This document shows, in pieces, positions 1 to 64,000 of a stretch of DNA of 64,000 bases. Position 1 is the first letter of the stretch, and the number at the start of each line of letters is the position of its first letter. The stretch is from contig CP175956.1 of assembly GCA_046116545.1 (NCBI GenBank), positions 77,219 through 141,218 on the forward strand. Direction: 5' to 3'. The notes under the pieces are model-generated. The model was not told the origin of the DNA and ran no database searches. It was given only the letters and a program-made list of their open reading frames with translations. A program made the position numbers and the translations under genes. The DNA is from Candidatus Moraniibacteriota bacterium (GTDB lineage: Bacteria; Patescibacteriota; Minisyncoccia; Moranbacterales; GCA-2747515).

Positions 1-128
1 TCGAGGCAAAAGGTCATTCTGACGTTCAATGTATTGGATCGAGTTGTCAAATAATTGGTGGTCACTCCGATTCAAATTCCTTCTTAACTATCCTGACTAA
101 GGATATAAATGAGGTAATAGTAGTTACT

Positions 129-776
129 GTGACTGCAAGAAATTCGAATGGTAATTATACTGGTGTTAGAAAAACTTTTCTTATTGGTATTGAATGGAAA
201 GATAACATCCCATTTATTGATAATAGCCGTAACTTCGTATCATTTGCCACTGATCGTCACATTGCAATTTCTGGGGATGACTTAGATGCTCTCATCGACG
301 GGAAAATTTATACATCCCGCACAGATAACCAAGGTGACTATGTCATAGACGCTGATACTCTATGCAAATATGCTGCTCTCAAAATTGATGCTGATAAAGT
401 AAAATTAGTGGCAAAAGAGATTGCAGAAGAACAATCTCTTGTTGACAAACTCAAGCAGGAGCTGACAGATCAAACTACTGCAGCAAAAGGCAGAGCTTCC
501 GTGGCACAAAATCTTGTTGATAGACTTCAACGAGAAATTCACGCACGTGAGATTGAAGTGGATGAAGTAAATCTCAGTCTTACCACTACCGCTCATGAAA
601 TAGATGACTTACAAAATGATCTCAATAATAGCTTATCTAAAAGAGATACTTGGAGAACAGCTGCTCAAAAGTTGTTAGTAGTTTGCACAGATAATTGGAA
701 AGTTTTCCCCATTCCAAATAAAATTGCTATTGAAATGAAAAACATTAACGATCTAAGCAACGACTTGCCTAAATAA
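129..776 (+). CDS. Hypothetical coiled-coil protein. The N-terminus may lie upstream; the first in-frame start is GTG at 129 after a TAA at 96-98. The region is noticeably GC-richer than the rest of the window.
   Basis: 215-aa ORF. The central part is charged and heptad-like (KEIAEEQSLVDKLKQELTDQ...). I recognise no family motif. The composition differs from neighbouring genes. Confidence 0.35.
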   Translation: MTARNSNGNYTGVRKTFLIGIEWKDNIPFIDNSRNFVSFATDRHIAISGDDLDALIDGKIYTSRTDNQGDYVIDADTLCKYAALKIDADKVKLVAKEIAEEQSLVDKLKQELTDQTTAAKGRASVAQNLVDRLQREIHAREIEVDEVNLSLTTTAHEIDDLQNDLNNSLSKRDTWRTAAQKLLVVCTDNWKVFPIPNKIAIEMKNINDLSNDLPK

Positions 777-910
777 TTTAGGATGAACCACTACTCAATG
801 ACTCCAGAAGGAATTTATATTCCCTCTGGAGTTTTTTTATTTATTTTGTATATCACTTTTGTTTCTGTAGTGGTAGAACACTGTTCTACCACTACTTGAC
901 TAATGAACAT

Positions 911-2638
911 TTACCTCACAAAACAACCATTTGGAATTTGTATATCCATGTTATTTATCTTTTTTGGACTCATTCTATACAACATCAATGTTCCAAAATT
1001 CTTTTTATCAACAACATTATGAATTTCCAACATTTCATCAGCAATATGCACCTTTGATTTTGTTCGCACTAGTACGTAATATCCTTTTCCATCAACTTGC
1101 TCCGTTTCAAAACTACTTCTTTTTATATAACATTGTGCATTATCAATTCCATTTTCAATATTTGTCAAAAAATATAATGTACGTGCATAACGGTTATCAC
1201 CAACAATTAGAAATTTAGACTCATTCTGCTCTTCACTAATATACCGAGATACTTCACGCAATTGTCCAAGTGTAATATAATCTGCACGTTTCATTATTAA
1301 ATCACGCCATTGTAGAGACGCGATTAATCGCGTCTCTACGTTATTTAAAATTGTAAAATATTGCCATGAACTCACGAGGTTGAAAATAAGCAAACAACTT
1401 ACAATGACAATGCTTACGCCAATCCCAACTCTACCAAATTTCTTTTGTAATACTTGTAATACTGTTCCAAACATAATTAAAAATACCGGAACAATCAAAA
1501 GATAAAATCGTGGAGAAATTTGATATGCCATCAATACCAAAAATATATTTACAATACCAAGCCAGAGTACGATAAGTAACTGCCTTTGATACAAATTAAG
1601 TTCAATCTGACTCTCTTTCCGTTTTTTATAACTCACAATAAATGGATATAAGAATACAATACTAATAAGTATTAAGCTACTCATTGCAACTACATGTACT
1701 GGCAATCGTTCCTTACAATCCTTATCACACAAGAAATATCCTGTTGTCGTTTTTTTTGTGCGAATATTATCTCCACCAGACTGATTTCCGGTTAATACTA
1801 CAAAATTATATGTACTTGTTTCTTGTGCACTTCTAAATATTTTTTCAGCAATGTTATGTTTATCGTCTTTGTTGCCTTTTTCAAAGATGACATTTACCAA
1901 TGACTTTGCATTTGCACCACTAGTTTGTATTTCACTAAATATCACAGGAGCATATAACAAGCAAAAAAGTCCTACTGACATAAGCATAACTCTCCAGTCT
2001 ACTTTCATCTTTGTAAATAGGATGTAAGAAATTACTATCAATGGCAGTGTCAAAAATGCTATAAAATGCAATTGCATCGCTACTGCACTAGCTCCCACCA
2101 TCACTAAGAACCAACTTTTTGAAAAAACCTTATTATCCCATGCTCGTAAAAGTCCGTACATCGACAAAGTCATCCAAAAAGGTAACGCATTAGGATTCCA
2201 AGCAAAACGACCGTATGTAATCAAAAAAAGCGATGTCGCAGCCACAGCAACTAACATTACACTTATTGAACGAGAAAAATACAATCGAGCAAATAAATAA
2301 AATAACGGTAAAAATAAAATAGAAAATAATAAATCTGGCAATGCAACAATGCTCGGACCGACTCCAAAAAAGATAGCTGGAATTGCTTGAAAATAATAAA
2401 AAATTGGACCTAAATATAATTCACTTCCCCGTGCATATGGACCAAGTAATGGAATACTACCCCCATTCAACATATCATATACAACAAATACATCTCTAGC
2501 CTGATCTAACTCAAAGTGTAATAAATCTGCATAGTTATAAACACGCAAAAAAATACCCAGTAGAATAAAAATACCAAGCAAAATATATATCACTTTATTA
2601 GATTTGATTTCTGCTAATAAGTCTTTTATTTTCAACAT
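911..2638 (-). CDS. GT-C fold polytopic membrane glycosyltransferase (ArnT/PMT-like, GT39/GT83-type)
   Basis: 575 aa with more than 10 predicted TM helices. An early extracytoplasmic loop carries an acidic motif (ELDQARDVFVVYD) resembling the DE motif of polyprenol-P-sugar-dependent GT-C enzymes. It sits next to three further GT-C paralogs. Confidence 0.55.
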   Translation of the reverse strand: MLKIKDLLAEIKSNKVIYILLGIFILLGIFLRVYNYADLLHFELDQARDVFVVYDMLNGGSIPLLGPYARGSELYLGPIFYYFQAIPAIFFGVGPSIVALPDLLFSILFLPLFYLFARLYFSRSISVMLVAVAATSLFLITYGRFAWNPNALPFWMTLSMYGLLRAWDNKVFSKSWFLVMVGASAVAMQLHFIAFLTLPLIVISYILFTKMKVDWRVMLMSVGLFCLLYAPVIFSEIQTSGANAKSLVNVIFEKGNKDDKHNIAEKIFRSAQETSTYNFVVLTGNQSGGDNIRTKKTTTGYFLCDKDCKERLPVHVVAMSSLILISIVFLYPFIVSYKKRKESQIELNLYQRQLLIVLWLGIVNIFLVLMAYQISPRFYLLIVPVFLIMFGTVLQVLQKKFGRVGIGVSIVIVSCLLIFNLVSSWQYFTILNNVETRLIASLQWRDLIMKRADYITLGQLREVSRYISEEQNESKFLIVGDNRYARTLYFLTNIENGIDNAQCYIKRSSFETEQVDGKGYYVLVRTKSKVHIADEMLEIHNVVDKKNFGTLMLYRMSPKKINNMDIQIPNGCFVR

Positions 2639-2688
2639 TTTTTCGCTATACTCTATTTATATAGTAATTATAGTTTTTTTTATCATTT

Positions 2689-4932
2689 ATGCAAAGATTC
2701 ACATTAAAAGAATATATTTCTTCTCTCATAATTTTTCTTAGCACTTGTGGAATTATTATATATAAAGTGCATTTCTTCACATCATTGCGCATTGGCACAT
2801 CTCCACGCATATTATATGCGTTTTTTATAATTGCTCTTATATCTCTAATATTTTTTCTATACAAAAACAAGAACTCAGAATTTATCAAAAATTTCCTGAT
2901 ACTCACACTACCCACTGAATTAATTCTCTTGTTAGTAAATAATTTAACTCATAAACTTCACTGGACGTTTGATGTTCTTAGTGGCCTATGGCTATTGCTT
3001 CTTGGTTTTTTCATCATTCAAAAATATACAAAAAATCACAAGAGCACAGAAAACACTGAGACTACTGCAAAACTATATACACCTGTTATCATTACGATGC
3101 TTTTAATCATATCTGTTATTCATATTTTTTTTGGTGCTTATAATTTGGGTAAAGCAGCTTATATTGACGAACGCCTCTGGACTTATAGCAATGAAAAGCG
3201 TATCGAAAAATACTGGAATAATATTTTAGAACATGATTGGAGAAATACACGTCCTAGCGATAAACCTGGTGTCACTCTAGCAATACTTTCTGGTCCATCA
3301 CTCTTATCAGTAACACCTTCTGACTTCAAAGATGACATCAACGATAAAAATGCTTTTGCTCACATGCTTTTTACAATGCGTTTGCCTATAATTATCTTTA
3401 GCACATTGGCTCTATTCTTTTTTTATCATGTACTTGGAAAACTTTTTAACCCCACAATAGGAATGCTCTCTACTGCGTTCATTGGACTCTCCCCAATACT
3501 GCTTGGCGTTAGTCGCATCATTAATCCAGATGCTTTGACATGGATTTTTATACCCTTAACACTATATGCCTATTTCACATATCAAAAAACACAAAATATT
3601 AATTGGATTTATACAACCGGTATTTTACTAGGACTTGGATTGCTTACAAAATACATTGCAAATCTTATATTTCCATTCTTTTTCATTTTACTTTTCACAC
3701 ATACGCTATTTGGTAAATATACAAAAGATCAACTACGCACCCATCTGCGCAATACACTGTCAGGAATTGGAATAATTACACTTATTGCAATAATGACATT
3801 CTATATACTTTATCCTGGAACTTGGGTGAAACTTGATCGCATATTTATCGGTACACTTTGGAGTCAACCATTTGAACCAATTTGGCAATATTTTGTTATT
3901 TTTGTCGCACTTATTGTTATCGACTTTTTCTTTAACAACTCAACAGTAATCCTATGGATATCACTGCAACTACGCAAATTCAAATCTATTATTATTGCAA
4001 TAATTCCAATTATTTTTTTGATTGTGATTTCATTTACTCTATATCATACATATCTTGCCCCACAACCAATCAACTTTGAACAAATTTTAACATCACCAAA
4101 AATAACAGCTAATGAGACTGATAGCGCTACAACATTAGAGGCCTTTGCTACAAGTTTTTATGCTCTTATATTTGGCATATCTCCAATAGCACTACTAGGT
4201 ATATTATTTACATTAATTTTTATTACTTTAAATAAATGGTCTATACCGAACATTCAACGTTCTACAATATGGAATATTTTATTATTTATTCTTATCTTTT
4301 ATTTTGGATCTATATTTAGTTCTACAATACCCACTGTACGTTATCAAATAATTTTATATCCACTGATACTTACTGTATCTGCATTTGGTTGGTACTATTT
4401 ATCTAAAATACTATTTCCACGTAATAAAACCATCTTCTTTTATGTACTTTTTGCTATTATCATTGCCACCTCCACCTATACATTTCTCACATTCAAACCT
4501 TTTTACTTTAGCTATAACAGTCCCATCCTACCCAATGGACAACTTATAAATCCTAAAGACATGGGTGATGGTAATTATGAAGCAGCACAATTTCTCAATT
4601 CACTTCCAAATGCAAAAAATCTAAATGTTTGGTCTGACAAGAGAGGTGTTTGTACATTTTTCATTGGAGATTGTGTTAGTGTCATCCGTAAATCAGATTT
4701 TATAAAGAATGGACCACATTATGATTATTTTGTAATATCTAAAGGCCGTGAAACTCGCACAGTCAATATGTCTCGTGGTTATTCACAAGGACGAATTGAT
4801 TATCCTGTACGTCTAGATTTACTATATACTGAAAATCCTGAATCTATCTTTGAATTAAATCCTGGAAATATAAGTGCAAATTACATAAAGGTAATACCAA
4901 AAGAAAATGTAAATGTCTGGCGCGGTAATTAA
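2689..4932 (+). CDS. GT-C fold membrane glycosyltransferase paralog with a C-terminal soluble domain
   Basis: 747 aa and multi-TM. It has the motifs YIDERLW (DE motif), DKPGVT, RIINPDAL and GLLTKY. The C-terminal non-TM domain motif LNSLPNAKNLNVWSD...C.FF.GDC is conserved in the next two genes. Confidence 0.5.
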   Translation: MQRFTLKEYISSLIIFLSTCGIIIYKVHFFTSLRIGTSPRILYAFFIIALISLIFFLYKNKNSEFIKNFLILTLPTELILLLVNNLTHKLHWTFDVLSGLWLLLLGFFIIQKYTKNHKSTENTETTAKLYTPVIITMLLIISVIHIFFGAYNLGKAAYIDERLWTYSNEKRIEKYWNNILEHDWRNTRPSDKPGVTLAILSGPSLLSVTPSDFKDDINDKNAFAHMLFTMRLPIIIFSTLALFFFYHVLGKLFNPTIGMLSTAFIGLSPILLGVSRIINPDALTWIFIPLTLYAYFTYQKTQNINWIYTTGILLGLGLLTKYIANLIFPFFFILLFTHTLFGKYTKDQLRTHLRNTLSGIGIITLIAIMTFYILYPGTWVKLDRIFIGTLWSQPFEPIWQYFVIFVALIVIDFFFNNSTVILWISLQLRKFKSIIIAIIPIIFLIVISFTLYHTYLAPQPINFEQILTSPKITANETDSATTLEAFATSFYALIFGISPIALLGILFTLIFITLNKWSIPNIQRSTIWNILLFILIFYFGSIFSSTIPTVRYQIILYPLILTVSAFGWYYLSKILFPRNKTIFFYVLFAIIIATSTYTFLTFKPFYFSYNSPILPNGQLINPKDMGDGNYEAAQFLNSLPNAKNLNVWSDKRGVCTFFIGDCVSVIRKSDFIKNGPHYDYFVISKGRETRTVNMSRGYSQGRIDYPVRLDLLYTENPESIFELNPGNISANYIKVIPKENVNVWRGN

Positions 4933-4985
4933 TATTAATTGTAGAGACGCGATTAATCGCGTCTCTACGTAACCATACTATTAAA

Positions 4986-6818
4986 ATGTCACTAATAAAA
5001 AATAATCTAAAATCAATAGTCTTAATTATCGCTGTTGTTTTTGTATTTGTTGGAAGTGGCTTGTATCATCTAAATCAATTTGAAACAAGTGATGAACACT
5101 TTTGGAGACTAGAACGCATCCCACAATACTGGACTGCTATAACAACACTTGACCCAGCACAAACATATATAAATGATAAACCTGGAGTCAGCGTAGCACT
5201 TGTATCTGGGATGAGTCTACCATTTACATCATTAGAACGATCATCCTATCCAGATGTACAAGAATATACAATGACACTAAATTATGCTCTCCGCCTCCCT
5301 ATCCTTTTATTCAATGGACTTGTAATGTTGCCTTTGCTCTTTTGGTTAATGACACGAGCGTTTGATAGACGTGTTGCATCTATTGGTATTATCTTAATTG
5401 GAGTAAATCCAATTCTTATTGGAATATCTCAAATTATAAATCCTGATGCTCTCCTGTGGAGTTTTAGTGCTAGTGCACTTTTTAGTTTCTTTGCACTACT
5501 GAAAACTAATGAAAAGAAGTTTATTATACTAACTGGAGTCCTTACTGGATTCGCATTACTTTCTAAATATACCGCAAACCTTTTATTTGTTTTTTATATT
5601 ATGATTGCTGGACTATGGATTATTTACACAGACATCTCTAATATAAAAAAATGGCTACGCACATTTCTTTTAAATTATTTGTTTATCTTTCTGATTTCTG
5701 TTAGCATTTTTGCACTATTTTTACCTGCTACAATTTTAGATTTATCACTGTTTTTATATGGCACAATCCTATCTCCACCCATTAAACCAATTATCATTCC
5801 ATTATTTATAAGTATTATATTACTTACTATTGATGCGTATTTTATCAAAGCTCAAGTCACTGCATCTATTACAAATCTACTCAAAAAAATAAAACTTCCA
5901 ATTTTATATATTTCTGTACTACCATTATTACTTATAATTTTATTTTCACTATTAAATGCTTGGACAGACACACAATTTATTACATTGGATAATTTAAAAG
6001 AAGTAGTTGCAGACAAACAAGAATTGAGGTTTCCTATGCTCGAGGGACTTCCTGCACCTATTTATTTTGCTGGAGAAATAGCTATACAATCTTTTAATAT
6101 ATTATTTTCTCTCACTCCAATCGTTCTTATTTTCACTCTCACAACTTTACTACTTGTTTTTTTCAAAAAAATACCAACTAAATATTATGTGCTACTTATT
6201 TTTTGCGCAATTACCCCACTTTTATTTTTTGTAGGCGGTCTTTTATCTGAAACATTTGTCAACATCCGTTACGCTATAATACTGCAACCATTATTTGCAC
6301 TTATCGCAAGTATTGGATTATCGATCATCATTCCACAAAGAAAATATTTTTTCACATTCTCTTTGATATTTATATTTTTCATTCAAAGTTTGTCAGTGTA
6401 TTATGCTGCTCCATATTATTTCAATTACCAAAATATCTTTTTACCTCAAAAATTTATACTCACAGATTCCTGGAGTTATGGGATATTTGAAGCTACTCAA
6501 TACTTAAATTCCCTACCAAATGCCCAAGATCTAACTATCTGGTCAGATCGCAAAGCTGCTTGTTATTATTTTGATGGCAAGTGCATAATGAGACGAAAAT
6601 TAGATGGCAAAAATCAATTACCTGATTATTTCATAGTTACCAGAAGAGGTGTATTGCGACATCATTTCAAATGGCAAGATGCCGAAATAGCTCCCTTCCC
6701 TGTGGAAACTATCTATACTGAATCAGTTCTAAATAATCCTCATTGGCGTTATGATATATTGAATAGACCACAAAATTATATTAAAATAATTAAAACGCAA
6801 GACATACTTAATAAATAA
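4986..6818 (+). CDS. GT-C fold membrane glycosyltransferase paralog
   Basis: 610 aa and multi-TM. It has SDEHFW, NDKPGVSVA, QIINPDAL and the C-terminal motif YLNSLPNAQDLTIWSD. A ~320-bp stretch is almost identical to the next gene. Confidence 0.5.
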   Translation: MSLIKNNLKSIVLIIAVVFVFVGSGLYHLNQFETSDEHFWRLERIPQYWTAITTLDPAQTYINDKPGVSVALVSGMSLPFTSLERSSYPDVQEYTMTLNYALRLPILLFNGLVMLPLLFWLMTRAFDRRVASIGIILIGVNPILIGISQIINPDALLWSFSASALFSFFALLKTNEKKFIILTGVLTGFALLSKYTANLLFVFYIMIAGLWIIYTDISNIKKWLRTFLLNYLFIFLISVSIFALFLPATILDLSLFLYGTILSPPIKPIIIPLFISIILLTIDAYFIKAQVTASITNLLKKIKLPILYISVLPLLLIILFSLLNAWTDTQFITLDNLKEVVADKQELRFPMLEGLPAPIYFAGEIAIQSFNILFSLTPIVLIFTLTTLLLVFFKKIPTKYYVLLIFCAITPLLFFVGGLLSETFVNIRYAIILQPLFALIASIGLSIIIPQRKYFFTFSLIFIFFIQSLSVYYAAPYYFNYQNIFLPQKFILTDSWSYGIFEATQYLNSLPNAQDLTIWSDRKAACYYFDGKCIMRRKLDGKNQLPDYFIVTRRGVLRHHFKWQDAEIAPFPVETIYTESVLNNPHWRYDILNRPQNYIKIIKTQDILNK

Positions 6819-6828
6819 TCAAAATTAT

Positions 6829-8781
6829 ATGAAAAAATTCATGAAAAAATATTTTCCACTATTATTAGCGATGTTAATCTTTGTTGGATTTGGACTTTAT
6901 CACATCAGCAAATTTGAAACAATTGATGAACACTTTTGGAAATATGATCGCATAGAAAAATATTACAACGGTCTAAGTGAACATAATCTCAAGAAAACAC
7001 GTATAAATGACAAACCTGGTGTAACAGTTGCTCTACTTACAGGAATTGGTTTACCATTCTCTCCATCATTATCAGAACATCAAATTGTAACACAAAGACA
7101 ACAATACACCATGACAAAAGATAATGGTAAAGAACGTGTTTTATATAATTTATTCAACACAAATCAAACACAACAGATAAACTACTCTCTCCGACTTCCA
7201 ATTCTTCTATTCAATGGGCTTGTCATGCTACCTTTACTCTTTTGGTTAATGACACGTGCATTTGATAGACGTGTTGCATCTATTGGTATTATCTTAATTG
7301 GAGTTAATCCGATTCTTATTGGAATATCTCAAATTATAAATCCTGATGCTCTTTTATGGAGTTTTAGTGCTGGTGCTCTTTTTAGTTTCTTTGCACTACT
7401 CAAAACAAATGAAAAAAAGTTCATTGTTCTGACTGGAGTTCTTACAGGATTTGCACTTTTATCTAAATATACTGCAAACCTTTTATTTGTTTTTTATTTG
7501 ATTTCTTATATTTTTTATACAGTACTCAACCAAAATAATGCAGAGTCTTTCAAAAATATGCTTTTGTCATTTGCAAAAAAGATGGTCGGTATCTCTATTG
7601 TTGCATGGATAACCCTTTCAGTATTCATGCCAGCTGTCATTATAACTCCAAAACATTTTCTTTATGCAACATTATACTCTCCTGTTTTTGAGCCCATAGT
7701 AAATATTTTTGCATCATTATTACATATTAAAAATTATATTATCTTTAGCAATGGCACTTATAATACATTGCCATTGGCACTTTTTTCTATGTTAATCTTT
7801 GGTTTTTTATTTATAGCGCTTCCACCATTTATTGCATTTTTATTACAAAAAAAACCAATTATAATTCTTATCATTGGTAAAATATTTATTATAATTCTTG
7901 TGCTTATTTTCGTTTTATCATTTATCAATGCCTGGTTTAATACGCCTTTCTTCTCACTTGAAAATCTCAAAGAAGTTTCTCGCTCTGAAGGGAGTGTAAC
8001 ATTTCCACAATTAGCTAATGAACCCACCCCACTATTTTGGACTAAGGCATTACTAATACAAGCACAAAATTTTATATTCTCCATCCATTCTATTGTAATA
8101 TTTTTCATATTCACAGTATTTATATTTACATTTCGCACAAAACAAATTAAATATGAATGGTTTATATACTTTGCAGCATTCATGCCGTTTGTCTTTCTTG
8201 GAGGAGCTTTAATGTCCAATGTATTTGTGAATGTCCGATATAGTCTTATGCTATATCCAATGTTCATGGCACTTGGTGCAATTGGGATTATAACTCTTTG
8301 CGACGTAATTAATTGGAAATTTAAACGCCCCCTCTTTTTAGGATTATTACTCATCACAAGTATTTATTCGCTATGGATTATCAAGCCTTTCTACTTCAAT
8401 TATACAAACTTCCTATTACCTCATAAATATGTTGTTACAGATGCTTGGGGATATGGATTTTATGAAACAGCACAATATCTAAATCAACTAGATAATTCTA
8501 AAGATATTATCGTTTGGGTTGATCGTGAAGGTCTTTGTCAGTTTTTTGAAGGCAAATGTATCACATCACGTGAAGTATATCTTGATCACACTACAGTAGA
8601 CTATCTAGTTGTCACGCGACGTGGATCTCTCATACGAGAACCAATCCCCATTACCAAAAATGAAAACTCTATGACTTTCAAAAAATACTATACGCCCCAA
8701 TATTTCAATAACCCAATTTGGGAATTAAATATTGATAATCGTCCTGGAAACTTCATAAAGATTATAAAAATTGAAAAATAA
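6829..8781 (+). CDS. GT-C fold membrane glycosyltransferase paralog
   Basis: 650 aa and multi-TM. It has IDEHFW, NDKPGVTVA, QIINPDAL and the C-terminal motif YLNQLDNSKDIIVWVD...C.FFEGKC. Confidence 0.5.
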   Translation: MKKFMKKYFPLLLAMLIFVGFGLYHISKFETIDEHFWKYDRIEKYYNGLSEHNLKKTRINDKPGVTVALLTGIGLPFSPSLSEHQIVTQRQQYTMTKDNGKERVLYNLFNTNQTQQINYSLRLPILLFNGLVMLPLLFWLMTRAFDRRVASIGIILIGVNPILIGISQIINPDALLWSFSAGALFSFFALLKTNEKKFIVLTGVLTGFALLSKYTANLLFVFYLISYIFYTVLNQNNAESFKNMLLSFAKKMVGISIVAWITLSVFMPAVIITPKHFLYATLYSPVFEPIVNIFASLLHIKNYIIFSNGTYNTLPLALFSMLIFGFLFIALPPFIAFLLQKKPIIILIIGKIFIIILVLIFVLSFINAWFNTPFFSLENLKEVSRSEGSVTFPQLANEPTPLFWTKALLIQAQNFIFSIHSIVIFFIFTVFIFTFRTKQIKYEWFIYFAAFMPFVFLGGALMSNVFVNVRYSLMLYPMFMALGAIGIITLCDVINWKFKRPLFLGLLLITSIYSLWIIKPFYFNYTNFLLPHKYVVTDAWGYGFYETAQYLNQLDNSKDIIVWVDREGLCQFFEGKCITSREVYLDHTTVDYLVVTRRGSLIREPIPITKNENSMTFKKYYTPQYFNNPIWELNIDNRPGNFIKIIKIEK

Positions 8782-8798
8782 AAAAGGCACCGCAAACT

Positions 8799-9143
8799 TC
8801 ACGGTACCTCTTCAGTAAAAATAAGATTGTATAAGTTTATACAAAATTTTACTGCATCACTCAAATGCTCACTATTACTTATTTTTTTACAAAACTCATT
8901 ATATTCCTTTTTTGATAAATTTTCCTTCAAAATAAGCATATGTCTTTCCGAAAAAGATGTGACCACAAAATTATCATAAACTAGCTTACTAGCAAAGATT
9001 ATTTGATCACCAACAAACTTTTGTTTAATGCCTTCCCTCCGCAACGATTGAACTTCCGCAGCTGTAAAAATTTGACTTGCTTTGAAAGTATGTTTTTTGT
9101 GAATACCTTCATAAATCTTTTGCGCTAACTTTTCATAATCCAT
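8799..9143 (-). CDS. Hypothetical protein
   Basis: 114-aa ORF with no recognisable motif. A plausible AT-rich upstream region is present. Confidence 0.35.
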   Translation of the reverse strand: MDYEKLAQKIYEGIHKKHTFKASQIFTAAEVQSLRREGIKQKFVGDQIIFASKLVYDNFVVTSFSERHMLILKENLSKKEYNEFCKKISNSEHLSDAVKFCINLYNLIFTEEVP

Positions 9144-9273
9144 AATGACCTCCCAGTCTCAGACTTCAATATATAAAGAACTTGTTTTTGACTAAATATA
9201 TTATCATAAATTACATCATTCGTCAACTTAAAATATTGTAAGCTCTCACACATCTAAACAAAATACACAACCA

Positions 9274-9490
9274 GTCTTTGCGAACAGAAGTGATGCTTAC
9301 TGTGTTATGTGAAGCAATCTCAAAAGTTTATAAATAATCTAACCGAGATTGCTTCGTCGTACCTCCTCCACCCAGGTGGTCCATCTACTACGCTTTAAAT
9401 TCAGAATAGTCGCTATACAGCTCCTTTCTTCATTTATCTTGAACAGAGTTCAATTTATTATGCCCTTGTGGTACACCTTGACGCAATGAC
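9274..9490. repeat. Palindromic element family A, long variant. It has unit I (gtctttgcgaaca...gtgaagcaatctc) and unit II (gagattgcttcgtcgtacctcctccacccaggtggtcc...), and extends to cttgaacagagttcaatt...caccttgacgcaatgac.
   Basis: Two-stem imperfect palindrome. gaagcaatctc pairs with gagattgcttc, and gtctttgcga pairs with tcgcaaagac. The sequence recurs at 12 or more further sites. Confidence 0.8.
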
Positions 9491-9571
9491 GCACTTTTTT
9501 GAGGCTTGTTTGAGAGTGTTAGGGATTACAAAATATTTAAATTCTATCATTTTCGTAAAACAAACTTTTTG

Positions 9572-9712
9572 GTAGGGACAGTGCCTTGTGCCTGTCCATT
9601 CAAATTTTAGAAATCCTTTATCCGGAATCTAAACTTTAATATTATAGTATAGATTCCGGACAGATTTATTTGTATTCTGATATCTCGGACAGGCACAAGG
9701 CACTGTCCCTAC
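9572..9712. repeat. Palindromic element family C. A 26-bp inverted-repeat pair (gtagggacagtgccttgtgcctgtcc / ggacaggcacaaggcactgtccctac) flanks about 90 bp that contain a nested palindrome (ccggaatctaaac...tagattccgg).
   Basis: The perfect 26-bp inverted repeats are read directly from the sequence. Single arms recur at 15751..15776 and, degenerate, at 45184..45241. Confidence 0.75.
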
Positions 9713-9856
9713 CAAATAATATCTTCCGGAATGGCACAGGCCTATGTTTATTTGTTAATTGAGATTGGGTGTAGTATGTAAAATTCTTGAATTCTAACCA
9801 ATTTAAAAAGACATGACTAACATCATGTCTTTTTATTAAAATTTCATTTTTGAAAT

Positions 9857-10810
9857 TTATTCTTTTTCTTCCAGCTCATCTTCATCATTATCCACATCAT
9901 CACTTTCGTCAGCGTCAGATTTATCACCTTCTAGAGCAAGCTCACCTCCGAAAGCTTCAATTAATTCTGCACGTGCAGCATCAACTGTTACTTTAAATGC
10001 ACTAATAGCATCTTTTACAGCTGCTTTCCGTACAGCAACTAATTCTTGTACTTCTGGACCAACTTGTTTCATTTCTTGTACTTCTTTACGAAATGTTGTA
10101 GCGATACCTTTTAATTCAGCATTAAGATCTTTTGCAATATTTTTCAAATCATCTGCTGTTGCATCTTCACTACACGCGCCTTCTGATGCAGCGATTGCTG
10201 TATTATACGATGCTTGATATTCACTATATGATGCTGTTACTGTAGCTTTTTTTTCTTCAACTAATGCATCTACAGCTTCTTGTAATGCCAATGTTGCAGC
10301 GTCAATTGCTTCACGACGAACTATTACAGCCTCCTCAACAGTTGCTTTAAATGTTGATACAGCAGCTATTTGCTCATCTGTTTGTGCCTTTTCTTCTAAA
10401 TTATTGTAGGATGTCTCACGCTGCCCATCTCGCTTCTGTCGTTGTTCTTGCAATTCTTTATTTTGCATAACTCGCTTGTCCTGTACCTGTACCAATCTAT
10501 CTTCAAGTTTAGATGAATTTATTTCTTCACGCTTCGCAGACCGGTCTTTAAGTCGCAAAATTGTTTTGTCAACACGTTCACATATTCTTTCAACTTTTTT
10601 TGCATCAAGTTCTTCTTTTTTATCTGCAATTGCAGCTTCACGTTCCACCTTTTTATCTTCAATTATAGTCTCACGTTCTGCTTTTTTTGCATCACGTTCT
10701 GCTATCATAGCATCTCTATCTGCTGGTGCTGCAAAAACAACACTACTAGACATTACCGTTACAATTGCTAGACCTCCAATAATTTGATATTTTTTCATAT
10801 TCTTATGCAT
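9857..10810 (-). CDS. Secreted coiled-coil protein with an acidic C-terminal tail
   Basis: Signal-peptide-like N-terminus (MKKYQIIGGLAIVTVMSSSVVFAAPA). The body is a long charged helical-repeat region. The C-terminus is DESDDVDNDEDELEEKE. Confidence 0.5.
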   Translation of the reverse strand: MHKNMKKYQIIGGLAIVTVMSSSVVFAAPADRDAMIAERDAKKAERETIIEDKKVEREAAIADKKEELDAKKVERICERVDKTILRLKDRSAKREEINSSKLEDRLVQVQDKRVMQNKELQEQRQKRDGQRETSYNNLEEKAQTDEQIAAVSTFKATVEEAVIVRREAIDAATLALQEAVDALVEEKKATVTASYSEYQASYNTAIAASEGACSEDATADDLKNIAKDLNAELKGIATTFRKEVQEMKQVGPEVQELVAVRKAAVKDAISAFKVTVDAARAELIEAFGGELALEGDKSDADESDDVDNDEDELEEKE

Positions 10811-10825
10811 ATTTTTTATATAAAT

Positions 10826-11113
10826 TTAAAATACTATAATTTCTTCATCTACAAAACCATTGACATCGTCAAAATCACTCATATCAATAACTTCTACAAA
10901 ATCAAGCTCATCCATCTCAAAATCCTCATCTGTGAGAATATTAATTTCTTTTTTTAGAATGACTGCATCTTCATCCTTTGTAATTGTTGTCTTTTTTACA
11001 ACTGTTTTTTCACTAGGAACTGCATCGTAAACAGTACTAGAATTATATAGTAAAGCTCCTCCTACGACCACAAACACAACAACTAAAATTGCAATGTAAT
11101 ATCCACTTTTCAT
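10826..11113 (-). CDS. Small membrane-anchored acidic protein
   Basis: 95 aa with an N-terminal TM helix and a D/E-rich C-terminus. Confidence 0.35.
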   Translation of the reverse strand: MKSGYYIAILVVVFVVVGGALLYNSSTVYDAVPSEKTVVKKTTITKDEDAVILKKEINILTDEDFEMDELDFVEVIDMSDFDDVNGFVDEEIIVF

Positions 11114-11170
11114 ATTTATTTTGATTTAATTATTATAACAATTTTATTATATCACAGATTTACCTTTCTA

Positions 11171-12112
11171 TCACCTAAATTTATCTTTATTTTGCAAATA
11201 AAATGGAATTGCTATTAAGCTAACTAGCATCTGTAAGACTCTCGATAAAATAACAACTGTCACTGCAGCACTAGCACTCACTCCAAATATTCCAAACAAA
11301 AATACATAAGCCCATTCTTTCACACCAATATTACCCATACTTATAGGAACAGCAGCAATTATACTTGATAAAAATATAACACTCATAAAATCTTCCACAG
11401 ATAAACAAATCCCTATCGACTTAAATAGTAAATAATTTGCGATGGCAACTCCTACAAAAGCAAATACAAAAGCATACAATAAAGACTTAGTCATTATTTC
11501 AATATTTCTAAATTTAGCAAGTTGCTTTATATATACTTGTATAAAATTTGGTAATAAATTTATAAAATACCTTATGAACCTACTGTTAAAAAATATTATA
11601 ACAATAACGAATGTAGTAATTGTAATGATCAGTCCATATACTATCCAGACTATTATTTCATGATCTATCAAAACTTTAAAATTATAAAATGCAAAAATGA
11701 TTGATAAAATCATAATACCAATAAGCCCACTAATCCTATCAACAACAATTGTTGTTGAGCTCTCACTCACTCTACCAACAGGCTTCCCTAGTGAATACGC
11801 TCTATACGTATCCCCACCAATAAAAGAAGGGAGAAAATTGTTCAAAAAAGTTCCAAGTAAATATGACTTGATGTAGAAAATAAATTTATTAGTAAATTTT
11901 TTAAATCTAGCTATAATTTGCCATTTACGAGCACTTATCACAATTCCCAAAATATAAAAAATCACAAATGCAATAATATAATAAATATTTGCACCTACTA
12001 TATATCCCCACACCTCCGTCCAATCAACATTGATTATCAATAAAAATACCAAAAAAGAAGATATGGCTATCTTCAAAAAAGTTTTACATTTACTATTATT
12101 TTTACAAATCAT
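11171..12112 (-). CDS. Polytopic membrane protein, flippase-like (UPF0104 / lysyl-PG synthase TM-domain-like)
   Basis: 313 aa with about 8 TM helices. The motif FLPSFIGGDTYRAYSLGKP is typical of this family. Confidence 0.45.
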   Translation of the reverse strand: MICKNNSKCKTFLKIAISSFLVFLLIINVDWTEVWGYIVGANIYYIIAFVIFYILGIVISARKWQIIARFKKFTNKFIFYIKSYLLGTFLNNFLPSFIGGDTYRAYSLGKPVGRVSESSTTIVVDRISGLIGIMILSIIFAFYNFKVLIDHEIIVWIVYGLIITITTFVIVIIFFNSRFIRYFINLLPNFIQVYIKQLAKFRNIEIMTKSLLYAFVFAFVGVAIANYLLFKSIGICLSVEDFMSVIFLSSIIAAVPISMGNIGVKEWAYVFLFGIFGVSASAAVTVVILSRVLQMLVSLIAIPFYLQNKDKFR

Positions 12113-12141
12113 TTTTTATTATTATGTCAGTTGTTTTACAT

Positions 12142-12229
12142 GAGATTGCTTCGTCGTACCTCCTCGCAAAGACGATATCTAGTCATTGCGAACAGAACCA
12201 AAATCATCTGTGACCTGTGAAGCAATCTC
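12142..12229. repeat. Palindromic element family A (unit II then unit I, opposite order to 9274)
   Basis: gagattgcttcgtcgtacctcctcgcaaagac ... gtcattgcgaacagaacc...gtgaagcaatctc. Confidence 0.8.
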
Positions 12230-12236
12230 GATCATT

Positions 12237-12539
12237 TTATCCATTTTCTATCATTTTACCATATAAATCAACCCACTCAATATTACTATTTTCAATCAAT
12301 GCAATTTTATTTTTACGCGAACCACTTTTTATTTGTTTTTCTCTAGAAATTGCAGACTCAATTGATGGACATACTTCATAATGTACTAACTTATGCAAAT
12401 TATATCTTTGAGTAAATCCCCTTACAATATTATTTTTGTGTTCCCAAATTCGTTTTTGCAAATTAGTAGTAACTCCAACGTACAAAGTACCATCTTTTTT
12501 ATTCGTTAAAATATACACGCACGAAATTTTTTCATTCAT
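12237..12539 (-). CDS. GIY-YIG domain nuclease family protein (UPF0213-like)
   Basis: Motifs VYILTNKKDGTLYVGVTTNLQKRIWEHK and RPW-like. It is flanked on both sides by family-A repeats. Confidence 0.75.
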   Translation of the reverse strand: MNEKISCVYILTNKKDGTLYVGVTTNLQKRIWEHKNNIVRGFTQRYNLHKLVHYEVCPSIESAISREKQIKSGSRKNKIALIENSNIEWVDLYGKMIENG

Positions 12540-12575
12540 AATTTTGTCATATAATAAATCTCATGTCTTCATCTC

Positions 12576-12680
12576 GTCTTTGCGAGCAACTGTGACTTTT
12601 ATTATGTCTAGCGAAGCAATCTCCACCAGGTTTATTAATATACTCACTAAGATTGCTTCGTCGTACCTCCTCGCAATGAC
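12576..12680. repeat. Palindromic element family A. Its unit II overlaps the 3' end and supplies the stop codon of the GT4 gene.
   Basis: gtctttgcgagcaactgtgac...gcgaagcaatctc / ctaagattgcttcgtcgtacctcctcgcaatgac. On the minus strand, unit II reads ...V S L R G G T T K Q S stop. Confidence 0.8.
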
Positions 12681-13831
12681 ACATTATTATATAGCTCAAC
12701 ATACTCATTTGCCACATTTTCCCAGTTCATTGTCTCCGCTATCAATCTACTTGCATGTCCCATACCATCACATATTTCTGGATTTTCTATTAATATTTTT
12801 AATTTTTCTACGATTGACTGTACATCATTCATTTTTATGAGATAACCATTTTCTCCATTTCTCACAAGCTCCTCCGCTCCACCTGTTGGTGTCATGAGCA
12901 CTGGAAGACCTGATGCCAATGCTTCTAATAAATTATTACTCATTCCTTCATTTAACGATGGCATCACAAATACATCCGCACTATTATAGATACCTGCAGA
13001 TTCTTCCTTTGTATACAATCCACTAAATGTTACTCGTCCATCTAATCTATATTTTTTCACCTGAGCTTTTAACTCTTCCATTGCATTTCCCTCTCCCCCA
13101 GCTATTTGCATTTTGATATGAGGATACATATCAAATAATTCCACAAAAGCATCTATCGCATAATTAAATCCCTTTCGCCTTGATATTCTAGAAGCTAACA
13201 AAATTTTAAATTCTTTTTTTCTATCTTCAACTGTCCTGCTGCTACTACTATAAAAATCTGTATCCACTCCATTAAATATTTGTACAAATTCTTGTTCTGG
13301 CATAGTACTACTAGCAAGCTCTGTAAGACCTTTACTATTTGTTACAACATAATGTGCATCTTTCCATACTTTGTGAATTGTTGGTGTAATGATTTTATAT
13401 AATTTTTTAAATCTTTCACTGTAACCTGGCACATCAGCACCTCGCAGAGATACAATATATGGAATACCATATTTCTTTTTTAATCTTCTTGATATCACAC
13501 CACTAGGCACAGCAAAAAAACTATGCGTCAAATCATAATCATTTCTAGCAATTAATTTTTTGGCAAATTGATATGCCCTAAACGTGTACTTCAATAATTC
13601 TCCTTTTGTTTGATAATTTAAATTATTTGCACTTTTGCCTATTGGAAGTCTATGTATTATTATATTTTCCCCAACTCTCTCTTGCACGTATTCATCTATA
13701 ATTGAAGATGTAACAAGATCAACAAAAACATCATCTCGACGAGAATACTCATCCAAGATGTATTTTGTAGCATTTGCAGCACCACCTCCAAGTGGAGGAT
13801 ATTCATAATTAAAAAATAATACTCTTTTCAT
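12647..13831 (-). CDS. GT4-family (GT-B fold) glycosyltransferase. Its C-terminal 10 aa and stop codon are encoded by a family-A repeat.
   Basis: N-terminal motif FFNYEYPPLGGGAANA, and a C-terminal domain with an E-x7-E-like segment (FVMPSLNEGMSNNLLEALASGLPVL). It ends ...SLRGGTTKQS. Confidence 0.8.
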   Translation of the reverse strand: MKRVLFFNYEYPPLGGGAANATKYILDEYSRRDDVFVDLVTSSIIDEYVQERVGENIIIHRLPIGKSANNLNYQTKGELLKYTFRAYQFAKKLIARNDYDLTHSFFAVPSGVISRRLKKKYGIPYIVSLRGADVPGYSERFKKLYKIITPTIHKVWKDAHYVVTNSKGLTELASSTMPEQEFVQIFNGVDTDFYSSSSRTVEDRKKEFKILLASRISRRKGFNYAIDAFVELFDMYPHIKMQIAGGEGNAMEELKAQVKKYRLDGRVTFSGLYTKEESAGIYNSADVFVMPSLNEGMSNNLLEALASGLPVLMTPTGGAEELVRNGENGYLIKMNDVQSIVEKLKILIENPEICDGMGHASRLIAETMNWENVANEYVELYNNVSLRGGTTKQS

Positions 13832-13858
13832 ACATACAATTATACAACAAAAGAAAAA

Positions 13859-13886
13859 ATACTGGAAACATTTGTGTTTCCAGTAT
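13859..13886 (-). terminator. Hairpin followed by a T-run on the minus strand, downstream of ugd
   Basis: atactggaaaca-tttgt-gtttccagtat, then TTTTTCTTTT on the transcribed (minus) strand. Confidence 0.55.
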
Positions 13887-13897
13887 TTTATTTTATT

Positions 13898-15211
13898 CTA
13901 AAGTTGACCGTGGCCAACATATTTAAATCCTGCCTCCTCCATCTTTTTTGTCCTATACACATTTCTAAAATCAACAAATGCTGGATCTTCATTCATAAGA
14001 TCTTTCAATCTATTTAAATCCAATGCACGAAATTGATTCCATTCAGTCATTAGAACAATACAATCAGCTCCATCGGCCGCATTATACGCATCTGTCGCAT
14101 AATAAGTTTCCTCTGGCAATGAGCTGCGAGCTTCATTCATACCTTTTGGATCATAGACTCTAACTATCGCACCTTTCTCAGCAAGTGTATTAACAATCAA
14201 CACTGCTGCAGAGGCCCGAGTATCATCTGTTTCTGGCTTAAATGTTAAACCTAAAACAGTGATTGTTTTTCCTGCTACATCACCGTCAACAATACTTTTG
14301 ATTTTTTTGATCATTGATGCTTTTTGAGCACTATTTGCCTCAACAGTTGCACTAACAATACGCAAATTACTACCATATTCCTGAGCAATTCGCAAAAGCG
14401 CTAACGTATCTTTGGGAAAGCAAGAGCCGCCATAGCCTGGACCAGGATGTAAAAATTTATCACCAATTCTCCCATCCATGCCCATACCTTTGGCAAGTTT
14501 TAGCACATCAGCACCAACACATTCACAAAGATTAGCCATCTCATTAATAAAGCTAATTTTCATTGCTAAAAAAGCGTTTGATGCATACTTGATTAGCTCT
14601 GCCGTCTCCAAAGTAGTTTCTAAAATTGGTGCCTCTCTGATATACAACGGCTCATAAACATCACACATAATATCAAATGCTTCTTTAGTTTCAGCACCAA
14701 TAACAATCCTGTCTGGCCTCATGAAATCATCAATAGCCGCACCCTCTCGCAAAAATTCTGGATTAGATACCATGTCAAAGTTTGCATTTGGATTTGTGCT
14801 ACTGATTATTCGCTTAACCTGCATTGCCGTCCCTGCTGGAACTGTACTTTTGTTAACTATGACAGTGTAATCCCTGAGATGCGGTGCTATATTCTTAGCT
14901 GCCGCATGTACATAAGACAAATCAGCATATCCATCTCCACGACGACTTGTGGGAGTGCCTACTGCTATAAATATAACATCAGCACCCAGAACTGCCTCTT
15001 CTAATTCAGTCGTGAAAATCAAGCTTTTACCTGCAGAAACTTTGGAAATCAAGACTTCTAACCCTGGCTCATAAATCGGAACTCCTCCACCCTTGAGAAG
15101 TGCCACCCTGTCTTCATCAATATCCACACATGTAACATAATGACCAAGATCAGCAAAACATGCCCCAGTAACAAGTCCAACATAACCAGCGCCTATCATT
15201 GTAATATTCAT
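13898..15211 (-). CDS. ugd: UDP-glucose 6-dehydrogenase
   Basis: N-terminal NAD fold IGAGYVGLVTGACFADLGH, catalytic-cysteine motif GGSCFPKD, and the family's C-terminal domain. Confidence 0.9.
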   Translation of the reverse strand: MNITMIGAGYVGLVTGACFADLGHYVTCVDIDEDRVALLKGGGVPIYEPGLEVLISKVSAGKSLIFTTELEEAVLGADVIFIAVGTPTSRRGDGYADLSYVHAAAKNIAPHLRDYTVIVNKSTVPAGTAMQVKRIISSTNPNANFDMVSNPEFLREGAAIDDFMRPDRIVIGAETKEAFDIMCDVYEPLYIREAPILETTLETAELIKYASNAFLAMKISFINEMANLCECVGADVLKLAKGMGMDGRIGDKFLHPGPGYGGSCFPKDTLALLRIAQEYGSNLRIVSATVEANSAQKASMIKKIKSIVDGDVAGKTITVLGLTFKPETDDTRASAAVLIVNTLAEKGAIVRVYDPKGMNEARSSLPEETYYATDAYNAADGADCIVLMTEWNQFRALDLNRLKDLMNEDPAFVDFRNVYRTKKMEEAGFKYVGHGQL

Positions 15212-15377
15212 TTTCTACTTTCTCCTTTTTTAAATTGAATAGTTACACTTTTAATAAATGCTAACTGTATAATTAAAGAACACATCTCAAAATAAAGATG
15301 TGTCAAAAGTATAACAAAATAGGGAAACTCGTCAATGAAAAATAATCATATATAACTCCGTTCCTTTCTGTGTTTAT

Positions 15378-15543
15378 GTCATTGCGAACAGAGCCCACAT
15401 CATTTGTAACATGTGAAGCAATCTCATTACAATATCTATGTCTTTGCGAACAGAGCCCATGTTCATTATGACATGTGAAGCAATCTCATTGGGTTTATTA
15501 GTTCACTTACTGAGATTGCTTCGTCGTACCTCCTCGCAAAGAC
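15378..15543. repeat. Palindromic element family A. Two tandem unit-I copies are followed by unit II.
   Basis: gtcattgcgaacagagcccacatcatttgtaacatgtgaagcaatctc, then gtctttgcgaacagagcccatgttcattatgacatgtgaagcaatctc, then gagattgcttcgtcgtacctcctcgcaaagac. Confidence 0.8.
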
Positions 15544-15590
15544 GATAGCCTGTGGATAAACTTGAACAGTTATAGAATTATATCCAACCA

Positions 15591-15632
15591 AAACCACCCC
15601 TCAGTCCCCTCCTTAAAAAGGAGGGGAGGTAA
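15591..15632. repeat. Hairpin element family B, part 1 (accacccctcagtcccctccttaaaaaggaggggagg)
   Basis: Near-identical copies lie at 41471..41510 and 45381..45420. A variant lies at 19851..19880. Confidence 0.7.
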
Positions 15633-15635
15633 AAA

Positions 15636-15672
15636 CTAAACTAAACTAAACTAAACTAAACTAAACTAAACA
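15636..15672. repeat. Pentanucleotide microsatellite (ctaaa), about 7 copies
   Basis: Direct tandem ctaaactaaactaaa..., read from the sequence. Confidence 0.85.
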
Positions 15673-15750
15673 GAATAAAACAGAACTAAGCTAAACATAC
15701 ATCATACGCTCCTACAGACTTGTCATTCCAGAAAATATTATTTGTATCCT

Positions 15751-15776
15751 GTAGGGACAGTGCCTTGTGCCTGTCC
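15751..15776. repeat. Family C arm, single copy
   Basis: gtagggacagtgccttgtgcctgtcc, identical to the 9572 arm. Confidence 0.7.
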
Positions 15777-15850
15777 GAGATATTACTTTACAAATAAATT
15801 CATCAGGAATTTACACTATACGATTATTTCAAATCTTTAGTAACATTCAA

Positions 15851-15905
15851 GCCTCTCCCCTTTTTTAAAGGGGGAGATGTCCTAAGGACAGAGGGGGTTC
15901 CACGC
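15851..15905. repeat. Hairpin element family B, part 2 (ctctcccctttttt aaagggggagatgtcctaaggacagagggggtt)
   Basis: Copies lie at 19931..19980 and 41373..41420. Confidence 0.7.
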
Positions 15906-15981
15906 CAACAACTAATAATAAAAAAAGCTACTGTACCTTTTAAAGATACAGTAACTTCAACAAATACAATAACTGATTATT

Positions 15982-16929
15982 CTATAGTTCTACAACATTC
16001 TTAACAGTATAATTCATTCTTTTCTGACCTTTATAATAATTTTTCATTACAATATCTGCAAGAAGTCCAAACACAAAGAACTGTACTCCCAACATTATGA
16101 AAAATGTACCCATAAGTGGCCAGATTCGCTCTGACAATGCAGCGTCAAAAAATACTTTCTCAACACTCATCCATGCAAGAATTGTCATGCCAAAAAATAT
16201 AAACACCATGCCTCCTCCGCCAAAGAAATGTAATGGTCTTGAAGCATACTTACGCCAAAACCAGATTGATATCATATCAACAAACCCCTTCACTGAACGT
16301 TTCCAATTATATTTAGTAACACCCGCAACTCTAGCGTGATGAGAAACCTTCACCTCTCCCACTGTATATCCATCTAATTCTAAAATAGCCGGTATAAAAC
16401 GATGCATTTCTCCAAACAAATCAATTCCTCGAAGTGCATCACCATCATACACCTTTAAACTACAACCAGAATCATGTATAGAATCTTTCAATAATAATTT
16501 TCGAAGCTTGTCAGCTGTTCTAGAAAAGAATTTTTTTGAAAAAGAATCTTTTCTATCAAATCTCCAGCCTGATACAATATCATACCCTTCAGCCTTTTTT
16601 TCTAGTAACTTTCCTATGTCAGCAGGATCATTTTGCAAATCACCATCCATCGTAACAATTACATCACCTACAGATGCCTTGAAGCCAGCATCAAACGCAG
16701 CTGTCTGACCAAAGTTCTTACGCAATTCAATCAATGTTAAATTAGATAAAGACTTACAAATTTCAACAGTCTTATCACAAGAACCATCATCCACAAAAAT
16801 AACCTCGTATGATTTATTCAATCCATCACATGCTTCAACAATTTTCCTGTGTAATTCTGCAACATTTCCTTCCTCATTATAAACAGGAACTACAACTGAT
16901 AACTGTACCTTTTTTTCTGAATTTTCCAT
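15982..16929 (-). CDS. GT2 polyprenol-phosphate glycosyltransferase (DPM1/ArnC/GtrB-like) with C-terminal TM helices
   Basis: Motifs VVVPVYNEEGNV, FVDDGS and MDGDLQND (DxD), plus two C-terminal TM helices. This is the expected partner enzyme for GT-C transferases. Confidence 0.85.
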   Translation of the reverse strand: MENSEKKVQLSVVVPVYNEEGNVAELHRKIVEACDGLNKSYEVIFVDDGSCDKTVEICKSLSNLTLIELRKNFGQTAAFDAGFKASVGDVIVTMDGDLQNDPADIGKLLEKKAEGYDIVSGWRFDRKDSFSKKFFSRTADKLRKLLLKDSIHDSGCSLKVYDGDALRGIDLFGEMHRFIPAILELDGYTVGEVKVSHHARVAGVTKYNWKRSVKGFVDMISIWFWRKYASRPLHFFGGGGMVFIFFGMTILAWMSVEKVFFDAALSERIWPLMGTFFIMLGVQFFVFGLLADIVMKNYYKGQKRMNYTVKNVVEL

Positions 16930-17043
16930 TCTAGCTTTTTTAATTTCTTAAATTCTTAACTAAATACTAACATACCAAATACACAGATTCAACTCTAAGT
17001 TGTATAAGTGCTCCCAAATTTCAGTCTTTGCGAGCAACTGTGC

Positions 17044-17186
17044 CATTTCATACGTCCTGCGAAGCAATCTCGTCAAAATATTTATGTCATTGCGAACAGA
17101 AACCACATCATTTGTAACATGTGAAGCAATCTCCGTAGGTTTATTAATGCACCCACTAAGATTGCTTCGTCGTACCTCCTCGCAAA
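17044..17186. repeat. Palindromic element family A. Two unit-I variants are followed by unit II.
   Basis: gtctttgcgagcaactgtgccatttcatacgtcctgcgaagcaatctc ... gtcattgcgaacagaaaccacatcatttgtaacatgtgaagcaatctc ... ctaagattgcttcgtcgtacctcctcgcaaaaac. Confidence 0.8.
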
Positions 17187-17238
17187 AACAAAATACTTTA
17201 TTGCCTCTCCTTGTAAAGACGTTGTTTTTTAAATGTTT

Positions 17239-18216
17239 TTATTTGTTATCTTCCTTGCTCTTCTTTCCAAAAATATGCTTTGCTGCAAAATATAGAAACC
17301 ATGCGCCAACTGCAAATATAATTATAAATGGAAGTGATGTTATCGTAAATCTTATAACAATATTTAGTAGGTTAGTTGCTTTTTTGATAAGTGTATTAAA
17401 CGAATCTGTCACAACTTGCATTGGTCGCCAAGAATCAGAAACTACAATACTTGAATCTTCTCTCAAAGATACATTAATTGTTGAATATTGTGTTTGATCT
17501 TTTAAATATTTCAACTGTCCTTCCATACTCTCAACTTCTGTACGCACCCGAGCAAGTTCACGCTCAACCTGTATTAGCTCATCTACATCATCAGCTTTTT
17601 TGAAAAAACTTCTCAATCTTTCTTCATGTTCTTTTTTGTTTTTTATACGAGATTCCAAATCTATAAATCGAGCTGTTACATCTTGTGATTGTGATGATTC
17701 ATCAATTACAAGCGGAGCAATTCTTTTAATAGCTGCAAAAGTTTCTGCATATTGATTTACTGGCACCTTCACTACTATAAAACCATTTTTATAAGTATCA
17801 CTTTTTGATATATCAGACGACACCTCATCTCCACCATGTGCGTTTGTAATCCATCTAATTTCATCCATGGAATCCTCAACTGAATTAACTCTCATATCTA
17901 TTGAACCTGTTTTGATAACTTTTTTGTCGACTGCAACTTCGCCACCAACATTGTCAGCCGTCACTACCGTTGTTGTTTGACTATTTCTTGCTTTAACTTC
18001 TGGCGCCACAGGACTTTCCATCATTGGCTCCATCATGTCCACCGGCATAACATCCCCCATAGGCATTCCAACAACACTTTCCATACCACCACCATAGCCC
18101 ACATCAGACATTGTTTTATTTGAAGTTCTATTTGACAAAAACACTATCAAAAGTGCAAATGCAACAAAAATTATAATATAAATTACAATTCTTTTTTTAC
18201 CAGGTTTTTCCGACAT
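17239..18216 (-). CDS. DUF4349-like membrane protein (N-terminal TM, central coiled coil, C-terminal TM)
   Basis: The architecture and a segment (RFIDLESRIKNKKEHEERL...ELARVRTEVESMEGQLKYLKDQ) resemble DUF4349. Confidence 0.4.
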   Translation of the reverse strand: MSEKPGKKRIVIYIIIFVAFALLIVFLSNRTSNKTMSDVGYGGGMESVVGMPMGDVMPVDMMEPMMESPVAPEVKARNSQTTTVVTADNVGGEVAVDKKVIKTGSIDMRVNSVEDSMDEIRWITNAHGGDEVSSDISKSDTYKNGFIVVKVPVNQYAETFAAIKRIAPLVIDESSQSQDVTARFIDLESRIKNKKEHEERLRSFFKKADDVDELIQVERELARVRTEVESMEGQLKYLKDQTQYSTINVSLREDSSIVVSDSWRPMQVVTDSFNTLIKKATNLLNIVIRFTITSLPFIIIFAVGAWFLYFAAKHIFGKKSKEDNK

Positions 18217-18333
18217 AATATTATTATTACTTTTTACTATATTTAATATTATAGCATAAATTATATTTTACTACTTATATTTTTATCTACATTAGTTTGA
18301 TGTGAAATATTTGATTGGTCTTATGCGTAATAT

Positions 18334-19842
18334 TTGATATACTGTTTATATATTCACATTGAAATAAATACTAAAATGTTACATAAAAAAAATATTACAA
18401 TTGCAAATTCAACAATATTCTTAACTATCCTGTGCTTATTATTTTTTGGCATGACTAAATTTTCTTTTGCTGCTGAGTGGCGCTATGAGGGGGTTGCCTA
18501 TTATGTACCAACCTCATCAAGTAATAACCTTCCTATATATCGATTTTATTCTCCGAAAAATAAATCTCATTTCTTTACAAAGTCAAAATCAGAAAAAGAT
18601 GCTATTATCAAAAAATATCCTACAACAGAGTGGAGATATGAAGGAGTTGCCTATTATGTGCCAAAGTCCTCAACAGGAAACCAGGCTGTTTATCGATTTT
18701 ATTCTCCTAGCAAAAAAACACATTTCTTTACAAAATCAAAATCAGAAAAAGATGCTATTATCAAAAAATATCCCACAACAGAGTGGCGATATGAAGGAGT
18801 CGCATATTATGTGCCAATAACTTCTACTAACAATAAACCTGTATATCGATTTTACAATACTATAAACAAGGCACATTTTTTTACAGCCTCAGAAAGTGAA
18901 AAGATTAGGTTAACTGCTAGTATTTATGGACCGTATATTTCTATTGGACTTCATGAATATTCACGTAGCACACTAAAAGACTCTGCATTCAAAATTGACT
19001 CAAAAAAAGATTATCTCATCAAAGACAAAAATGGTACAACAATTGCAAAAATTAAGGCTGGTGTACAAACAAAAGTTAAATATGATTCTGATGGAAATTT
19101 AAAAATATATAATTCCATATCAGAAAAAAAAGTTAATAAAGAGGTTAGATTTGAAGCAGCTGATGGAAACAATAGTGGTATGATATTTGATATACACAAA
19201 CCAGAATCTGATTTTGATGAATACCGTGGCAAAACAAAACTACGTTATAGTGATACAAGCAAAAATATTTGGGTTATCAATGAATTACCATTGGAATATT
19301 ATATTTGGGGTATGGGTGAAATCACTGGAACAGGTCCAATGGAATATAATAAAATGATGACCACAGCATATCGTACATATGGTTATTGGAAAATCCTCTA
19401 TTCCACCAAGTATGCTACTGAAGGATTTAAAGTAAATGCAACGCCTGGTAATCAAATTTATTATGGTTATGAATGGGAAAAAAGGTATCCTCGTATTAGA
19501 GAAGGAGCTGAATCAACACGTGGGAAAATTGCAAAACATGGTGATGATGTGGCATTAACTCCTTACTCAAGCTGGACTGATGGCAAGACACGTAGTTTTG
19601 AAGAACATTGGGGATCAACACTATATCCATGGTGTCAGTCTGTATCAGACCCTTATGGTGATTATAATGGTGACTATTGGGACAATTCATATAAAAGTAC
19701 ATCCGACCTTGTAGCAAGTGGCAATCATATGGTAGGTATCAGTGCACATGGAGCACTAACACTAGCAAATGATAAAAATTGGAATTGGGACAGAATTATG
19801 AAATACTATTTAGATGGAATTAATATTGTTTCAATTTATTAA
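18334..19842 (+). CDS. Secreted SpoIID/LytB-domain protein with three N-terminal 42-aa tandem repeats
   Basis: Signal peptide, then three copies of EWRYEGVAYYVP...PVYRFYSP.NK.HFFT.S.SEK. The C-terminal domain has SpoIID-like motifs INELPLEYYIWGMGEI...AYRTYGYW and YPWCQSVSDP. Confidence 0.65.
   Translation: MIYCLYIHIEINTKMLHKKNITIANSTIFLTILCLLFFGMTKFSFAAEWRYEGVAYYVPTSSSNNLPIYRFYSPKNKSHFFTKSKSEKDAIIKKYPTTEWRYEGVAYYVPKSSTGNQAVYRFYSPSKKTHFFTKSKSEKDAIIKKYPTTEWRYEGVAYYVPITSTNNKPVYRFYNTINKAHFFTASESEKIRLTASIYGPYISIGLHEYSRSTLKDSAFKIDSKKDYLIKDKNGTTIAKIKAGVQTKVKYDSDGNLKIYNSISEKKVNKEVRFEAADGNNSGMIFDIHKPESDFDEYRGKTKLRYSDTSKNIWVINELPLEYYIWGMGEITGTGPMEYNKMMTTAYRTYGYWKILYSTKYATEGFKVNATPGNQIYYGYEWEKRYPRIREGAESTRGKIAKHGDDVALTPYSSWTDGKTRSFEEHWGSTLYPWCQSVSDPYGDYNGDYWDNSYKSTSDLVASGNHMVGISAHGALTLANDKNWNWDRIMKYYLDGINIVSIY
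18475..18860 (+). repeat. Three 126-bp (42-aa) tandem coding repeats
   Basis: Periodicity is visible in the DNA and in the protein. The alternate-frame ORF 18467..18820 is an artefact of this periodicity. Confidence 0.8.
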
Positions 19843-19850
19843 TAACCACC

Positions 19851-19980
19851 ACTCAATCACCTCCTTTAAAAGGAGGTGAGATAAAAACTAAACTAAACAG
19901 AATTAAAGTTAAGTTAAATTAATCATACTATCCTCTCCCCTTTTTAAGGGGGAGATGTCCGAAGGACAGAGGGGGTTTTG
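19851..19980. repeat. Hairpin element family B (part 1 variant + ctaaa x2 + part 2)
   Basis: tcacctcctttaaaaggaggtga ... ctctcccctttttaagggggagatgtccgaaggacagagggggtt. Confidence 0.7.
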
Positions 19981-20024
19981 CAACAATTTTCTAGACATTT
20001 TCAAATCTATTTAATAACAATAAT

Positions 20025-20528
20025 ATGAAAAAAATATTGATAATAATTTATATACTAATATTTATTGCTCTTGCCTATTATGTTGTAACCATGTTTATAC
20101 GTAGAGACCATACTAAAGTGGATACAAAACAGGAAATTAAAATAGAGTCCTCTATAGAGTACTCCACAAAAGACTCTACAGAGAATTCTGCAGAAAATGA
20201 TTCAGCTGATAATGAAATAACTAATACTATTGAAACTACTCCAGAAAATACTGCCTATGATATAACAACTGAAGATTGTACTACTGAATGTATTAATATC
20301 GAAATTGATTCTAAAAAAGACTACTGTCTACAAGTTTGTGGCCTTATGGGCACCTCAAATGGCGAATCATGCAATGATTTAACTAAAATTGAAAGGGACT
20401 ACTGTTTAAGAAACGCTGCAATATCAGAAAAAAATATAGAAAAATGTAATGACATAAATGATGGTGGCATAAAGAAACAATGTGAAAATAGATTAAAAGA
20501 AGATCTTATTGATGAAATGATGCAATAA
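20025..20528 (+). CDS. Membrane-anchored Cys-rich hypothetical protein
   Basis: N-terminal TM helix, S/T/E-rich linker, and a C-terminal domain with 8 Cys. Confidence 0.4.
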   Translation: MKKILIIIYILIFIALAYYVVTMFIRRDHTKVDTKQEIKIESSIEYSTKDSTENSAENDSADNEITNTIETTPENTAYDITTEDCTTECINIEIDSKKDYCLQVCGLMGTSNGESCNDLTKIERDYCLRNAAISEKNIEKCNDINDGGIKKQCENRLKEDLIDEMMQ

Positions 20529-20604
20529 AAATAATTATCATTATTAAGAGAGATTAATAAAACATCCAGAGCTGAAAGCTACTTAAAATAACACTAGAAA
20601 AATC

Positions 20605-22467
20605 ATGAGAAACATCAAAAATATATATCTAATAATACTTGCATTATTTTTAATAGCATTTCCCACAGTAATTCATGCACAATCAAAATTGCCATCAATC
20701 CCCATACAATCAATCGCAGCTGAAAAAAACTATGTTGAAGGTGAAGTAATTGTAAAATATAAAATAAATACAAAAAAACAACAATTACTAAAAACATCTA
20801 CAGAAAAAAATGAATCACCAAGACTACTGCAATCTCTACAGGAAACACAATCCATGCATGATCTAAAAATAAAAAATACATTCAAAAATTTAAATATCAC
20901 AACATTACAATCAGATATACAATCAACCCAAGATTTAATAACTAAACTAGAACAAGATCCTGAAGTGGAATATGCGGAACCTAACTACAGAAAATATCCT
21001 ACATCAATACCAAATGATACTTATTTCAAAAGTACACAATGGGCACTATACAATACAGGACAGGAACTTTGTACACCTGACTGCACTACAGGAACAATCG
21101 ATGATGATATTGACGCAACAAATGCTTGGGATATAGAGATTAGTGCTGCCCAAAAAATAACCGTTGCAGTAATAGACAGTGGCTTAAATTATAATCACGA
21201 AGATTTATTACAAAATTTATGGAATGGTGCTAGTTGTGTAAATGAAAATGGAACAACTATACATGGTGGTTGTCCATATCATGGATGGGATTACGCCGAT
21301 AATGACAATAATCCTGCTGATACTACTGGAAGTGCGCAAGGACATGGAACAAGCGTTTCAAGTATATTTGGTGCAACAACAAATAATTCAAAAGGACTTG
21401 CAGGCATCAGTCTATATGGCAATGTAAAGGTTATGGCACTTCGATTTGATTTGGATACAATCTCTGAAATAAAAGCTATTGAATTTGCAAAAAATAATGG
21501 TGTCAAAATTATAAATGCAAGTTTTGCAGGAGATGCCTATTCACAATCAGAAAAAGATGCTATTGATGCATTTCCTGGAATATTTATAACAGCATCTGGC
21601 AACGGTGGCATTGATGGCTTACGTGATAACAATGACGTTACACCGCAATATCCATGTAATTATTCATCAAGTAATATAATATGTGTAGGTGCATCTGATC
21701 AAAATGATAATCTTGCTAGTTTTTCAAATTATGGACAAACAAGCGTTGATTTAGTGGCTCCTGGAGTAAATATATTAATTGCTTGTGATAATGTCTACTG
21801 TACTGGTGATGGTACTTCATTTTCTACACCCTACGTAACAGGTGTTGCTGCAATCTTGTCTAGCCACAATACAAAATTGTCTACATCACAAGTGAAAAGT
21901 TTAATACTTGATAATGTCGATAATGTTGGACTATCAACACAGATAAAAACGGGAGGTCGTCTTAATATGTATAAATCTCTTTACGATTTGAAAACTAGTT
22001 ACGGATATTCATACTCCACAAAACCAGTTTACAGATTCTATTCACCAAGCAATAAAGCACATTTCTTTACTGTATCCGAAACTGAAAAGAATCATATTGT
22101 TGCAACTTACCCAACCACTGAATGGCGATATGAAAATATTGCTTATTATGTACCAACAACATCTACTGGCAATAAGCCTGTGTATAGATTCTATTCACCA
22201 CGCAACAAAGCTCATTTTTTCACTGTATCAGAAACTGAAAAGAATCATATTGTTGCAACTTACCCAACCACTGAATGGCGATATGAAAATATTGCTTATT
22301 ATGTACCAACAACATCTACTGGCAATAAGCCTGTATATCGATTTTATTCTCCACGTAACAAAGCACATTTCTTTACTGTATCAGAAAGTGAAAAGAATCA
22401 TATTGTTGCAACTTACCCAACCACTGAATGGCGATATGAAAATATTGCTTATTATGTACCAAAATAA
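20605..22467 (+). CDS. Secreted subtilisin-like serine protease (peptidase S8) with three C-terminal 42-aa tandem repeats
   Basis: Signal peptide. Catalytic triad motifs VAVIDSG (Asp), HGTSVSS (His) and GTSFSTPYVTGVAA (Ser). The C-terminus has three near-identical repeats PVYRFYSPRNKAHFFTVSETEKNHIVATYPTTEWRYENIAYYVP. Confidence 0.85.
   Translation: MRNIKNIYLIILALFLIAFPTVIHAQSKLPSIPIQSIAAEKNYVEGEVIVKYKINTKKQQLLKTSTEKNESPRLLQSLQETQSMHDLKIKNTFKNLNITTLQSDIQSTQDLITKLEQDPEVEYAEPNYRKYPTSIPNDTYFKSTQWALYNTGQELCTPDCTTGTIDDDIDATNAWDIEISAAQKITVAVIDSGLNYNHEDLLQNLWNGASCVNENGTTIHGGCPYHGWDYADNDNNPADTTGSAQGHGTSVSSIFGATTNNSKGLAGISLYGNVKVMALRFDLDTISEIKAIEFAKNNGVKIINASFAGDAYSQSEKDAIDAFPGIFITASGNGGIDGLRDNNDVTPQYPCNYSSSNIICVGASDQNDNLASFSNYGQTSVDLVAPGVNILIACDNVYCTGDGTSFSTPYVTGVAAILSSHNTKLSTSQVKSLILDNVDNVGLSTQIKTGGRLNMYKSLYDLKTSYGYSYSTKPVYRFYSPSNKAHFFTVSETEKNHIVATYPTTEWRYENIAYYVPTTSTGNKPVYRFYSPRNKAHFFTVSETEKNHIVATYPTTEWRYENIAYYVPTTSTGNKPVYRFYSPRNKAHFFTVSESEKNHIVATYPTTEWRYENIAYYVPK
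22018..22464 (+). repeat. Three near-identical 126-bp tandem coding repeats
   Basis: The copies differ at only a few nucleotides. The alternate-frame ORF 22097..22525 is an artefact. Confidence 0.85.
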
Positions 22468-22540
22468 AATAATACCTACCAACTCATCGCCATTGCTAGG
22501 AAGTACAACGAAGCAATCTCAATAATAAACTCCAGCATTC

Positions 22541-22575
22541 AAAAAACACCATTAATATTTATAATGGTGTTTTTT
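22541..22575. terminator. Bidirectional hairpin terminator between convergent genes
   Basis: aaaaaacaccattaatatttataatggtgtttttt. The stem is perfect, with T-runs on both strands. Confidence 0.6.
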
Positions 22576-22588
22576 ATATAGACTTCTA

Positions 22589-23539
22589 TTATTTAAAATA
22601 CTCTCTACCATGCACAATAAAGTTTTTTATATCAGATATAAATTTCTTTATTCCTTGTTGCCTAAATGTTCTCCATCCTTTGCGAGATAATGTCAAAAAA
22701 TAATCAGTATCCATCTTGCCCAATTTGAAATATATACCTCGATGTTTCTTGCGAAAGGTTTTCATGTTTTCTTCCATCATCTCTTCAATTTCATCCTCAG
22801 TATATCGTTTTTTAAATGTTGTACGATGATTATGAAATATAAATACATCACATGCGAGTACTAACTTCCATCCAAATTTTCGTGAACGTTCTGCATAATC
22901 ATCATCATCACGAAATCCCACTCCATACTCTTCTGACAACATTCCTACCTGTTCTATAACTTCTCTCTTTAGCAATGTAGAAAAGAACGCCAATATTCCA
23001 TCTCCAACTTGATAAGTCATTCCGCTATATTGTTTATTTATGATTTTTGCATATGATTCAAAATCATCATTATAATCTGGTAAATTTTCAAATATACTCA
23101 TCTTACCTTGTAACCGTTCCACTGACTGCCAACTGTCACATGGTGATGTCAAAGGTCCTACAAGCCCGATTTCAGGATCACTTTCTGCTATTTCAATATA
23201 CCTTTCAAGCCAACTTTCCGTCACTTCAGTATCATTATTTTGAAAAATAGCATAATCAACATCCACATTTTCTAAAAATTTCTCAAGACCTTGATTTGTT
23301 CCCTGCACAAACCCAAGGTTTTCATCATTCAAAATTGCAATATGTGGAATATTATTATCATTCAAAAAATTTTGAACAATTTCCCTATCTTCTTTTTCAC
23401 TTGCATTATCAACCCAAACAATACAATAATCTTTTGTATGTTTTGCAATACTATCAAAGCAACGAATCGTATAATCCGCGTTATTCCATGTTGGTGTAAT
23501 AATATATGTCTGTACTTTTTTCATATTAAAATATTTCAT
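22589..23539 (-). CDS. GT2-family glycosyltransferase (rhamnosyl/WbbL-like), paralog group 1
   Basis: N-terminus IITPTWNNADYTIRCFDSI...VWVDNAS. DxD-like motifs. Paralogous to 28484..29419 and to the N-terminal domain of 26371..28464. Confidence 0.7.
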   Translation of the reverse strand: MKYFNMKKVQTYIITPTWNNADYTIRCFDSIAKHTKDYCIVWVDNASEKEDREIVQNFLNDNNIPHIAILNDENLGFVQGTNQGLEKFLENVDVDYAIFQNNDTEVTESWLERYIEIAESDPEIGLVGPLTSPCDSWQSVERLQGKMSIFENLPDYNDDFESYAKIINKQYSGMTYQVGDGILAFFSTLLKREVIEQVGMLSEEYGVGFRDDDDYAERSRKFGWKLVLACDVFIFHNHRTTFKKRYTEDEIEEMMEENMKTFRKKHRGIYFKLGKMDTDYFLTLSRKGWRTFRQQGIKKFISDIKNFIVHGREYFK

Positions 23540-23622
23540 AATTTTCCTATCATATTACCTGTCTTTGCGAGGAGCGTTTAGCGACGTGGCAATCTCGACA
23601 ATAATACCACTAAACTCTCTAA

Positions 23623-24765
23623 TTAAGGATTCAACAATTTCCTTATTCCTTTTTTATTAAAAATAATATAATCTATCTCATCAAAACTATCACATTGAGT
23701 CAATTCATTATCTGCACTATAACATGCATCACATCGTCTTTGTAATTTACAGATGACATCATCCTTAGCATCATTTATCACGACAAGATAGTTCATGCTA
23801 TATGCTGGCATGTACTCACTCATACGAAGTCCTTTAAGCACTATGTCAATACTATTTTGATGTATTACACGATATACAACATCCTTTTCCTGCAACACTT
23901 TTTTCATATTCATTAAACTACCTCTATCACCGATATCCATAATATAAACAAATATTTTTTTTATACGTTTTATATTCACAATTTGCTCTAATATCTTCTC
24001 ATTATCATTTTTTGCAACAATTATACATGCAATATTTCCTTTTACCTTCCTCAATATATCACCTCCATCAGAATTATCACAAATAGTCATGAGGTCGTGT
24101 TTTGTCATTACACGCATTCTTTCCATATACAATTGCACAGTAGACGTCTTAGATGTCCCATGCAATCGTTTAAACAATAGATGTTCTGATACCCTCTGTG
24201 CCTGTTTATCTTTCAAAAAAGTAAGCCAAGCATCCCAGTCCTGAAATCGTCGCACATTTTCATCAAAGCCTTTAAAATCTTTCTTCCGTATTAAAGATGT
24301 TGTGTCAATATAATTCATCTGTTGTAATGAATTATATTCAAAATTCTTTGACATCCAATACTTTCCTTGTGCTGTTGCAGCAATTAATTTCTCGTCACCA
24401 AAAACAAGATGATCCGTATACACTAAATCAATATCAGTATTTGCATCAAGCACTTTTTGAGTTTTTTCAAGAAACTTATCATCTAAATAATTGTCAGCAT
24501 CCATATTCAAAATATATTCTCCTTTTGACTTTTCCAAACCAAAATTACGAGCCTTTTGAACAGATTCAAAATCAGCAACAAAATACTGCACCAAATCATT
24601 ATCAGTGTATTTTTTCATAACATCCTCAGTATTATCTGAACTAGCATCATTTATAACAATAATTTCAACCGGTAATACACTTTGCGCAAGCAAAGAATCC
24701 ACACACTGTTCAAGATAACATGCGTAATTATGTGCTGTAACAATAATAGTTGTTTTTTGATTCAT
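23623..24765 (-). CDS. GT2-family glycosyltransferase with a C-terminal extension
   Basis: Motifs IIVTAHNYACYLEQCVDSLLAQS...IIVINDASSDNT and MDADNYLDD. Confidence 0.7.
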   Translation of the reverse strand: MNQKTTIIVTAHNYACYLEQCVDSLLAQSVLPVEIIVINDASSDNTEDVMKKYTDNDLVQYFVADFESVQKARNFGLEKSKGEYILNMDADNYLDDKFLEKTQKVLDANTDIDLVYTDHLVFGDEKLIAATAQGKYWMSKNFEYNSLQQMNYIDTTSLIRKKDFKGFDENVRRFQDWDAWLTFLKDKQAQRVSEHLLFKRLHGTSKTSTVQLYMERMRVMTKHDLMTICDNSDGGDILRKVKGNIACIIVAKNDNEKILEQIVNIKRIKKIFVYIMDIGDRGSLMNMKKVLQEKDVVYRVIHQNSIDIVLKGLRMSEYMPAYSMNYLVVINDAKDDVICKLQRRCDACYSADNELTQCDSFDEIDYIIFNKKGIRKLLNP

Positions 24766-24820
24766 TTATTTATAGTCACTAAAAATATATCTATATCCAA
24801 TAATACTACAATCAACTCCA

Positions 24821-24926
24821 CGAAGCAATCTCAAAAAGAACACTCCTCTGTCTTTGCGTCAAGGTGAATTGAGCTCTGCTCAAGAGAGGGACCACCTGGG
24901 TGGAGGAGGTACGACGAAGCAATCTC
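24821..24926. repeat. Palindromic element family A, long variant (intergenic)
   Basis: cgaagcaatctc ... gtctttgcgtcaaggtgaattgagctctgctcaagagagggaccacctgggtggaggaggtacgacgaagcaatctc. ORF 24854..25048 is a read-through of this element. Confidence 0.8.
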
Positions 24927-24933
24927 CACAAGA

Positions 24934-26346
24934 CTATACAAAACAACTCTCCTTATCAAATCCCTTTCTCTCCCCTCTACCACTCTGTTCAATGAAAAAT
25001 GCATCATCCTTTTTATACGTATGCTCACCATGTCGCACACGGATATAATTATATCTATGTGTCGAATAAGCAGAATCACCATTCTCAATGATACGCCCCA
25101 CTAACTCAGCATCAATTGACTTTTTTATACTGGCAAACTTATATTTTTTCATGTCATCTGTTCGTATCAATATAGTTCCACCAGGCAGATGTGACCACCA
25201 ACGATCCTCCGCCTGCTCTCCAAACTCTATCATGACATCACTTTGCTCCAGATACGTAAAATTACCAGTCTTACCCACAATAGTAGCTTGTGAATAATGC
25301 AAGGCAAGATAGATATCATCTAAATGATTTGGACCATAATAATCATCATCATCCATTTTTGTAATATAATCTCCTGTGGCATTATCAACTCCAATATTTA
25401 AATTGTCTCCAAAAATTGTTAATGCATCTTTTTGTATAATCCTCACATCATAAGCCAAGTTCAATGTTTTAGATTTTATTTCATCAACATCAAACTCATC
25501 TCCATGCAATATCAAAATCAATTCTTTATTTGGATAATTTTGCAAAGAAATATTTTCAAATAATTGATTAATGTTCTCTGGACGCATAGTCGAAACAATG
25601 ATTGAAATTTTTTCCAACTTCTTTTTTTCAGACATGTTTATTTGTCCAAACTCAGTCATAACATATCGCCTCAAAACAATACTAAGTTTTTCTCTATAAA
25701 ACAAATCTTCACACTTCATTACAAATTCATCGGCATCATCATATGAACCAATGAAATTCATATATTCTTTTGGTATATATTTTTCCAAAGATGCTTTATC
25801 TCCCACTATCAAAGGCGCTCCCATTGCCATCAATTTCAATACACACCTAGTATAAGCATATTTTGTCTCAAATAATTCATCATCACAAATAACTACACTA
25901 CATAACTTCAATTTTTCTTTATCATATTTATCAGAAAAATCAACAAAATATTTTTTAATTTCGCTATAATTACTAAAATGCTTATCAAAAATACCTGTTT
26001 TAAATAAACTTTTCAGTTTCTTATTATTTCGCCTCTCCCCCACAATACAAATTTTTTCATTAGGATTATTTTGCCAATTGATTGGATTGTATTTCAATAT
26101 ATCTACAATACATTTGGCATTCTTCACATCATTTTCATCACACCCGCACATCTCATCAATTTTCTTACTACCATTTGCTACAAATATCAATTCTTTATTT
26201 TTATTTTCAAATAATATTTTACAGCAATTAACTGGCAGAGTAATGATTTTTACAGAACTTTTTACAGAACGAAAAAATAGCGCCTTTAGCCGCTCTTTTT
26301 TCGTTTCAAAAGTTAAAATATTTTCGATAATATTTAGATTTTTCAT
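24934..26346 (-). CDS. Two-domain protein with a C-terminal GT2-like glycosyltransferase domain
   Basis: C-terminal half has SIIVSTMRPENINQLFENISLQNY...LILHGDEFD and a DDD motif. Confidence 0.5.
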   Translation of the reverse strand: MKNLNIIENILTFETKKERLKALFFRSVKSSVKIITLPVNCCKILFENKNKELIFVANGSKKIDEMCGCDENDVKNAKCIVDILKYNPINWQNNPNEKICIVGERRNNKKLKSLFKTGIFDKHFSNYSEIKKYFVDFSDKYDKEKLKLCSVVICDDELFETKYAYTRCVLKLMAMGAPLIVGDKASLEKYIPKEYMNFIGSYDDADEFVMKCEDLFYREKLSIVLRRYVMTEFGQINMSEKKKLEKISIIVSTMRPENINQLFENISLQNYPNKELILILHGDEFDVDEIKSKTLNLAYDVRIIQKDALTIFGDNLNIGVDNATGDYITKMDDDDYYGPNHLDDIYLALHYSQATIVGKTGNFTYLEQSDVMIEFGEQAEDRWWSHLPGGTILIRTDDMKKYKFASIKKSIDAELVGRIIENGDSAYSTHRYNYIRVRHGEHTYKKDDAFFIEQSGRGERKGFDKESCFV

Positions 26347-26370
26347 TAATTTTATCTAAAACTATAAAAA

Positions 26371-28464
26371 TTAATTTATATCATCTGTATCCACAATCAT
26401 ATCAGTTGGAGCAAAGAATTTTCTATTTTTTTGAGGAAAATCAATATAACAATTTGAAATATTTATACTTTCATGCCATTTTTTATGAGATTTACTATAT
26501 TTTTTTCTAATTTCTGATATGCCATTATTTGTATTTGTGCCAGTGTCAGGATGATTAGTTAATGAACCTGCTTCATTTAAACAAAACATTGATACAAAAT
26601 ATTGATCTATGAATTCATCCTTATCCACAACAGCTCTTAATCTTCCTATAAATTCACTATCTGCACCATATTTAATATTATCCCAATATCCTATATATTT
26701 CTCTAAAAATGTTCTTTCTATTAAACAAGATATTGATGCTACTCTCATAACACCATCTTTTGAAAATGGATCTTCTTCTTGAATTTGAAACTCTCCTTGG
26801 TATGTCAACCTCAACATTCTAGCTAGTACAACCTTAGCATTTGTGTCTATGATATCTTCCATTTGTCTTTCAATTCTTTGAGGATGTGCCCAATCATCAG
26901 CATCATGTCCTGTAATGTAATCACCAGACACTTGTTTTAAAGCAATATTTTTTGATACATAAGGGCCAACATTTTGCTTATTATTTATAATTTTTATACG
27001 TTCATCATTATTAGCAAGAGATTGAATGATATCCCATGTATTATCAGAACTTTTATCATTAATGATAATAAGTTCTATATTTTTCCATGTCTGTGACAAC
27101 ACTGAGTCTACAGCCATCTCTATCGTATCCTCTGCATTGTATACTGGCATAATAACACTAACAACTGGACCATCTACTATATTTTTTTCTATTTTGCAAT
27201 GAAATCGATCAAATAAAGTATTTTTATTTTTTTTCAAAAATACTGGAGCTAACCTAAAACCTTCCAAATAAGCGTTAATATGTTTAAGCCATTTTTCCTC
27301 ATTACCTATATTCATATTTGCACTCAAAATATCAATTGCATCCCTATTTTTTTTTGATACATTTTTTTTTGCATGCAACAAAGATTCTTCTTTATCGTTG
27401 TCAATTTTAAATAATTTATATGCCCTTAATAATGCATCTTTAGTAGAAGGTTTTTCCGTTATTATTTTAAATAAATTAAATGGGAATGTTAATAGCTTAT
27501 ATGGCTTTCGCAAACTTCGAAAAAATAAGTCTCCCAAACGAAAACTCCTTGATTCTTTTAATTCCAAAACTTGCCTATTATTTTCCTGGATTTGTTTATT
27601 ATTTTCTTTTTTTTGATCTCGTAGTATACACCGTAATTCATCAATGTCATTTATATTTTCGAGATTTTTATTTCTATATTTTCCCTTGCCAAATTTTTGA
27701 TCTAATATTTTTTTATTACTTTTCTGCAAATCAACTATTTCATTCTCTGAATAAATTGATTTGAATGTTGTTCTATGATTATGAAAAATAAATACATCTT
27801 TAGCAAGAGCAACTCTCCAGCCAGCATTCATGGCACGATGATTAAAATCATTATCATCTCCAAAGCCAATGCCATATTCTTCAGCCAATAGACCTATGTC
27901 TTCAAATACTTCACTACGTATTAACGCACAAAAAAATGCTATGTAACGATAATCAGCAAGCACTTGTCTGTCATATCTTTTTGCAACTTTCTTTGCATAA
28001 CCTTCATTATCTTTTTTATATTCAGGAAAATCTGCAAACCCATCAACTTTATTTTTCAAATTATTTACAGATTGCCAACTGCCCTCAGTAGGAGAAACAA
28101 CAGTTCCCACTATACCCATTTTCTCGTCACTATTTAAAACTCTCGCCATTCTTTCAAGCCATCCAGCATATACTTCAACATCATTATTCAATAAAACAAT
28201 TTTTTTAACTTTATCATTTAAAGCAAGTTTCACACCTTGATTTGTAGCCTTTACAAAACCAAGATTTTTTTCATTAGAAATTAGAATATATGGTATATCA
28301 TTATTCATCAAAAAATCCTTAACTTCCTTCTTATCTTTTATATTAGATCCATTGTCTACCCAGATGATTTTATAATTCTCTGTATTCTTTGCCACGCTTT
28401 TAAAACAACGAATTGTATAATCCGCATTGTTCCAAGTTGGTGTAATAATATATATTGTAGACAT
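26371..28464 (-). CDS. Dual-domain glycosyltransferase: an N-terminal GT2 (paralog group 1) plus a C-terminal second GT2 domain
   Basis: N-terminus IITPTWNNADYTIRCFKSV...WVDNGS. C-terminal domain VSVIMPVYNAEDTIEMAVDSVLSQT...IIINDKSSDNT...HDADDW. Confidence 0.7.
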   Translation of the reverse strand: MSTIYIITPTWNNADYTIRCFKSVAKNTENYKIIWVDNGSNIKDKKEVKDFLMNNDIPYILISNEKNLGFVKATNQGVKLALNDKVKKIVLLNNDVEVYAGWLERMARVLNSDEKMGIVGTVVSPTEGSWQSVNNLKNKVDGFADFPEYKKDNEGYAKKVAKRYDRQVLADYRYIAFFCALIRSEVFEDIGLLAEEYGIGFGDDNDFNHRAMNAGWRVALAKDVFIFHNHRTTFKSIYSENEIVDLQKSNKKILDQKFGKGKYRNKNLENINDIDELRCILRDQKKENNKQIQENNRQVLELKESRSFRLGDLFFRSLRKPYKLLTFPFNLFKIITEKPSTKDALLRAYKLFKIDNDKEESLLHAKKNVSKKNRDAIDILSANMNIGNEEKWLKHINAYLEGFRLAPVFLKKNKNTLFDRFHCKIEKNIVDGPVVSVIMPVYNAEDTIEMAVDSVLSQTWKNIELIIINDKSSDNTWDIIQSLANNDERIKIINNKQNVGPYVSKNIALKQVSGDYITGHDADDWAHPQRIERQMEDIIDTNAKVVLARMLRLTYQGEFQIQEEDPFSKDGVMRVASISCLIERTFLEKYIGYWDNIKYGADSEFIGRLRAVVDKDEFIDQYFVSMFCLNEAGSLTNHPDTGTNTNNGISEIRKKYSKSHKKWHESINISNCYIDFPQKNRKFFAPTDMIVDTDDIN

Positions 28465-28483
28465 TGATTTATATTTCTAAAAT

Positions 28484-29419
28484 TTAAAGCCAGCTTTTAC
28501 CCTTCTTAAAAAGAAAATATTTAACATATCTAAATGTAAATTTAATACTTTCAACTAAACCATCGTTTTTGTATGTCACTTTTAAAAATTTTAAAAATTC
28601 TTCTAAATTTTTTGGATTTTTATCAATAAGATCTTTATATCTACCATGTTTCTTCTTGAGAATTTCTTGATTTTTTTTCCCCATTTCTTTAATTTCTTCT
28701 TCGGAAAAATGCTTTTTAAATGTCGTTCTATGATTATGAAAAATAAATACATCTTTTGCAAGGTATATTTTGTATCCTTTATCCAATGTTCTTGAACAAT
28801 AATCGTCATCATCACTAAATCCTAATCCATAATCCTCCGAAAGTATGCCAACCGTATTTAACAATTCTTTTTTTATTAATGTACAAAAAAATGCCACATT
28901 TGGATAAACCTCTATTGATTCTCCATTATATTTGTCTTTTATAATTTCTGAATATTTTTCTGGATTATCATTATAATTTGGAAGATTATCAAATTCGTCT
29001 GGCCTTTTTTTACGAAGATTGTTTATATCCTGCCATCCATGACTAGGTGAAGCCAATGGTCCTACAATTCCAATTTTTCTATTTTTAGTAAAAATAGAAA
29101 TCATGCGATTAAGCCAACCCCCATAAACTTCTGTGTCATTATTAAGTAAAACAACATAATCAACATTATCTTCAATTGCTTTTTTCATCCCTTGATTCGT
29201 GCCCTTTACAAAGCCCAGATTTACATTATTTAAAATTGCAATATGCGGCACATTGTTCTCTTTAAGAAAATTTTCAACCATTTCCACTTCTTCTTTTTCT
29301 GAACCATTATCCACCCAAACAATTTTATAATTCTCAGTGTTCTTTAATACACTTTCAAAACAACGTACAGTATAATCTGCATTGTTCCATGTTGGTGTAA
29401 TTATATATGTTTGACTCAT
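28484..29419 (-). CDS. GT2-family glycosyltransferase, paralog group 1
   Basis: YIITPTWNNADYTVRCFESV...VWVDNGS. Same architecture as 22589..23539. Confidence 0.7.
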   Translation of the reverse strand: MSQTYIITPTWNNADYTVRCFESVLKNTENYKIVWVDNGSEKEEVEMVENFLKENNVPHIAILNNVNLGFVKGTNQGMKKAIEDNVDYVVLLNNDTEVYGGWLNRMISIFTKNRKIGIVGPLASPSHGWQDINNLRKKRPDEFDNLPNYNDNPEKYSEIIKDKYNGESIEVYPNVAFFCTLIKKELLNTVGILSEDYGLGFSDDDDYCSRTLDKGYKIYLAKDVFIFHNHRTTFKKHFSEEEIKEMGKKNQEILKKKHGRYKDLIDKNPKNLEEFLKFLKVTYKNDGLVESIKFTFRYVKYFLFKKGKSWL

Positions 29420-29438
29420 GATATAGATTATTAAATAA

Positions 29439-30188
29439 TTATTTTATGTGACTACTATCATAAAGTTTTTTATCCCATTGAAATTGACTTTCTAGAATAT
29501 CAAAATCAACATTATCATTAATGGTAACAAGTACACGTATTTCAAAAAATACATCAATTTCATCAGGAAATATTATCGACATATCTTTTGGAGGGTGCTT
29601 TTTTGAATCATAATCATGTTCATCTATGTTGGCCATCAATGGATGTATTTTTTCATTAGTTGAATCACAAACTGTCTTAAATCCATACAACGCATATCTA
29701 GAAATTTTATTTGTATACAACATTTTCATAAGTAATTGATGAAATTCTATCGCAAGCATATGATTTGGATGTCCTGTCCAAAAAGACCAATAAAACTTCA
29801 ATCCTTTTGAAAACAAAAAACCATCAGCATCAAAAAATGGTTGCTGAATATAGAAAAAATCACGTGAATTATCTGCTGTAACATCTAATATATTTGCAAC
29901 ATCATCCATATTTGATATATGTTCAAGAAAGTGAGACATAATAGTAAATCTAACTTTATTTTCCAATTGTAAATCAATAACATTCGCGTGAAAAGCATTA
30001 TACCCAGCTTTTTTCATTATAAGAATTTTTGATTGATCAATGTCAATACCAAGTCCATTACCCGAATCTATACAAAAATATTTTTGTGCAAAATCAATAC
30101 TGCCACCCTTACTTGCTCCCAAATCAAGAAACTCTATATTATTTTCTTCAATATATTGATCAATGTCTTTATTTAAATCCATGCCCAT
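29439..30188 (-). CDS. Putative SAM-dependent methyltransferase (FkbM-like)
   Basis: Glycine-rich motif FLDLGASKGGS near the N-terminus. The family call is weak. Confidence 0.4.
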   Translation of the reverse strand: MGMDLNKDIDQYIEENNIEFLDLGASKGGSIDFAQKYFCIDSGNGLGIDIDQSKILIMKKAGYNAFHANVIDLQLENKVRFTIMSHFLEHISNMDDVANILDVTADNSRDFFYIQQPFFDADGFLFSKGLKFYWSFWTGHPNHMLAIEFHQLLMKMLYTNKISRYALYGFKTVCDSTNEKIHPLMANIDEHDYDSKKHPPKDMSIIFPDEIDVFFEIRVLVTINDNVDFDILESQFQWDKKLYDSSHIK

Positions 30189-30193
30189 TTATA

Positions 30194-30973
30194 TTATTTT
30201 TTAAAAAAATTCTGAAGTTGTAAGTATCTTCCTCTGATTTTCCAAAATTTTGACTTTTCCATTGTTGTAATTTTTTGCTTTAACATATTAATCTCATGAT
30301 TTTCACGTTGTCCTTCATGATGTGCAACAAAAAAATTTTCATTATCTCGTGCATTGGCATTGATACGATAATAATCTAAATTATTTTTCCAAATTACATA
30401 ATCAAAACTTAATTGATCACGTCTGCTATGTTTTTCAATTTCTCTCCACCAATCTTCATTTATTTTTTTTGTATTTTCTGCTAAATTTCTTCGAAAAACT
30501 ATTGGTGTTTCTGCTAACCCGTTATTCGGTGGATAGCCCTCTTTAATATAAGAAATGATTTGTTTTAACATATCAGCAGGATCATCTTTTGCTCTATAAA
30601 AACATTCAAGCATCTCATCATAAATACAATTTCTTAGTGAGTGTTGGTGTATTGCAACATCATGTTTCTTTAAATACTTATCAATAAGATATTCGATATC
30701 TTCAGTTCGAATCACAACTGATCCATCAATCCACACCACATATTCATATTCTGGAAGGAATTTATGTGTCAATATTTTACGCATCCTAGCATCAAGTGTA
30801 GGATCTGAAAAATAACGATTTTCTAGTCTTACATCAAAAACATCTGAATGAACTGATGCATCATCTGTAAAACAAATAAAATCACAACCTTTTATTTTTT
30901 TAGATGGCTCTTTTATTTTGTCATATCCATCACCAAATACTGCTGTATATATTGCTATTTTATTTTTATTCAT
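30194..30973 (-). CDS. Putative glycosyltransferase of the DUF616-like type
   Basis: N-terminus IAIYTAVFGDGYD...CDFICFTDD resembles the DUF616/TOD1 motif. The C-terminal tail SKFWKIRGRY is shared with the next gene. Confidence 0.4.
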   Translation of the reverse strand: MNKNKIAIYTAVFGDGYDKIKEPSKKIKGCDFICFTDDASVHSDVFDVRLENRYFSDPTLDARMRKILTHKFLPEYEYVVWIDGSVVIRTEDIEYLIDKYLKKHDVAIHQHSLRNCIYDEMLECFYRAKDDPADMLKQIISYIKEGYPPNNGLAETPIVFRRNLAENTKKINEDWWREIEKHSRRDQLSFDYVIWKNNLDYYRINANARDNENFFVAHHEGQRENHEINMLKQKITTMEKSKFWKIRGRYLQLQNFFKK

Positions 30974-30976
30974 AGA

Positions 30977-31861
30977 CTATGCTTTAAACATCTTATTTTT
31001 ATACGCCACATAATGATTTCGTATCTTCCAAAACTTTGATTGTTTAATTATTTGTAATTGGTGATTTTTTTGTTTAATTTCTTGATTTTTTTGTTTAATT
31101 TCTTGATTTTTTTGTTTAATTTCTTGATTTGTTCGCTGTATTTGTGTATTTCTTTTTTTGTGGATCTTTTTTTCTATTTTCAGCATATTAAATGCAAAAC
31201 GATCAGCACGATTTGCATAATACCCTTTTATTTCATCTTGGTTATTAAAGAAAATATCTCGAGATCCATCTTTCATAAATAAAACTCCTAGACCATGCCA
31301 ATGATAAAATTCTATAGTATCATACCTTTCTTTTAATTCATTCCACAATTTATATACACCAAAATCATCTTTTTTTTCATGTATGTCATGAAATAATATA
31401 AGTCCATCTTCCCTAACTTTAGGTAACCATGACTCAAAGTCATGCTTCACTGCCTCATAAGTATGTAATCCATCAATATGTAATATATCTATACTACTAC
31501 TATCAAACTCTTTTAAAGCTTCATCAAAAAATTTACGATGCAACTTTACATCTATTTTGCTATAACTTGCTTTTACTTCTTTTTTAAACACATTAAATAC
31601 CTCATCTTTTTTTTCATATCCTGCTCTAGCATGTGCATCACCTTCCCAAGAATCTACTGCATGCATTTCTGTCCCAAAAGAGTCATCTTTAACTGCCTGA
31701 CACATTGCAAAAAAAGATGCTCCATAATGCGTTCCCAATTCAACAACTCTCTTAGGTTTTACATTTCTAATTAAATCATACGCAAAAAAAGTATGTCCCC
31801 ACCATGTACTTGGAGTTTTACTATCAAATTCAAACTTTGGTTTATAATATTTCCATTTCAT
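30977..31861 (-). CDS. Class I SAM-dependent methyltransferase (Methyltransf_24/CmcI-like) with a C-terminal coiled coil built from QEIKQKN heptad repeats
   Basis: Motifs VVELGTHYGASFFAMCQA, VDSWEGD and ILHIDGLHTYEAV...LILFHDI. The C-terminus has NQEIKQKNQEIKQKNQEIKQKN, then SKFWKIRNHY. Confidence 0.6.
   Translation of the reverse strand: MKWKYYKPKFEFDSKTPSTWWGHTFFAYDLIRNVKPKRVVELGTHYGASFFAMCQAVKDDSFGTEMHAVDSWEGDAHARAGYEKKDEVFNVFKKEVKASYSKIDVKLHRKFFDEALKEFDSSSIDILHIDGLHTYEAVKHDFESWLPKVREDGLILFHDIHEKKDDFGVYKLWNELKERYDTIEFYHWHGLGVLFMKDGSRDIFFNNQDEIKGYYANRADRFAFNMLKIEKKIHKKRNTQIQRTNQEIKQKNQEIKQKNQEIKQKNHQLQIIKQSKFWKIRNHYVAYKNKMFKA
31058..31141. repeat. 21-bp tandem repeat (ttgtttaatttcttgatt ttt), 3-4 copies. 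It encodes the QEIKQKN heptads on the minus strand.
   Basis: Exact direct repeats read from the sequence. The alternate-frame ORF 31058..31282 is an artefact. Confidence 0.85.
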
Positions 31862-31865
31862 AATG

Positions 31866-32744
31866 TTAGTTTACTATAATTATATCATATATTTCAGTAT
31901 GTCTAGGTAAAAAATTCAACTCTTTAATTAATTCATATTCTTTCAATAATTCATCTTTTCTATATAATAATACTCTACAATCTTCTTCAAGAACTCCAGG
32001 ATCAGCAGGATTATTAATTAAACCCGTACTATGAGATCTCTTCCTTCCGCTACTAGTTCCTAAAACTAAATAGTCTTTATTTAAACTCAACCCTCTAGTA
32101 TATCCAACTTTTAATTTTAGCACTTCTGTTTTATTAATTTTTACACTTCTAGACGATGACTCACAATAATACACATTTCTATTTTTAATAAAAACAGAAT
32201 GCGGATGATAAATTTTCTCTATTTTTTTTATTTTCTTGCTTATATTATAAATATACCCATCAGCTGCAGAACTCCATTTTTTTGACTTCTTCATCCCAAA
32301 AGCAGAAACATAAATATCATTATCATATAAAAATATTGAATTTATATGATGAGTATCAATTTCCCCCTTAGAGCCCTCTGGTGACCATTCCTTTCCAATT
32401 AAATCAACTTGCCTACCTTCCTTGTCAAAAGCATACTTAAAAACACTATCATTTCCAGTTGAGACAATATATATACTATCATCTTTTACAGCAATCGAAT
32501 GTGGTGCTAAAAGCTCTACTAACTTTTCATTAAAAATTATTTTTTTGGTTTTTTTGTCAATAATAAATAATCCTTCGTCAACATCTTTTGAAACTGCATA
32601 GAAAAAATCATTATCTTGAGTTATGCCAGTTATGCCTCCACTCTCACCAATAAGGTATTCTTCTTTGCCAGAATCTAAATCCACTAAAAGTAGATTTTTA
32701 CTAAAATTATTTGATTGTTTACAAAAGGATGTCAAAATCTTCAT
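31866..32744 (-). CDS. Hypothetical protein, possibly a beta-propeller-like fold
   Basis: 292 aa with repeated beta-rich segments. No family motif recognised. Confidence 0.35.
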   Translation of the reverse strand: MKILTSFCKQSNNFSKNLLLVDLDSGKEEYLIGESGGITGITQDNDFFYAVSKDVDEGLFIIDKKTKKIIFNEKLVELLAPHSIAVKDDSIYIVSTGNDSVFKYAFDKEGRQVDLIGKEWSPEGSKGEIDTHHINSIFLYDNDIYVSAFGMKKSKKWSSAADGYIYNISKKIKKIEKIYHPHSVFIKNRNVYYCESSSRSVKINKTEVLKLKVGYTRGLSLNKDYLVLGTSSGRKRSHSTGLINNPADPGVLEEDCRVLLYRKDELLKEYELIKELNFLPRHTEIYDIIIVN

Positions 32745-32764
32745 TTCAAAACTATGTTAAATTA

Positions 32765-33454
32765 TTACATCTTTATATTTTTTCTCTGTGCGCGTAATTC
32801 CAAAGCCTTCCTATAAATTTGCATATCTTTCGCATGAAATCTTTCCACATTCTTTCTAAACTCATCCGAAATATCCTCACTATTCTTTCTATTAACACGC
32901 TCATGATAAACTGACATTTCAACCTTTAAAAAAAATTTTGAAAAATATTTCACATCTTCTTCATAAAATTCAGTAATACCAATAAAATCAAAGTCTTCTA
33001 GCGGAAATTTCCATAAATATTTTGAATAAACATTTCTCAACTCATTGCTAAAGCAGAAATTCTCTAATGACCAATTTTCTTCAATTACTTTCTTGTGTAA
33101 ATTAAAGGATTCATTATAATTATAAGACTTCTGCCAATAATTATAATGTGAAATTAATCGATCTACTGGATTACGCATCCATGTTACAAATTTAACATCT
33201 TCTCCTTTTCTGAATTTAATGGGAAGATATTTAAATGGAAGAAAATGACCGTGAATACATTGAATATTCTGATATTTATTTGAAAAAATATAATTATTAA
33301 AATATGCAATATTTGTCATTCCATGTCTTATTAGTGAAGAGTGCTGCAATGGTGCATCTTTATGATCAATTAATAACTGATTACCAAAATAATCATGTAA
33401 AGATTTTCTAAAGCTACTTCCCGCAGTTTTTGGTAAGTGTAGTGATATTAACAT
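32765..33454 (-). CDS. PAPS-dependent sulfotransferase (Sulfotransfer_2 / HS2ST-like)
   Basis: N-terminal 5'-phosphosulfate-binding-like motif LHLPKTAGSSF (compare PKTASTSF in 2-O-sulfotransferases). An internal IHGHF is present. Immediately adjacent to cysQ and cysC. Confidence 0.6.
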   Translation of the reverse strand: MLISLHLPKTAGSSFRKSLHDYFGNQLLIDHKDAPLQHSSLIRHGMTNIAYFNNYIFSNKYQNIQCIHGHFLPFKYLPIKFRKGEDVKFVTWMRNPVDRLISHYNYWQKSYNYNESFNLHKKVIEENWSLENFCFSNELRNVYSKYLWKFPLEDFDFIGITEFYEEDVKYFSKFFLKVEMSVYHERVNRKNSEDISDEFRKNVERFHAKDMQIYRKALELRAQRKNIKM

Positions 33455-33482
33455 TATTTTTAAAAATTAAAAAATATAATTA

Positions 33483-34283
33483 TTATTTATTTATAAATAC
33501 TCTATTACTTACAATATACCCATTTAATAACATCGTTTCTTTGTTATTATATTTAATTGTACTATTCTGCATATCACAAACATATCCACCCGCTTCCTGT
33601 ATAATGATATCACTTGCGCAAATATCCCACAAGCCACTTTTATTACTTGAATTAATATACAATTCTGCATCACCTACTGCAACTTTACATATTTTAATAC
33701 CAGCTGAACCCATAGGAGCCTGTTTCATATTATTTTTCTCTGCAATTTCTTGTTCATAATCTCCCAAGTGATTTCGACTTACTAGAATTCTGCCATTTTT
33801 CATTGGTTTTTTGCTAGTTGAAATTCTTTTAGGAAGATTCCTGCCTTCGTAGGAATGACAATAGAAAAATGCGCCTTTATTTTTCTCGGCATAATATAAT
33901 TCATTTAATACTGGTGCATACACTATACCAAAAATTGACTCACCCTCCTTATTTACTAATCCAATCATTATTGAAAATTCTCCTGTTTTTTGTATGAAAT
34001 CAGATGTCCCATCTAGTGGATCAATAATCCACACAAAGTTTGCTTTTTTTCTATTTTCAAAATCATCCTCAATCTCTTCACTTAATATTGGATAATTATA
34101 TCTTGATAATTTATCCATCAAAAAATTATTCACTGCAATATCTGCCTCCGTTACAGGTGTTTTGTTTTGTTTTTGTTCTATGGTGTATTCTTTATCATAA
34201 AACTGCATGGCGATGTTACCTGCTTCAATTGCTATTTTTATTATTTCTTGGATATTTATATTGTAATTTTGCATGATTATCAT
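33483..34283 (-). CDS. cysQ: Inositol monophosphatase family protein, probably 3'(2'),5'-bisphosphate nucleotidase (CysQ-like PAP phosphatase)
   Basis: Motifs EEIEDDF...WIIDPLDGTSDF, IVYAPVLNELYYA and GSAGIKICKVAVGDAELY. Genomic context is cysC and a sulfotransferase. Confidence 0.7.
   Translation of the reverse strand: MIIMQNYNINIQEIIKIAIEAGNIAMQFYDKEYTIEQKQNKTPVTEADIAVNNFLMDKLSRYNYPILSEEIEDDFENRKKANFVWIIDPLDGTSDFIQKTGEFSIMIGLVNKEGESIFGIVYAPVLNELYYAEKNKGAFFYCHSYEGRNLPKRISTSKKPMKNGRILVSRNHLGDYEQEIAEKNNMKQAPMGSAGIKICKVAVGDAELYINSSNKSGLWDICASDIIIQEAGGYVCDMQNSTIKYNNKETMLLNGYIVSNRVFINK
33836..33860. repeat. Family-D hairpin (gattcctgccttcgtaggaatgaca) embedded in-frame in the cysQ-like CDS
   Basis: Differs by 1 nt from the copy at 45483..45508 downstream of another gene. 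Encodes HSYEGRN within the CDS. Confidence 0.6.
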
Positions 34284-34294
34284 TACTCAAACTA

Positions 34295-34320
34295 GATTCC
34301 CGCCTACGCGGGAATGACAC
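34295..34320. repeat. Family-D hairpin (gattcccgcctacgcgggaatgaca) in the 3' intergenic spacer
   Basis: Short palindrome ending in ggaatgaca. Terminator-like position downstream of cysC. Confidence 0.55.
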
Positions 34321-34328
34321 TAAAAAAA

Positions 34329-34853
34329 TTATAATTGTTTGTCTATGTAACTTACTATTTTTTGAACGCTTTCTTCTACTGTTTCCTTTTCCGTATTCAC
34401 TATTATTTCTGAATTAACTGGTTTTTCAAATGGGTCTTGTACTCCTGTGAAATCCATTATTTCTCCTTTTTCTGCTTTAGCATACATACCCTTCACATCC
34501 CTCCTTTTACATTCTTCTACACTACACTCTACATACACCTCTATAAAATTTTCACATAAACCTCTCGTAAAATTACGCATTTTTTGATATGGTGATACAA
34601 ATGCTGATACCACATTTACACCATTATCAGATAACATCTGTGCAATATATGATAATCGTTCTATATTTTTATTTCTATCCTCTTTGCTGAAATCTAAATC
34701 ATTACTAATTGTTTCACGTACAATATCACCATCTAATCTTTGAATTGATAAATACTTCTCTTGAAAATATTTTTCAATTTCTTTTGATAGTGTTGTTTTT
34801 CCGCTACAAGGTAATCCAGTAAACCAAATTACTAATCCTTTGTCTTTTTTCAT
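34329..34853 (-). CDS. cysC: Adenylylsulfate (APS) kinase
   Basis: GLVIWFTGLPCSGKTTLSKEI (P-loop), LDGDIVRETISNDLDFSKEDRNKNIERL, and VNVVSAFVSPY. Canonical APS kinase motifs. Confidence 0.9.
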   Translation of the reverse strand: MKKDKGLVIWFTGLPCSGKTTLSKEIEKYFQEKYLSIQRLDGDIVRETISNDLDFSKEDRNKNIERLSYIAQMLSDNGVNVVSAFVSPYQKMRNFTRGLCENFIEVYVECSVEECKRRDVKGMYAKAEKGEIMDFTGVQDPFEKPVNSEIIVNTEKETVEESVQKIVSYIDKQL

Positions 34854-34870
34854 ATTTATAAATATTTTCT

Positions 34871-34897
34871 AGATTCTCGCCTTCCACGAGAATTACA
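34871..34897. repeat. Family-D-like hairpin downstream of wzt
   Basis: agattctcgccttccacgagaattaca. Confidence 0.45.
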
Positions 34898-34902
34898 GCT
34901 GA

Positions 34903-36318
34903 TTATTTTTTGCTCCATTCGTGTTCAATGCGCATTATTCCTACTCCAGACCCTTTTTGTTTTTTAATTTTGATAATATGATTATTTAGTTCTTTTGTTG
35001 AATTAGAATCCACAATATCATTTTGTCCACTTTTATTTTCAAATAAAACAGCTTTTATATATATTTCCCCCGTGTTAAACATCGTGTTTTTAAAATAAAT
35101 TATAAATACATTTCTATCTTTTTGCCAACTGCAATTAAAATTATCTACATCTGTATTATTACCACACAAAAATACATTTGTTTCATTGTCAAAAATTTGC
35201 ACTGCTTGCACAAGATTATGCTTAATTTTTGAAACTTGCACTTCAATCTCTACAAAAAAATCATCACCCCATGTAATTTCAGTTAATTTATTTCTATCTA
35301 TATCAAAAACCTGTATATCTGTAATTATATTTTCATTTTTCACTTGTCTTTTCATACCACCTCTTAGTGATTTCTCATGTTCCTGCTCTTCTTTTTCAAT
35401 CCGTTCCTTTTTTTCTAATTCTTCACGTTGGTCTTCAGACATATTTTTAATAATATATTCATCACATACATCATTCACATCACCAGAACCAAGTAATTCA
35501 CCCTTATGTAATAATAAAGCTCTATCACAATATTCTCGCACTGTTGCCATACTGTGGGTTACTAATATTACAGTTTTTCCCCTCTCTTTATATCCTCTGA
35601 AAATATCAAGACACTTCTCTTGAAATCTACTATCCCCCACAGCCAATACCTCATCCATAATAAGTATTTCACGATCTGCATGAATTGACACACTGAAAGC
35701 GAGACGAGCCTTCATGCCACTTGAATAATTTTTTAATTGTTCGTCTATAAATTTTTCTAATTCTGCAAATGCGACTATTTCATCAAACTTTTCATCAATT
35801 TGTTTTTTTGTTAAACCTAGTACTGTCGCATTGAGATATATATTGTCTCGTCCTGATAATTCTGGATTAAAACCTATTCCTAGCTCAAGGAATGGTGATA
35901 TCATACCATTTACCTCAATTGATCCAGATGTTGGTTGATAAACACCTGCTAAAATCTTTAACAATGTAGACTTACCTGCCCCATTATGTCCTATAATTCC
36001 CAAAAATTCTCCTTTTTTTACTTCTACTGAAATATCTTTGAGAGCGTAGAATTCTTCATATGTATTTTTTTTCAAAGAATTCACAAAAGCACTTTTCATT
36101 GAATCAATTTTTTTGTGAGGAATTTTAAAGATTTTTGAGACGTTTTTTACTTTTACTGCTATTTCTTTATCTGGCTGAGATTGCTTCGTCGTACCTTCTC
36201 CACCCAGGTGGTCCCTCTCTTGAACAGAGTTCAATTCACCTTGACGCAAAGATGCATCTTTTTTTACTTTGATGCTTTTATCTTTTTTATTTGATTGTTG
36301 GTTATTTTTTTTATTCAT
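34903..36318 (-). CDS. wzt: ABC transporter ATP-binding protein of the Wzt/TagH/KpsT polysaccharide-export type, with a C-terminal substrate-binding (Wzt_C-like) domain. It carries an in-frame 84-nt family-A insertion near the N-terminus.
   Basis: Walker A GHNGAGKST, signature YSSGMKARLAF and Walker B ILIMDEVLAVGD. An extra ~180-aa beta-rich C-terminal domain is present. The N-terminal leader contains SLRQGELNSVQERDHLGGEGTTKQSQP, encoded by repeat A. Confidence 0.8.
   Translation of the reverse strand: MNKKNNQQSNKKDKSIKVKKDASLRQGELNSVQERDHLGGEGTTKQSQPDKEIAVKVKNVSKIFKIPHKKIDSMKSAFVNSLKKNTYEEFYALKDISVEVKKGEFLGIIGHNGAGKSTLLKILAGVYQPTSGSIEVNGMISPFLELGIGFNPELSGRDNIYLNATVLGLTKKQIDEKFDEIVAFAELEKFIDEQLKNYSSGMKARLAFSVSIHADREILIMDEVLAVGDSRFQEKCLDIFRGYKERGKTVILVTHSMATVREYCDRALLLHKGELLGSGDVNDVCDEYIIKNMSEDQREELEKKERIEKEEQEHEKSLRGGMKRQVKNENIITDIQVFDIDRNKLTEITWGDDFFVEIEVQVSKIKHNLVQAVQIFDNETNVFLCGNNTDVDNFNCSWQKDRNVFIIYFKNTMFNTGEIYIKAVLFENKSGQNDIVDSNSTKELNNHIIKIKKQKGSGVGIMRIEHEWSKK
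36177..36251. repeat. Palindromic element family A, long unit II, inserted in-frame in wzt
   Basis: gagattgcttcgtcgtaccttctccacccaggtggtccctctcttgaacagagttcaattcaccttgacgcaaagat. This is the reverse complement of the intergenic copy at 24850..24926. Confidence 0.85.
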
Positions 36319-36328
36319 TGCTTTATAA

Positions 36329-37156
36329 TTATATCTTTTCTGCTACATTTGTGATTAATTTCCTGTATGCCCAAATACTAAATATGAAAAATGCAATAAT
36401 TACACTTATAAACATTGCTATTTGACTCAAATCTGGATAATGATTGTTAAACATTGATTCTTTTGTGAAATGGATGATAAATGCCACTGGATTCAGAAGA
36501 ATAAACTTATGTGTCCACACTGGTAACATTGTCAATGGATATAGAATTGGCAATATATAAAACATAACTCTCAATGCAACTTGCCAGATCATTGCCACAT
36601 CACGAAGATACAAAAGTAATGGCGCTGTAATAAGTGAAAATGACAATATTAGTATATATAACGCTACTGCAAAAGTAATTGAAAGTATGATAGATGCAAT
36701 AGACGGCATAAATTGAAATCCTATGAAAAATGCAATGATGACAATTATATTCATCAGAAATACCATCCCTGTATTTATAGTTGATGCCAGAATAATTGAC
36801 CACCTTGGTACATAAATTTTTGTTACTAATTGTGCTTTACTCTTAAGCGCATTCATACCCGCATTAGTTCCTTCTGAAAAAAATGTAAAAAGCATCAATG
36901 CAACTAGTAATTGCAAAGAATAATTTTCTATTCCACCACCACGAGCACCTGTACCAAACACACCGGAAAAAACAGCTGCCAAAACCAAAAACAAAAGAAG
37001 TGGCTGTAATACCGCCCATACATAACCCAAAACAGATCCTTGATAACGAAGTTTAAAATCCGTTTTAGCAAGCATCCAGATTAGCTCTTTATAATTTTCG
37101 TGTTCTTGTAGTGATTCTTTAATTATTTTCATAAATAAATAGTACAATAAAAACAC
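36329..37156 (-). CDS. wzm: ABC-2 type transporter permease (Wzm/TagG-like)
   Basis: 275 aa with 6 TM helices. Sits immediately upstream of the Wzt ATPase, with overlapping or adjacent arrangement. Confidence 0.75.
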   Translation of the reverse strand: MFLLYYLFMKIIKESLQEHENYKELIWMLAKTDFKLRYQGSVLGYVWAVLQPLLLFLVLAAVFSGVFGTGARGGGIENYSLQLLVALMLFTFFSEGTNAGMNALKSKAQLVTKIYVPRWSIILASTINTGMVFLMNIIVIIAFFIGFQFMPSIASIILSITFAVALYILILSFSLITAPLLLYLRDVAMIWQVALRVMFYILPILYPLTMLPVWTHKFILLNPVAFIIHFTKESMFNNHYPDLSQIAMFISVIIAFFIFSIWAYRKLITNVAEKI

Positions 37157-37226
37157 CTATCCCAAGGCTTTTTCATTATATCACATGGTAGCATTGTTGC
37201 AATAATACAACAATGCCTGCCAAAAT

Positions 37227-37640
37227 TTACTTTGGCACATAGTATGATACTCCTTCATACCTCCATTCTGTTGTAGGATATGTTGCAATAATATGATCCT
37301 TTTCACTTTCTGAAACTGTGAAAAAATGTGCCTTATTACGTGATGAATAAAATCTATATACTGGTTTATTACCTGCTGCAACTGTTGGCACATAGTATGA
37401 TATACCTTCATATCTCCATTCTGTTGTAGGATATGTTGCAATAATATGATCCTTTTCACTTTCTGAAACTGTGAAAAAATGTGCCTTATTACGTGATGAA
37501 TAAAATCTATATACTGGTTTATTACCTGATGCAGATGTTGGCACATAGTATGATATTCCTTCATATCTCCATTCTGTTGTAGGATATGTTGCAATTATAT
37601 GATTCTTTTCACTTTCTGAAACTGTGAAAAAATGGGCCTT
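37227..37640 (-). repeat. Three near-identical 126-bp tandem coding repeats
   Basis: Visible DNA periodicity. The alternate-frame ORF 37181..37594 is an artefact. Confidence 0.85.
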
Positions 37641-40600
37641 ATTACGTGCTGAGTAAAATCTATATACAGCTTGTTTTTCTTGTCTATCTGCATTCTCTTC
37701 TTCTATACCGTCTACATCAAAACTTATTGGAAAATCTGTATCATTTGTATTTCCTGATTCTTCTGTACACCTTATATAATAATTGTACGTATTTCCGTCT
37801 GATAATCCTGTTATATCATGTCCATGATCCTCGCCTCCTGTAACATTTGTCATTGCTGACATATCTGCATAAACTGTATTTAGAGCATCAGAATATCTAC
37901 ATGTTGCATTTTCCCATGTATTTAAATATATTTCTACACTAGTTGTTCCACTTGGTTGTGTCCCATCTGGGCTACCATCAAATCTATCTGGCATTGTATT
38001 ATCTACTTCAAAAGAAGTAACACTTAATACATTACTGGTATTTGCAGAACCATCTGTCACACTAATTGTACAATTACTATGAGTTCCCTCCGATAAAAAA
38101 TTAAAAGTAATTGTGTTATTTCCAACAGTCGCTGTACTTGTAACACTAGAGCAATCACCTCCATAAGTAATAGTTCCTACTTCATCTGTGTTGAATGTAT
38201 AGTCTGGTGTATTATTATTTGTTGGAGTTGATACTGGTGTCACTTCCGTTACTATAGGCGCTACCACATCGCTAATTGATTCATCTTTTATTTTTGATAC
38301 AAAAATATCATAACATCCATATGATGTTAAAGTATTTCCAGTCATATTAATTGTATCTTTAAATCTTCCAACTAAATATCCTTTCCCATAGTCATTAAAA
38401 GCCATTGCTTCACCTGTGTCAGTGCTTGTATTGCCCCAAGACTCTAATGAACTAGCATCTCCAGTTACAACATCTAATATTCCATAAAATATATCATAAC
38501 CACCAGCAGAACTCACGGGCAATGCGTCTGCATATAATGTTCCATAAAATCCACCTGTTATATATATGTTATTATCATTTACTTTAATGTCTGTACTATT
38601 CGTTGATGACGCGTTAGTCCAATGCTTCATCCAATCTACATCTCCATCAGTATTCAATCTTGCAATATATATATTATCATTACTGATTCCTGCTAAGGCT
38701 TGTCCAAATACATCTGCATTATTTTGAAACGTGCCTGATGTATACACATTTCCACTATCATCTATATCAATTGTATATCCATAATCACGAGCATACTCTG
38801 CACTACCACCTCCCTGTTTGGACCATACACTATCTCCATTTACATCTAATTTTGCCAAAAATATATCATATCCTCCAGTTCCACCACCTTCCGTAAATAC
38901 ATTCCCAAAAATATTTGCAACATCACTAAAATAACCGGTAACAAATACATTTCCATTTGTGTCTGTGACAATATCATTGCCTTTATCTAGGCTAGAGCCA
39001 CCCGATCTTTTTGCCCAAATATTATTTCCATCACTATCTATCTTTGCTACAAAAATATCATCACTACCAGCTGATACTAGAGATACTCCTAAAATATCAG
39101 TAGTCCCCGCAAATGAACCAGTTATGTACAAATCATCATTATCATCTATATATATCGATTTAGGATATTCTGTACTTGTACCACCAAAATTATATGCCCA
39201 AATCACATTACCATCATTATCTAATTTTGAAAGATAACCATCATAACTTCCGTTTGATGTTAAATCTATTCCAAAAATATTTGCATCATTACTAAAATAG
39301 CCTGTTAGATATAAATTACCCATGCTATCAATTTCAATAGATGGACTAGTTACATAACCAGTACCGTAAGCATGTTTTGTCCAAACAGAATTCCCATCTA
39401 AATCCAACTTTGTAATGAACGTATCCCACGGTCCATCTGCCACTAAATTTGTACCAAATATATCAGCATCTGTGTTAATAATTCCAACAACATAAGCATT
39501 TCCAGAATCATCAATAACAACATCATAAGCACCTTCACTTCCGCCTGAGTACGTATATGAGTTACACAATCCTGCATAATCCCCACCAGCATGTTTTGTC
39601 CACTCTGTAGTTCCAATATTAATATTTTTCATCATCAATTTTGTACCATTTGAACCGTCTGGCATATTATCATTTGATTCAAATGCTATTTTACTTCTGT
39701 CGGGTGAGATTGATGGTGCTCCATCATATCCTGCAAAATTTGTAAGTCTCTCCACAGTACCGCCTGCAACTGGAATTTTATAAATTTGTGCTAAATTTGT
39801 TTCAAAATCACTACTGTAGATTATATAATGACCATATTCTGAAAATACAGCATCTGTCTTGTCACCTGCACCACTTGTAACTTTTGATTTGTCTGTTCCA
39901 TCTGTATTCATAGTCCATATATCCCACATACCTCCATCTAATTTTTGATATAAAATTTTATCTCCTTTTGGTGACCAATTTGGTTGTCTACAATCATCTC
40001 CCGTATCTGTTAGATTTATGTAACTACTACTTCCATCAATTTTATACTTTGTAATAATTCCATCAGTTGGCACATCTACATCATGAGTTTCAAAAACAAC
40101 CCACTGACCATCGTGACTAAATGACGGTTCATATGACATTTTAGCACTCCCGCCTATTCTATCTGTAATTTTAACTTCTGCTCCTGTTGTAGCACTATCA
40201 CCTATACGAAATACTTCATCATGTGGATCTTTAGATGAAGAAAATGTTATTTCATTTCCAACCCATGAACTCCCAGGTAAATTCACATTATCATTTCCAT
40301 CACTCATGAGTTCTGTCACATTTTCTGATGCTATATCATAAATGTATAAATCAGCCGGACCTTCATTATATCCATTTCTCCACCGTGTAAAAAGAATTTT
40401 ACTTCCATCGGGAGAAAAAGCAGGGTTTTGCAAACTACCTGTTAAATTTATATTTAATACTGTCTCCCCATCATTTCTGACTATATAATCCTCGCATCCA
40501 AATCTGTATGCATCTAAATCAAGATTTTTCTTAAGCCAAGAATATCCACTAGAGTTTGCCTGTGAACAAAATTTATCTGTATCTACTCTGTACTCAACTC

Positions 40601-41255
40601 CAAAAACTGGCTTATCTGCATTTATAAAAGTTTGATATCCGTCACATTCATTATATTGATAGCATTGTTCATTTAATGCCCAATCAAAACTTCCAACCAA
40701 GTCATTGATTTGATCTACATCGTTTTTAAGTCCTATTGATAAATCCCGACTGTGCGCTTCTGTTGCTAACCAATTATTATACGTGAGTTGATCGCCTGCT
40801 GTAAGTGGAAATCCTGTTGTATTTGTATACCCATCTATATTATCTGGTTCTACTCCATCACAATTTTTTGAAACAGCCAAATCCAATCTTGCCTGCATAA
40901 TTGGTTGTAGTGATGCATCTCTAATATCTAACCATTTTTCACCAGCCCAACCATCCAAATCATCACCTTTCACAGATTCTGCAAAATCACCCGCATCACT
41001 ACGCCAATCTTCCCAGCTCCCAGCAGAAAAATAACAAATAACTATTCTACCATCTGCATGTAATTCATCTATCTTACTTTGTGGAGTATCAAACAAATCA
41101 ACATCATACATATCAACATCATATGAAGTATCCACATCTCCAGAATTCAATTGCCACTGCCAAGTTAAATCTTGCGCAGCAGTAGGTTGCCACCAAGCAT
41201 CCGTAAAGCTAACTGGTATCAATAATAGTGCTATGAATAATATTATTTTTTTCAT
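37227..41255 (-). CDS. Giant secreted multi-domain protein. Domains: signal peptide, GH114 (endo-alpha-1,4-polygalactosaminidase-like) glycoside hydrolase, TolB/PD40-type beta-propeller, SBBP-type beta-propeller repeats, and three C-terminal 42-aa repeats.
   Basis: GH114 hallmarks WQWQL, VDLFD, ICYFSAGSWEDWRSD, EKWLDIRD and CDGVEPDNIDGY. PD40-like repeats SPDGSKILFT, SHDGQWVVFE, SPKGDKILYQ and SPDRSKIAFES. SBBP-like GNAYVVG, GNLYLTGYF, DLYITGSF and GNVFVTGYF. C-terminus has three copies of PVYRFYSSRNKAHFFTVSESEKDHIIATYPTTEWRYEGISYYVP. Confidence 0.65.
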   Translation of the reverse strand: MKKIILFIALLLIPVSFTDAWWQPTAAQDLTWQWQLNSGDVDTSYDVDMYDVDLFDTPQSKIDELHADGRIVICYFSAGSWEDWRSDAGDFAESVKGDDLDGWAGEKWLDIRDASLQPIMQARLDLAVSKNCDGVEPDNIDGYTNTTGFPLTAGDQLTYNNWLATEAHSRDLSIGLKNDVDQINDLVGSFDWALNEQCYQYNECDGYQTFINADKPVFGVEYRVDTDKFCSQANSSGYSWLKKNLDLDAYRFGCEDYIVRNDGETVLNINLTGSLQNPAFSPDGSKILFTRWRNGYNEGPADLYIYDIASENVTELMSDGNDNVNLPGSSWVGNEITFSSSKDPHDEVFRIGDSATTGAEVKITDRIGGSAKMSYEPSFSHDGQWVVFETHDVDVPTDGIITKYKIDGSSSYINLTDTGDDCRQPNWSPKGDKILYQKLDGGMWDIWTMNTDGTDKSKVTSGAGDKTDAVFSEYGHYIIYSSDFETNLAQIYKIPVAGGTVERLTNFAGYDGAPSISPDRSKIAFESNDNMPDGSNGTKLMMKNINIGTTEWTKHAGGDYAGLCNSYTYSGGSEGAYDVVIDDSGNAYVVGIINTDADIFGTNLVADGPWDTFITKLDLDGNSVWTKHAYGTGYVTSPSIEIDSMGNLYLTGYFSNDANIFGIDLTSNGSYDGYLSKLDNDGNVIWAYNFGGTSTEYPKSIYIDDNDDLYITGSFAGTTDILGVSLVSAGSDDIFVAKIDSDGNNIWAKRSGGSSLDKGNDIVTDTNGNVFVTGYFSDVANIFGNVFTEGGGTGGYDIFLAKLDVNGDSVWSKQGGGSAEYARDYGYTIDIDDSGNVYTSGTFQNNADVFGQALAGISNDNIYIARLNTDGDVDWMKHWTNASSTNSTDIKVNDNNIYITGGFYGTLYADALPVSSAGGYDIFYGILDVVTGDASSLESWGNTSTDTGEAMAFNDYGKGYLVGRFKDTINMTGNTLTSYGCYDIFVSKIKDESISDVVAPIVTEVTPVSTPTNNNTPDYTFNTDEVGTITYGGDCSSVTSTATVGNNTITFNFLSEGTHSNCTISVTDGSANTSNVLSVTSFEVDNTMPDRFDGSPDGTQPSGTTSVEIYLNTWENATCRYSDALNTVYADMSAMTNVTGGEDHGHDITGLSDGNTYNYYIRCTEESGNTNDTDFPISFDVDGIEEENADRQEKQAVYRFYSARNKAHFFTVSESEKNHIIATYPTTEWRYEGISYYVPTSASGNKPVYRFYSSRNKAHFFTVSESEKDHIIATYPTTEWRYEGISYYVPTVAAGNKPVYRFYSSRNKAHFFTVSESEKDHIIATYPTTEWRYEGVSYYVPK

Positions 41256-41370
41256 ATATTTTTATATTCCTGAACACTCAGTATACCATAATTATAAAAC
41301 TAATTTTGATTGATTTTTCGCTCTCTACTGTATGATTTTTGAAATTTCTTTGTTATTAAATCAATGATCT

Positions 41371-41512
41371 ACCTTCTCCCCTTTTTAAAAGGGAAGATGT
41401 CCGATAGGACAGAGAGGGGTTTGTTATAGTAGCTTTTTAATCTTTGTATTATTTAGTTCTTATTTTTACCAAAACCACCCCTCAGTCCCCTCCTTAAAAA
41501 GAAGGGGAGGCT
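41371..41512. repeat. Hairpin element family B (part 2 then part 1)
   Basis: ccttctcccctttttaaaagggaagatgtccgataggacagagaggggtt ... accacccctcagtcccctccttaaaaagaaggggagg. Confidence 0.7.
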
Positions 41513-41920
41513 TTATTTATTTTTCTTTTCTTTGATTGTCAGCCAAATGAACATTATAAGACTAATTATCACAAACATTATACTTGCAAATGTTGATACT
41601 TGCTCTTTTGTATCTAATATCTCTATAAAACTCCCTGAACTTTCAGATGAAATCATAATCCAAATTACTGATATAAAAAAATACCAAAAGGTAAACTTTA
41701 ACCATTTTTTGAATATTTTGTCTGAGATGAAAAATGTAAAAATTGCGGTTATTAATAATCCTAATGACATCCATGCTATCGGATCCACATACCAATTATA
41801 TTCAAAAATTATTTCAAACAAATTATTTTTAATATCTAAATATGCTGCAATATAACTGTACGTAAAAAAAGTTATGGCAATTACTAATACTTCGACTCTT
41901 TTAATATATTTTTTTTTCAT
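41513..41920 (-). CDS. Small integral membrane protein
   Basis: 135 aa with 4 predicted TM helices. Confidence 0.4.
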   Translation of the reverse strand: MKKKYIKRVEVLVIAITFFTYSYIAAYLDIKNNLFEIIFEYNWYVDPIAWMSLGLLITAIFTFFISDKIFKKWLKFTFWYFFISVIWIMISSESSGSFIEILDTKEQVSTFASIMFVIISLIMFIWLTIKEKKNK

Positions 41921-41934
41921 AATTTAATTTAATT

Positions 41935-44900
41935 TTATTTAATTAACTTTTTAAAAATAAACACACTAACAATCATCAAAAATAATAGGAATATTCCAAT
42001 CAAAATATCTTTGATTGATTTTTTGTTTTCGGAATTATTATCATCTTTTATTTCCTTATTTTCATTTTCTACTGTATTGTTTTGAGATTTCTCTACTTCG
42101 GTCGAAATAACGTCCTTTTCATTTGCCACATCATCCCCCAGAGATTGCTTCGTCGTACCTCCTCGCAAAGACTCATTATTAAAAATATTTTCCGTAATAT
42201 TATTTTTTTCGTCATCGTCATCATCATTGTCTTTGTCATCATCTTTATTTTCATTGCTTTCACTACTACTAAATACTGTACTTCCATCATTTCCATCCTC
42301 TAATGTAGTAGTTCCATTGATTTGTGGTACAACTTCATAATCATTACTTCCATCACCATCATAATCAGCTGTGAGTCTTGTAATATTTTCCAATCCAGTT
42401 CTTGGAATTGCAAAACTTACTTTTGTATTTTCTGATGTTGGTAGATTTTCCATTGTTAGATATGAGGTTACTTCTTCTCCTGCCTCCGTGATACTCACTT
42501 CCTCTAATTTGATAGTATATGAACCTGTATTATAACCATCCAACTCCACGATTATATCACTACCACCCCATCCTACAAATTTATGTTCTCCAAATACATC
42601 GTAATAACTATTTGGCATATTTTCTTCTATAATTTGATTTCCATTTTCATCTATTATGGGTCCTGTGTGATTTCCTTGATTGTCGTATAAATGAATGTCT
42701 AGTGGTGAATATAATGCCATTCTAAGTCTTTTTGCACTGTGTTTACTATGCTTTATTGCGTCAGTGTCATCTGGTCTATTTTTCGTGATATAATCAGACA
42801 ATTCTTCTTGAATTTCATGTTTACTGATGATATTTGAGATTAAATTTCGTAACGACTTAACTTCTAAAATATCTTTGTGCTTTCTATCTTTCGCAAAACC
42901 CTTATTTTCTTCATACATATCCAAAAAATATTTCTCAACATTCTCAGATTCTGACATCATAAGTGAACTTGGTGTTACTACAACATTATCTCCATCTACT
43001 GTATATTTTGGTATATATGATTCTACTGTTACATCTTTGCATTTCGTTCTTTTTATTCCTTCTTTTGTTACTTTATCTTCACATTCTACTTTTGTGATAC
43101 TTTCATAATCTATTTCACTTATTGTATCAAGCCCCCAGCCTCCTATTTGTATTAGATTTACATTTTCTGGTGGTGTCCAGTTATTTAACTCTTCGTGCAA
43201 TTCTTTATTTTCATCAAATAATTTCTCATTTAATATATTTGCTCTTTTTGTATCATTCTTATTTGGTTTGTGTCTATTATCTTTTTTTGCCAATAGAAAA
43301 TCCTTGAATTCATCATAACTATTTATTGTATCTCCATATGCTTTTTTGTATTTCTTGTATTCTGATTTTTCTGATTTAAAATTTATTATTGGTTTATCTA
43401 TTCTTCTGAAATATTCTTCTGTTGGTAAAAGTCCATAAGCAGATGGCATATTTCGTACTACCTCCCTAGCTTCTGCGTCACTGATAACTGAATTTAATTC
43501 TATTTTTTCATCAAATCCATACAACATTGTCAAGATTGCCTTTGATGTTCCCATTTGTGGTGAACTTACCATGACAATATTATCAACTTTATCTGTCATG
43601 TTCAATATTTCAAGTTGTTGCATTATGGATTTTGCTAGTAATCCACCATTTGAATGAGCTACAATTGTAACTTTTCCACTAACTGATGAGTCAGATAATC
43701 TCATCACTTCACTTATTGGATTTTTTATAGAACTCATTTCATAATTTGTTCCATTTATTGCAATATCGTCTACACTTTTTCTCCAATCATATGCATATAA
43801 AGAATAATCATTTATTATTCTATCATCTTTTAAGTTTTTTAAATCTCCAAAAAATCTTTTGTAAATATTTGGAGCTAATACACTAGGAAGTCCTGCTTCA
43901 TAAATTGGCTCTTCAGTGAAAATATCATTTATACTATTTCCATCTTCATCTAATAATATATTTTTGTAATCATCTCCACCTGGAGTAGGTGGCCATACTT
44001 GATTTGTACCGTCATATAATCTGCTAGCTTTTGCACCTGGTAAAAACAATACATTTGATGCAAAATCCGATGATCCTCTCCAATCGTATTCTAATACATT
44101 TGTATCTCCGCTTACTTTTTCACCTGCTGCTAATATTGCATAATCGTCTCCATTTTCATTAACAAAGTTACCTGTTGGACCGTTTGTATGTCCGTACCAA
44201 TTATTTTCTAAAATAACCTTGCTACTGTCATGAGTCATTGCATCATTTTCACATGTTTCACAACATGCATCATAAATAGCATCATTTTGATTATTGTTAT
44301 ATTCATCATCACAGTTATCATAACAAATATCTTCTCCTTCAAAGTCATAAACTACAACATTTGAAATTACTGCTATATTTTGTCCACTTTCTTCAAAATT
44401 AGAATTTTTAATATGTACATAACTATTTTCATTGTAATCTTCTTCAAGTTCCATCTCTACTTGAATATCTGCATACTTGCTATTTTTGAAAATAACATTT
44501 TCCATATCTAATTGTCCTGACATATGTAGTATTGCTGGTGCTTTTCGAATAGCTTCTTCATCTGCATAAACATTATTTGTTATGATGTCATGTATTGCTA
44601 TCCCTGGACAATGTAATTCATTGTAATCAAAATATTCTCCCAATCCATCAAATTCTACAAATTTAAAAAATGATGGTTCAAATATATAACCATCAATTTC
44701 ATACGTATCAAATTTAAATGCTGAAACTCCACCTAAATCACACTGCTCATCAAACTCATTTCCTTCATTAAATGGAGTTTTTGTAAAAACTATTTTATTA
44801 TCAATATCGCCAACTGCAACAATACGTCCAGCATCTTGTACTACGATATGCTTTATTGATATATGTGATCCAGCTTCAATAGTTACTGTTGCACCATCAA

Positions 44901-45090
44901 TGATATATACCGCACCATACTCACTCAAATCTGTATCACTGTTCCATGTTACATCTGTAGTAATATATAAGTCATCACCATACCAAGCGTTTATATATTT
45001 GTGTATATATAAAAAATCAAATCGCAATGGTGCGAGAATGATTATTAGGATTAGAATTGTATTGATCGACTTTAAGATAAAGTTTTTCAT
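41935..45090 (-). CDS. Large secreted alpha/beta-hydrolase (lipase/esterase, LCAT/PGAP1-like) with an acidic low-complexity region, an in-frame family-A insertion and a C-terminal TM anchor
   Basis: Signal/TM N-terminus. Nucleophile-elbow-like VTIVAHSNGGLLAKS. Acidic tract DDDKDNDDDDDEKNN. Insertion NESLRGGTTKQSLGDD. C-terminal TM ILIGIFLLFLMIVSVFIF. Confidence 0.55.
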   Translation of the reverse strand: MKNFILKSINTILILIIILAPLRFDFLYIHKYINAWYGDDLYITTDVTWNSDTDLSEYGAVYIIDGATVTIEAGSHISIKHIVVQDAGRIVAVGDIDNKIVFTKTPFNEGNEFDEQCDLGGVSAFKFDTYEIDGYIFEPSFFKFVEFDGLGEYFDYNELHCPGIAIHDIITNNVYADEEAIRKAPAILHMSGQLDMENVIFKNSKYADIQVEMELEEDYNENSYVHIKNSNFEESGQNIAVISNVVVYDFEGEDICYDNCDDEYNNNQNDAIYDACCETCENDAMTHDSSKVILENNWYGHTNGPTGNFVNENGDDYAILAAGEKVSGDTNVLEYDWRGSSDFASNVLFLPGAKASRLYDGTNQVWPPTPGGDDYKNILLDEDGNSINDIFTEEPIYEAGLPSVLAPNIYKRFFGDLKNLKDDRIINDYSLYAYDWRKSVDDIAINGTNYEMSSIKNPISEVMRLSDSSVSGKVTIVAHSNGGLLAKSIMQQLEILNMTDKVDNIVMVSSPQMGTSKAILTMLYGFDEKIELNSVISDAEAREVVRNMPSAYGLLPTEEYFRRIDKPIINFKSEKSEYKKYKKAYGDTINSYDEFKDFLLAKKDNRHKPNKNDTKRANILNEKLFDENKELHEELNNWTPPENVNLIQIGGWGLDTISEIDYESITKVECEDKVTKEGIKRTKCKDVTVESYIPKYTVDGDNVVVTPSSLMMSESENVEKYFLDMYEENKGFAKDRKHKDILEVKSLRNLISNIISKHEIQEELSDYITKNRPDDTDAIKHSKHSAKRLRMALYSPLDIHLYDNQGNHTGPIIDENGNQIIEENMPNSYYDVFGEHKFVGWGGSDIIVELDGYNTGSYTIKLEEVSITEAGEEVTSYLTMENLPTSENTKVSFAIPRTGLENITRLTADYDGDGSNDYEVVPQINGTTTLEDGNDGSTVFSSSESNENKDDDKDNDDDDDEKNNITENIFNNESLRGGTTKQSLGDDVANEKDVISTEVEKSQNNTVENENKEIKDDNNSENKKSIKDILIGIFLLFLMIVSVFIFKKLIK
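42141..42172. repeat. Palindromic element family A, unit II, inserted in-frame (encodes SLRGGTTKQS)
   Basis: gagattgcttcgtcgtacctcctcgcaaagac. Exact match to intergenic copies. Confidence 0.85.
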
Positions 45091-45183
45091 GTCTTTATTT
45101 TAGCATGCTTTATTTGTTGTGGTCTAGTTTTTTTGATATATAAACCATTTCTAACTAACGAGCACTACTCATTGTAGTGGCGT

Positions 45184-45241
45184 GGCCTTGTGCCCGCCAT
45201 GTAGATCTAATGCGAGGACAGCCACAAGGGCATGTCCCTAC
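45184..45241. repeat. Family C, degenerate copy
   Basis: ggccttgtgcccg...gacagccacaagggcatgtccctac. Confidence 0.5.
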
Positions 45242-45273
45242 AAAAAATAGATGTCACTCTTAAATGGCGAATC

Positions 45274-45321
45274 GAGATTGCTTCACATATCACAAATAAT
45301 GTCACTTCAGTTCGCAAAGAC
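45274..45321. repeat. Palindromic element family A, unit I in reverse orientation
   Basis: gagattgcttcacatatcacaaataatgtcacttcagttcgcaaagac. Confidence 0.75.
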
Positions 45322-45380
45322 GCTACACAAATGATACTGATTTTTCATTTAAAATTTGTTTTATACTTACGTTATATACA

Positions 45381-45420
45381 AAAACACCTCTCAGTCCCCT
45401 CCTTAAAAAGGATGGGAGGT
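45381..45420. repeat. Hairpin element family B, part 1
   Basis: aaaacacctctcagtcccctccttaaaaaggatgggagg. Confidence 0.7.
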
Positions 45421-45482
45421 TATTAAACTTACACAAAATAGATATTACATAATATTATAGGATTTTCTCAAACTTTTCGAAA

Positions 45483-45508
45483 GATTCCTGCCTTCGCAGG
45501 AATGACAT
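45483..45508. repeat. Family-D hairpin immediately downstream of the GT gene (terminator-like)
   Basis: gattcctgccttcgcaggaatgaca. Confidence 0.6.
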
Positions 45509-45514
45509 TGATTT

Positions 45515-46714
45515 TTATTTTAACTTACTTTTTAAATACTCATAATATTCCGCATTCTTTGTATTTTGTGTTGTATATTCTTTTATTGTTTTTTGATATG
45601 CTTTTTGTCCCATTTTGATTCTTAGATCTTTATTTTCTATTAACTGTGCTAGTTTGTCTGTCCATTCTTCTGAGTTTTTTGCTGTGAATCCATCCACTCC
45701 ATCTTCAATAGCATCTTGATATGTTTGATTGTCTATTGCTATTGTTGGAACTTTTACTATTCCTGCCTCAAAAAACTTTAATTCTGACTTTGCTTCACAA
45801 AATGGATTATTATATTCTAATGGCGCAAGATTAATATCACATTGTGCTATATTTGCAAAATGTTTACTACGCTTCACGTAGGGTAATTGTTTAATTCTAT
45901 CTCCAAACTTTTTCACTAAATCATTTTCAACATCCAATGGACCGACTAATAATAACTCTACATTTTTATACTTTTCCATTATTGTCATCAATGGTTCTGT
46001 GATTGTTGCAAAATCTTTGTTGTGGCTTATTGTTCCACTGAAGTAGCCTAGTTTTACTATATCCTCTCGAGATTGCTTCGTCGTCGTACCTCCTCCTCGC
46101 AATGACAATAAAGCTTTTTTTGCACCATCAATATCTTTTTTTGATAATTTATTTTGTACTATGAAAACTTCTTTATTTTCTTGTCTTAATTTGTTTGCAA
46201 GAAATTTTGTGGTTGTGGTTGCGACTTTCACATATTCATCTTTTAATATTTCTCCACCCACTCCATTTTCATAAAGCTTCTTTTCCAGACTATTCATTTT
46301 TTTATAATAATCCATATGTTCTAAATATTTTGGATCATATACCAAATCATCTGTTTCAAAAATGATTATCTTATTTTGTTTTTTTATTTCTTCTACTAGC
46401 TTTGCTATTTTTTTTGTATTTAAAGTTCTATGAAAAATAAATATTGAAAATTTATTTACATAACTAACTAGTCTTGGATTATCTTGTACTGTAACTGAGC
46501 ATTTGAATCCATTAAATTCTAATTCTTCGGCTATATGAGTTGTCCTGTGTAACGCACTATCACCTACTCCACCTGAAATAAATAAAATGTCTCCACTGCC
46601 AACCTTGCGAAATAATGCAAAGAACGCACTTAAAACACGTTTTGAACCATTGATGAGTCCATCTCGTTTTATTACTTGCCACGACTTTCCTATTTTAATT
46701 AAGAATGTATTCAT
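45515..46714 (-). CDS. GT-B fold glycosyltransferase (GT1/GT4-like) with an in-frame family-A insertion in the inter-domain linker
   Basis: C-terminal Rossmann domain with an E-x7-E-like segment (CEAKSELKFFEAGIVKVPTIA). Linker contains LSLRGGGTTTKQSRED. Confidence 0.55.
   Translation of the reverse strand: MNTFLIKIGKSWQVIKRDGLINGSKRVLSAFFALFRKVGSGDILFISGGVGDSALHRTTHIAEELEFNGFKCSVTVQDNPRLVSYVNKFSIFIFHRTLNTKKIAKLVEEIKKQNKIIIFETDDLVYDPKYLEHMDYYKKMNSLEKKLYENGVGGEILKDEYVKVATTTTKFLANKLRQENKEVFIVQNKLSKKDIDGAKKALLSLRGGGTTTKQSREDIVKLGYFSGTISHNKDFATITEPLMTIMEKYKNVELLLVGPLDVENDLVKKFGDRIKQLPYVKRSKHFANIAQCDINLAPLEYNNPFCEAKSELKFFEAGIVKVPTIAIDNQTYQDAIEDGVDGFTAKNSEEWTDKLAQLIENKDLRIKMGQKAYQKTIKEYTTQNTKNAEYYEYLKSKLK
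46068..46106. repeat. Palindromic element family A, unit II, with internal triplet duplications, inserted in-frame
   Basis: gagattgcttcgtcgtcgtacctcctcctcgcaatgac. The tcg and cct triplets are duplicated relative to the canonical unit. Confidence 0.85.
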
Positions 46715-46738
46715 ATTAACTTAAAAAATATTAATATT

Positions 46739-47989
46739 CTACTTATAAAGTATATTTGCTATATTCCTATAATCAATATAATTAACATTATCAATTTTAT
46801 TTAATTGATTTAGGCTGAGCACAAACATTTCTTTCTTTTTATTATTTTTCCCTTCAAAACCTCGTAATACACGAGAATCAATTTGTTTTTTTAGACTTTT
46901 GTATTTAACTTCAACAAGTTTAATTGTTTTTGCACGATCTACAATGAAATCAATTTCAGATTTTGATATCGTTCTATAAAAGAATATTTTATTTTTCACA
47001 TCACTACTTAATTCCAAAAATACAAAATTTTCAAATAACATTCCATTATCTTGCCTATCCTCAATTTCCAAAAAATTGTTCAATATTGCATTACGTAGAC
47101 CTAAATCAGAAAAATATATTTTTGGCATCTTTATAATTTCTTTTCTAATATTATTTTGAAAAGAGCTTACTTTATTCAAAATGAATGTGTATTCCAATAG
47201 CTCTATATATTTTTCAACATTTCTTCTAGAAATATCAGCTGTATTTGATAATTCTGAAATATTCAACAAATTACCAATTTGAGATGCTAATAATTTAATA
47301 ATTATATTAAATTGTGAGATATTATCAATTCTTCCTATGTAACGAATATCTTTATTTATATAAGTATTTACATATTCATACAGCATTTTTTGTTTCAATG
47401 CAAAATCAGACTGCAATACGACAGCGGGCATGCCTCCATATATCAAATATTCATTCAAGTCATTATCAAATTTATTCTTTACTTCATTTGGAATTTCTTT
47501 TTTATCTAAATATTTTATATATTCAACTTGTTTGAATTGTAAAAACTCCTCGAAACAAAGTGGATTTACCAAAAAAGAAACTTTTCTACCCACCAAAGAG
47601 TCCTGTAACTGAGCTTTCAATTCTAAACTTGAAGAACCCGTTGTGATTATTTTTAATTGATCAGAATATTTATCATACAAATGTTTTAAAAAATTTGATG
47701 GATTATCTAAATATTGTATCTCATCTATAAAAAAATAATTTTTCTGACTATCCTTTGTTATATATTTTAATAAATTTTCCGGATCATTATTTAAATCTTC
47801 TAAAATATTTATTTCTTCCAAATTTAAATAAAATATATTATCCTCAGACACTTGTTGTTCTAAGAGTCTCTTTCTTATTAACTTCAACAAAGACGTTTTA
47901 CCCACCTGTCTGGGACCATTTAAAATAATTATTTCTTTCTCAAATAACCATTTATCAATATCTTCTTGTATTTTTCGTGAAAACAACAT
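46739..47989 (-). CDS. AAA-family ATPase with a C-terminal DUF4143-like domain
   Basis: Walker A ILNGPRQVGKTSLLK. Walker B-like FFIDEIQ. About 416 aa, matching the AAA_14+DUF4143 architecture. Confidence 0.65.
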   Translation of the reverse strand: MLFSRKIQEDIDKWLFEKEIIILNGPRQVGKTSLLKLIRKRLLEQQVSEDNIFYLNLEEINILEDLNNDPENLLKYITKDSQKNYFFIDEIQYLDNPSNFLKHLYDKYSDQLKIITTGSSSLELKAQLQDSLVGRKVSFLVNPLCFEEFLQFKQVEYIKYLDKKEIPNEVKNKFDNDLNEYLIYGGMPAVVLQSDFALKQKMLYEYVNTYINKDIRYIGRIDNISQFNIIIKLLASQIGNLLNISELSNTADISRRNVEKYIELLEYTFILNKVSSFQNNIRKEIIKMPKIYFSDLGLRNAILNNFLEIEDRQDNGMLFENFVFLELSSDVKNKIFFYRTISKSEIDFIVDRAKTIKLVEVKYKSLKKQIDSRVLRGFEGKNNKKKEMFVLSLNQLNKIDNVNYIDYRNIANILYK

Positions 47990-48092
47990 ATTTTTTATAA
48001 TAATTGTAAAAACTTATACTATAATATTAACATAATGTGTGAAAAATATCAATAAATCCATTTATACCAAGTTGAACTATTTGACTATACCA

Positions 48093-49214
48093 TTATGAAC
48101 AAAAAATATCATCTTGTTTGTTTAAGTATTCAACTATTTCTGGTCGCATAAATTTACCTGATATTTCTTTTTTATCTTGTAATAATCCTCGCATCTTCGT
48201 ACCTGACAATGAAACCTTGCAATTGTCATCGCATTCACATCCACTTATAAATACATTGTCATCACAGTTATCACAAAAAATTGCATTTTCATATTTCAAA
48301 ATATCTACACCTATATCACCATCCGTAAATCCATCAAAAATATCATGAGCTGCCTGTGGCTCATAATAATCACCTACACCTGCATGATCTCTACCGATTA
48401 TCATATGAGTACAGCCAAAGTTTTGTCTAACTTGCGCGTGAAAAACGGCTTCCCTCGGACCAGCATAGCGCATATATGTGTGAAATGTATTTAAGAAAAC
48501 AGAGTTTTTTGGAAAATACTTTTCAATTAAAATTTCATATGTACCGATAATATACTCGTCTTTTATGTCACCTTCTTTTTTCATACCAATTACTGGTTGA
48601 ATCATTATACCATTTGCATGTTCCAGTGATTGCTTTTGCAAAAATTCATGTGAGCGATGTGGTGGGTTCCGTGTTTGAAAAGCTGATATATATTCCCAAT
48701 TGTTTTTACGAAAAATTTCCTTTGTATCTTCAGGTTTTGTGTAAGCTTCATCATCCATTATAAATTCTTTTCCCTCTACGGTCTTCACATCCCCACTTAC
48801 AAAATATCTTCCATATCCCATAAATCTTTTTACACCTGGATGAATAATGTCATCTGTACCAAAAATAGTTTTTACATATTTATTCTTATTGATTTCATAT
48901 ATTGTAATATTTGTAAGCACAAATTCAGATTCACCATTATAAATAATGATTTCAGATGTAGTAACCAGGTTGCTATTTTCAATCTCTCTTTTCATTACAT
49001 CATCAATATCAAGAATTATAGGCATAGCCCATACCTGCCCATTAACAAGTTTCATTCTGTCACATACACTTTTGAAATCATCTTCACCCACAAAGCCTGT
49101 AAGTGGTGCATATACACCATCTACAATATTTTGTGCTTCTTGCATAATCTCATCAGATACAATTATTTTTTTCATCTTTATTATACTTAAAAATATATTT
49201 ATTACCTCAACCAA
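48093..49214 (-). CDS. sat: Sulfate adenylyltransferase (ATP sulfurylase, Sat type). The true start is probably the internal Met at MKKIIVSDEI.
   Basis: Motifs QTRNPPHRSHEFL and GRDHAGVGDYY. N-terminal PUA-like domain. A Cys-rich insert CDNCDDNVFISGCECDDNC lies near the C-terminus. Confidence 0.85.
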   Translation of the reverse strand: MVEVINIFLSIIKMKKIIVSDEIMQEAQNIVDGVYAPLTGFVGEDDFKSVCDRMKLVNGQVWAMPIILDIDDVMKREIENSNLVTTSEIIIYNGESEFVLTNITIYEINKNKYVKTIFGTDDIIHPGVKRFMGYGRYFVSGDVKTVEGKEFIMDDEAYTKPEDTKEIFRKNNWEYISAFQTRNPPHRSHEFLQKQSLEHANGIMIQPVIGMKKEGDIKDEYIIGTYEILIEKYFPKNSVFLNTFHTYMRYAGPREAVFHAQVRQNFGCTHMIIGRDHAGVGDYYEPQAAHDIFDGFTDGDIGVDILKYENAIFCDNCDDNVFISGCECDDNCKVSLSGTKMRGLLQDKKEISGKFMRPEIVEYLNKQDDIFCS

Positions 49215-49235
49215 ACAAATGCGAATAAAGAGACA

Positions 49236-49284
49236 TTGTCATTCCGGAAGTGAAAAATTAGAATTTTAACTTCCGGAATGACAA
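49236..49284. repeat. Family-D-like palindrome (ttgtcattccggaagtg ... cacttccggaatgacaa)
   Basis: Perfect 17-bp inverted arms around a 15-bp loop, read from the sequence. Confidence 0.7.
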
Positions 49285-49298
49285 CTTTCGTAAAGCCC

Positions 49299-50927
49299 TT
49301 ATTCTGCAACAACTAACTCCTTGCCATTTTCTGTATCCTGTAGCTCAAATATTGTATCTCCTTCAAATTCTAATTCTTTTGTATGTACTTTTCCATCTGA
49401 TGTTATGACTGTGACTTTAAGTGGGATATTTCCAATTCCTGATTGTTTTTGAATTTTTAATTTATAATTTTCTTCTGTAATTGTATTTGGAAGCGTATAT
49501 TGAAGCATTGTTGGTATTGTATCTCCAAGTAATACATCAAACTTATATGTATAGACCTGCTTGTCACCAAATACACCTTGTTCTGACCCAGGTGGTTCAA
49601 ACCATTCTCTTACATACCATTTACTTCCATTTGGCACATACAATCTTGTAAGTGAATGATAATCCATATTGAAATAACTAGGCTGGGTTGCTGTATTTTC
49701 ATATGTCATACGTGCAGTTGCCAATGGCTTAGTAGTAACAAATGTTCCATTCATAACTTGTTCTTTTATGTCTTCACCAATATATCGTACCATTCTACCT
49801 GCCGCTACATCATTTGCCTCTGCGCTCTTCCCTGTGAAATCAACTTTGTATTCCATCGCCCGTTTCATATAATAATCAGACTTCAGAGCTCCTACATTTG
49901 CATCAGATATCATAACGTAATCACCATTCCAATTTGTATCCACTTCACCTGCCCAATTTGCACTACTAGCTAATTGTTGTAACCCTTCATTTTTGAACCA
50001 TAGCTGAATATCTTTTTCGTTTAAACTAGTAGTGACCATCTTTATCATTGGTTCAATATTTTCTAATTTTGCAAGCTTCGGCACAATCGCTTTTGCAATC
50101 ACATCTATCACATACTTTCTTGCAGCTCTTTGACCATGGTTCATTTTTTTCATCTTCTTACCACCTTCATCATATTGACAATCTTCCCATCTATCGTCAT
50201 CATCTGAAACATTTAATTTTTTCAATGCTTTTTCACAAGCCTTTCTTTCATCAGCTCGAAAAACTGGTTCCTCTACTATTTTTTGTAATTTCATCAAACC
50301 TCCATCACTTGTAAATTCACCATATTTTTCATAATCCTTTTCTGTCAATGATATCGGACCAGTAATCGCTAAGATATCTTCAAAAATAGAAGCATTCATC
50401 GCTATGACACCATCAAAATCATTTTCTTGTCCTGAAAGTCCATAGAAATGTTTCGCATTTGAAACATTAGTTGGATAATCTGGAGAGTAATTACTATCTC
50501 TAAACTTCCACTTCTTCGTATCACTTAAATATTTCTGTAAAGCTTCTGGCAAAAACTTGTCTGATTTATATGTATTATCCAGATTATTTGAATCTTCAAC
50601 TTCATACGAAACTATCTCACCATTTTTCACTTCTACAACCGCAAATTGCCCTAAAAAACCTCCTCCAGGACGAAGTTCTAAGTTATTTTGAAGCAATATC
50701 AAATATCTCCTAGTTATATCATCTTGAGCTAACATCTGATTTGCAATATCTTGAATTACACCAAATTGTTCTCTAGTATTTTCATCGAGTTGATCAAATT
50801 TCAAAACATTATCAACAGACTGAATAGTCTTTTGTAATACAGCTCCTTTTTTATATTTAGCGACATACCAAATAATTCCTCCTCCTATCAGTGATATTAT
50901 TAATAAGACAGCAATAAACTTTTTCAT
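49299..50927 (-). CDS. DUF4012-like secreted/membrane-anchored protein
   Basis: N-terminal TM helix. Motifs LILLQNNLELRPGGGFLGQFAVVEV resemble the DUF4012 signature. Confidence 0.45.
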   Translation of the reverse strand: MKKFIAVLLIISLIGGGIIWYVAKYKKGAVLQKTIQSVDNVLKFDQLDENTREQFGVIQDIANQMLAQDDITRRYLILLQNNLELRPGGGFLGQFAVVEVKNGEIVSYEVEDSNNLDNTYKSDKFLPEALQKYLSDTKKWKFRDSNYSPDYPTNVSNAKHFYGLSGQENDFDGVIAMNASIFEDILAITGPISLTEKDYEKYGEFTSDGGLMKLQKIVEEPVFRADERKACEKALKKLNVSDDDDRWEDCQYDEGGKKMKKMNHGQRAARKYVIDVIAKAIVPKLAKLENIEPMIKMVTTSLNEKDIQLWFKNEGLQQLASSANWAGEVDTNWNGDYVMISDANVGALKSDYYMKRAMEYKVDFTGKSAEANDVAAGRMVRYIGEDIKEQVMNGTFVTTKPLATARMTYENTATQPSYFNMDYHSLTRLYVPNGSKWYVREWFEPPGSEQGVFGDKQVYTYKFDVLLGDTIPTMLQYTLPNTITEENYKLKIQKQSGIGNIPLKVTVITSDGKVHTKELEFEGDTIFELQDTENGKELVVAE

Positions 50928-50947
50928 AATGTATGTATTAATATTTT

Positions 50948-51154
50948 TTATTTAATCTCATGATCCTCCCTGACCAACTTTTCATTATTTTTTTGAATCC
51001 CTTTCAAAACATACTCATCTACCACGTCTTCTCCTGATCTTTCTTGTTCACTTTTCTCAAGTTCTCGAGCATTCTTTATAATTTCTTGCTTTTCTTCATT
51101 TGTTATAGGTTCTCTCTTTTTTTTCTCTATTTCATCTGGTGTAAACATTTCCAT
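50948..51154 (-). CDS. Small charged hypothetical protein
   Basis: 68-aa ORF, K/E-rich. Confidence 0.3.
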   Translation of the reverse strand: MEMFTPDEIEKKKREPITNEEKQEIIKNARELEKSEQERSGEDVVDEYVLKGIQKNNEKLVREDHEIK

Positions 51155-51164
51155 AATTATTTCA

Positions 51165-51815
51165 TTATCTTTTTACAATAAATTGTGGCAATATACCAAC
51201 CTCTTTATTTATATCCGAAAATTTATTTCTATCAACTTCATTTGTTAACAACAAAAATTGTTCTAATCTTTGACTTTCTTTCATTGATTGCTCATTTTTA
51301 CAAATTTTCCCTTCGTTTTCTTGAGCTTGTTTTTTTTGAGCTATAAACGGATTTACTTTTATAGGACTTCTCCGACCAACAACTTTTACAGTATTAGTTG
51401 ATGCATCAAAAATTAAAGTGTTTTCTTCTCCTGGTCTAGCAACTATAGTTATTGAAGCAACCTTCTTATCTTTGCTACGAATTTTTTCTTTATTATCATA
51501 TTTATGTTTCATACAATCTTTACATTTGTAAAAATTTATTAAATATGTTCCATTTTTTGCATCGTCAAATGTTGCATGTTTACCAAATTCAACTTCTATA
51601 TATTTTCCGTCCCGAAACATCATCGCTTTATACTTGTCAGTATTACTAGTTCCTTTCACCGTATAGCTAATTGTTGTACCACCGTTTTTGCGTACCCATT
51701 CTGGTGAACGATATCCTTCACCCCACCAAGCATCTGCACTCACAAATTCAAAAGACATTGCAAAAAATAACATCGCTACTAATAAAAATTTTAAATTATA
51801 AGTAATTTTATTCAT
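51165..51815 (-). CDS. Secreted hypothetical protein
   Basis: Signal peptide MNKITYNLKFLLVAMLFFAMSFEFVSA. No family motif recognised. Confidence 0.4.
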   Translation of the reverse strand: MNKITYNLKFLLVAMLFFAMSFEFVSADAWWGEGYRSPEWVRKNGGTTISYTVKGTSNTDKYKAMMFRDGKYIEVEFGKHATFDDAKNGTYLINFYKCKDCMKHKYDNKEKIRSKDKKVASITIVARPGEENTLIFDASTNTVKVVGRRSPIKVNPFIAQKKQAQENEGKICKNEQSMKESQRLEQFLLLTNEVDRNKFSDINKEVGILPQFIVKR

Positions 51816-51817
51816 AA

Positions 51818-54130
51818 TTAATCTTTCTTATATTTGCCACTAAGTGATTCATCCCACAATTTCATCATTGGATCCCTAAAGTTTGGCTTTGCACTTTCAT
51901 CCAATGGCATATCTTTATTTATAAAATGTAATATGCTCTGTCCTCCATATGATGATTTATACCTCTTTTCTAATTTTTCTGGATCCATCTTTCTTGCTTT
52001 TTCTGCTGAAATTTGCTTTCCTGTCCCTTTGTGATAATACTTCATTTCTCCACTTTCGCCCATACCATCTGGACGATTTCCAGTGACCATCATATTACTT
52101 GATGATACTGCCGTATATGGCTTAAATTTTGTATCTGGTAAACTTTCTAATTCTCTTGAAATAAACGTATTCCACAACGGTGCAGCAACCCTTGAGCCGA
52201 TACTCCCAGCTCGCATAAGTTTACCATCATTATTTCCAATCCATACCCCGACAGCTATCTCTGGTGTATAACCAATTGTAAGTGCGTCTCTGTAATCTTG
52301 TGTTGTACCAGTTTTTGCTGCAACAGTTTTACCTGGTACATAAACTGGAGCACTCGGACCAAATACATATGTTCTAGCTTTATTGTCTGACAATATACTA
52401 TTCATCTTTCTGGCAACATCTTCATTTATTACTCTTTCTGATCCTGGGGCAGACCCAATTTCTTTACCATTAGAATCTATGACTTTATGTATCCCATGAA
52501 CTGGAGTCCTTACACCATCATTTGCAAATACAGAAAATGCTCCAACATGCTCAAGTAGCTTTACTTCTCCACCACCTAGCACAAGTGACAAGCCATATCT
52601 ATCTCTCTGGGTAAGAGTTGAGAAACCAAGTGTTTCTGCAAAATCAATAGCATTATCAATTCCAGTCAAATAAAGCATCTTTACTGCTGGTACATTAAGT
52701 GAACCCTGAATTGCTTTTCTTACTGATACAAGTCCATGATTTTGTCCATCAAAATTTTGTGGTATATAATTTTTACCACTTCCATCTGCACCAAAATTTG
52801 TAGGCACATCGTATAATAATGTCTCTGGTTGATATCCCTTATCAAATCCTGCTGCATACACAATAGGTTTAAATGATGAACCTGGTTGCCTCAAACTTGT
52901 CGTAACATTTACCTCTCCATCATTTTCTTTATCAAAATAATCAACACTTCCAACCATCACTTTTATTTCTCCGCTACTTGGTTCAATCGCTACCATAGCT
53001 GCATTTGATGCTCCAAATCCTGGCAATTTTTCTGCATACGCACTAACGTCGTCCTCTGCTCGTCCTTGCATATCATAATCAAGTGTTGTGTATATCCTCA
53101 GACCTCCTCTTCTGAGTACATCTTCTCCATACATTTTTTCTAATTGCTCTCTTACATAAAAAACAAAATGTGGTGCATCAATTTCCTCCTGAAAATTAAC
53201 TAATTTTTCCAATGTGTTTGTATTTAATGCTTCTTGCACTTCCTCATCGCTATACATTTCTAATTCTCCCATCCTCTCTAAAATACTTGTTTGCCTATCT
53301 TCTAATTTTTTTATATTACTTCCATATGGAGAATAATATGTTGTAGCTTTTGGAAGTGATGCCAGCAGAGCTGCTTCATCTATGGTCAAATCTTTTGCAT
53401 CTTTATCAAAAAATACATTAGCTGCTACTTGTGCACCATACGCGTTTGAACCATACGGCACTTCATTTAAATAAAAATCTAAAATTTCATCTTTACCATA
53501 GTGTCGTTCCATTTTTATAGCCAAGACCATCTCCGTAAACTTACGCTTAATAGTTTTATCTCTAGTTAAGAATGTATTACGTACTAATTGTTGAGTTATT
53601 GTACTACCTCCTTGAGCTGCACTACCAGCTATAAAGTTTTTATGCATTGCTCGCATAATTCCAAATGGATCAATTCCTTTGTGGTTATAAAAATTATCAT
53701 CTTCAGCTGCAATTGTTGCATTTCTTAATGTATCTGGTATTTCATTATGTGAAACTACTTTTCTATTTTCTTCTCCATGCATTTTATATAATTCATGTTC
53801 ACCTGTTTTGTCATATATTATAGAAGTCTCTACAATAGCTCTATTTATAAGAGCCTCGGGACTCACAGTTGTATAATAAACATACAAAAATATAACAGCG
53901 ATAGCTAACGCAGTTATAAAACCAAGGTCAAAAATGCTTTTGAAAATTATTGCAAAAAAAGATTTTATCCCTAGCCAAATTTTCTTACCTACTGACTTTT
54001 CTTCTGGAGAAATATCTTTCTCAATTTGCTTTTCAACTTTCGGCTGCTTTTTCTCTACAGCCTTAACAGAAGAAGATTGCTTCTTCTTTTTTTTCTTAGT
54101 TTTCTTCTTTTTTGCATTCTTTTTTCCCAT
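51818..54130 (-). CDS. Class A penicillin-binding protein (PBP1A; glycosyltransferase GT51 + transpeptidase) with a poly-lysine N-terminal tail
   Basis: GT51 motifs EDDNFYNHKGID and RKFTEM. Transpeptidase motifs SSFKP (SxxK), SLN and KTGT. N-terminus MGKKNAKKKKTKKKKKKQ, then a TM helix. Confidence 0.9.
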   Translation of the reverse strand: MGKKNAKKKKTKKKKKKQSSSVKAVEKKQPKVEKQIEKDISPEEKSVGKKIWLGIKSFFAIIFKSIFDLGFITALAIAVIFLYVYYTTVSPEALINRAIVETSIIYDKTGEHELYKMHGEENRKVVSHNEIPDTLRNATIAAEDDNFYNHKGIDPFGIMRAMHKNFIAGSAAQGGSTITQQLVRNTFLTRDKTIKRKFTEMVLAIKMERHYGKDEILDFYLNEVPYGSNAYGAQVAANVFFDKDAKDLTIDEAALLASLPKATTYYSPYGSNIKKLEDRQTSILERMGELEMYSDEEVQEALNTNTLEKLVNFQEEIDAPHFVFYVREQLEKMYGEDVLRRGGLRIYTTLDYDMQGRAEDDVSAYAEKLPGFGASNAAMVAIEPSSGEIKVMVGSVDYFDKENDGEVNVTTSLRQPGSSFKPIVYAAGFDKGYQPETLLYDVPTNFGADGSGKNYIPQNFDGQNHGLVSVRKAIQGSLNVPAVKMLYLTGIDNAIDFAETLGFSTLTQRDRYGLSLVLGGGEVKLLEHVGAFSVFANDGVRTPVHGIHKVIDSNGKEIGSAPGSERVINEDVARKMNSILSDNKARTYVFGPSAPVYVPGKTVAAKTGTTQDYRDALTIGYTPEIAVGVWIGNNDGKLMRAGSIGSRVAAPLWNTFISRELESLPDTKFKPYTAVSSSNMMVTGNRPDGMGESGEMKYYHKGTGKQISAEKARKMDPEKLEKRYKSSYGGQSILHFINKDMPLDESAKPNFRDPMMKLWDESLSGKYKKD

Positions 54131-54132
54131 AC

Positions 54133-55323
54133 CTACACAGAACTAACTAATTGTTTATAAATATCATCTAATTTTTTACCAATTTGATTCCAATCAAACT
54201 TCTCAACATCCAGTCTGGCACCATTTGCACACTTATCTAAAAGCCCTCTATCATTATAAAAATTCTCAATCGCAACACTTAACGAACTAGCATCTACAGC
54301 GTCTATAAATTGTGCACTACTATTTGATAAATATTTGTGATTTGTTGGTCTATTTACACAAATTATTCCTACGCCTGCAGCCATGTATTGCAATAATTTT
54401 CCACTTGCCTGATTTACCGTGGCATCCTTTGGGTCAATAGCTATATCTGCCACACTATTTACTTGGGCTAATGTGAAATAATTAAGTGGTGATATTACCT
54501 TCACGTTTTTTTCCAACTTTCTTGTTTTTATATATTTTTTAACCCAACTAGCTGGATAACCACCCAACACAAATTGCACATCTTCATGTTTTTTTATAAC
54601 AAATGGAATTGACTCTAAGATATGATTAATTCCTTTATTTTCTATGAAAGCACCCGTATAAACAATTACAAATTTATTTTTTGCAATTTCATATTTTTTC
54701 CTCATAGCAAATTTATCTAGATCCTCGTCATAATCAGAAATATTTACACCATCCCATAAATAAGTTGCTTTTTTGTCATCTCTTGCATTTTCTATCGTAG
54801 CTACATTCTCTTCCCCACTCACTACAGCCACATCGCCCATACTACTTATCCATTTTTCTAATGAACGAAAAATAGTTCCAATTGGTGGAACTCCCAAATA
54901 TCCATGAGACCGCATTTCACCAACCAAACTTCCATGAAAATCTGAAACTAATGGTAACTTTCTGCCAAAAAATAAAATTTGCATCAATCGCCCAATCAAA
55001 ATACCTTCATGCAAATGTGAATGTACAACATCAGGTTTCCAAGAACGTATCATATTAAATGATTTCACTATGAGAAAAATATTCAAAAGTACCTTTTGCC
55101 AATCAGGTCCTGCCTCTGTTTTTTTATACCAAAAAAGCCACCTACGGATACGCCGTACGTCAATATTTGTATCTATAAAATCAGTAATATCATCACCATT
55201 GTGATAAGTCACAATCATGATTTTGTGCCCTAATCGTTCCAATGCCCGAGCTTCTTCTAAAATTCGAATATGTGTCCCCCGATGCGAAAAAAACGGTGTC
55301 GGTGCAATCATTAAAATCTTCAC
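54133..55323 (-). CDS. GT4-family glycosyltransferase
   Basis: N-terminus ILMIAPTPFFSHRGTHIRILEEARAL. GT-B two-domain layout of about 396 aa. Confidence 0.65.
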   Translation of the reverse strand: MKILMIAPTPFFSHRGTHIRILEEARALERLGHKIMIVTYHNGDDITDFIDTNIDVRRIRRWLFWYKKTEAGPDWQKVLLNIFLIVKSFNMIRSWKPDVVHSHLHEGILIGRLMQILFFGRKLPLVSDFHGSLVGEMRSHGYLGVPPIGTIFRSLEKWISSMGDVAVVSGEENVATIENARDDKKATYLWDGVNISDYDEDLDKFAMRKKYEIAKNKFVIVYTGAFIENKGINHILESIPFVIKKHEDVQFVLGGYPASWVKKYIKTRKLEKNVKVISPLNYFTLAQVNSVADIAIDPKDATVNQASGKLLQYMAAGVGIICVNRPTNHKYLSNSSAQFIDAVDASSLSVAIENFYNDRGLLDKCANGARLDVEKFDWNQIGKKLDDIYKQLVSSV

Positions 55324-55399
55324 GAAACCGACTGTTTACAAGTAATTTCTATACTAAAAATAACACATTTTTTTAGTTCTGACAAACTATTTGCAAATA

Positions 55400-57859
55400 C
55401 TAATCATCCAAGTCATCTACAGTAAAATTCAATGTTTCTCCCCTGTTTATATTTCCTGTTATTAACTTTTTTGCAAGTGCATCTGCTACTGTTTCATCTA
55501 TATAATGAATTAGTGATCTAGCACCAAAAATTGGATCAAATCCTTTTTCTATTATGTTTTGAAGCACTTCATCGTCAAATGTTACTGTTATGTGTTGTTC
55601 CTCATCCATCCTAGCCGCAAATTTATCCAATAACATCTTACCTACACGTACTACATGATCATCTCCCAATGGATGAAATATTACAACATCATCAAAACGA
55701 TTCAGAAATTCAGGCCGAAACTCTCCACTATTTATTACAACATCAATAACTTTCTTTTTCATTTTATCATCTTTAATTCCATTTTCTATCATTTTTTTAA
55801 TAGTGATTGCAGCAGCATTGGATGTTGCAATTATTATCATTGTTGTAAAATTCACTTTTCTACCAAAGGCATCATGCAAAAACCCCTCATCCAAAACCTG
55901 CAAGAAAATATCTAATACTCTAGGATTAGCTTTTTCAACTTCATCCAATAGAAGTAATGCATATGGATTTTCACGTGCTGCTGTTGTAAGAATACCTTGT
56001 TGATTTAATGCTCTTGATCCAATGAGTCTATCTAGTGCACTATCACCTTGGAATTCACTCATATCCAATCTAATAACTTTTTTTCTAGAGCCAAAATATT
56101 GATCAGCTAATACCTTTGCCATCTCAGTTTTACCTACACCAGTCGGACCAAGAAATAGAAAACTTCCTGCTGGCTTATTTGGACTTGCCATACCAGATCT
56201 CATCCGTCTTACAGCAGAAGCAACATTTCTCACAGCATATTCCTGACCTACTATATATTTATGAAAACTATCTTCTAGAGATAATAATTTATCAGATTCT
56301 TCTGCATCAATTTTTCCAACAGGCACTCCGGTTTTCTTTGTTATAAATTCATCTACTGTTTGAGCTACTATAAATCCAGAACCATTTGACTGCCAATTTA
56401 TAAAAACTTCCATTGCCAAATCGATTGCTCGAGATGGGAGTGGCGATGTATTTGTATATTTACTAGAATCTATTAGTATTTGCCTAAGAGCTTGATATGT
56501 AAACGGTGTATGATCTTTTCCATAAAATCTAGAAAATAAAACTCTCATAGCATGTTCATCATCCATTTCTTCAATATCTACAACGTCAAAATGTCTCATC
56601 AAAATTTGATTGTTATTTACATCAGTATAGAAATTCTCTTCTGTTGTTATTGCTATCATTCTAAATGTTTCCAATGATGCGTATTGATCTATTATTGTTG
56701 TAAATGAAAATCCATGACTTTCATTGGTGTTCATGTAATTTTTAAAGTTATCCACAACCAATATTACATTTCCAGCATGTGCCGCCTCATGAAATAAATT
56801 ATTTATAACAAGTTCAGCATCACCACCCTCACTCCTAACTTGTGCCATTATTCCAGAAAAATCACATTTGAGTACACGCATGTATTTCATGAAACTGTTT
56901 TCAAAATATCCATTTCTAATTCTACGTGATAGTTCTTCTACTATCATATGTCTACCTGTACCTGGTTCACCTGTTAAAATAACACTATTTTCACTAGGTC
57001 TGGATAAAACTACATTTATCAAATCCATTTCCCTTTCAAATCCATGAAATGCATCGAAGGCAATATTGCTCGTGTTAAACTTAGTTAAATCTTGTGCGTA
57101 TTTATCTAAATTCACAGTATACCCAAAATGCCAACTCAATCCTATTGGACGTTTTTTCAAAAACTTTTTTGCAGAAAATATTCTAGCATCTTCTTCCCTC
57201 TTTTTTTGTTTATCTATTTCCCATGCTACAATCTTTTCAAATTCTTCTATGGTTATATTCTTTTGAATTAAGAATTTTTTAAATTCTTCAAAGTCCTTCA
57301 AGATTGATGCTGGTATATTTTCTTTACTAACTCCAATTCTTTCATAAACACGATAAAACCACTTCTGATTATTCAATTCCATTATATCCATCTTGTGATA
57401 TGACTTATGTCCACTTATTTTATAAATTCTATATGCAAATAACGTGATCATCACAGATAATACAAAGAAAGCTACTGCTATTTGCCAATAAGTAGTAAAG
57501 AAAAATACAAATGTCACAATCCACAGAGCAGGCAATGTGATGTAAATTGATACAATAATTCCACCAACTACAACTGTTATGCTCCATATCATTATTGCGA
57601 CAGCAATCACACACAACCTAACAACCGCACCTATGATTCTAGAAAATATATTCCATAATATTCTTTCTGAGGATCTCACCAAACTAAACCCTCTCCAATT
57701 TTTTGCACTAACATCTTTGTGCCATGGAGATAATAATGTTCGTAATAATAATACAATTGAAAAATATCTTGGTATAAATAACACAAGCCTTTTCCATATT
57801 CCAAAAAACTCGCTAACGCCATCTGAAATATACCATTTTATAAAACTTTTTTTATTCAT
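55400..57859 (-). CDS. Membrane-anchored ClpA/ClpC-like double AAA+ ATPase lacking a long M-domain. Its D1 P-loop is non-canonical.
   Basis: About 150 aa of N-terminal TM helices. D1 Walker A GEPGTGRHM (Lys->Arg, Thr->His). D2 Walker A GPTGVGKTEMAK with Walker B LLLDEVEKA, sensor FRPEFLNRFDDVV. Confidence 0.65.
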   Translation of the reverse strand: MNKKSFIKWYISDGVSEFFGIWKRLVLFIPRYFSIVLLLRTLLSPWHKDVSAKNWRGFSLVRSSERILWNIFSRIIGAVVRLCVIAVAIMIWSITVVVGGIIVSIYITLPALWIVTFVFFFTTYWQIAVAFFVLSVMITLFAYRIYKISGHKSYHKMDIMELNNQKWFYRVYERIGVSKENIPASILKDFEEFKKFLIQKNITIEEFEKIVAWEIDKQKKREEDARIFSAKKFLKKRPIGLSWHFGYTVNLDKYAQDLTKFNTSNIAFDAFHGFEREMDLINVVLSRPSENSVILTGEPGTGRHMIVEELSRRIRNGYFENSFMKYMRVLKCDFSGIMAQVRSEGGDAELVINNLFHEAAHAGNVILVVDNFKNYMNTNESHGFSFTTIIDQYASLETFRMIAITTEENFYTDVNNNQILMRHFDVVDIEEMDDEHAMRVLFSRFYGKDHTPFTYQALRQILIDSSKYTNTSPLPSRAIDLAMEVFINWQSNGSGFIVAQTVDEFITKKTGVPVGKIDAEESDKLLSLEDSFHKYIVGQEYAVRNVASAVRRMRSGMASPNKPAGSFLFLGPTGVGKTEMAKVLADQYFGSRKKVIRLDMSEFQGDSALDRLIGSRALNQQGILTTAARENPYALLLLDEVEKANPRVLDIFLQVLDEGFLHDAFGRKVNFTTMIIIATSNAAAITIKKMIENGIKDDKMKKKVIDVVINSGEFRPEFLNRFDDVVIFHPLGDDHVVRVGKMLLDKFAARMDEEQHITVTFDDEVLQNIIEKGFDPIFGARSLIHYIDETVADALAKKLITGNINRGETLNFTVDDLDD

Positions 57860-57931
57860 TTATCGCTTATCTGCCACAGTTCCATGAACTAAGGAAGATT
57901 TTTTATTTTATTAATTTTTTTAGAACAATCT

Positions 57932-58957
57932 CTATAATACTATAACTTCAGCATCTCTTTGTGTTTTTATTACTTTTACAATTTTAAATTCTCTAAAAAG
58001 CATAAAAATAAATCTAGTAGTTAAAACTGTAATAAATCTAATTATAGCCGCTAATGAAAATATTATTATAAAAAACACTACAGCAAATATTTCTGATTTA
58101 TATTCTTTCAAAAATACATTTTCATTTACTACACTTTCTATTTGAGCAGATATTATTTCACCCATTACATCTGAAACCATCTCACTCCCATTTATTTCTC
58201 TACCAACTATTTCTGATATGTTTTCACGCATTGCATTTAATGTTGTTTCCTGTGCATCTACTTGAAGCGTCTCTATTTCTATGCCTGTACTCCCAGCTAA
58301 CCTCACAAGCATCTCCCTATCTTCATCCTTAACCCTTGGCCCCTGCGCAACTTCTTCTGACATATTTTCGATCATAAAGTTCAAAAAGTCATCAACCGAC
58401 ATGGTGTTTATTGATACAGCTTCAACTCCACTTTTTTGCAAAATATAATCAACTACCATATTTGAAAGTTCTACATTTTTGCTAGCATCAAATGCCAGTT
58501 CAGCATTATCCTTTATGAAGAAATAATACTGACTAGAAATAACTAGTATAAGTGAAAAAGTCAGATAAGCTATCCCACTCTTTACGATAGTGCCCATATT
58601 TATTTTCAATCCATTGAACAATGTTTCTCTCATTATCCACATCCCCTTAAGTGCCACAAGAATTGCCAACACCACCACTACCATATGAATTATCACTGGC
58701 ATAAAAATTACACTTGGTAAAAATGCGATTATAACTATAGGTATTATCATTTTTTTCTTTGCAACAGTTACTGCGAACACAGATAAAAATGTCAGAAATG
58801 CAACAGCACACATCATCGCAGAAAACCATGGATTCAAAATCGATTCGCCTGCTAATGATCTCGTTATACACAAAAAAAATAATGCTCCTAAAGTTGTGAC
58901 AATAAATGCCATTATTAAATCAAATGTCCTTATTTTATGTTTTTTATTTTCTTCCAT
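57932..58957 (-). CDS. Polytopic membrane protein, hypothetical
   Basis: 341 aa with several TM helices and a central soluble acidic region. Confidence 0.4.
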   Translation of the reverse strand: MEENKKHKIRTFDLIMAFIVTTLGALFFLCITRSLAGESILNPWFSAMMCAVAFLTFLSVFAVTVAKKKMIIPIVIIAFLPSVIFMPVIIHMVVVVLAILVALKGMWIMRETLFNGLKINMGTIVKSGIAYLTFSLILVISSQYYFFIKDNAELAFDASKNVELSNMVVDYILQKSGVEAVSINTMSVDDFLNFMIENMSEEVAQGPRVKDEDREMLVRLAGSTGIEIETLQVDAQETTLNAMRENISEIVGREINGSEMVSDVMGEIISAQIESVVNENVFLKEYKSEIFAVVFFIIIFSLAAIIRFITVLTTRFIFMLFREFKIVKVIKTQRDAEVIVL

Positions 58958-59070
58958 ATTTTATATATTTTTATATTTATTTCATTATATCACATTATAT
59001 TTACAATCACACGTTATTGTGCTAATTTACACTAAACTTCAATATTTACATAAATAAAGGAGGGGCTATA

Positions 59071-59421
59071 ATGGAGTTTTATTTATTTTATGATCGTCCA
59101 CAGCGACTGATTAGTGATGCAAAGATGATTCCAAATGGAATATTTTCAATCTATACAGCATTTAATCCAGAAAGTCTGATTTGTTTTGATGGTTTATTTT
59201 TAACCATCCACGCAACTGATTCATCACCTGCCGTGATACAATGCACACTTCTGGAAGAAACACCTCGTATATTAGATATTGAGTTGGATGAAACCACCTT
59301 ACAAACTTTTGATGAATTGATAGCTAATGAAGACTATCTACCAGCAACATTATCAGAGAAAATATCAAATATAGTAAAGAGTAGTGCGATGGATTTTGGT
59401 TCTCAACTTGTAACAAACTAG
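59071..59421 (+). CDS. Hypothetical protein
   Basis: 116-aa ORF with a strong RBS (aaggagg) 8 nt upstream of the ATG. Confidence 0.4.
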   Translation: MEFYLFYDRPQRLISDAKMIPNGIFSIYTAFNPESLICFDGLFLTIHATDSSPAVIQCTLLEETPRILDIELDETTLQTFDELIANEDYLPATLSEKISNIVKSSAMDFGSQLVTN

Positions 59422-59483
59422 GATATTTATTAAAATTTTATTAATAAATATCAAATCAACCACCTTAACAATAGGACTCTAAG

Positions 59484-59723
59484 ATGGAAAAGAAAGATTT
59501 AAAAATCATCAAAGAAAAACTCGAAACTGAATGGCCTGGAGAATCAGTGTATTTCTTTGATAGCAAGGACAATCCAAATAATGACGGTCACCGGACTATT
59601 GAATTATGGTCTCGACGACATGCAAGTCTTTCATCTGAACTATTTCGCTGTATTATATGTGAGCTTAATCATTCACATTCAACATGTCCAGAATGTGGAA
59701 TGACTGCAACGCAGGATGAGTGA
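59484..59723 (+). CDS. Small protein with a C-terminal Cys4/His zinc-ribbon-like motif
   Basis: CIICELNHSHSTCPECG. Followed by a hairpin terminator. Confidence 0.35.
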   Translation: MEKKDLKIIKEKLETEWPGESVYFFDSKDNPNNDGHRTIELWSRRHASLSSELFRCIICELNHSHSTCPECGMTATQDE

Positions 59724-59768
59724 GATTCCGTTGATTAACCTGGTTATCGTTTTTCCCACCACAAAACA

Positions 59769-59810
59769 AAAGGCACCTCACAAATGTGAAGTGCCTTTTT
59801 CTTTTTGAAT
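59769..59810 (+). terminator. Rho-independent terminator
   Basis: aaaggcacctcacaaatgtgaagtgcc, then tttttcttttt. Confidence 0.6.
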
Positions 59811-59827
59811 TTATACTAATATACTAC

Positions 59828-59947
59828 GTCTTTGCGAGCATTGCCATAACATATGTAATAAGCGAAGCAATCTCGTTTAATTTTTTAATATTCTAATTGA
59901 GATTACTTCGCCTTGTGGTAATAAATATCCCAATTGCTCGCAAAGAC
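59828..59947. repeat. Palindromic element family A, complete unit I + loop + unit II
   Basis: gtctttgcgagcattgccataacatatgtaataagcgaagcaatctc ... gagattacttcgccttgtggtaataaatatcccaattgctcgcaaagac. Confidence 0.8.
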
Positions 59948-59957
59948 ATTGAATTTA

Positions 59958-60320
59958 TTATGCTTTTTTATTCATAACAATTCCTTTGTTAAACCCACCC
60001 CGCTTTTGACGTTTTTCATCTTGTATCCGCAATACATCTTTCTTGTCGATATTCATCACTGCACACATAGCATCAATCACCTCAAGCACATCAGCCATTT
60101 CTTCAACAATGTGTTCTGTATTATTTGCATCCCTAAGCTCACTCGCCTCCTCAACAACTTTTTTCTTCAAATATTCTAAATGTTCATCCTTATCTTTAAC
60201 TAAAAACACATCAGCATCAATACCATCATTATCCTTAATGATTCGAGGAATCTCATCCCGCACAATCTTAGGATATTCATTTTCTTCTGGAATATTTGTT
60301 TGTGTATGTGTATATTTCAT
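59958..60320 (-). CDS. MazG-like nucleoside triphosphate pyrophosphohydrolase
   Basis: EExxE-type motifs KVVEEASELRDA...EEMADVLEVIDAM. Confidence 0.6.
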   Translation of the reverse strand: MKYTHTQTNIPEENEYPKIVRDEIPRIIKDNDGIDADVFLVKDKDEHLEYLKKKVVEEASELRDANNTEHIVEEMADVLEVIDAMCAVMNIDKKDVLRIQDEKRQKRGGFNKGIVMNKKA

Positions 60321-60336
60321 AAAATTATAGAAATAA

Positions 60337-60366
60337 AACCGAGAGATAAATCTCTCGGTTTTATTG
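60337..60366 (-). terminator. Perfect hairpin downstream of dnaK
   Basis: aaaccgagagat-ttat-atctctcggttt. The minus-strand transcript continues ATTTCTATAATTTT. Confidence 0.55.
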
Positions 60367-60375
60367 TTTTAAGAC

Positions 60376-62346
60376 TTATTTCTTGTCTTCGTCTTTTTTA
60401 TCATCCTCTTTTTTCTCTTCATCAGCTTTTTCATCTGATTCATCTTCTTTTTTATCTTCTTCTACTTCAGCTTCTTTTGTTCCGTCAGCATCACACGTTC
60501 CGCCTTCACAACCGTCTTTAGCTGCGTTAGCTTCTTGAGCTGCTTTGTACAATTTTTCTCCAATTGCTTGAGCTGCTGTTGAAAGCTCTTCTGTTGCAGC
60601 TTTTACTTTTTCTGCATCAGCTTTTTCATCTTTCAATACTTCATTCAATGCTTCAACTTTTTCTTCAACAGGTTTCTTTTCTTCATCTGTCAATTTATCT
60701 CCAGCATCTTTAATTGCCTTTTCAGTTGTGAAAACAAGTGTTTCAGCTGCATTTCTGATTTCAACTGCTTCTTTCTTTTTCTTGTCTTCCTCAGCATGTG
60801 CTTCAGCATCTTTTTTCATATTCTCAACTTCTTCGTCTGACAATCCACTTGATCCTTCAATTTTAATTGATTGTTCTTTGCCAGAAGCTTTATCAACTGC
60901 CTTTACACTAAGAATTCCGTTTGCATCAATATCAAATGATACTTCAACTTGTGGAACGCCTCTTGGTGCTGGTGGAATTGAATCTAGGATAAATTTACCT
61001 AATGCCTTATTATCAGCTGCCATTTCACGTTCTCCTTGCAATACATTTATTTCAACACTTGGTTGATTGTCCATTGCAGTAGAAAATGTTTGTGATTTTG
61101 TAGCTGGAATTGTTGTATTTTTCTCAATAAGTGCCGTTCGTACACCACCCATTGTTTCGATTCCAAGTGTAAGAGGTGTTACATCTAATAGAAGAACATC
61201 TTTCACATCGCCTTGGAACACACCACCTTGGATTGCAGCACCCATTGCTACTACCTCATCAGGATTAACTGTCATATTTGGTTTTTTACCAAAGAACTCT
61301 TCAACAGTTTTTTGTACAATTGGCATACGAGTCATACCACCAACTAAGATTACCTCGTCAATATCATCTTTAGAAAATCCAGAATCCTTCAAAGCTTGTT
61401 CTGTAGGGATTAAAGTTTTCTTTACTAAATCATGTACAAGTTCCTCAAGTTTTGCACGAGTCAAAGTCATAACTAAATGTTTCGGACCTTCATCACTTGT
61501 TGTGATAAATGGTTGATTGATTTCACTTTGATCTGCAGTTGAAAGTTCGATCTTTGCTTTTTCAGCTGCTTCTTTTACTCTTTGAAGAGCAAGGTTGTCT
61601 TTTGAAATATCAATTCCTTCTGACTTTTTGAATTCATCAAGTATCCACTTAATAAGAACCTGATCAAAATCATCACCACCTAAATGTGTATCACCATGAG
61701 TTGCTTTTACTTCGATAGTATCATCACTCACTTCCAAGATTGAAACATCAAATGTTCCACCTCCAAGGTCATAAACTGCAATTTGCTCATCATTTTTCTT
61801 ATTAAATCCATAAGCAAGAGCTGCAGCTGTTGGCTCATTGATAACACGACGAACTTTCATTCCAGCAATTTCTCCAGCCTCTTTTGTTGCTTTTCTTTGA
61901 GCATCATCAAAATATGCAGGAACTGTAATTACAGTTTCTTCGATTGTTTCACCAAGCTTTTCTTCTGCATCAGCCTTAAGCTTTCCCAAAATCATAGCAC
62001 TCACTTCTTGTGGAGTATAATCTTTATCTCCCATTTTTACTTTAATGCTACCGTTATCACCTTTGACCAATTCATACGGTGATAATTTGATGTCTTCCTG
62101 CACTTCAGCATCATCAAACTTTTTACCTATAAAACGCTTGATACTGTACAAAGTATTTTCAGGATTTGTTACAGCCTGACGTTTTGCCAAAAGACCTGTA
62201 AGTCTTTCACCGTTTTTGTTTACTGCCACCATTGATGGAGTTGTTCGATTACCTTCTTTGTTTTCTACGATTTCTGGTTGACCACCTTCAACAACAGCCA
62301 TTGCTGAGTTTGTAGTTCCTAGATCGATTCCCAATATTTTTCCCAT
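60376..62346 (-). CDS. dnaK: Molecular chaperone DnaK (Hsp70)
   Basis: [30 protein letters not shown] and [18 protein letters not shown]. 656 aa. Acidic C-terminal tail. Confidence 0.95.
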
Positions 62347-62372
62347 ATTATTTTATTTAAATTAGTACCATC

Positions 62373-62400
62373 TTGTCATTCCTGCGTAGGCAGGAATCTT
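62373..62400. repeat. Family-D hairpin (gtcattcctgcgtaggcaggaatc) in the grpE-dnaK spacer
   Basis: Read from the sequence. A related tggaatgacaa lies at 62490..62510. Confidence 0.5.
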
Positions 62401-62640
62401 TCTGTAATTTCAAAGATATTTTATAATCTGTTCAAAAGATTCCGGACAATGATATTTTTTGCCAATCACTTTGTTCTTGGAAAAATATACATTTCTGGAA
62501 TGACAATTTATATATGTTACTAACTTGATTGATTAAACTAGTTATAAATTGAATATTTATCATTCTCATGAACATAGAATCCTCGCGATTAAATTCTATA
62601 TTCATTTTGAATGACAATATTCTCAATGTTTGATTATTAA

Positions 62641-63537
62641 TTATTTAAGTACAACACGTGCTGGACGTAAAACTTTTTCTCCTATTTTGTATCCAGGTTG
62701 CGCAACCTTTTCTACTTTAGGATCTTCACTTAATTCTTCTTCATCATCATGCTTCACTGCCTCCATTGTAAGTGGATCAAATTCATCTCCAACCTTGATT
62801 TCAATTCTAGTAACATTATGTTCTTCAAAAACTTTTTCCATTTGTTGTTGTATAAACATTATTCCTGTCACCCATGGATTATCCGATTCACCCTCTGGAA
62901 TATGTCCTGTAGCTGCATGAAAATTATCTAGTACTGGTAACATGTCATTTATTACTCCTTCTGCTGCATATTTTGTAAATTCTTTTTGATTTTCTGTCTG
63001 CCTTTTTTTATAGTTATCAAAATCTGCCATACATCTGTGCCAACTATCAACTGAACTTTGTGATTCTAATTTCTCAACTGCTTTTTGCACAGCATCCTTT
63101 ATCCATGACTTCACATCCTTCATCTCAAGGATTTCTTCTGCGCTTAGCCATTTATATTCTTCATGCTCCTCAGAAAGAATAACAGCACCTGCATATTTCA
63201 CTAGATAAATAGTTGTTATTCCTGTATTTGGATTTTTACTATTAGCCATAAATTCTATACCGCACAATTCTCTTCCTAGATTTTCTAAATTTATTTCAGA
63301 CTCCTCTTTTATTTCTCTATCCATTGATATAGTAAAATCAGTTTCACCAATTTCTACATGTCCACCTGGCAAATCCCATGGCCCATATTTCTTAAACCAT
63401 TCTTTATGTGCCTCAATATCATCCTTTATTTTTGAAGCTTTCATTATTAAAAATTGATTTTTATCTTCATCAAAAAATAATACTTTTTGAGATAATCTAA
63501 ATAATTGCTTTTGATTTGTTATTTTTTCTTGTGTCAT
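62641..63537 (-). CDS. grpE: Nudix hydrolase domain fused to the nucleotide-exchange factor GrpE
   Basis: N-terminal Nudix box GGHVEIGETDFTISMDREIKEESEI (G-x5-E-x7-REUxEExGU). C-terminal GrpE motifs ADFDNYKKRQ, DNF..A...H and KVLRPARVVL. One continuous 298-aa ORF. Confidence 0.75.
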   Translation of the reverse strand: MTQEKITNQKQLFRLSQKVLFFDEDKNQFLIMKASKIKDDIEAHKEWFKKYGPWDLPGGHVEIGETDFTISMDREIKEESEINLENLGRELCGIEFMANSKNPNTGITTIYLVKYAGAVILSEEHEEYKWLSAEEILEMKDVKSWIKDAVQKAVEKLESQSSVDSWHRCMADFDNYKKRQTENQKEFTKYAAEGVINDMLPVLDNFHAATGHIPEGESDNPWVTGIMFIQQQMEKVFEEHNVTRIEIKVGDEFDPLTMEAVKHDDEEELSEDPKVEKVAQPGYKIGEKVLRPARVVLK

Positions 63538-63547
63538 TTATTTTTTA

Positions 63548-64000
63548 TTAAATTATTATGAGTACAATCACTACAATTCCTCCCAATGTTTTTTTCACAA
63601 GATCTATAAGTGATTTATTTTTTTCATATTCCATATTTTTTGGACCGATGAGTGCTACTATTCCCTTTTCTCCATTTTGTTCATATTGACTCACAATCAT
63701 TGAATAATTTTCTGTCTTACTGATAGGATTTTCATCTCCTATAAATATCTTTGTCTCTCCGTCTGATAATTCGGCCATGAGATCATCACATCTTTCATCT
63801 ATATAATCCAAACCTTCAGCTAATGCACAAATTTCATCCATATTGTCTGCATCAACATTTGAAAGTAATGACTTGAGTCCACACTCTGAGAAATCATTAT
63901 TACAAGGAACTCCGCTTATTGCCACATATCCACTTAATGTTGAAAGTAATTTTGCAGTAGTACGAGTCAATCTAGAATTTTGGGCTCTCAGCTGTAATAG
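63548..64000 (-). CDS. hrcA: Heat-inducible transcription repressor HrcA, C-terminal part. The gene continues beyond the window edge.
   Basis: C-terminal motif GIVALIGPKNMEYEKNKSLIDLVKKTL, compare HrcA GVIGPTRMDYERVIPLVD. The reading frame is open through to position 64000. Confidence 0.65.
   Translation of the reverse strand, partial: LLQLRAQNSRLTRTTAKLLSTLSGYVAISGVPCNNDFSECGLKSLLSNVDADNMDEICALAEGLDYIDERCDDLMAELSDGETKIFIGDENPISKTENYSMIVSQYEQNGEKGIVALIGPKNMEYEKNKSLIDLVKKTLGGIVVIVLIII

What the first reader, a model, noticed from the sequence alone, without database searches (positions are those of the whole stretch)
12576..12680. A family-A element supplies the last 10 codons and the stop codon of a GT4 glycosyltransferase
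The GT4 protein ends ...ELYNNVSLRGGTTKQS. Its final 33 nt, ctaagattgcttcgtcgtacctcctcgcaatgac on the plus strand, are unit II of a complete family-A copy. A single G->A change (gagatt to aagatt) creates the TAG stop. This looks like C-terminal gene remodelling by repeat insertion.
Basis: seen in the sequence. Interest (0 to 1): 0.7.

Follow-up and report, generated by a model that had tools for sequence, protein, structure and literature searches.

The report
Repeat element forms a glycosyltransferase's tail
A small palindromic repeat landed on the very end of a sugar-transferase gene in an uncultured Patescibacteria genome and now encodes its last ten amino acids and stop codon; this kind of event is already known, but the repeat family proved to be tightly linked to a small GIY-YIG nuclease gene.

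Summary
The GT4 gene (12647..13831, minus strand) ends ...ELYNNV-SLRGGTTKQS*. Those ten codons lie in a 30-nt repeat unit. The stop is the unit's last tail base plus two spacer bases.

Of 120 orthologues, 119 end 0-8 residues after the conserved ...LYxx(I/V/M). The one that shares the peptide carries the same element at the same nucleotide. Profile alignments and an AlphaFold model place residues 385-394 outside the fold.

The "single G->A" detail is only partly right. The T-tail variant is common in the family, and a TGA follows one codon later anyway.

The element is an inverted pair of REP-like hairpin units: (C/T)GTC tag, ATTGC/GCAAT stem. It resembles the CGTC-tagged REPs of Di Nocera et al. 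2013, which include Rickettsia RPE-4 and RPE-6. That class is already known to sit inside genes and at their ends. I therefore rate the finding a new member of a known kind.

Two other genes in the window carry the same unit in the same frame.

The new lead is a small GIY-YIG nuclease gene. It is flanked by these units here and in most of the 80 metagenomic relatives examined. CGTC REPs were reported to lack a dedicated enzyme.

The parts
12647..13831 (-). GT4 glycosyltransferase CDS, 394 aa. Residues 1-384 are orthologous sequence. Residues 385-394 and the stop are repeat-derived.
   Evidence: ORF list; Pfam; NCBIfam model alignments end at residues 383-385; orthologue C-termini; AF2 last helix 370-382, pLDDT <50 for 389-394.
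12649..12680 (-). Short REP-like unit ('unit II'): tag GTC, stem ATTGC, core GAGGAGGTACGACGAA, stem GCAAT, tail CTT. In the gene's frame it encodes SLRGGTTKQS and supplies the T of the TAG.
   Evidence: Sequence; 5 copies versus 0 expected; the exact 24-mer core occurs in at least 120 stretches from several phyla.
12647..12649 (-). TAG stop codon: last tail base of the unit plus the first two bases of the dimer spacer.
   Evidence: Sequence. Sister composites read TCT CAG TAA (15511 copy) and TCT TAG (17157 copy).
12624..12648 (.). Spacer of the inverted pair. It is conserved among the composites at 12628, 15491 and 17137.
   Evidence: Repeat family D6.
12576..12623 (+). Long REP-like unit ('unit I', 48 nt with tail), inverted relative to the short unit. 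Together the two fold as one long hairpin.
   Evidence: Repeat families D5 and D8; census; folding as DNA -16.3 kcal/mol (z -3.6) and as RNA -32.6 kcal/mol (z -3.1).
12237..12539 (-). GIY-YIG nuclease gene (100 aa, UPF0213/YhbQ-like), inserted between the GT4 gene and the LPG-synthase-like gene and flanked by units on both sides.
   Evidence: Pfam PF01541 at 1.3e-17; PDB 1ZG2 UPF0213 at 1.5e-5; absent from this junction in the six relatives where the junction is held (L001, L002, L005, L206, L207, L209).
12182..12229 (+). Long unit 7 nt downstream of the GIY-YIG stop codon.
12141..12176 (-). Short unit, identical core to 12649-12680, just upstream of the LPG_synthase_TM gene.
11171..12112 (-). 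Downstream LPG_synthase_TM-family gene. In compact relatives it abuts or overlaps the GT4 stop.
   Evidence: Pfam; synteny in L001, L002, L005, L206, L207 and L209.
42143..42172 (-). Same short unit, in frame inside ORF 41935..45090 (…NNESLRGGTTKQSLGDD…), within a low-complexity C-terminal region.
46071..46106 (-). Same unit (36-nt variant), in frame inside a second glycosyltransferase (45515..46714): …ALLSLRGGGTTTKQSREDI…, in the inter-domain linker.
   Evidence: Orthologue alignment shows an insert relative to most homologues. DNA of L210, L212 and L211.

Best explanation
The last ten codons and the stop of this GT4 gene come from a small palindromic repeat. The gene itself did not supply them.

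The repeat is an inverted pair of REP-like hairpin units. Each unit has a (C/T)GTC tag, a 5-bp ATTGC/GCAAT stem closing a variable core, and a 3-nt tail. The pair sits in the junction between the GT4 gene and the next gene. In compact relatives that junction has no free space.

Shown:
- The join lies exactly at the first base of the unit, inside codon 384.
- The ribosome then reads the 30-nt unit in the frame that gives the hydrophilic peptide SLRGGTTKQS.
- Translation stops at a TAG made of the unit's last tail base plus two spacer bases.

Inferred:
- The tail is an unstructured, probably neutral appendage beyond the last helix of the GT-B fold.
- The unit is tolerated in coding sequence because it is a multiple of three and is open in five or six of its reading frames. 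It can therefore decorate protein termini and linkers, as Rickettsia palindromic elements do.
- The element was copied in by an enzyme acting in trans. The best candidate is the small GIY-YIG nuclease whose gene, here and in most relatives, sits between two inverted units of this same family. On this reading, the ORF-less pairs are miniature derivatives of that element.
For: Repeat origin:
- 5 copies versus 0 expected in the window.
- 17 units of the family in 64 kb, 14 of them intergenic.
- The exact 24-nt core occurs in at least 120 stretches of Bacteroidota, Patescibacteria and other phyla, nearly all intergenic and mostly in the same inverted-pair layout.

Not ancestral to GT4:
- 119 of 120 orthologues lack the peptide and end 0-8 residues after LYxx(I/V/M).
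- Model alignments end at residues 383-385.
- In the AF2 model the last helix is 370-382 and residues 389-394 have pLDDT below 50.

Same join in an independent assembly: L001.

Empty sites and a tight ancestral junction: L206 has an ATGA overlap and L005 a 13-nt gap.

General tolerance in coding sequence:
- Two more in-frame copies in the window.
- Orthologue and DNA comparison for the second GT.
- A GH2 gene ending ...SSLRGGTTKQSH* (L098) and an MmeI-like gene with an internal copy (L104).

GIY-YIG link:
- The gene in the window is flanked by units on both sides.
- In 80 metagenomic loci of relatives, unit density is 8.4/kb within 150 nt of the gene against 0.42/kb beyond 600 nt.
- 51 of 61 loci with adequate flanks have units on both sides.
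- The usual layout is unit, ORF, inverted unit.
Against: - No strain-level filled/empty pair was available, so the exact boundaries of the inserted DNA and any target-site duplication are undefined.
- The NJ tree cannot say whether the window and L001 share one ancestral insertion or were hit independently. Their nearest relative in the tree, P0002, has an empty site.
- A deletion that fused the CDS to a repeat already lying downstream would give the same end state.
- Nothing shows that the tail is translated or that the protein is active.
- The GIY-YIG link is a positional association only. The window's own arrangement (short>, <long, ORF, <long, short>) is not the commonest layout. The two flanking units usually differ in their cores: core identity of at least 0.8 in only 8 of 42 loci.
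- A 100-aa catalytic-domain-only GIY-YIG protein has no known transposase activity.
Confidence: 0.85

Rival explanations
1. Fusion by deletion rather than insertion. A REP pair already lay a few bases downstream of the GT4 stop. A small deletion or stop-codon loss then removed the native last codons and spacer, so translation ran on into the repeat.
For: In relative L002 a degenerate unit lies about 25 nt downstream of the intact stop. The GT4/LPG-synthase junction holds repeats of several families in L001, L002 and L209. Di Nocera et al. 2013 report that REPs preferentially lie within 20 bp of ORF 3' ends.
Against: The coding sequence joins the unit precisely at its first tag base in both the window and L001. 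An insertion predicts this; a random deletion would rarely produce it. No remnant of spacer or stop lies between codon 384 and the unit.
Confidence: 0.12
2. The repeat has been co-opted. Either the tail, or the RNA hairpin formed by the inverted pair at the 3' end of the GT4 message, has a function (message stabilisation, uncoupling from the downstream gene), and this is why it is retained in two genomes.
For: The join is retained in two genomes whose GT4 proteins are only 83% identical. The pair folds better than shuffles, z about -3. REPs are proposed to act as post-transcriptional elements (PMC3733652).
Against: The two genomes stop at different places (…KQS* versus …TTK*), and the unit is partly deleted in L001, so the peptide is not conserved. 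No terminator-like site is present. The tail is predicted disordered. Most close orthologues do without it.
Confidence: 0.1
3. The peptide is the ancestral GT4 C-terminus, and the dispersed copies are fragments of this gene.
For: None beyond the shared sequence itself.
Against: 119 of 120 orthologues lack it. The unit occurs intergenically in several phyla with its own inverted-pair architecture. It lies beyond the end of every GT4 profile.
Confidence: 0.01
4. Assembly artefact: a chimeric join at a repeat in a metagenome-assembled contig.
For: Repeats do break assemblies. Contig L208 ends 6 nt after the GT4 stop.
Against: Gene order UGDH-GT4-LPG synthase is conserved across the join (L005, L206, L207), with GT2 upstream in L005. 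An independent assembly (GCA_029940505.1) has the same join at the same base.
Confidence: 0.02

Closest known systems
CGTC-tagged REPs (Di Nocera, De Gregorio & Rocco 2013, PMC3733652), which include Rickettsia RPE-4/RPE-6 and Neisseria dRS3
   Same: - Unpaired (C/T)GTC tag.
- Stem beginning with A-T, T-A pairs.
- A 3-nt tail: CCA in many of the metagenomic relatives, CTC/CTT in the window.
- Mostly arranged as inverted dimers, often with partners that have different cores.
- Mostly intergenic near ORF 3' ends, with a minority inside genes or at their ends.
   Different: - The outer stem is only 5 bp and closes an 11-26-nt core, against an 8-9-bp stem and a 4-5-nt loop.
- Found here in Patescibacteria, a phylum not covered by that survey.
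- That survey found no associated enzyme gene, whereas this family is flanked around a GIY-YIG gene.
Rickettsia palindromic elements (Ogata et al. 2000; cited from my own knowledge and via PMC3733652 and PMC3184786)
   Same: Short palindromic repeats inserted in frame into protein-coding genes. They add peptide segments at permissive sites without destroying the gene.
   Different: Different sequence family and host. RPE-1 is about 100-150 nt. The case here is a C-terminal replacement or extension that also supplies the stop. No sequence comparison with RPEs was run.
REPIN-RAYT systems and REPtrons (Bertels & Rainey 2011, PMC3116915; Nunvar et al. as summarised in PMC3184786)
   Same: Two inverted REPs with a spacer form the mobile doublet. 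The single-copy enzyme gene sits between inverted REPs: REP 5'->3' on the N-terminal side and inverted on the C-terminal side.
   Different: REPINs carry a GTAG tag and are tied to an IS200/IS605-type tyrosine transposase. Here the tag is CGTC-like and the flanked gene is a GIY-YIG nuclease. No mobility has been shown.
Small repeats and MITEs fused to chromosomal reading frames (Delihas 2007, 2011; PMC3184786)
   Same: [quoted passage not shown]
   Different: Those are enterobacterial, pneumococcal and cyanobacterial families, several of them IS-derived with target-site duplications. No duplication or parent IS is seen here.

Membership tests
CGTC-tagged REP superfamily (Di Nocera et al. 2013) | Unpaired terminal CGTC (or TGTC/CCTC) tag | tested here: met
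   All 17 window units begin GTC (one GCC). The copy in GT4 is preceded by T (TGTC). Copies in other genomes are mostly cGTC or tGTC.
CGTC-tagged REP superfamily (Di Nocera et al. 2013) | Stem whose first two positions are complementary A-T pairs | tested here: met
   The stem is ATTGC...GCAAT. Alternative complementary stems occur in relatives: ATCGC/GCGAT and ATTCT/AGAAT. Some window copies have GTCTTTGC, which mismatches at the first pair.
CGTC-tagged REP superfamily (Di Nocera et al. 2013) | Stem of 8-9 bp and loop of 4-5 nt | tested here: not met
   The outer stem is 5 bp and the interior is 11-26 nt, sometimes with its own inner hairpin. I therefore call it CGTC-like and do not assign it to families CGTC-1 to CGTC-4.
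CGTC-tagged REP superfamily (Di Nocera et al. 2013) | Three-base unpaired tail, consensus CCA | tested here: inconclusive
   The tail is CTC or CTT in the window. It is CCA in many GIY-YIG-linked relatives such as L147, L144 and L174.
CGTC-tagged REP superfamily (Di Nocera et al. 2013) | Predominantly inverted dimers; intragenic copies occur | tested here: met
   Inverted pairs in the window and across phyla. In-frame copies in three window genes and in L098, L104 and L034.
REPIN/RAYT system | GTAG-tagged REP doublets associated with an IS200/IS605-like tyrosine transposase | tested here: not met
   The tag is GTC, not GTAG. The gene between the units is GIY-YIG (PF01541). The rest of the genome could not be searched for a RAYT.
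Classical MITE | Terminal inverted repeats, target-site duplication and a parent IS with a transposase | tested here: inconclusive
   The pair has matching outer ends (GTCWTTGCGAG / CTCGCAAWGAC). No duplication is visible at the GT4 join. Empty sites are too diverged to decide. No IS parent was seen.
Rickettsia palindromic elements | Sequence membership in RPE-1 to RPE-8 | not tested
The resemblance is in behaviour, plus the CGTC tag reported for RPE-4 and RPE-6.
GT4 glycosyltransferase (host gene) | GT-B fold with Glyco_transf_4 and Glycos_transf_1 domains | tested here: met
   Pfam. AF2 model with mean pLDDT 91.6.
GIY-YIG nuclease superfamily, UPF0213/YhbQ-like | GIY-YIG catalytic domain as the whole protein, about 100 aa | tested here: met
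   PF01541 at 1.3e-17, covering residues 7-79. Best solved relative is 1ZG2, UPF0213 BH0048. Catalytic activity is not testable here.

The most novel reading that the evidence does not exclude
The ATTGC-stem, CGTC-like REP family is the non-autonomous partner of a very compact element found across Patescibacteria and Bacteroidota. That element consists of REP unit, roughly 290-nt GIY-YIG nuclease ORF, inverted REP unit. On this reading the GIY-YIG protein is the long-missing dedicated enzyme of a CGTC-type REP family. It either mobilises the units or homes into the spacer of empty pairs. The GT4 tail would be a by-product of that activity, which also decorates linkers and termini of other proteins.
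Probability: 0.35. Interest if true: 0.75.

Novelty: new member of a known kind. Interest (0 to 1): 0.42.

Why it matters
For the finding itself:
- It is a clean, comparison-backed example of a selfish repeat rewriting a protein's C-terminus in the small, tightly packed genome of an uncultured Patescibacteria bacterium.
- In these genomes, genes abut or overlap, so almost any insertion at a gene junction must touch coding sequence.
- It is a caution for annotation. Peptides such as SLRGGTTKQS, VIARRYDEAI and HCEEVRRSNL at protein ends or in linkers are repeat-derived.

For the wider lead:
- CGTC-type REPs, including the Rickettsia elements that insert into genes, have had no known enzyme.
- A strong cross-phylum positional link to a GIY-YIG nuclease gene gives a concrete hypothesis for how such repeats spread. 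It can be tested in culturable Pedobacter or Flavobacterium.

Tried and rejected
- Rfam, at gathering thresholds on the whole window and at E <= 10 on 12100-12720, found no RNA family.
- There are no tRNA or tmRNA genes, so this is not a tRNA-linked island.
- No intrinsic-terminator-like site was found, and promoter-like sites are not clearly above shuffles (7 found; shuffles mean 3.9, sd 1.9) in 12050-12750.
The only candidate is 'atgtaa' at 12140-12135, just after the last unit. It does not align with relatives, whose GT4 stop overlaps or abuts the next gene's start. I dropped it.
- No target-site duplication is visible. The empty sites are too diverged to tell.
- An NJ tree meant to decide one insertion versus two left window, P0001 and P0002 as an unresolved trio.
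- I tested whether the two units flanking GIY-YIG genes are matched copies. The excess is modest: core identity of at least 0.8 in 8 of 42 loci, against 4.7% between loci. They behave like the 'heterodimers' of REP dimers.
- Full-text searches for the sequence motif, for GIY-YIG with REP, RAYT or MITE, and for YhbQ/UPF0213/COG2827 found no report of the association. The library is incomplete, so prior description elsewhere cannot be excluded.
- My first frame labelling of ORF-embedded copies was off by one base. It was redone by direct translation.
- An apparent resemblance between the unit's 5' end and the sequence at the empty sites (GCATTGCA in L211, TCAATG in L002) was not pursued. It is not in register.

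Full report
**1. The observation**

- The minus-strand ORF 12647..13831 encodes 394 aa and ends ...ETMNWENVANEYVELYNNVSLRGGTTKQS*.
- It is a GT4 glycosyltransferase: Glycos_transf_1 at 5.6e-35, plus Glyco_transf_4.
It recurs 5 times in the window at up to 3 mismatches, against none in 100 shuffles.
- On the gene strand the sequence reads G|TCA TTG CGA GGA GGT ACG ACG AAG CAA TCT TAG.
- The first G is the third base of codon V384. The next ten codons are S385-S394.
- TAG is the last base of the repeat's 3-nt tail plus the first two bases of the spacer.

**2. Anatomy of 'family A'**

- Repeat finding and a motif census show that 'unit I' (46-48 nt) and 'unit II' (30-36 nt) are the same kind of unit.
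- The shared plan is GTC, then (A/T)TTGC, GA, a variable core, GAA, GCAAT, and a tail CTC or CTT.
- The window holds 17 such units: 10 long and 7 short.
- The 'complete copy' at 12576-12680 is a long unit on the plus strand, a conserved spacer of about 25 nt, and a short unit on the minus strand.
- It is therefore an inverted pair. Its outer ends (GTCTTTGCGAG / CTCGCAATGAC) and inner ends (CGAAGCAATCTC / AAGATTGCTTCG in this copy; GAGATTGCTTCG in most others) are complementary.
- It folds as one long hairpin better than shuffles: as DNA -16.3 kcal/mol (z -3.6), as RNA -32.6 kcal/mol (z -3.1).
- Rfam has no match. There is no terminator-like site.

**3. Is the tail repeat-derived?**

- A search of 5.8 billion proteins gave 120 listed orthologues (50-83% identity, Patescibacteria), typically 384-387 aa.
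- Their C-termini all run ...W..VA.EY..LYxx(I/V/M), followed by 0-8 unconserved residues, for example LYKSI*, LYKSM*, LYKTIKN*, LYNKIDKK*.
- Only P0001 resembles the window: ...LYEKVSLREGTTK*.
- Its DNA (L001, GCA_029940505.1) has the same inverted pair joined at the same nucleotide (aag gtG|TCATTGCGAG...).
- In L001 the short unit is partly deleted, so a TGA stops translation two codons earlier. A second ORF-less pair follows.
- NCBIfam GT4 models align only up to residue 383-385.
- An AlphaFold2 model (57-sequence alignment, mean pLDDT 91.6) ends its last helix at 382 and gives pLDDT below 50 for 389-394.

**4. The junction in relatives**

Gene order UGDH-GT4-LPG_synthase_TM is conserved, with a GT2 gene further upstream. 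The gap between GT4 and the next gene varies as follows.

| Locus | Gap between GT4 and next gene | Content |
|---|---|---|
| L206 | -4 nt | Stop overlaps the start (ATGA) |
| L005 | 13 nt | No repeat |
| L207 | 61 nt | No unit motif seen |
| L002 | 169 nt | A degenerate unit about 25 nt after the stop |
| L209 | 343 nt | A different repeat family |
| L001 | 405 nt | Two pairs |
| Window | 535 nt | Pair, GIY-YIG gene, two more units |

- The ancestral junction was tight, so anything landing there had to touch coding sequence.
- No relic of a displaced native stop could be recognised.
- An NJ tree leaves window, P0001 (filled) and P0002 (empty) unresolved. One ancestral insertion and two hits at the same site cannot be separated.
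- The similar spacers and similar bases after the pair favour a shared origin.

**5. The G->A claim**

- Position 12649 is A where four other copies have G.
- The copy at 17157 also has A, and tails ending in T are frequent in other genomes.
- With G the frame reads TCT CAG TGA. In this frame the pair therefore supplies a stop within one codon either way.
- The sister composites read TCT CAG TAA (15511) and TCT TAG (17157).

**6. The same unit in other coding sequences**

- In the window it lies in frame, in the same orientation and frame, in ORF 41935..45090 (…NNESLRGGTTKQSLGDD…).
- It also lies in a second glycosyltransferase, 45515..46714 (…ALLSLRGGGTTTKQSREDI…).
- For that second gene, most of the 120 listed homologues have no insert at that inter-domain linker.
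  - P0121 and P0125 have the same unit.
  - P0122 has a long-core version.
  - Several others carry peptides typical of other hairpin-repeat families at the same spot.
  - The DNA confirms a perfect unit in L210, a long one in L212 and none in L211.
- In other phyla:
  - a GH2 glycosidase gene ends …SSLRGGTTKQSH* (L098);
  - an MmeI-like enzyme has the peptide between two domains (L104);
  - a HemN-like gene has the reverse-strand frame between its domains (L034).
- The short unit is 30 nt and has no stop in five frames (six in the GTCTTT variant). This explains why it, and not the long unit, is found in genes.

**7. What the element is**

- Most are Bacteroidota. Others are Patescibacteria, Sulfurimonas, Methylophaga and a Limiplasma MAG. 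The usual layout is the same inverted pair.
- Sister units with other complementary stems (ATCGC/GCGAT, ATTCT/AGAAT) indicate that pairing is maintained.
- The (C/T)GTC tag, the A-T start of the stem, the 3-nt tail (CCA in many relatives), the inverted dimers with unlike partners, the position near ORF 3' ends and the occasional intragenic copies all match the CGTC-tagged REPs of Di Nocera et al. 2013 (PMC3733652).
- That paper places Rickettsia RPE-4 and RPE-6 in this class.
[quoted passage not shown] - The stem and loop dimensions differ: 5 bp with an 11-26-nt interior, against 8-9 bp with a 4-5-nt loop. I therefore call the family CGTC-like. I do not assign it to families CGTC-1 to CGTC-4.

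**8. The GIY-YIG link (outside the original claim)**

- The 100-aa gene at 12237..12539 is a GIY-YIG nuclease (PF01541 at 1.3e-17; nearest solved relative UPF0213 BH0048, 1ZG2). It is flanked by units on both sides.
- Among the 120 genome stretches chosen only for the unit, five more have a homologue within about 90-140 nt.
- The reverse test used 80 metagenomic loci encoding relatives that are 53-69% identical.

| Distance from the GIY-YIG gene | Units per kb |
|---|---|
| Within 150 nt | 8.4 |
| 150-300 nt | 3.3 |
| Beyond 600 nt | 0.42 |

- Of 61 loci with adequate flanks, 51 have units on both sides. About three quarters of the nearby units (164 of 218) have the ATTGC stem.
- The usual layout is a unit on the gene strand 8-40 nt before the ATG and an inverted unit 1-11 nt after the stop.
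- The ORF therefore occupies the spacer of an inverted pair, as RAYT genes do in REPtrons.
- Di Nocera et al. state that CGTC REPs lack a dedicated transposase. I found no paper linking GIY-YIG genes to REPs.
- This is an association and does not demonstrate mobility. The flanking units are matched copies in only 8 of 42 loci.

**9. Verdict**

- The event is a new example, in Patescibacteria, of a known phenomenon: REP- or RPE-type repeats decorating protein ends.
- The likely consequence for the enzyme is a disordered, neutral ten-residue tail.
- The part worth following up is the cross-phylum GIY-YIG/REP association.

Noticed in passing
window 12141-12680; loci L126-L205, L012, L030, L031, L090: A UPF0213/YhbQ-like GIY-YIG nuclease gene sits between inverted units of the same repeat family, here and in most of 80 metagenomic relatives. 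Unit density is 20-fold higher within 150 nt of the gene than beyond 600 nt. Units lie on both sides in 51 of 61 loci with adequate flanks. I found no report of this link.
   Followed up: yes
window 42143-42172 and 46071-46106: The same short unit lies in frame (SLRGGTTKQS / SLRGGGTTTKQS) inside two other genes: a 1051-aa protein with a lipase-like domain, and a second glycosyltransferase.
   Followed up: yes
orthologues of window 45515..46714 (P0121-P0240): The inter-domain linker of this glycosyltransferase family is an insertion hot spot. Different orthologues carry peptides typical of other hairpin-repeat families there, for example CHSERSEES..., EISRQARND..., VIPTEMEGS... and MKHVTCNMK...
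   Followed up: partly
genome loci L006-L125: An exact 24-nt core of the unit is shared by Bacteroidota, Patescibacteria, Sulfurimonas, Methylophaga and a Limiplasma MAG. This is unusual conservation for a short repeat and suggests constraint or horizontal spread.
   Followed up: partly
L098:4040-6862, L104:2991-6383, L034:870-2111: In other genomes, a GH2 glycosidase gene ends ...SSLRGGTTKQSH*. An MmeI-like restriction-modification gene has the peptide between domains. A HemN-like radical-SAM gene carries the reverse-strand frame (YCFVVPPRNDA) between its domains.
   Followed up: partly
window 9337-9386, 24885-24937, 36169-36218: Hybrid units begin like the short unit (GAGATTGCTTCGTCGTACCTCCTCC) but continue ACCCAGGTGGTCC. 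One abuts the 3' end of ORF 24934..26346. One lies in the 5' part of ORF 34903..36318, whose true start may be downstream.
   Followed up: no
window 15589-15670, 19841-19922, 41470-41551, 45379-45420; also 15855-15899, 19933-19977, 41376-41420: Two further dispersed repeat families: ...CCTCAGTCCCCTCCTTAAAAAGGAGGGGAGG... and ...CTCCCCTTTTTTAAAGGGGGAGATGTCCTAAGGACAGAGGGGG.... The second also fills the GT4/LPG-synthase junction in relatives L001 and L209.
   Followed up: no
window 62374-62427 and 45454-45507: A canonical-looking CGTC REP hairpin, TGTCATTCCTGCGTAGGCAGGAATC (8-bp stem, 4-nt loop), is present as an inverted pair of distant copies.
   Followed up: no
window 18389-18994, 22034-22486, 37232-37690: 153-nt (51-codon) repeats, tandem and dispersed, lie inside three large ORFs on both strands. 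They are probably a repeated protein domain.
   Followed up: no
window 9559-9725 and 15751-15826: Another palindromic repeat, ...GGTAGGGACAGTGCCTTGTGCCTGTCC..., with 39-nt arms that are 90% complementary and 89 nt apart.
   Followed up: no
L206:2640-2660; L208 end: In relative L206 the GT4 stop overlaps the start of the LPG_synthase_TM gene (ATGA), which suggests translational coupling that the insertions abolish. Contig L208 ends 6 nt after the GT4 stop, possibly an assembly break at a repeat.
   Followed up: no

What the first reader, a model, noticed from the sequence alone, without database searches (positions are those of the whole stretch)
12647..37156. ABC-transporter-dependent glycan locus with candidate chain-terminating modification enzymes and a Wzt with a C-terminal carbohydrate-binding domain
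Wzt carries the extra C-terminal beta-sandwich-like domain. In characterised systems, such as E. coli O9a and Raoultella O12, that domain recognises a terminal cap (methyl, phosphate, Kdo) on the completed polymer. Immediately upstream lie two methyltransferases and a sulfotransferase. The next step to test is whether sulfate and/or methyl groups serve as the export-licensing terminator. Ugd (UDP-GlcA), six GT2, three GT4/GT-B and a DUF616-like GT supply the polymerisation machinery.
Basis: inference. Interest (0 to 1): 0.6.

Follow-up and report, generated by a model that had tools for sequence, protein, structure and literature searches.

The report
Sulfated surface-glycan export operon with gatekeeper
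A tiny uncultured bacterium (Candidate Phyla Radiation) carries an operon that builds a sulfated, methylated surface sugar polymer. Its export pump has a real "cap-reading" domain, and in relatives that domain type travels with sulfate-activating genes, so a sulfate-containing chain end may be the export ticket, a chemistry not yet shown for this pathway.

Summary
Wzm (36329-37156) and Wzt (34903-36318) head a tightly packed minus-strand operon that runs down to 22589. The Wzt C-terminus (aa 325-471) models confidently (pLDDT 89.6) as a beta-sandwich, and its 17 best PDB matches are all Wzt cap-binding domains. APS kinase and CysQ lie between wzt and the sulfotransferase, and ATP sulfurylase lies at 48093-49214, so the locus carries its own PAPS supply. 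Among 43 related loci, this CBD clade has APS kinase next to wzt in 11 of 12 cases. Other CBD types have it in 1 of 22 informative loci, and NBD similarity does not explain the difference. The TylF-like methyltransferase has WbdD-like terminator architecture: a catalytic domain, a heptad-repeat spacer encoded by a perfect 21-bp x3.3 repeat, and a conserved SKFWKIR tail. In sister loci and in Oceanimonas the same scaffold carries a sulfotransferase instead. Best reading: terminator/CBD-gated export with a cap that includes sulfate, possibly together with methyl. A methyl-only cap remains a serious rival. Corrections: only one GT4 lies in the range, and 12647-16929 is a separate module. The organism is a Moranbacteria MAG, so the product is not LPS.

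The parts
36329..37156 (-). Wzm, ABC-2 permease of the glycan exporter (GTG start)
   Evidence: PF01061 E=3e-13. It is 56-91% identical to Wzm in 9 related CPR loci.
34903..36318 (-). Wzt, 471 aa. It has a Lys/Asn-rich N-terminal tail (aa 1-50), an NBD (aa ~51-288), a charged linker helix (aa 289-324) and a C-terminal CBD.
   Evidence: The NBD matches A. aeolicus Wzt 6amx/8dku at E~4e-68 and TagH/TarH. It is 100% identical to P0001 from a Candidatus Moraniibacteriota MAG.
34906..35346 (-). Wzt carbohydrate-binding domain (aa 325-471), clade A. Signature residues are Q374, N387-N388, W398, N403, H466 and W468.
   Evidence: AF2 pLDDT 89.6. The Foldseek top 17 hits are all Wzt CBDs, E down to 6e-7, TM 0.62-0.75. 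Gln at the position of the A. aeolicus methyl-pocket Leu300 is found in 12/12 clade-A CBDs and 0/33 other CBDs.
34329..34853 (-). APS kinase (CysC), 49 bp after wzt
   Evidence: PF01583 E=9e-53. It is adjacent to wzt in 11/12 clade-A loci and 1/22 informative loci with other CBD types.
33483..34283 (-). CysQ-type 3'(2'),5'-bisphosphate nucleotidase (removes PAP)
   Evidence: PF00459 E=3e-49. The best NCBIfam model is TIGR01331 CysQ at 210 bits, below its cutoff of 228.8.
32765..33454 (-). Small (229 aa) PAPS-type carbohydrate sulfotransferase without a coiled coil
   Evidence: Invariant H6-P8-K9-T10-G12-S14 and R94-P96-R99-S102 in 41 homologues. AF2 pLDDT 92. Best folds are heparan sulfate 2-O- and 6-O-sulfotransferases and SULTs. 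Homologues lie directly after wzt in L076 and near wzt in Oceanimonas L077.
31866..32744 (-). DUF4915/TIGR03032-like protein, probable NHL-type beta-propeller, function unknown
   Evidence: PF16261, 37 bits. The family profile weakly hits the PknD NHL propeller, E=0.005. It is paired with the MT24 gene in WIN, L013 and L078.
30977..31861 (-). TylF/Methyltransf_24 O-methyltransferase with a heptad-repeat helical spacer (aa ~205-274) and an SKFWKIR tail (aa 275-294). It is a WbdD-like terminator candidate.
   Evidence: PF13578 E=1e-27. Sequence. It is 46-48% identical to the MT24-CC(-GT2-GT2) proteins of L013, L018, L032 and L078.
31062..31130 (-). Perfect 21-bp x 3.3 tandem repeat encoding (NQEIKQK)3 inside the spacer of the methyltransferase
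   Evidence: TRF gives 100% matches. Equivalent 21/42-bp repeats occur in the spacers of L004, L007, L013, L014, L018 and L078; those in L004, L007, L014 and L018 are 90-100% identical.
30194..30973 (-). TOD1/MUCI70 (ex-DUF616)-like glycosyltransferase ending in a short helical segment and the same SKFWKIR tail
   Evidence: PF04765 E=1e-18. Motif at aa 241-247.
29439..30188 (-). 249-aa protein, possible class-I SAM methyltransferase (weak)
   Evidence: FtsJ E=0.007 only. 'FLDLGASKGGS' motif. No similarity to the L011 Methyltransf_21 protein. A 53% identical homologue lies next to the TOD1 homologue in L004.
22589..29419 (-). Five GT2 proteins (28484-29419; 26371-28464 with two GT2 domains; 24934-26346 with an unassigned N-half; 23623-24765; 22589-23539). 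These are the likely cytoplasmic polymerising enzymes.
   Evidence: PF00535 hits. Intergenic gaps from wzm to 24934 are 3-49 bp. No terminator-like site above chance.
48093..49214 (-).
   Evidence: PF01747 E=3e-75 plus PUA_2. Sat lies inside the operon in L003 and L007.
45515..46714 (-). GT4-like glycosyltransferase conserved just upstream of wzm in relatives (candidate primer/adaptor GT)
   Evidence: It is 69-78% identical in L002, L003 and L008.
49299..50927 (-). DUF4012 membrane protein, conserved member of the upstream cassette
   Evidence: It is 76-79% identical in L002 and L003. The cassette is 99% identical between the two paralogous copies L003 and L011.
12647..16929 (-). Separate module: GT4 (12647-13831), Ugd (13898-15211), a 770-bp non-coding repeat region, and an ArnC/PgfS-like polyprenyl-phosphate sugar synthase (15982-16929)
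   Evidence: It is separated from the operon by unrelated genes at 17239-22467.

Best explanation
Minus-strand genes 37156 down to 22589, plus Sat at 48093-49214, form an ABC-transporter-dependent system for a cell-surface glycan in a Moranbacteria (CPR) cell.

Proposed steps:
1. GT2 enzymes, and possibly the TOD1-like GT, build the polymer on a lipid carrier in the cytoplasm.
2. Sat, CysC and CysQ supply and recycle PAPS.
3. The small sulfotransferase and the TylF-like methyltransferase modify the polymer.
4. The methyltransferase sits at the far end of a heptad-repeat spacer with a conserved C-terminal tail, like WbdD. It therefore acts on chain ends that have reached a set length.
5. The Wzt C-terminal beta-sandwich reads the finished non-reducing end and licenses export through Wzm.

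I think the feature that this CBD clade reads includes a sulfate group, possibly on a residue that is also methylated.

Shown here: gene identities, the CBD fold, the synteny statistics and the domain architectures.
Inferred: that sulfate is part of the cap, that capping stops polymerisation, and that export depends on it.
For: 1. The CBD fold is confirmed, and close homologues carry PF14524.
2. A complete PAPS pathway is present. The sulfotransferase has both PAPS motifs and the right fold.
3. I ranked 43 CBDs by similarity to this one. The top 12 have cysC starting -13 to +103 bp from the wzt stop in 11 cases. Among the rest it is 1 of 22 informative loci (Fisher p=5e-7). NBD identity overlaps between the two groups, 67-85% vs 63-84%.
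4. One genome carries two paralogous cassettes. Their upstream DNA is 99% identical, and similarity collapses exactly at the NBD/CBD junction. One copy has a clade-A CBD with CysC, Sat and several sulfotransferases. The other has a different CBD with a Methyltransf_21 gene.
5. Three clade-A sister loci carry sulfotransferase-spacer-SSKFW proteins: L003, L014, and L007, where it is fused to a GT4. L007 has the closest informative CBD (53% identical), and the sulfotransferase domain is the only modifying enzyme found in the 10 kb downstream of wzt that was examined.
6. Oceanimonas baumannii has Wzt_C, then a sulfotransferase, then a sulfotransferase-coiled coil-GT4-GT2 protein.
7. According to PMC11231755, the terminator always lies at the distal end of a coiled-coil protein in characterised systems.
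8. The position of the A. aeolicus methyl-pocket Leu300 is Gln in all 12 clade-A CBDs and in none of the 33 other aligned CBDs.
Against: - In this window the spacer-bearing modifying enzyme is the methyltransferase. The window's sulfotransferase has no spacer and no orthologue in the clade-A sister loci.
- L003 has five sulfotransferase-like genes, which suggests in-chain sulfation.
- CBD-less Wzt genes also sit next to or near cysC (L017, L036). Adjacency alone therefore does not prove cap recognition.
- The same sulfotransferase family follows a wzt with a non-clade-A CBD in L076.
- The loci compared are related to each other, so the Fisher test overstates independence.
- The pocket mapping rests on a weak profile alignment (E=0.076).
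- The SKFWKIR tail is not amphipathic by hydrophobic moment.
- No initiating transferase or ligase lies in the window.
Confidence: 0.45

Rival explanations
1. Methyl-only cap. The TylF-like methyltransferase with its spacer is the sole terminator, as in E. coli O8 WbdD or the A. aeolicus 3-O-methyl cap, and the CBD reads a methylated terminal sugar. Sulfation only decorates the chain.
For: - MT24 has the catalytic domain-spacer-tail architecture.
- MT24-CC-GT2-GT2 fusions lie right after wzt in other CPR loci, for example L018 at +10 bp.
- In characterised systems the coiled-coil protein carries the terminator.
- Multiple sulfotransferases in L003 fit in-chain sulfation.
Against: - The CBD clade follows the PAPS genes, not MT24. 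No full-length MT24 homologue was found in the available sequence of L001-L009 or L014.
- Loci with MT24 fusions and no cysC (L018, L032) have unrelated CBDs of 20-33 bits.
- The methyl-pocket Leu is replaced by Gln in this clade.
Confidence: 0.25
2. No cap gating. The CBD binds an internal or generic feature of the polymer, or mainly stabilises the Wzt dimer. Sulfate and methyl are decorations that are not required for export. The wzt-cysC adjacency is inherited operon order in one lineage.
For: - CBD-less Wzt genes lie next to cysC in L017 and near cysC/cysQ in L036.
- In K. pneumoniae O1 the terminal pyruvate is not needed for export (PMC11231755).
- Clade A is narrow, with only 13 representatives at E<=1e-3 in 1.84 billion proteins, so shared ancestry could produce the association.
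Against: - In all characterised Wzt proteins with a CBD the domain is required and cap-specific (PMC9445017; PMC11231755).
- The breakpoint at the NBD/CBD junction between two cassettes in one genome shows that the CBD is inherited with the polymer-specific genes.
- NBD identity does not predict cysC linkage.
Confidence: 0.15
3. Terminal-sugar cap. The TOD1/MUCI70-like GT carries the same short spacer and SKFWKIR tail. It adds a unique terminal residue (as with Kdo added by WbbB or GT137) that is itself the epitope. Methyl and sulfate are then secondary marks on that residue.
For: - The tail and short spacer on the GT are seen.
- A GT4 carries this module in L004.
- TOD1 homologues lie 60 bp after wzt in L021.
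Against: - TOD1 homologues occur with several CBD types and with CBD-less Wzt (L021, L051).
- The spacer is very short (about 25 residues).
- No donor-sugar pathway for an unusual residue is present in the operon.
Confidence: 0.1

Closest known systems
E. coli O9a/O8 (= K. pneumoniae O3/O5) WbdD-WbdA-Wzm/Wzt system
   Same: - ABC-transporter-dependent assembly.
- Wzt has a C-terminal beta-sandwich CBD (2r5o is among the fold hits).
- The modifying enzyme is separated by a helical spacer from a C-terminal interaction region.
- The CBD is inherited with the polymer-specific genes, while the NBD is interchangeable.
   Different: - The host is a CPR bacterium without LPS.
- The methyltransferase belongs to the Methyltransf_24/TylF family, not the WbdD type, and there is no kinase.
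- The spacer is short (~70 aa) and encoded by perfect 21-bp repeats.
- A full PAPS pathway and a sulfotransferase are present.
- The C-terminal tail is not detectably amphipathic.
Raoultella terrigena / K. pneumoniae O12 WbbB (terminator-coiled coil-GT-GT) with a Kdo-binding Wzt CBD
   Same: - It is the best structural match to the CBD (5hno, E=6e-7).
- The cap is anionic.
- Sister loci L007 and Oceanimonas L077 have the same single-polypeptide layout of terminator domain, coiled coil and GT modules.
   Different: - The terminator domain in those sister loci is a sulfotransferase, not a GT99 Kdo transferase.
- In this window the modules are on separate proteins.
- CBD identity is only 12%.
Aquifex aeolicus WzmWzt with a 3-O-methyl-mannose/rhamnose cap (8dky, 8dku)
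   Same: - It is the closest NBD by sequence (E=4e-68).
- The CBD fold match has TM up to 0.75.
- The G-x-N-T motif and strand register are shared.
   Different: Methyl-pocket residue Leu300 is Gln here, and Thr346 is Lys. This CBD clade is linked to PAPS genes.
Gram-positive ABC-dependent wall and S-layer glycans (TagGH teichoic acid export; Geobacillus S-layer glycan with a 2-O-methyl cap made by WsaE). The WsaE comparison is from my own knowledge.
   Same: - The envelope context is monoderm.
- The NBD is nearly as close to TagH/TarH (E~1e-62).
- Methyltransferase-GT-GT fusions in the CPR loci L013 and L018 resemble WsaE.
   Different: - TagH lacks a Wzt_C domain.
- No LCP ligase or S-layer O-oligosaccharyltransferase lies in the window.
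- Sulfation is not a feature of those systems.

Membership tests
Wzt with C-terminal cap-binding CBD (Pfam PF14524 Wzt_C) | Wzt/TagH-type ABC nucleotide-binding domain next to a Wzm ABC-2 permease | tested here: met
   NBD E=4e-68 to A. aeolicus Wzt. Wzm PF01061 lies 10 bp upstream.
Wzt with C-terminal cap-binding CBD (Pfam PF14524 Wzt_C) | C-terminal domain scores above the Pfam Wzt_C gathering threshold | tested here: not met
   24.6 bits vs a cutoff of 30.4. Most homologues at 58-69% identity do pass in the precomputed annotation.
Wzt with C-terminal cap-binding CBD (Pfam PF14524 Wzt_C) | Jelly-roll/beta-sandwich fold of the solved Wzt CBDs | tested here: met
   AF2 pLDDT 89.6. Foldseek ranks 1-17 are all Wzt CBDs (5hno, 8dky, 6o14, 2r5o), probability 1.00.
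Wzt with C-terminal cap-binding CBD (Pfam PF14524 Wzt_C) | Dimer formed by exchange of C-terminal strands; binds the terminal cap; required for export | not testable with these tools
   Only monomer models are available and no coordinates are returned. A C-terminal strand with invariant H466/W468 is present.
Coiled-coil chain terminator (WbdD / WbbB / K. pneumoniae O4, O7 type) | Modifying catalytic domain at the distal (N-terminal) end | tested here: met
   Methyltransf_24 at aa 40-160, E=1e-27.
Coiled-coil chain terminator (WbdD / WbbB / K. pneumoniae O4, O7 type) | Extended coiled-coil molecular ruler | tested here: inconclusive
   A ~70-aa helical, heptad-periodic segment includes (NQEIKQK)3. 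It has only one hydrophobic position per heptad, so it could be a single alpha-helix. No coiled-coil predictor was available. Homologues hit coiled-coil Pfam models.
Coiled-coil chain terminator (WbdD / WbbB / K. pneumoniae O4, O7 type) | C-terminal membrane-associated amphipathic helix / polymerase recruitment site | tested here: inconclusive
   A conserved basic-aromatic SKFW[KQR][ILMA]R tail is present on 10 proteins in 9 loci. Its hydrophobic moment is no higher than in shuffled sequences.
Coiled-coil chain terminator (WbdD / WbbB / K. pneumoniae O4, O7 type) | Caps the non-reducing end and sets chain length | not testable with these tools
   This needs biochemistry or genetics.
PAPS-dependent carbohydrate sulfotransferase | 5'-phosphosulfate and 3'-phosphate binding motifs | tested here: met
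   H6-x-P8-K9-T10-x-G12-x-S14 and R94-x-P96-xx-R99-xx-S102 are invariant in 41 sequences.
PAPS-dependent carbohydrate sulfotransferase | Sulfotransferase fold / family score | tested here: inconclusive
   Fold: best hits are HS 2-OST 4ndz (E=1.8e-4, TM 0.57), HS 6-OST and SULTs, but guanylate kinases are interleaved. Pfam Sulfotransfer_1 scores 21.6 vs 22. No NCBIfam hit.
PAPS-dependent carbohydrate sulfotransferase | PAPS supply available | tested here: met
   Sat, CysC and CysQ are in the window.
LPS O-antigen locus (as in E. coli O9a) | Gram-negative host with a lipid A-core acceptor and a WaaL-type ligase | tested here: not met
   The organism is a Candidatus Moraniibacteriota MAG. No Wzy_C/WaaL, lipid A or Lpt gene is found among the ORFs of >=120 aa in the 64 kb. 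That CPR cells lack an outer membrane is established knowledge and was not tested here.

The most novel reading that the evidence does not exclude
Sulfate is a genuine chain-terminating, export-licensing cap in ABC-transporter-dependent glycan assembly.
- It is installed by sulfotransferases mounted on the same spacer scaffold that elsewhere carries methyltransferases.
- It is read by a dedicated Wzt CBD clade in which the methyl-pocket Leu is replaced by Gln.
- This would be a new termination chemistry, present in CPR bacteria and, with another CBD type, in Oceanimonas.
- The ruler length would be tunable through perfect 21/42-bp in-frame tandem repeats.
Probability: 0.4. Interest if true: 0.75.

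Novelty: new variant of a known kind. Interest (0 to 1): 0.62.

Why it matters
- The terminal caps named in the papers I could read are methyl, methyl-phosphate, Kdo and pyruvate. A sulfate cap would add a new chemistry to that list.
- It would also give a new ligand class for Wzt CBDs.
- It would show that the ruler-and-gatekeeper logic worked out for enterobacterial O antigens also operates in the reduced, uncultured CPR bacteria, whose surface glycans are essentially unknown. A sulfated polyanionic coat could matter for attachment to host cells.
- The Oceanimonas locus offers a cultivable organism in which to test the idea.
- The perfect heptad-coding DNA repeats suggest a simple route to chain-length variation.

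Tried and rejected
- Searching PDB sequences with the CBD alone found nothing. Only the fold search and a family profile (E=0.076) reached the solved CBDs.
- A 20-sequence CBD alignment was too diverse for the genome scan. A 6-sequence alignment gave only 6 loci.
- The exhaustive representative search with the CBD returned 13 hits and no context, so it added little.
- The idea that the SKFWKIR tail is an amphipathic membrane helix was tested by hydrophobic moment against shuffles and is not supported.
- I looked for orthologues of the window's sulfotransferase in the clade-A sister loci and found none.
- I compared the 249-aa protein with the Methyltransf_21 protein of L011 and found no similarity. 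PDB sequence searches for it and for DUF4915 were empty.
- Rfam and tRNA scans of the window were empty.
- The promoter and terminator scans were at chance level.
- Literature searches for a sulfate cap, sulfotransferase terminators, DUF4915 or sulfated glycans in Patescibacteria found nothing relevant.
- Mann, Kimber & Whitfield 2019 (Glycobiology 29:822) surveyed terminator chemistries and may already list sulfotransferase candidates. It is not held in the library.

Full report
**What is there**

The window has low G+C (~31%). Its Wzt is 100% identical to a protein of a Candidatus Moraniibacteriota MAG that lies on a 1.29-Mb contig. The host is therefore a CPR/Patescibacteria bacterium, not an LPS producer.

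On the minus strand a tight gene string runs from wzm (36329-37156) to 22589:
- wzm
- wzt (34903-36318)
- APS kinase cysC (34329-34853)
- cysQ (33483-34283)
- a 229-aa sulfotransferase (32765-33454)
- DUF4915 (31866-32744)
- a Methyltransf_24/TylF methyltransferase (30977-31861)
- a TOD1/MUCI70 (ex-DUF616) GT (30194-30973)
- a 249-aa possible methyltransferase (29439-30188)
- five GT2 proteins

Gaps from wzm down to 24934 are 3-49 bp. ATP sulfurylase lies 11 kb upstream at 48093-49214.

**Corrections to the observation**

- Only one GT4 lies in the stated range. Two more are at 45515 and 54133.
- Genes 17239-22467 (DUF4349, DUF5648-SpoIID, an unknown, a subtilase-DUF5648; three of the four on the + strand) separate the operon from GT4 12647, Ugd 13898 and GT2 15982.
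- GT2 15982 is an ArnC/PgfS-like polyprenyl-phosphate sugar synthase (169 bits, full length). It fits with the four tandem PMT_2 GT-C genes at 911-8781, not with cytoplasmic polymerisation.
- No initiating phosphoglycosyl transferase, LCP ligase or Wzy_C ligase was found in the 64 kb.

**The Wzt C-terminal domain**

- Pfam Wzt_C is below threshold (24.6 vs 30.4 bits), and the domain alone finds no PDB sequence.
- I modelled aa 305-471 with a 74-sequence alignment. The model has pLDDT 89.6 and pTM 0.81 and is an all-beta domain after a linker helix.
- Foldseek against the PDB returns only Wzt CBDs in ranks 1-17: R. terrigena O12 (5hno, E=6e-7), A. aeolicus (8dky/6o14, TM up to 0.75) and E. coli O9a (2r5o).

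**The sulfotransferase**

- Pfam is borderline (21.6 vs 22 bits).
- The protein belongs to a widespread family of ~225-aa 'hypothetical proteins'.
- The family has invariant H-x-P-K-T-x-G-x-S and R-x-P-xx-R-xx-S motifs.
- The model (pLDDT 92) is closest to heparan sulfate 2-O- and 6-O-sulfotransferases and to cytosolic SULTs, although the scores are modest (E=1.8e-4, TM 0.57).

**Comparative test**

I collected 78 related loci. For the 43 loci whose Wzt has a C-terminal extension of at least 120 aa, I ranked the CBDs by BLASTP score against the window's CBD.

- The top 12 (76 bits or more) have cysC starting -13 to +103 bp from the wzt stop in 11 cases. The exception is L009, which has an ORF on the other strand there and only 1.8 kb of sequence downstream.
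- Below 61 bits, cysC is adjacent in 1 of 30 loci. After removing duplicates and contigs too short to judge, this is 1 of 22 (Fisher p=5e-7).
- NBD identity overlaps fully between the two groups (67-85% vs 63-84%). The link is therefore with the CBD, not with overall relatedness. The loci are still not independent samples.
- One genome holds two paralogous cassettes, L003 and L011, on the same 1.55-Mb contig. The 3.5 kb upstream is 99% identical at the DNA level. The wzm gene and the NBD are 72% identical. Similarity collapses at the NBD/CBD junction (about aa 243).
- One copy continues with a clade-A CBD, cysC, cysQ, Sat and several sulfotransferases. The other continues with a different CBD and a Methyltransf_21 gene. 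This mirrors the serotype-specific CBDs of E. coli O8 and O9a.

**Terminator architecture**

- The window's methyltransferase ends in a ~70-aa helical segment followed by SKFWKIRNHYVAYKNKMFKA. The segment contains (NQEIKQK)3, encoded by a perfect 21-bp x3.3 tandem repeat at 31062-31130.
- The TOD1-like GT ends in a shorter helix and SKFWKIRGRYLQ.
- The same spacer-plus-tail module is found on MT24-GT2-GT2 fusions (L013, L018, L032) and on MT24 alone (L078).
- It is found on a GT4 (L004).
- It is also found on sulfotransferases in the clade-A loci L003 (304 aa), L014 (361 aa, right after cysC) and L007 (779 aa: sulfotransferase-spacer-GT4).
- Oceanimonas baumannii, a gamma-proteobacterium, has Wzt_C, then a sulfotransferase, then a 1143-aa sulfotransferase-coiled coil-GT4-GT2 protein. 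Its N-domain is homologous to that of L007 (E=4e-28).
- In characterised systems the terminator sits at the distal end of a coiled-coil ruler protein (PMC11231755; PMC3482155).
- By that rule the methyltransferase is the terminator in this window, and the sulfotransferase is the terminator in L003, L007, L014 and Oceanimonas.
- In seven of the nine CPR spacer-bearing genes examined, the spacer is encoded by 21- or 42-bp tandem repeats. These are 90-100% identical in five of them, with 2.5-5.8 copies. This would allow in-frame changes of ruler length.

**Binding pocket**

- The clade-A profile aligns weakly with the A. aeolicus CBD (E=0.076), and MAFFT reproduces the register.
- The residues that line the 3-O-methyl pocket in A. 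aeolicus are Leu300, Thr346 and Ala348 (PMC9445017). They map to Gln374, Lys422 and Val424 of this Wzt.
- Gln is present at that position in 12/12 clade-A CBDs and in none of the 33 other aligned CBDs, including A. aeolicus.
- Lys/Arg is common at the second position but is not specific to the clade.
- This is suggestive of a polar or anion-binding pocket. It rests on a weak alignment and I had no coordinates to check it.

**Evidence against a sulfate cap**

- The window's sulfotransferase has no spacer and no orthologue in the clade-A sister loci.
- Its homologue in L076 directly follows a wzt whose CBD is not clade A.
- L003 has five sulfotransferase-like genes, which points to in-chain sulfation.
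- CBD-less Wzt genes lie next to cysC (L017) or near cysC/cysQ (L036).
- The SKFWKIR tail is not amphipathic by hydrophobic moment.

**Verdict**

- The 'sulfate and/or methyl cap' idea is now supported by comparative evidence but is not proven.
- I put about 0.45 on a cap that includes sulfate (possibly with methyl), 0.25 on methyl only, 0.15 on no cap gating, and 0.1 on a terminal sugar added by the TOD1-like GT.
- I found no report of a sulfate cap or a sulfotransferase terminator in the searchable library.
- I therefore class this as a new variant of a known kind.

Noticed in passing
window 18334-19842 (+), 20605-22467 (+), 37227-41255 (-); also L001 6464-8599 and L011 3967-5112: DUF5648 occurs at the end of three different secreted enzymes that flank the glycan operon: a SpoIID-like protein, an S8 subtilase, and a 1342-aa GH114-PD40 protein. 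It also occurs next to wzm in relatives. It could be a module that anchors proteins to this surface glycan, as SLH or choline-binding domains do. This was not tested.
   Followed up: no
L001, L002, L004, L005, L009 between wzm and wzt; window 46739-47989: In relatives the wzm-wzt junction is repeatedly interrupted by unrelated genes: 23S-rRNA-IVP protein (L001), AlbA_2/HATPase_c_4 (L004), AlbA_2 fragments plus AAA_14-DUF4143 (L002), AAA_14-like hits (L005) and an uncharacterised ~520-aa ORF (L009). In the window wzm and wzt are adjacent, and an AAA_14-DUF4143 gene sits between the conserved GT4 and Sat instead. This looks like an insertion hot spot.
   Followed up: partly
window 31866-32744; L013 11961-12821; L078 555-1433; L055: DUF4915 (TIGR03032-like, probably an NHL-type beta-propeller with invariant His/Asp/Arg residues) is paired with the MT24 gene. 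In L013 and L078 it lies directly after cysC, and no recognisable sulfotransferase is present in the sequence examined. It may act on, or make, the sulfated substrate.
   Followed up: partly
window 15212-15981: This is a 770-bp stretch without ORFs between Ugd and the ArnC-like GT2. It contains a 62-nt direct repeat (15362-15485, 77% identical), an (AAACT)n run (15633-15672) and higher G+C than its surroundings. Rfam found no match.
   Followed up: partly
window 911-8781, 11171-12112, 15982-16929: Four tandem PMT_2 (GT-C) paralogues, an LPG_synthase_TM-family membrane protein and an ArnC/PgfS-like polyprenyl-phosphate sugar synthase lie here. Together they look like an extracytoplasmic glycosylation system separate from the Wzm/Wzt operon.
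   Followed up: partly
L003 and L011 (same contig ena:ERZ21831104:ctg97414l, 1.35 Mb apart): One CPR genome carries two paralogous DUF4012-IVP-GT4-Wzm-Wzt cassettes. Their upstream DNA is 99% identical, but their CBDs and downstream genes differ: PAPS genes and sulfotransferases in one, a methyltransferase in the other. The cell may therefore make two differently capped glycans.
   Followed up: yes
L077 (Oceanimonas baumannii GCA_048266565.1, JBLWZI010000001.1 414598-435278): A cultivable gamma-proteobacterium has Wzt with Wzt_C, then Sulfotransfer_1, then a 1143-aa sulfotransferase-coiled coil-GT4-GT2 protein. A homologue of the window's small sulfotransferase lies 2.3 kb upstream, directly after a type II secretion (T2SS-type) secretin gene.
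   Followed up: partly
window 26000-34000: G+C drops to 0.28 over the GT and modification genes of the operon, against 0.31-0.34 around it and 0.38 near Ugd. This is consistent with exchange of the polymer-specific part.
   Followed up: no
window 36169-36318 (Wzt aa 1-50): Wzt has a ~50-aa Lys/Asn/Gln-rich N-terminal extension before the NBD. It is absent from the solved Wzt proteins, and homologues vary in overall length (403-526 aa).
   Followed up: no
window 12237-12539 (-): A stand-alone 100-aa GIY-YIG nuclease gene lies between the LPG_synthase_TM gene and the GT4. It may be a mobile element remnant.
   Followed up: no

Follow-up and report, generated by a model that had tools for sequence, protein, structure and literature searches.

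The 770-nt spacer between a GT2 glycosyltransferase gene and a UDP-glucose dehydrogenase (UGDH) gene, both of sugar metabolism, on the chromosome of an uncultured Moranbacteria (CPR) bacterium (Candidatus Moraniibacteriota) is probably a lineage-specific pile-up of short hairpin DNA repeats of the REP type, arranged in BIME-like fashion in a spacer that tolerates them. The repeats are over-represented, occur across phyla, fill sites that are empty in relatives and are in one case nested within each other. They belong to an established class of DNA repeats, selfish or domesticated, and are not a new RNA gene, and domestication after invasion is compatible with this explanation. CPR genomes are usually regarded as streamlined and repeat-poor, and REP-type repeats have been studied mainly in Proteobacteria.

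A spacer filled with hairpin repeats

We analysed the spacer as part of a 64,000-nt stretch of the chromosome (the window), in which it has the following layout.

15212..15981: the island, 770 nt, equal to the GT2-UGDH spacer
15982..16929, minus strand: GT2 glycosyltransferase gene, one border of the island
13898..15211, minus strand: UGDH gene, the other border
15924..15958, minus strand: GT2 intrinsic terminator with a 16-bp stem and then a T-run; RNA fold z = -5.7
15851..15905, minus strand: family B2 unit with a mirror pyrimidine arm, a GTCCTTAGGAC mini-hairpin and a CTCCCCC/GGGGAG hairpin
15724..15822, plus strand: C/E palindromic element of ~100 nt, with E outer arms CATTCCAGAA...CAGGAAT
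15751-15776, plus strand: GTAG-tagged family C core GTAGGGACAGTGCCTTGTGCCTGTCC, inside the C/E element
15633..15696, plus strand: (AAACT/CTAAA)n microsatellite (TRF: period 5, 12.8 copies, 7 perfect units)
15592..15630, plus strand: family B1 unit, AACCACCCCTCAGT followed by a CCCCTCCTT/AAGGAGGGG hairpin; 67.9 bits
15378..15543: family A triple (A-long, A-long, A-short); fold z = -5.7 and -6.2
15378-15425, plus strand: A-long unit, first of the triple
15440-15487, plus strand: A-long unit, second of the triple
15511-15543, minus strand: A-short unit, third of the triple, preceded by a 23-nt spacer
15278..15335, minus strand: ancestral spacer backbone, a promoter-like site plus a leader hairpin
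15335-15308, minus strand: promoter-like TTGACG-16-TATACT, kept in relatives
15304-15278, minus strand: leader hairpin, kept in relatives with compensatory changes

A first-pass annotation of this DNA had listed the microsatellite and families A to C, and all are present at, or a few bases off, the positions given there. The three families are real, but two further ones, D and E, are present as well, and what had been described as a family C arm is no lone arm: it is the GTAG-tagged core of the ~100-nt palindromic element. Read along the extragenic spacer, the island runs A(+), A(+), A(-), B1(+), C(+), B2(-), a BIME-type series in which the second A-long unit and the A-short unit form a head-to-head dimer, folding as a long imperfect hairpin. 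Every repeat of the island falls between the terminator (15958-15924) and the promoter-like site (15335-15308), both of which were called as consensus matches. The GT2 terminator is unique sequence outside every repeat family. A terminator scan flagged just 15958-15924 and 15304-15279, and no member of a repeat family was flagged as a G+C-rich hairpin with an immediate T-run.

Motif counts in the window are far above chance when compared with dinucleotide-preserving shuffles of the same DNA: GAAGCAATCTC was found 18 times (0.01 expected), GTCWTTGCGA 16 times (0.08 expected), CYCTCWGTCC six times (0.07 expected) and the family C core four times (0.01 expected). Four independent samples yielded contigs that are 99.97-100% identical wherever they cover the window, so the repeats are no assembly artefact. 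We found no insertion polymorphism among these same-population contigs and thus no sign of ongoing movement. CRISPR arrays, integron attC sites, ribozymes, tRNA-derived elements and intrinsic terminators were all ruled out, on the architecture of the units, the lack of tRNA or Rfam matches and the lack of T-runs.

Insertion and nesting in comparison with relatives

The gene order DUF4349-GT2-UGDH-GT4-LPG synthase is kept in the relatives L130-L134, and the nested insertion that the first-pass annotation had suggested is supported. The syntenic spacers differ in length as follows.

GT2-UGDH spacer: 116, 179 or 226 nt in relatives, 770 nt in the window
DUF4349-GT2 spacer: 51 nt in relatives, 309 nt in the window
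GT4-LPG synthase spacer: a 4-nt overlap in L130 and 53 nt in L134, 534 nt in the window, with a GIY-YIG (Ssn-like) gene between family A units (A-ssn-A)

In the relatives, GT4 and LPG synthase abut and the A-ssn-A cassette is missing, and the promoter and leader hairpin are the sole parts common to the GT2-UGDH spacers of the window and the relatives. Complete A units occur at 0.33 per kb in the window versus 0-0.11 per kb in L130-L137. Family B is absent from L130-L137, and the B1 covariance model found none in close relatives.

We propose that the ancestral spacer held the dehydrogenase gene's promoter and leader hairpin and nothing else. Some 550-650 nt of repeats would then have been inserted in this lineage between the GT2 terminator and the dehydrogenase promoter, namely the A triple, a B1-B2 dimer whose spacer would have gained the microsatellite, and a GTAG/E element nested in the dimer. 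The nesting can be read from a second copy of the dimer: at 19844..19977, B1 (+), a spacer and B2 (-) form a head-to-head dimer without nested insertion, and the same arrangement recurs at 15592-15905 with ~150 extra bases, which are the C/E element within the B1-B2 spacer. The homologous spacer at 19.8 kb also holds a counterpart of the microsatellite, a proto-repeat at 19886-19920, and the microsatellite grew from a proto-repeat of this type. MITEs have terminal inverted repeats and target-site duplications. Here an inverted-repeat architecture is seen in the A dimers, in B1-B2 and in the E arms, and no unambiguous target-site duplication was found at the nested insertion, whose junctions were placed ambiguously by global alignment in the low-complexity spacer.

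The clustering of different families at the same sites is real, and had been taken to suggest preferred landing zones. Only ~11% of the genome is intergenic, and an element is present in most spacers longer than 100 nt. Tolerance of insertions and targeting account for the clustering equally well; a preferred landing zone is no more than plausible.

The hairpins could instead be signals selected by the host (terminators, mRNA-stabilising REPs, nucleoid or gyrase sites, recombination markers) and not invaders, a reading that we consider unlikely. Such roles have been assigned to REPs (PMC3733652). NTS, a subset of the Neisseria dRS3 repeats, have been proposed as markers that control recombination of incoming DNA in Neisseria, and NTS-gene-NTS reduces transformation in N. 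meningitidis (PMC11893778). In the window, two A triples in the same orientation bracket the GT2 gene (15378-15543 and, in the DUF4349-GT2 spacer, 17024..17193), and the B1-B2 dimer at 19844 begins 2 nt past a stop codon. Relatives with the same operon, however, are wholly without the elements, which are thus dispensable for these genes, and GT2 has a unique terminator of its own. Copies in frame within five ORFs also speak against host signals, and identical sequences in phages and at GC contents from 0.32 to 0.60 are better explained by horizontal spread.

Dispersal across genomes

The families are dispersed and invasive, and the restriction to the window that the first-pass annotation had named as a sign of local duplication was not found. 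At least 120 metagenome contigs, with GC from 0.32 to 0.60, and also Nostocales plasmids contain the A-short 26-mer, and the B1 21-mer is present in two MAGs, one of Rhodohalobacter and one of Neomarinimicrobiota. A 31-nt core of family B is identical in three phyla, B2 is present in 17 viral (phage) contigs, and families C and D recur on L013, an unrelated contig. B1 had no BLAST match among plasmids, and a literature search with the literal repeat sequences returned primer coincidences only.

An origin of the island by local duplication and slippage only, from families neither mobile nor present in other genomes, is refuted by the copies in other phyla, on L013, in metagenome contigs and in viral contigs, and we give it next to no credence. 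In its favour, the A triples at 15.4 and 17.1 kb lie 1.6 kb apart and are 82% identical over 132 nt (15378-15543 versus 17058-17189), and the microsatellite represents slippage at the island itself; the families are nevertheless spread over the whole 64 kb.

Family A and its association with a GIY-YIG gene

Family A units have constant ends, GTCWTTGCGA...GAAGCAATCTC, around a variable interior of 11, 27, ~55 or ~125 nt. They open with GTC(A/T)TTGCGA and close with GAAGCAATC, and ATTGC/GCAAT pair in a stem of five conserved base pairs that is followed by G.A/A.A mismatches. The A dimer behaves like a DNA palindrome in that it folds as well on one strand as on the other. Outside the island, units of this family surround a small gene.

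12113..12680, minus strand: A-ssn-A cassette, the gene plus flanking family A units
12237..12539: GIY-YIG Ssn-like gene of 100 aa, PF01541 match
12141-12229 and 12576-12680: A units on the flanks of the cassette

Four A units flank the gene, with units on both sides. Its protein is 56% identical to a 94-aa protein of L013, the gene of which is flanked by NTS-like D hairpins; NCBIfam gave weak matches of the GIY-YIG type, and a PDB search a weak match to UPF0213 proteins (E = 1.5e-5). Among 120 metagenome loci, picked solely by the A-short 26-mer, 12 contain a homologous GIY-YIG ORF, and in 10 of the 12 an A-end motif lies at most 25 nt from it, typically in the layout unit(+)-gene-unit(-). About 8% of the sampled A-short copies adjoin a GIY-YIG gene, and no GIY-YIG ORF of this type was found in 316 kb of control loci. 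Family A is thus physically associated with GIY-YIG genes. A literature search for GIY-YIG together with palindromic intergenic repeats returned only work on fungal mitochondrial genomes.

A related arrangement has been described for genes of Ssn (cd10448), a single GIY-YIG domain of ~94 aa; these genes have SRM hairpins on their flanks, often on both sides (Chenal et al. 2025, PMC11893778). Ssn cleaves single-stranded DNA beside the SRM hairpins, and neither RNA nor double-stranded DNA, and with it the 2025 paper provided the first partner enzyme for CGTC-type repeats (PMC11893778). NTS-ssnA-NTS resembles an insertion sequence, and insertion of the hairpins and of the hairpin-ssn-hairpin cassette is put forward there only as a hypothesis (PMC11893778). 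The A and D units have the 20-50 nt hairpin and the oriented unpaired 5' (C)GTCAT flank of SRM. Family D shares the NTS/dRS3 core, and one of its copies fits the published pattern. Family A resembles them in its oriented GTCAT(T) head, its AATC tail and a stem starting with AT; it also brackets a ~100-aa single-domain GIY-YIG gene in an IS-like layout and clusters around genes. It differs in its short (5 bp), mismatched stem and in a distal part that varies from 11 to ~125 nt, for which reasons no A unit in the window matches the published SRM pattern, HGTCWYN(0-2)YYVSBRHN(0-5)WNVSBRGN(0-2)RNCYNB. Its loops are also far longer than the 4-5 nt loops of CGTC families. Because family A flanks a GIY-YIG gene in the window and in ~10 unrelated metagenome contigs, we regard it as a variant of the NTS/SRM repeats; because it fails the pattern, we classify it as working like them and not as a pattern-defined SRM. 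As this hairpin variant is missed by the published pattern, SRM abundance elsewhere may be underestimated. Published Ssn are mainly from Pseudomonadati, whereas the host here belongs to the CPR, in which an Ssn-type repeat system is now seen.

Families A and D would accordingly be classed as (C)GTCAT-tagged hairpins related to NTS and Ssn-related motifs (SRM). By analogy with the published enzyme, single-stranded A or D DNA would fold into a hairpin that a small GIY-YIG Ssn nuclease could bind and cut just upstream. The gene at 12237..12539 probably encodes such a nuclease, in an IS-like unit(+)-gene-unit(-) layout, and the gene-less A dimers and triples may be non-autonomous relatives of the A-ssn-A cassette. 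We infer that the Ssn homologue cuts the A units and that either it or something else moves them.

Comparison with the relatives indicates that the hairpins were inserted, and the hairpin-ssn-hairpin cassette likewise. One could go further and take unit(+)-GIY-YIG-unit(-) for an autonomous transposon of a new class, driven by a GIY-YIG single-strand DNA nuclease, with the gene-less A and D hairpins as non-autonomous progeny that cross phyla. We hold this to be a tentative idea and on balance doubtful; if it were true, the window would provide the first filled-versus-empty-site evidence of cassette mobility.

Families C, D and E and the other mosaics

Family C is a GTAG-tagged REP. The sequence GTAG-GGACAG...CTGTCC occurs at 9572 (+), 9687 (-) and 15751 (+), with a diverged pair at 45174-45241, and like REPINs the family combines an unpaired 5' GTAG tag with inverted doublets. 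RAYT transposases mobilise GTAG-tagged REPs in other bacteria, and family C would belong to the class so mobilised. Unlike REP/REPIN systems, the window yielded no RAYT (Y1 transposase) gene in a Pfam scan of the 40 ORFs that are 120 aa or longer and do not overlap; ~11 overlapping ORFs of this size lie outside that set.

Family D is dRS3/NTS-like, its units reading GTCATTCCTGCGAAGGCAGGAATC. The copy TGTCATTCCCGCGTAGGCGGGAATCTAG at 34292..34319 (minus strand) is the sole match to the published SRM pattern in the window and holds a perfect dRS3 palindrome, ATTCCC-N8-GGGAAT, at 34296-34315. One family D copy lies within an inositol monophosphatase domain. Family E reads CATTCCRGAA...TCCGGAAT.

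Similar mosaics had been proposed for other parts of the window, and we confirmed them at 9.3, 19.8 (the B1-B2 dimer described above), 41.4 and 45.2 kb.

9274..9733: island with A-long, an A variant of 146 nt (9345-9490) and an inverted C pair
9572-9597, plus strand, and 9687-9712, minus strand: C cores of this island, within E arms
41372..41511: tail-to-tail pair of B2 and B1, the opposite of the layout at 19844..19977
45174..45506: mosaic that combines a diverged GTAG pair, A-long, B1 and family D
45174-45241: diverged GTAG pair of this mosaic
45274-45321, minus strand: A-long unit of this mosaic
45382-45420, plus strand: B1 unit of this mosaic
45483-45506, minus strand: family D unit of this mosaic

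Family B as DNA element or RNA

Family B forms a hairpin, has a mirror-repeat arm and bears neither REP tag, and no candidate partner enzyme was found for it. It had been suggested that the family might be a small structured RNA. In a wider form, family B (or A) would be a structured or cis-regulatory RNA that serves as a processing site, stabiliser or attenuator, and this we judge to be quite improbable. Several observations speak for it. The hairpin is maintained between subfamilies through paired changes (B1 CCCCTCC/GGAGGGG, B2 CTCCCCC/GGGGGAG, the copy at 19844 CACCTCC/GGAGGTG), and the 31-nt core is identical in three phyla. In all 17 phage contigs the B2-type element is in sense orientation, starts 2-3 nt past a stop codon and directly precedes the ribosome-binding site of the next gene, and its loop holds a nested hairpin that varies in sequence and keeps its pairing.

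These points are set against several others. In the phage copies a C.A mismatch lies in the transcribed (sense) strand, and for 12 of 15 copies the better fold is that of the antisense strand. The proposed RNA has no Rfam match at gathering score or E <= 10; in the scan with Rfam 15 covariance models, neither the window nor five phage loci gave a match at gathering score, and the best sub-threshold match had E = 0.37. Fold z-scores of family B are weak (-0.9 to -2.6), and the terminator scan found no U-tract 3' of the hairpin. Orientation is mixed in the window, with one sense and three antisense copies of B1 and two sense and one antisense copies of B2, and the units form inverted dimers that lie in both orientations relative to genes. 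Covariation, proposed as a check on the RNA, was insignificant: six B1 copies gave one compensatory pair, which was equalled in 65 of 500 shuffles. The B units of the island, finally, lie between a terminator and a promoter-like site. When the B1 covariance model was run over ~900 kb of fetched loci, it found weak B-like hairpins only, outside L002 and L003.

We therefore prefer to see the repeats as elements that would act as DNA and not as RNA genes, with family B as a probably separate hairpin family. For annotation, conserved hairpin 'islands' such as 15212-15981 should be treated as repeats, not RNA genes. More speculatively, family B may constitute, together with its relatives in phages, a class of its own that has yet to be described. 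The invariant upstream arm mirrors the stem arm and conforms to the base rules for an antiparallel purine-motif triplex.

Relation to other palindromic repeats and copies within proteins

CGTC- and GTAG-tagged REP superfamilies are known to coexist, to form head-to-head and tail-to-tail dimers and to enter genes (PMC3733652). The window resembles such REP, REPIN and BIME systems in having short tagged palindromes of both superfamilies in one genome, head-to-head and tail-to-tail dimers that include heterodimers, extragenic mosaics and occasional intragenic copies (Di Nocera et al. 2013, PMC3733652; Bertels & Rainey 2011, PMC3116915). It is unlike them in that five families are stacked in one 64-kb stretch, of an organism whose contigs reach 1.29 Mb, and family B is untagged, unlike the CGTC and GTAG REPs.

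Among the Rickettsia palindromic elements (RPE), RPE-4 and RPE-6 are CGTC-type elements (Di Nocera 2013, PMC3733652). The elements described here are like RPE in having in-frame, translated copies in genes; they are shorter, at 32-38 nt against ~100-150 nt, and belong to a different host lineage. Repeat copies lie in frame within five ORFs, so that the elements are read into proteins. The GT4 protein of the window is 83% identical to that of L130 and carries in addition 10 C-terminal residues, SLRGGTTKQS, that are translated from an A unit; the same peptide is read from four family A copies.

Organization of the repeat island

The genes flanking the island are both on the minus strand, in a window with a G+C content of ~ 32% that is 89% coding.

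13898–15211, minus strand: UDP-glucose 6-dehydrogenase (UGDH) gene, bordering the island
15212–15981: island spacer, 770 nt
15982–16929, minus strand: family-2 glycosyltransferase (GT2) gene, bordering the island

The first-pass annotation had listed families A, B, and C and a microsatellite in this spacer, and every one of these features was found in the sequence. The repeats are not artefacts of assembly, as four independent samples yielded contigs with 99.97–100% identity to the window. Counts of four motifs in the window were 18, 16, 6, and 4, compared with shuffled expectations of 0.01, 0.08, 0.07, and 0.01, respectively. Along the gene strand, the GT2 stop codon is followed by a unique predicted intrinsic terminator (15958–15924), subtype B2 of family B, a C/E element, the microsatellite, subtype B1, an A triple, a promoter-like site, a leader hairpin, and finally UGDH. 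In this order, all the repeats fall within a single stretch that is probably non-coding and dispensable for expression. The island is a repeat cluster of the ordinary REP/BIME type; what is unusual is its host and its variant of the Ssn-related motif (SRM).

Family A units, of which ~ 20 in the window are complete, have constant ends, GTC(A/T)TTGCGA and GAAGCAATCTC, around interiors of four lengths: 11 nt in A-short (unit length 32 nt), 27 nt in A-long (unit length 48 nt), ~ 55 nt, and ~ 125 nt. The usual composite, A-long(+), a 23-nt spacer (..GGTTTATTAAT..), and A-short(−), forms a long imperfect hairpin, with both strands folding equally well (z = −5.7 and −6.2). Family D has the sequence GTCATTCCTGCGAAGGCAGGAATC. 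Family C, a tagged hairpin of the form GTAG-GGACAG-TGCCTTGTGC-CTGTCC, fits the GTAG superfamily. GTAG REPs are mobilized by RAYT transposases according to the literature; a Pfam scan of 40 non-overlapping ORFs of at least 120 aa found no RAYT gene in the window. The C core at 15.7 and 9.6 kb sits within a ~ 100-nt palindromic element that represents a fifth family, E, with outer arms CATTCCRGAA...TCCGGAAT, which is found with and without the nested GTAG core.

9572/9687: family C, inverted pair
45174–45241: family C, diverged pair
9600–9733 and 15724–15822: family E, C core inside
62438–62504 (minus strand) and 49240–49280: family E, C core absent
33836, 34292, 45483, and 62375: family D

The repeats are inserted relative to related genomes, and nested

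UGDH homologues of 69–72% identity are encoded in relatives on contigs sharing the gene order DUF4349-GT2-UGDH-GT4-LPG synthase. All three spacers compared are longer in the window:

GT2–UGDH: 116, 179, or 226 nt in relatives; 770 nt in the window
DUF4349–GT2: 51 nt in relatives; 309 nt in the window, with a second A triple
GT4–LPG synthase: 4-nt overlap (L130) or 53 nt (L134) in relatives; 534 nt in the window

Only the promoter-like site and the leader hairpin of the GT2–UGDH spacer are common to the relatives and the window. A-unit density is 0.33 per kb in the window and 0–0.11 per kb in the relatives, in which family B is absent altogether; this points to a lineage-specific burst.

The first-pass annotation had also raised the idea of nested insertion, and a comparison within the window speaks for it. 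The B1-spacer-B2 arrangement at 19844–19977 is homologous to that at 15592–15905, including the spacer, and the copy at 15.6 kb contains more CTAAA units and an additional ~ 150 bases bearing the C/E element. Homologous B1–B2 dimers exist with and without this element, which supports nesting, although neither exact junctions nor a target-site duplication could be identified for the C/E insertion.

The TG-extended promoter-like site of UGDH, TTGACG-16-TATACT, is followed by the leader hairpin and TTCTTT (15278–15335, minus strand). L130, L132, and L133 all retain the hairpin, with compensatory changes in its stem, and it could function in regulation as a leader or attenuator.

Family A is associated with GIY-YIG nuclease genes

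GT4 and LPG synthase are direct neighbours in L130, L132, and L134; in the window, an A-ssn-A cassette separates the two genes. Its GIY-YIG gene (12237–12539, 100 aa, PF01541, called on L127) is flanked by four A units. A 94-aa homologue on the unrelated contig L013, 56% identical to the window protein, is flanked by D hairpins. We considered 120 loci, among the matches listed, that had been selected by the A-short 26-mer alone. A homologous GIY-YIG ORF was present in 12 of them, and in 10 of these 12 an A-end motif lay no more than 25 nt from the ORF; the usual layout was unit(+), gene, and an inverted unit directly after the stop codon. Control loci totalling 316 kb contained no such homologous ORF. 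Family A is thus physically associated with GIY-YIG genes.

Genes for small GIY-YIG proteins of CDD family cd10448 ("Ssn") have hairpin repeats on their flanks, known as NTS (CGTCATTCCCGCGMAVGCGGGAATCYRG) in Neisseria and as SRM elsewhere; Ssn binds the hairpin when the DNA is single-stranded, cleaves immediately upstream of it, and is inactive on double-stranded DNA or RNA, and the insertion sequence-like appearance of NTS-ssnA-NTS was remarked on by the authors (Chenal et al, 2025; PMC11893778). The window gene and its flanking A units have this architecture. Family D essentially corresponds to NTS/dRS3. In common with NTS/SRM, family A has a GTCAT(T) head, an AATC tail, and a stem base starting with AT, but differs in its variable distal stem; the published degenerate SRM pattern matched no family A unit in the window, the sole match being the D copy at 34292–34319. 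Such elements were earlier classed as "CGTC-tagged REPs", including dRS3 and Rickettsia RPE-4 and RPE-6, which coexist with GTAG-tagged REPs, form dimers, have some copies within genes, and had no known enzyme at that time (Di Nocera et al, 2013; PMC3733652).

Some copies in the window are also within genes. GT4 derives its last 10 residues and stop codon from an A unit (...YNNV-SLRGGTTKQS*, compared with ...YDKI* in L130), and the same peptide is in frame in three further ORFs. These in-frame A and D copies resemble Rickettsia palindromic elements.

12648–12680, 36177–36260, 42141–42172, and 46069–46106: in-frame A copies in four ORFs, always SLRGGTTKQS
33836–33859: D copy inside an inositol monophosphatase domain

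Family B behaves like a hairpin DNA repeat

Family B has two oppositely oriented subtypes. B1 consists of AACCACCCCTCAGT followed by the hairpin CCCCTCCTT/AAGGAGGGG, and B2 is built likewise, except that a GTCCnnnGGAC mini-hairpin is added and its stem is CTCCCCC/GGGGGAG.

15.6 and 19.8 kb: B1/B2 pairs, head-to-head
41.4 kb: B1/B2 pair, tail-to-tail
45.4 kb: solitary B1

It had been suggested that family B might be a small structured RNA. The stem is preserved through paired substitutions among B1, B2, and the 19844 copy; however, we found no Rfam match, fold z-scores were weak, no T-run follows the hairpin, and the units in the window occur in mixed orientation and as inverted dimers. Covariation among six B1 copies was not significant (one compensatory pair and two disruptions, equalled by 65 of 500 shuffles). 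We conclude that family B behaves like the other hairpin DNA repeats. In phages, an RNA role is conceivable: there, B2-type elements always lie in sense orientation, 2–3 nt past a stop codon and just ahead of the following gene's ribosome-binding site, and the nested hairpin varies in sequence while retaining pairing. Against this, a recurrent C.A mismatch weakens the sense strand, and in 12 of 15 phage copies the antisense strand is the better folder.

The phage B2-type elements consist of CCCTCTGTCCnnnGGACATCTCCCCC followed by the variable nested hairpin and are situated at gene junctions of real phages (IMG/VR contigs L141–L157), with up to four per viral contig (e.g., L144 at 1049, 6921, 11568, and 12069). 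Rfam searches that covered five phage loci gave no match to them. In a Rhodohalobacter MAG (L002, 1700–1900), a B1-like unit stands at the end of a series of 30-nt tandem repeats (ACATACGGTCGGCAGGCCCACCTTTAAAAA).

Of 11 B-like elements from different sources, 10 have an upstream pyrimidine arm in mirror symmetry with the 5′ arm of the stem; facing the stem's T is A or T. This pattern obeys the base rule for a bottom-strand triplex of the antiparallel purine-motif type, and in the 19844 copy all three positions have changed jointly. From their sequences, B-like hairpins may be H-DNA or triplex elements, a reading that is only a lead because the sequences are of low complexity, the independent families few, and the statistics weak.

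15592–15630, 15851–15905, and 19844–19882: mirror-arm hairpins in the window
L003, L018, L071, L102, and L121: mirror-arm hairpins on other sequences

The repeats are dispersed across taxa

Restriction of the elements to this window would have suggested local duplication. A metagenome scan with the A-short 26-mer instead yielded at least 120 contigs with GC 0.32–0.60 from many habitats, and A-short is also carried by Nostocales (cyanobacterial) plasmids and by two viral contigs. The B1 21-mer is present in the Rhodohalobacter MAG and in a Neomarinimicrobiota MAG with three B-like copies within 5.4 kb, B2 in 17 IMG/VR contigs, and families C and D on L013 (GC 0.32). The repeats are therefore not limited to the window but dispersed across organisms, plasmids, and viral contigs.

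In the Nostocales plasmids L128 (1440–1580) and L129 (1350–1490), the A-short unit is 91–94% identical over 33 nt and lies in a larger repeated element common to Trichormus, Tolypothrix, Calothrix, and Aulosira plasmids.

Possible mechanism of spread

By analogy with Ssn, the putative homologue in the window would recognize single-stranded A units during replication, transformation, or repair, and its activity, directly or via repair, could drive their spread and clustering. Clustering would also reflect the few tolerant sites in an 89%-coding genome, and insertion beside existing hairpins is possibly preferred. The analysis is of note chiefly for the comparison with relatives, which indicates that the hairpin-ssn-hairpin cassette was inserted, and for the presence of families A and B across phyla and in phages.

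Other features of the window

The GrpE–DnaK spacer (62560–62614, minus strand) contains a long inverted repeat, TCATTC...AATCGCGAGG...GAATGA, that the relatives L136 and L137 both retain and that could serve as a heat-shock operator or RNA thermometer. A D copy (62375–62398) lies just downstream, and L137 has a decayed version. The GrpE protein (62641–63537, minus strand) has a NUDIX domain fused at its N terminus, a fusion kept in relatives L135–L137. Tandem repeats of 153 nt (18389–18994, 22033–22486, and 37232–37690) encode DUF5648 domains in three secreted-type proteins: SpoIID-like, subtilase, and GH114.
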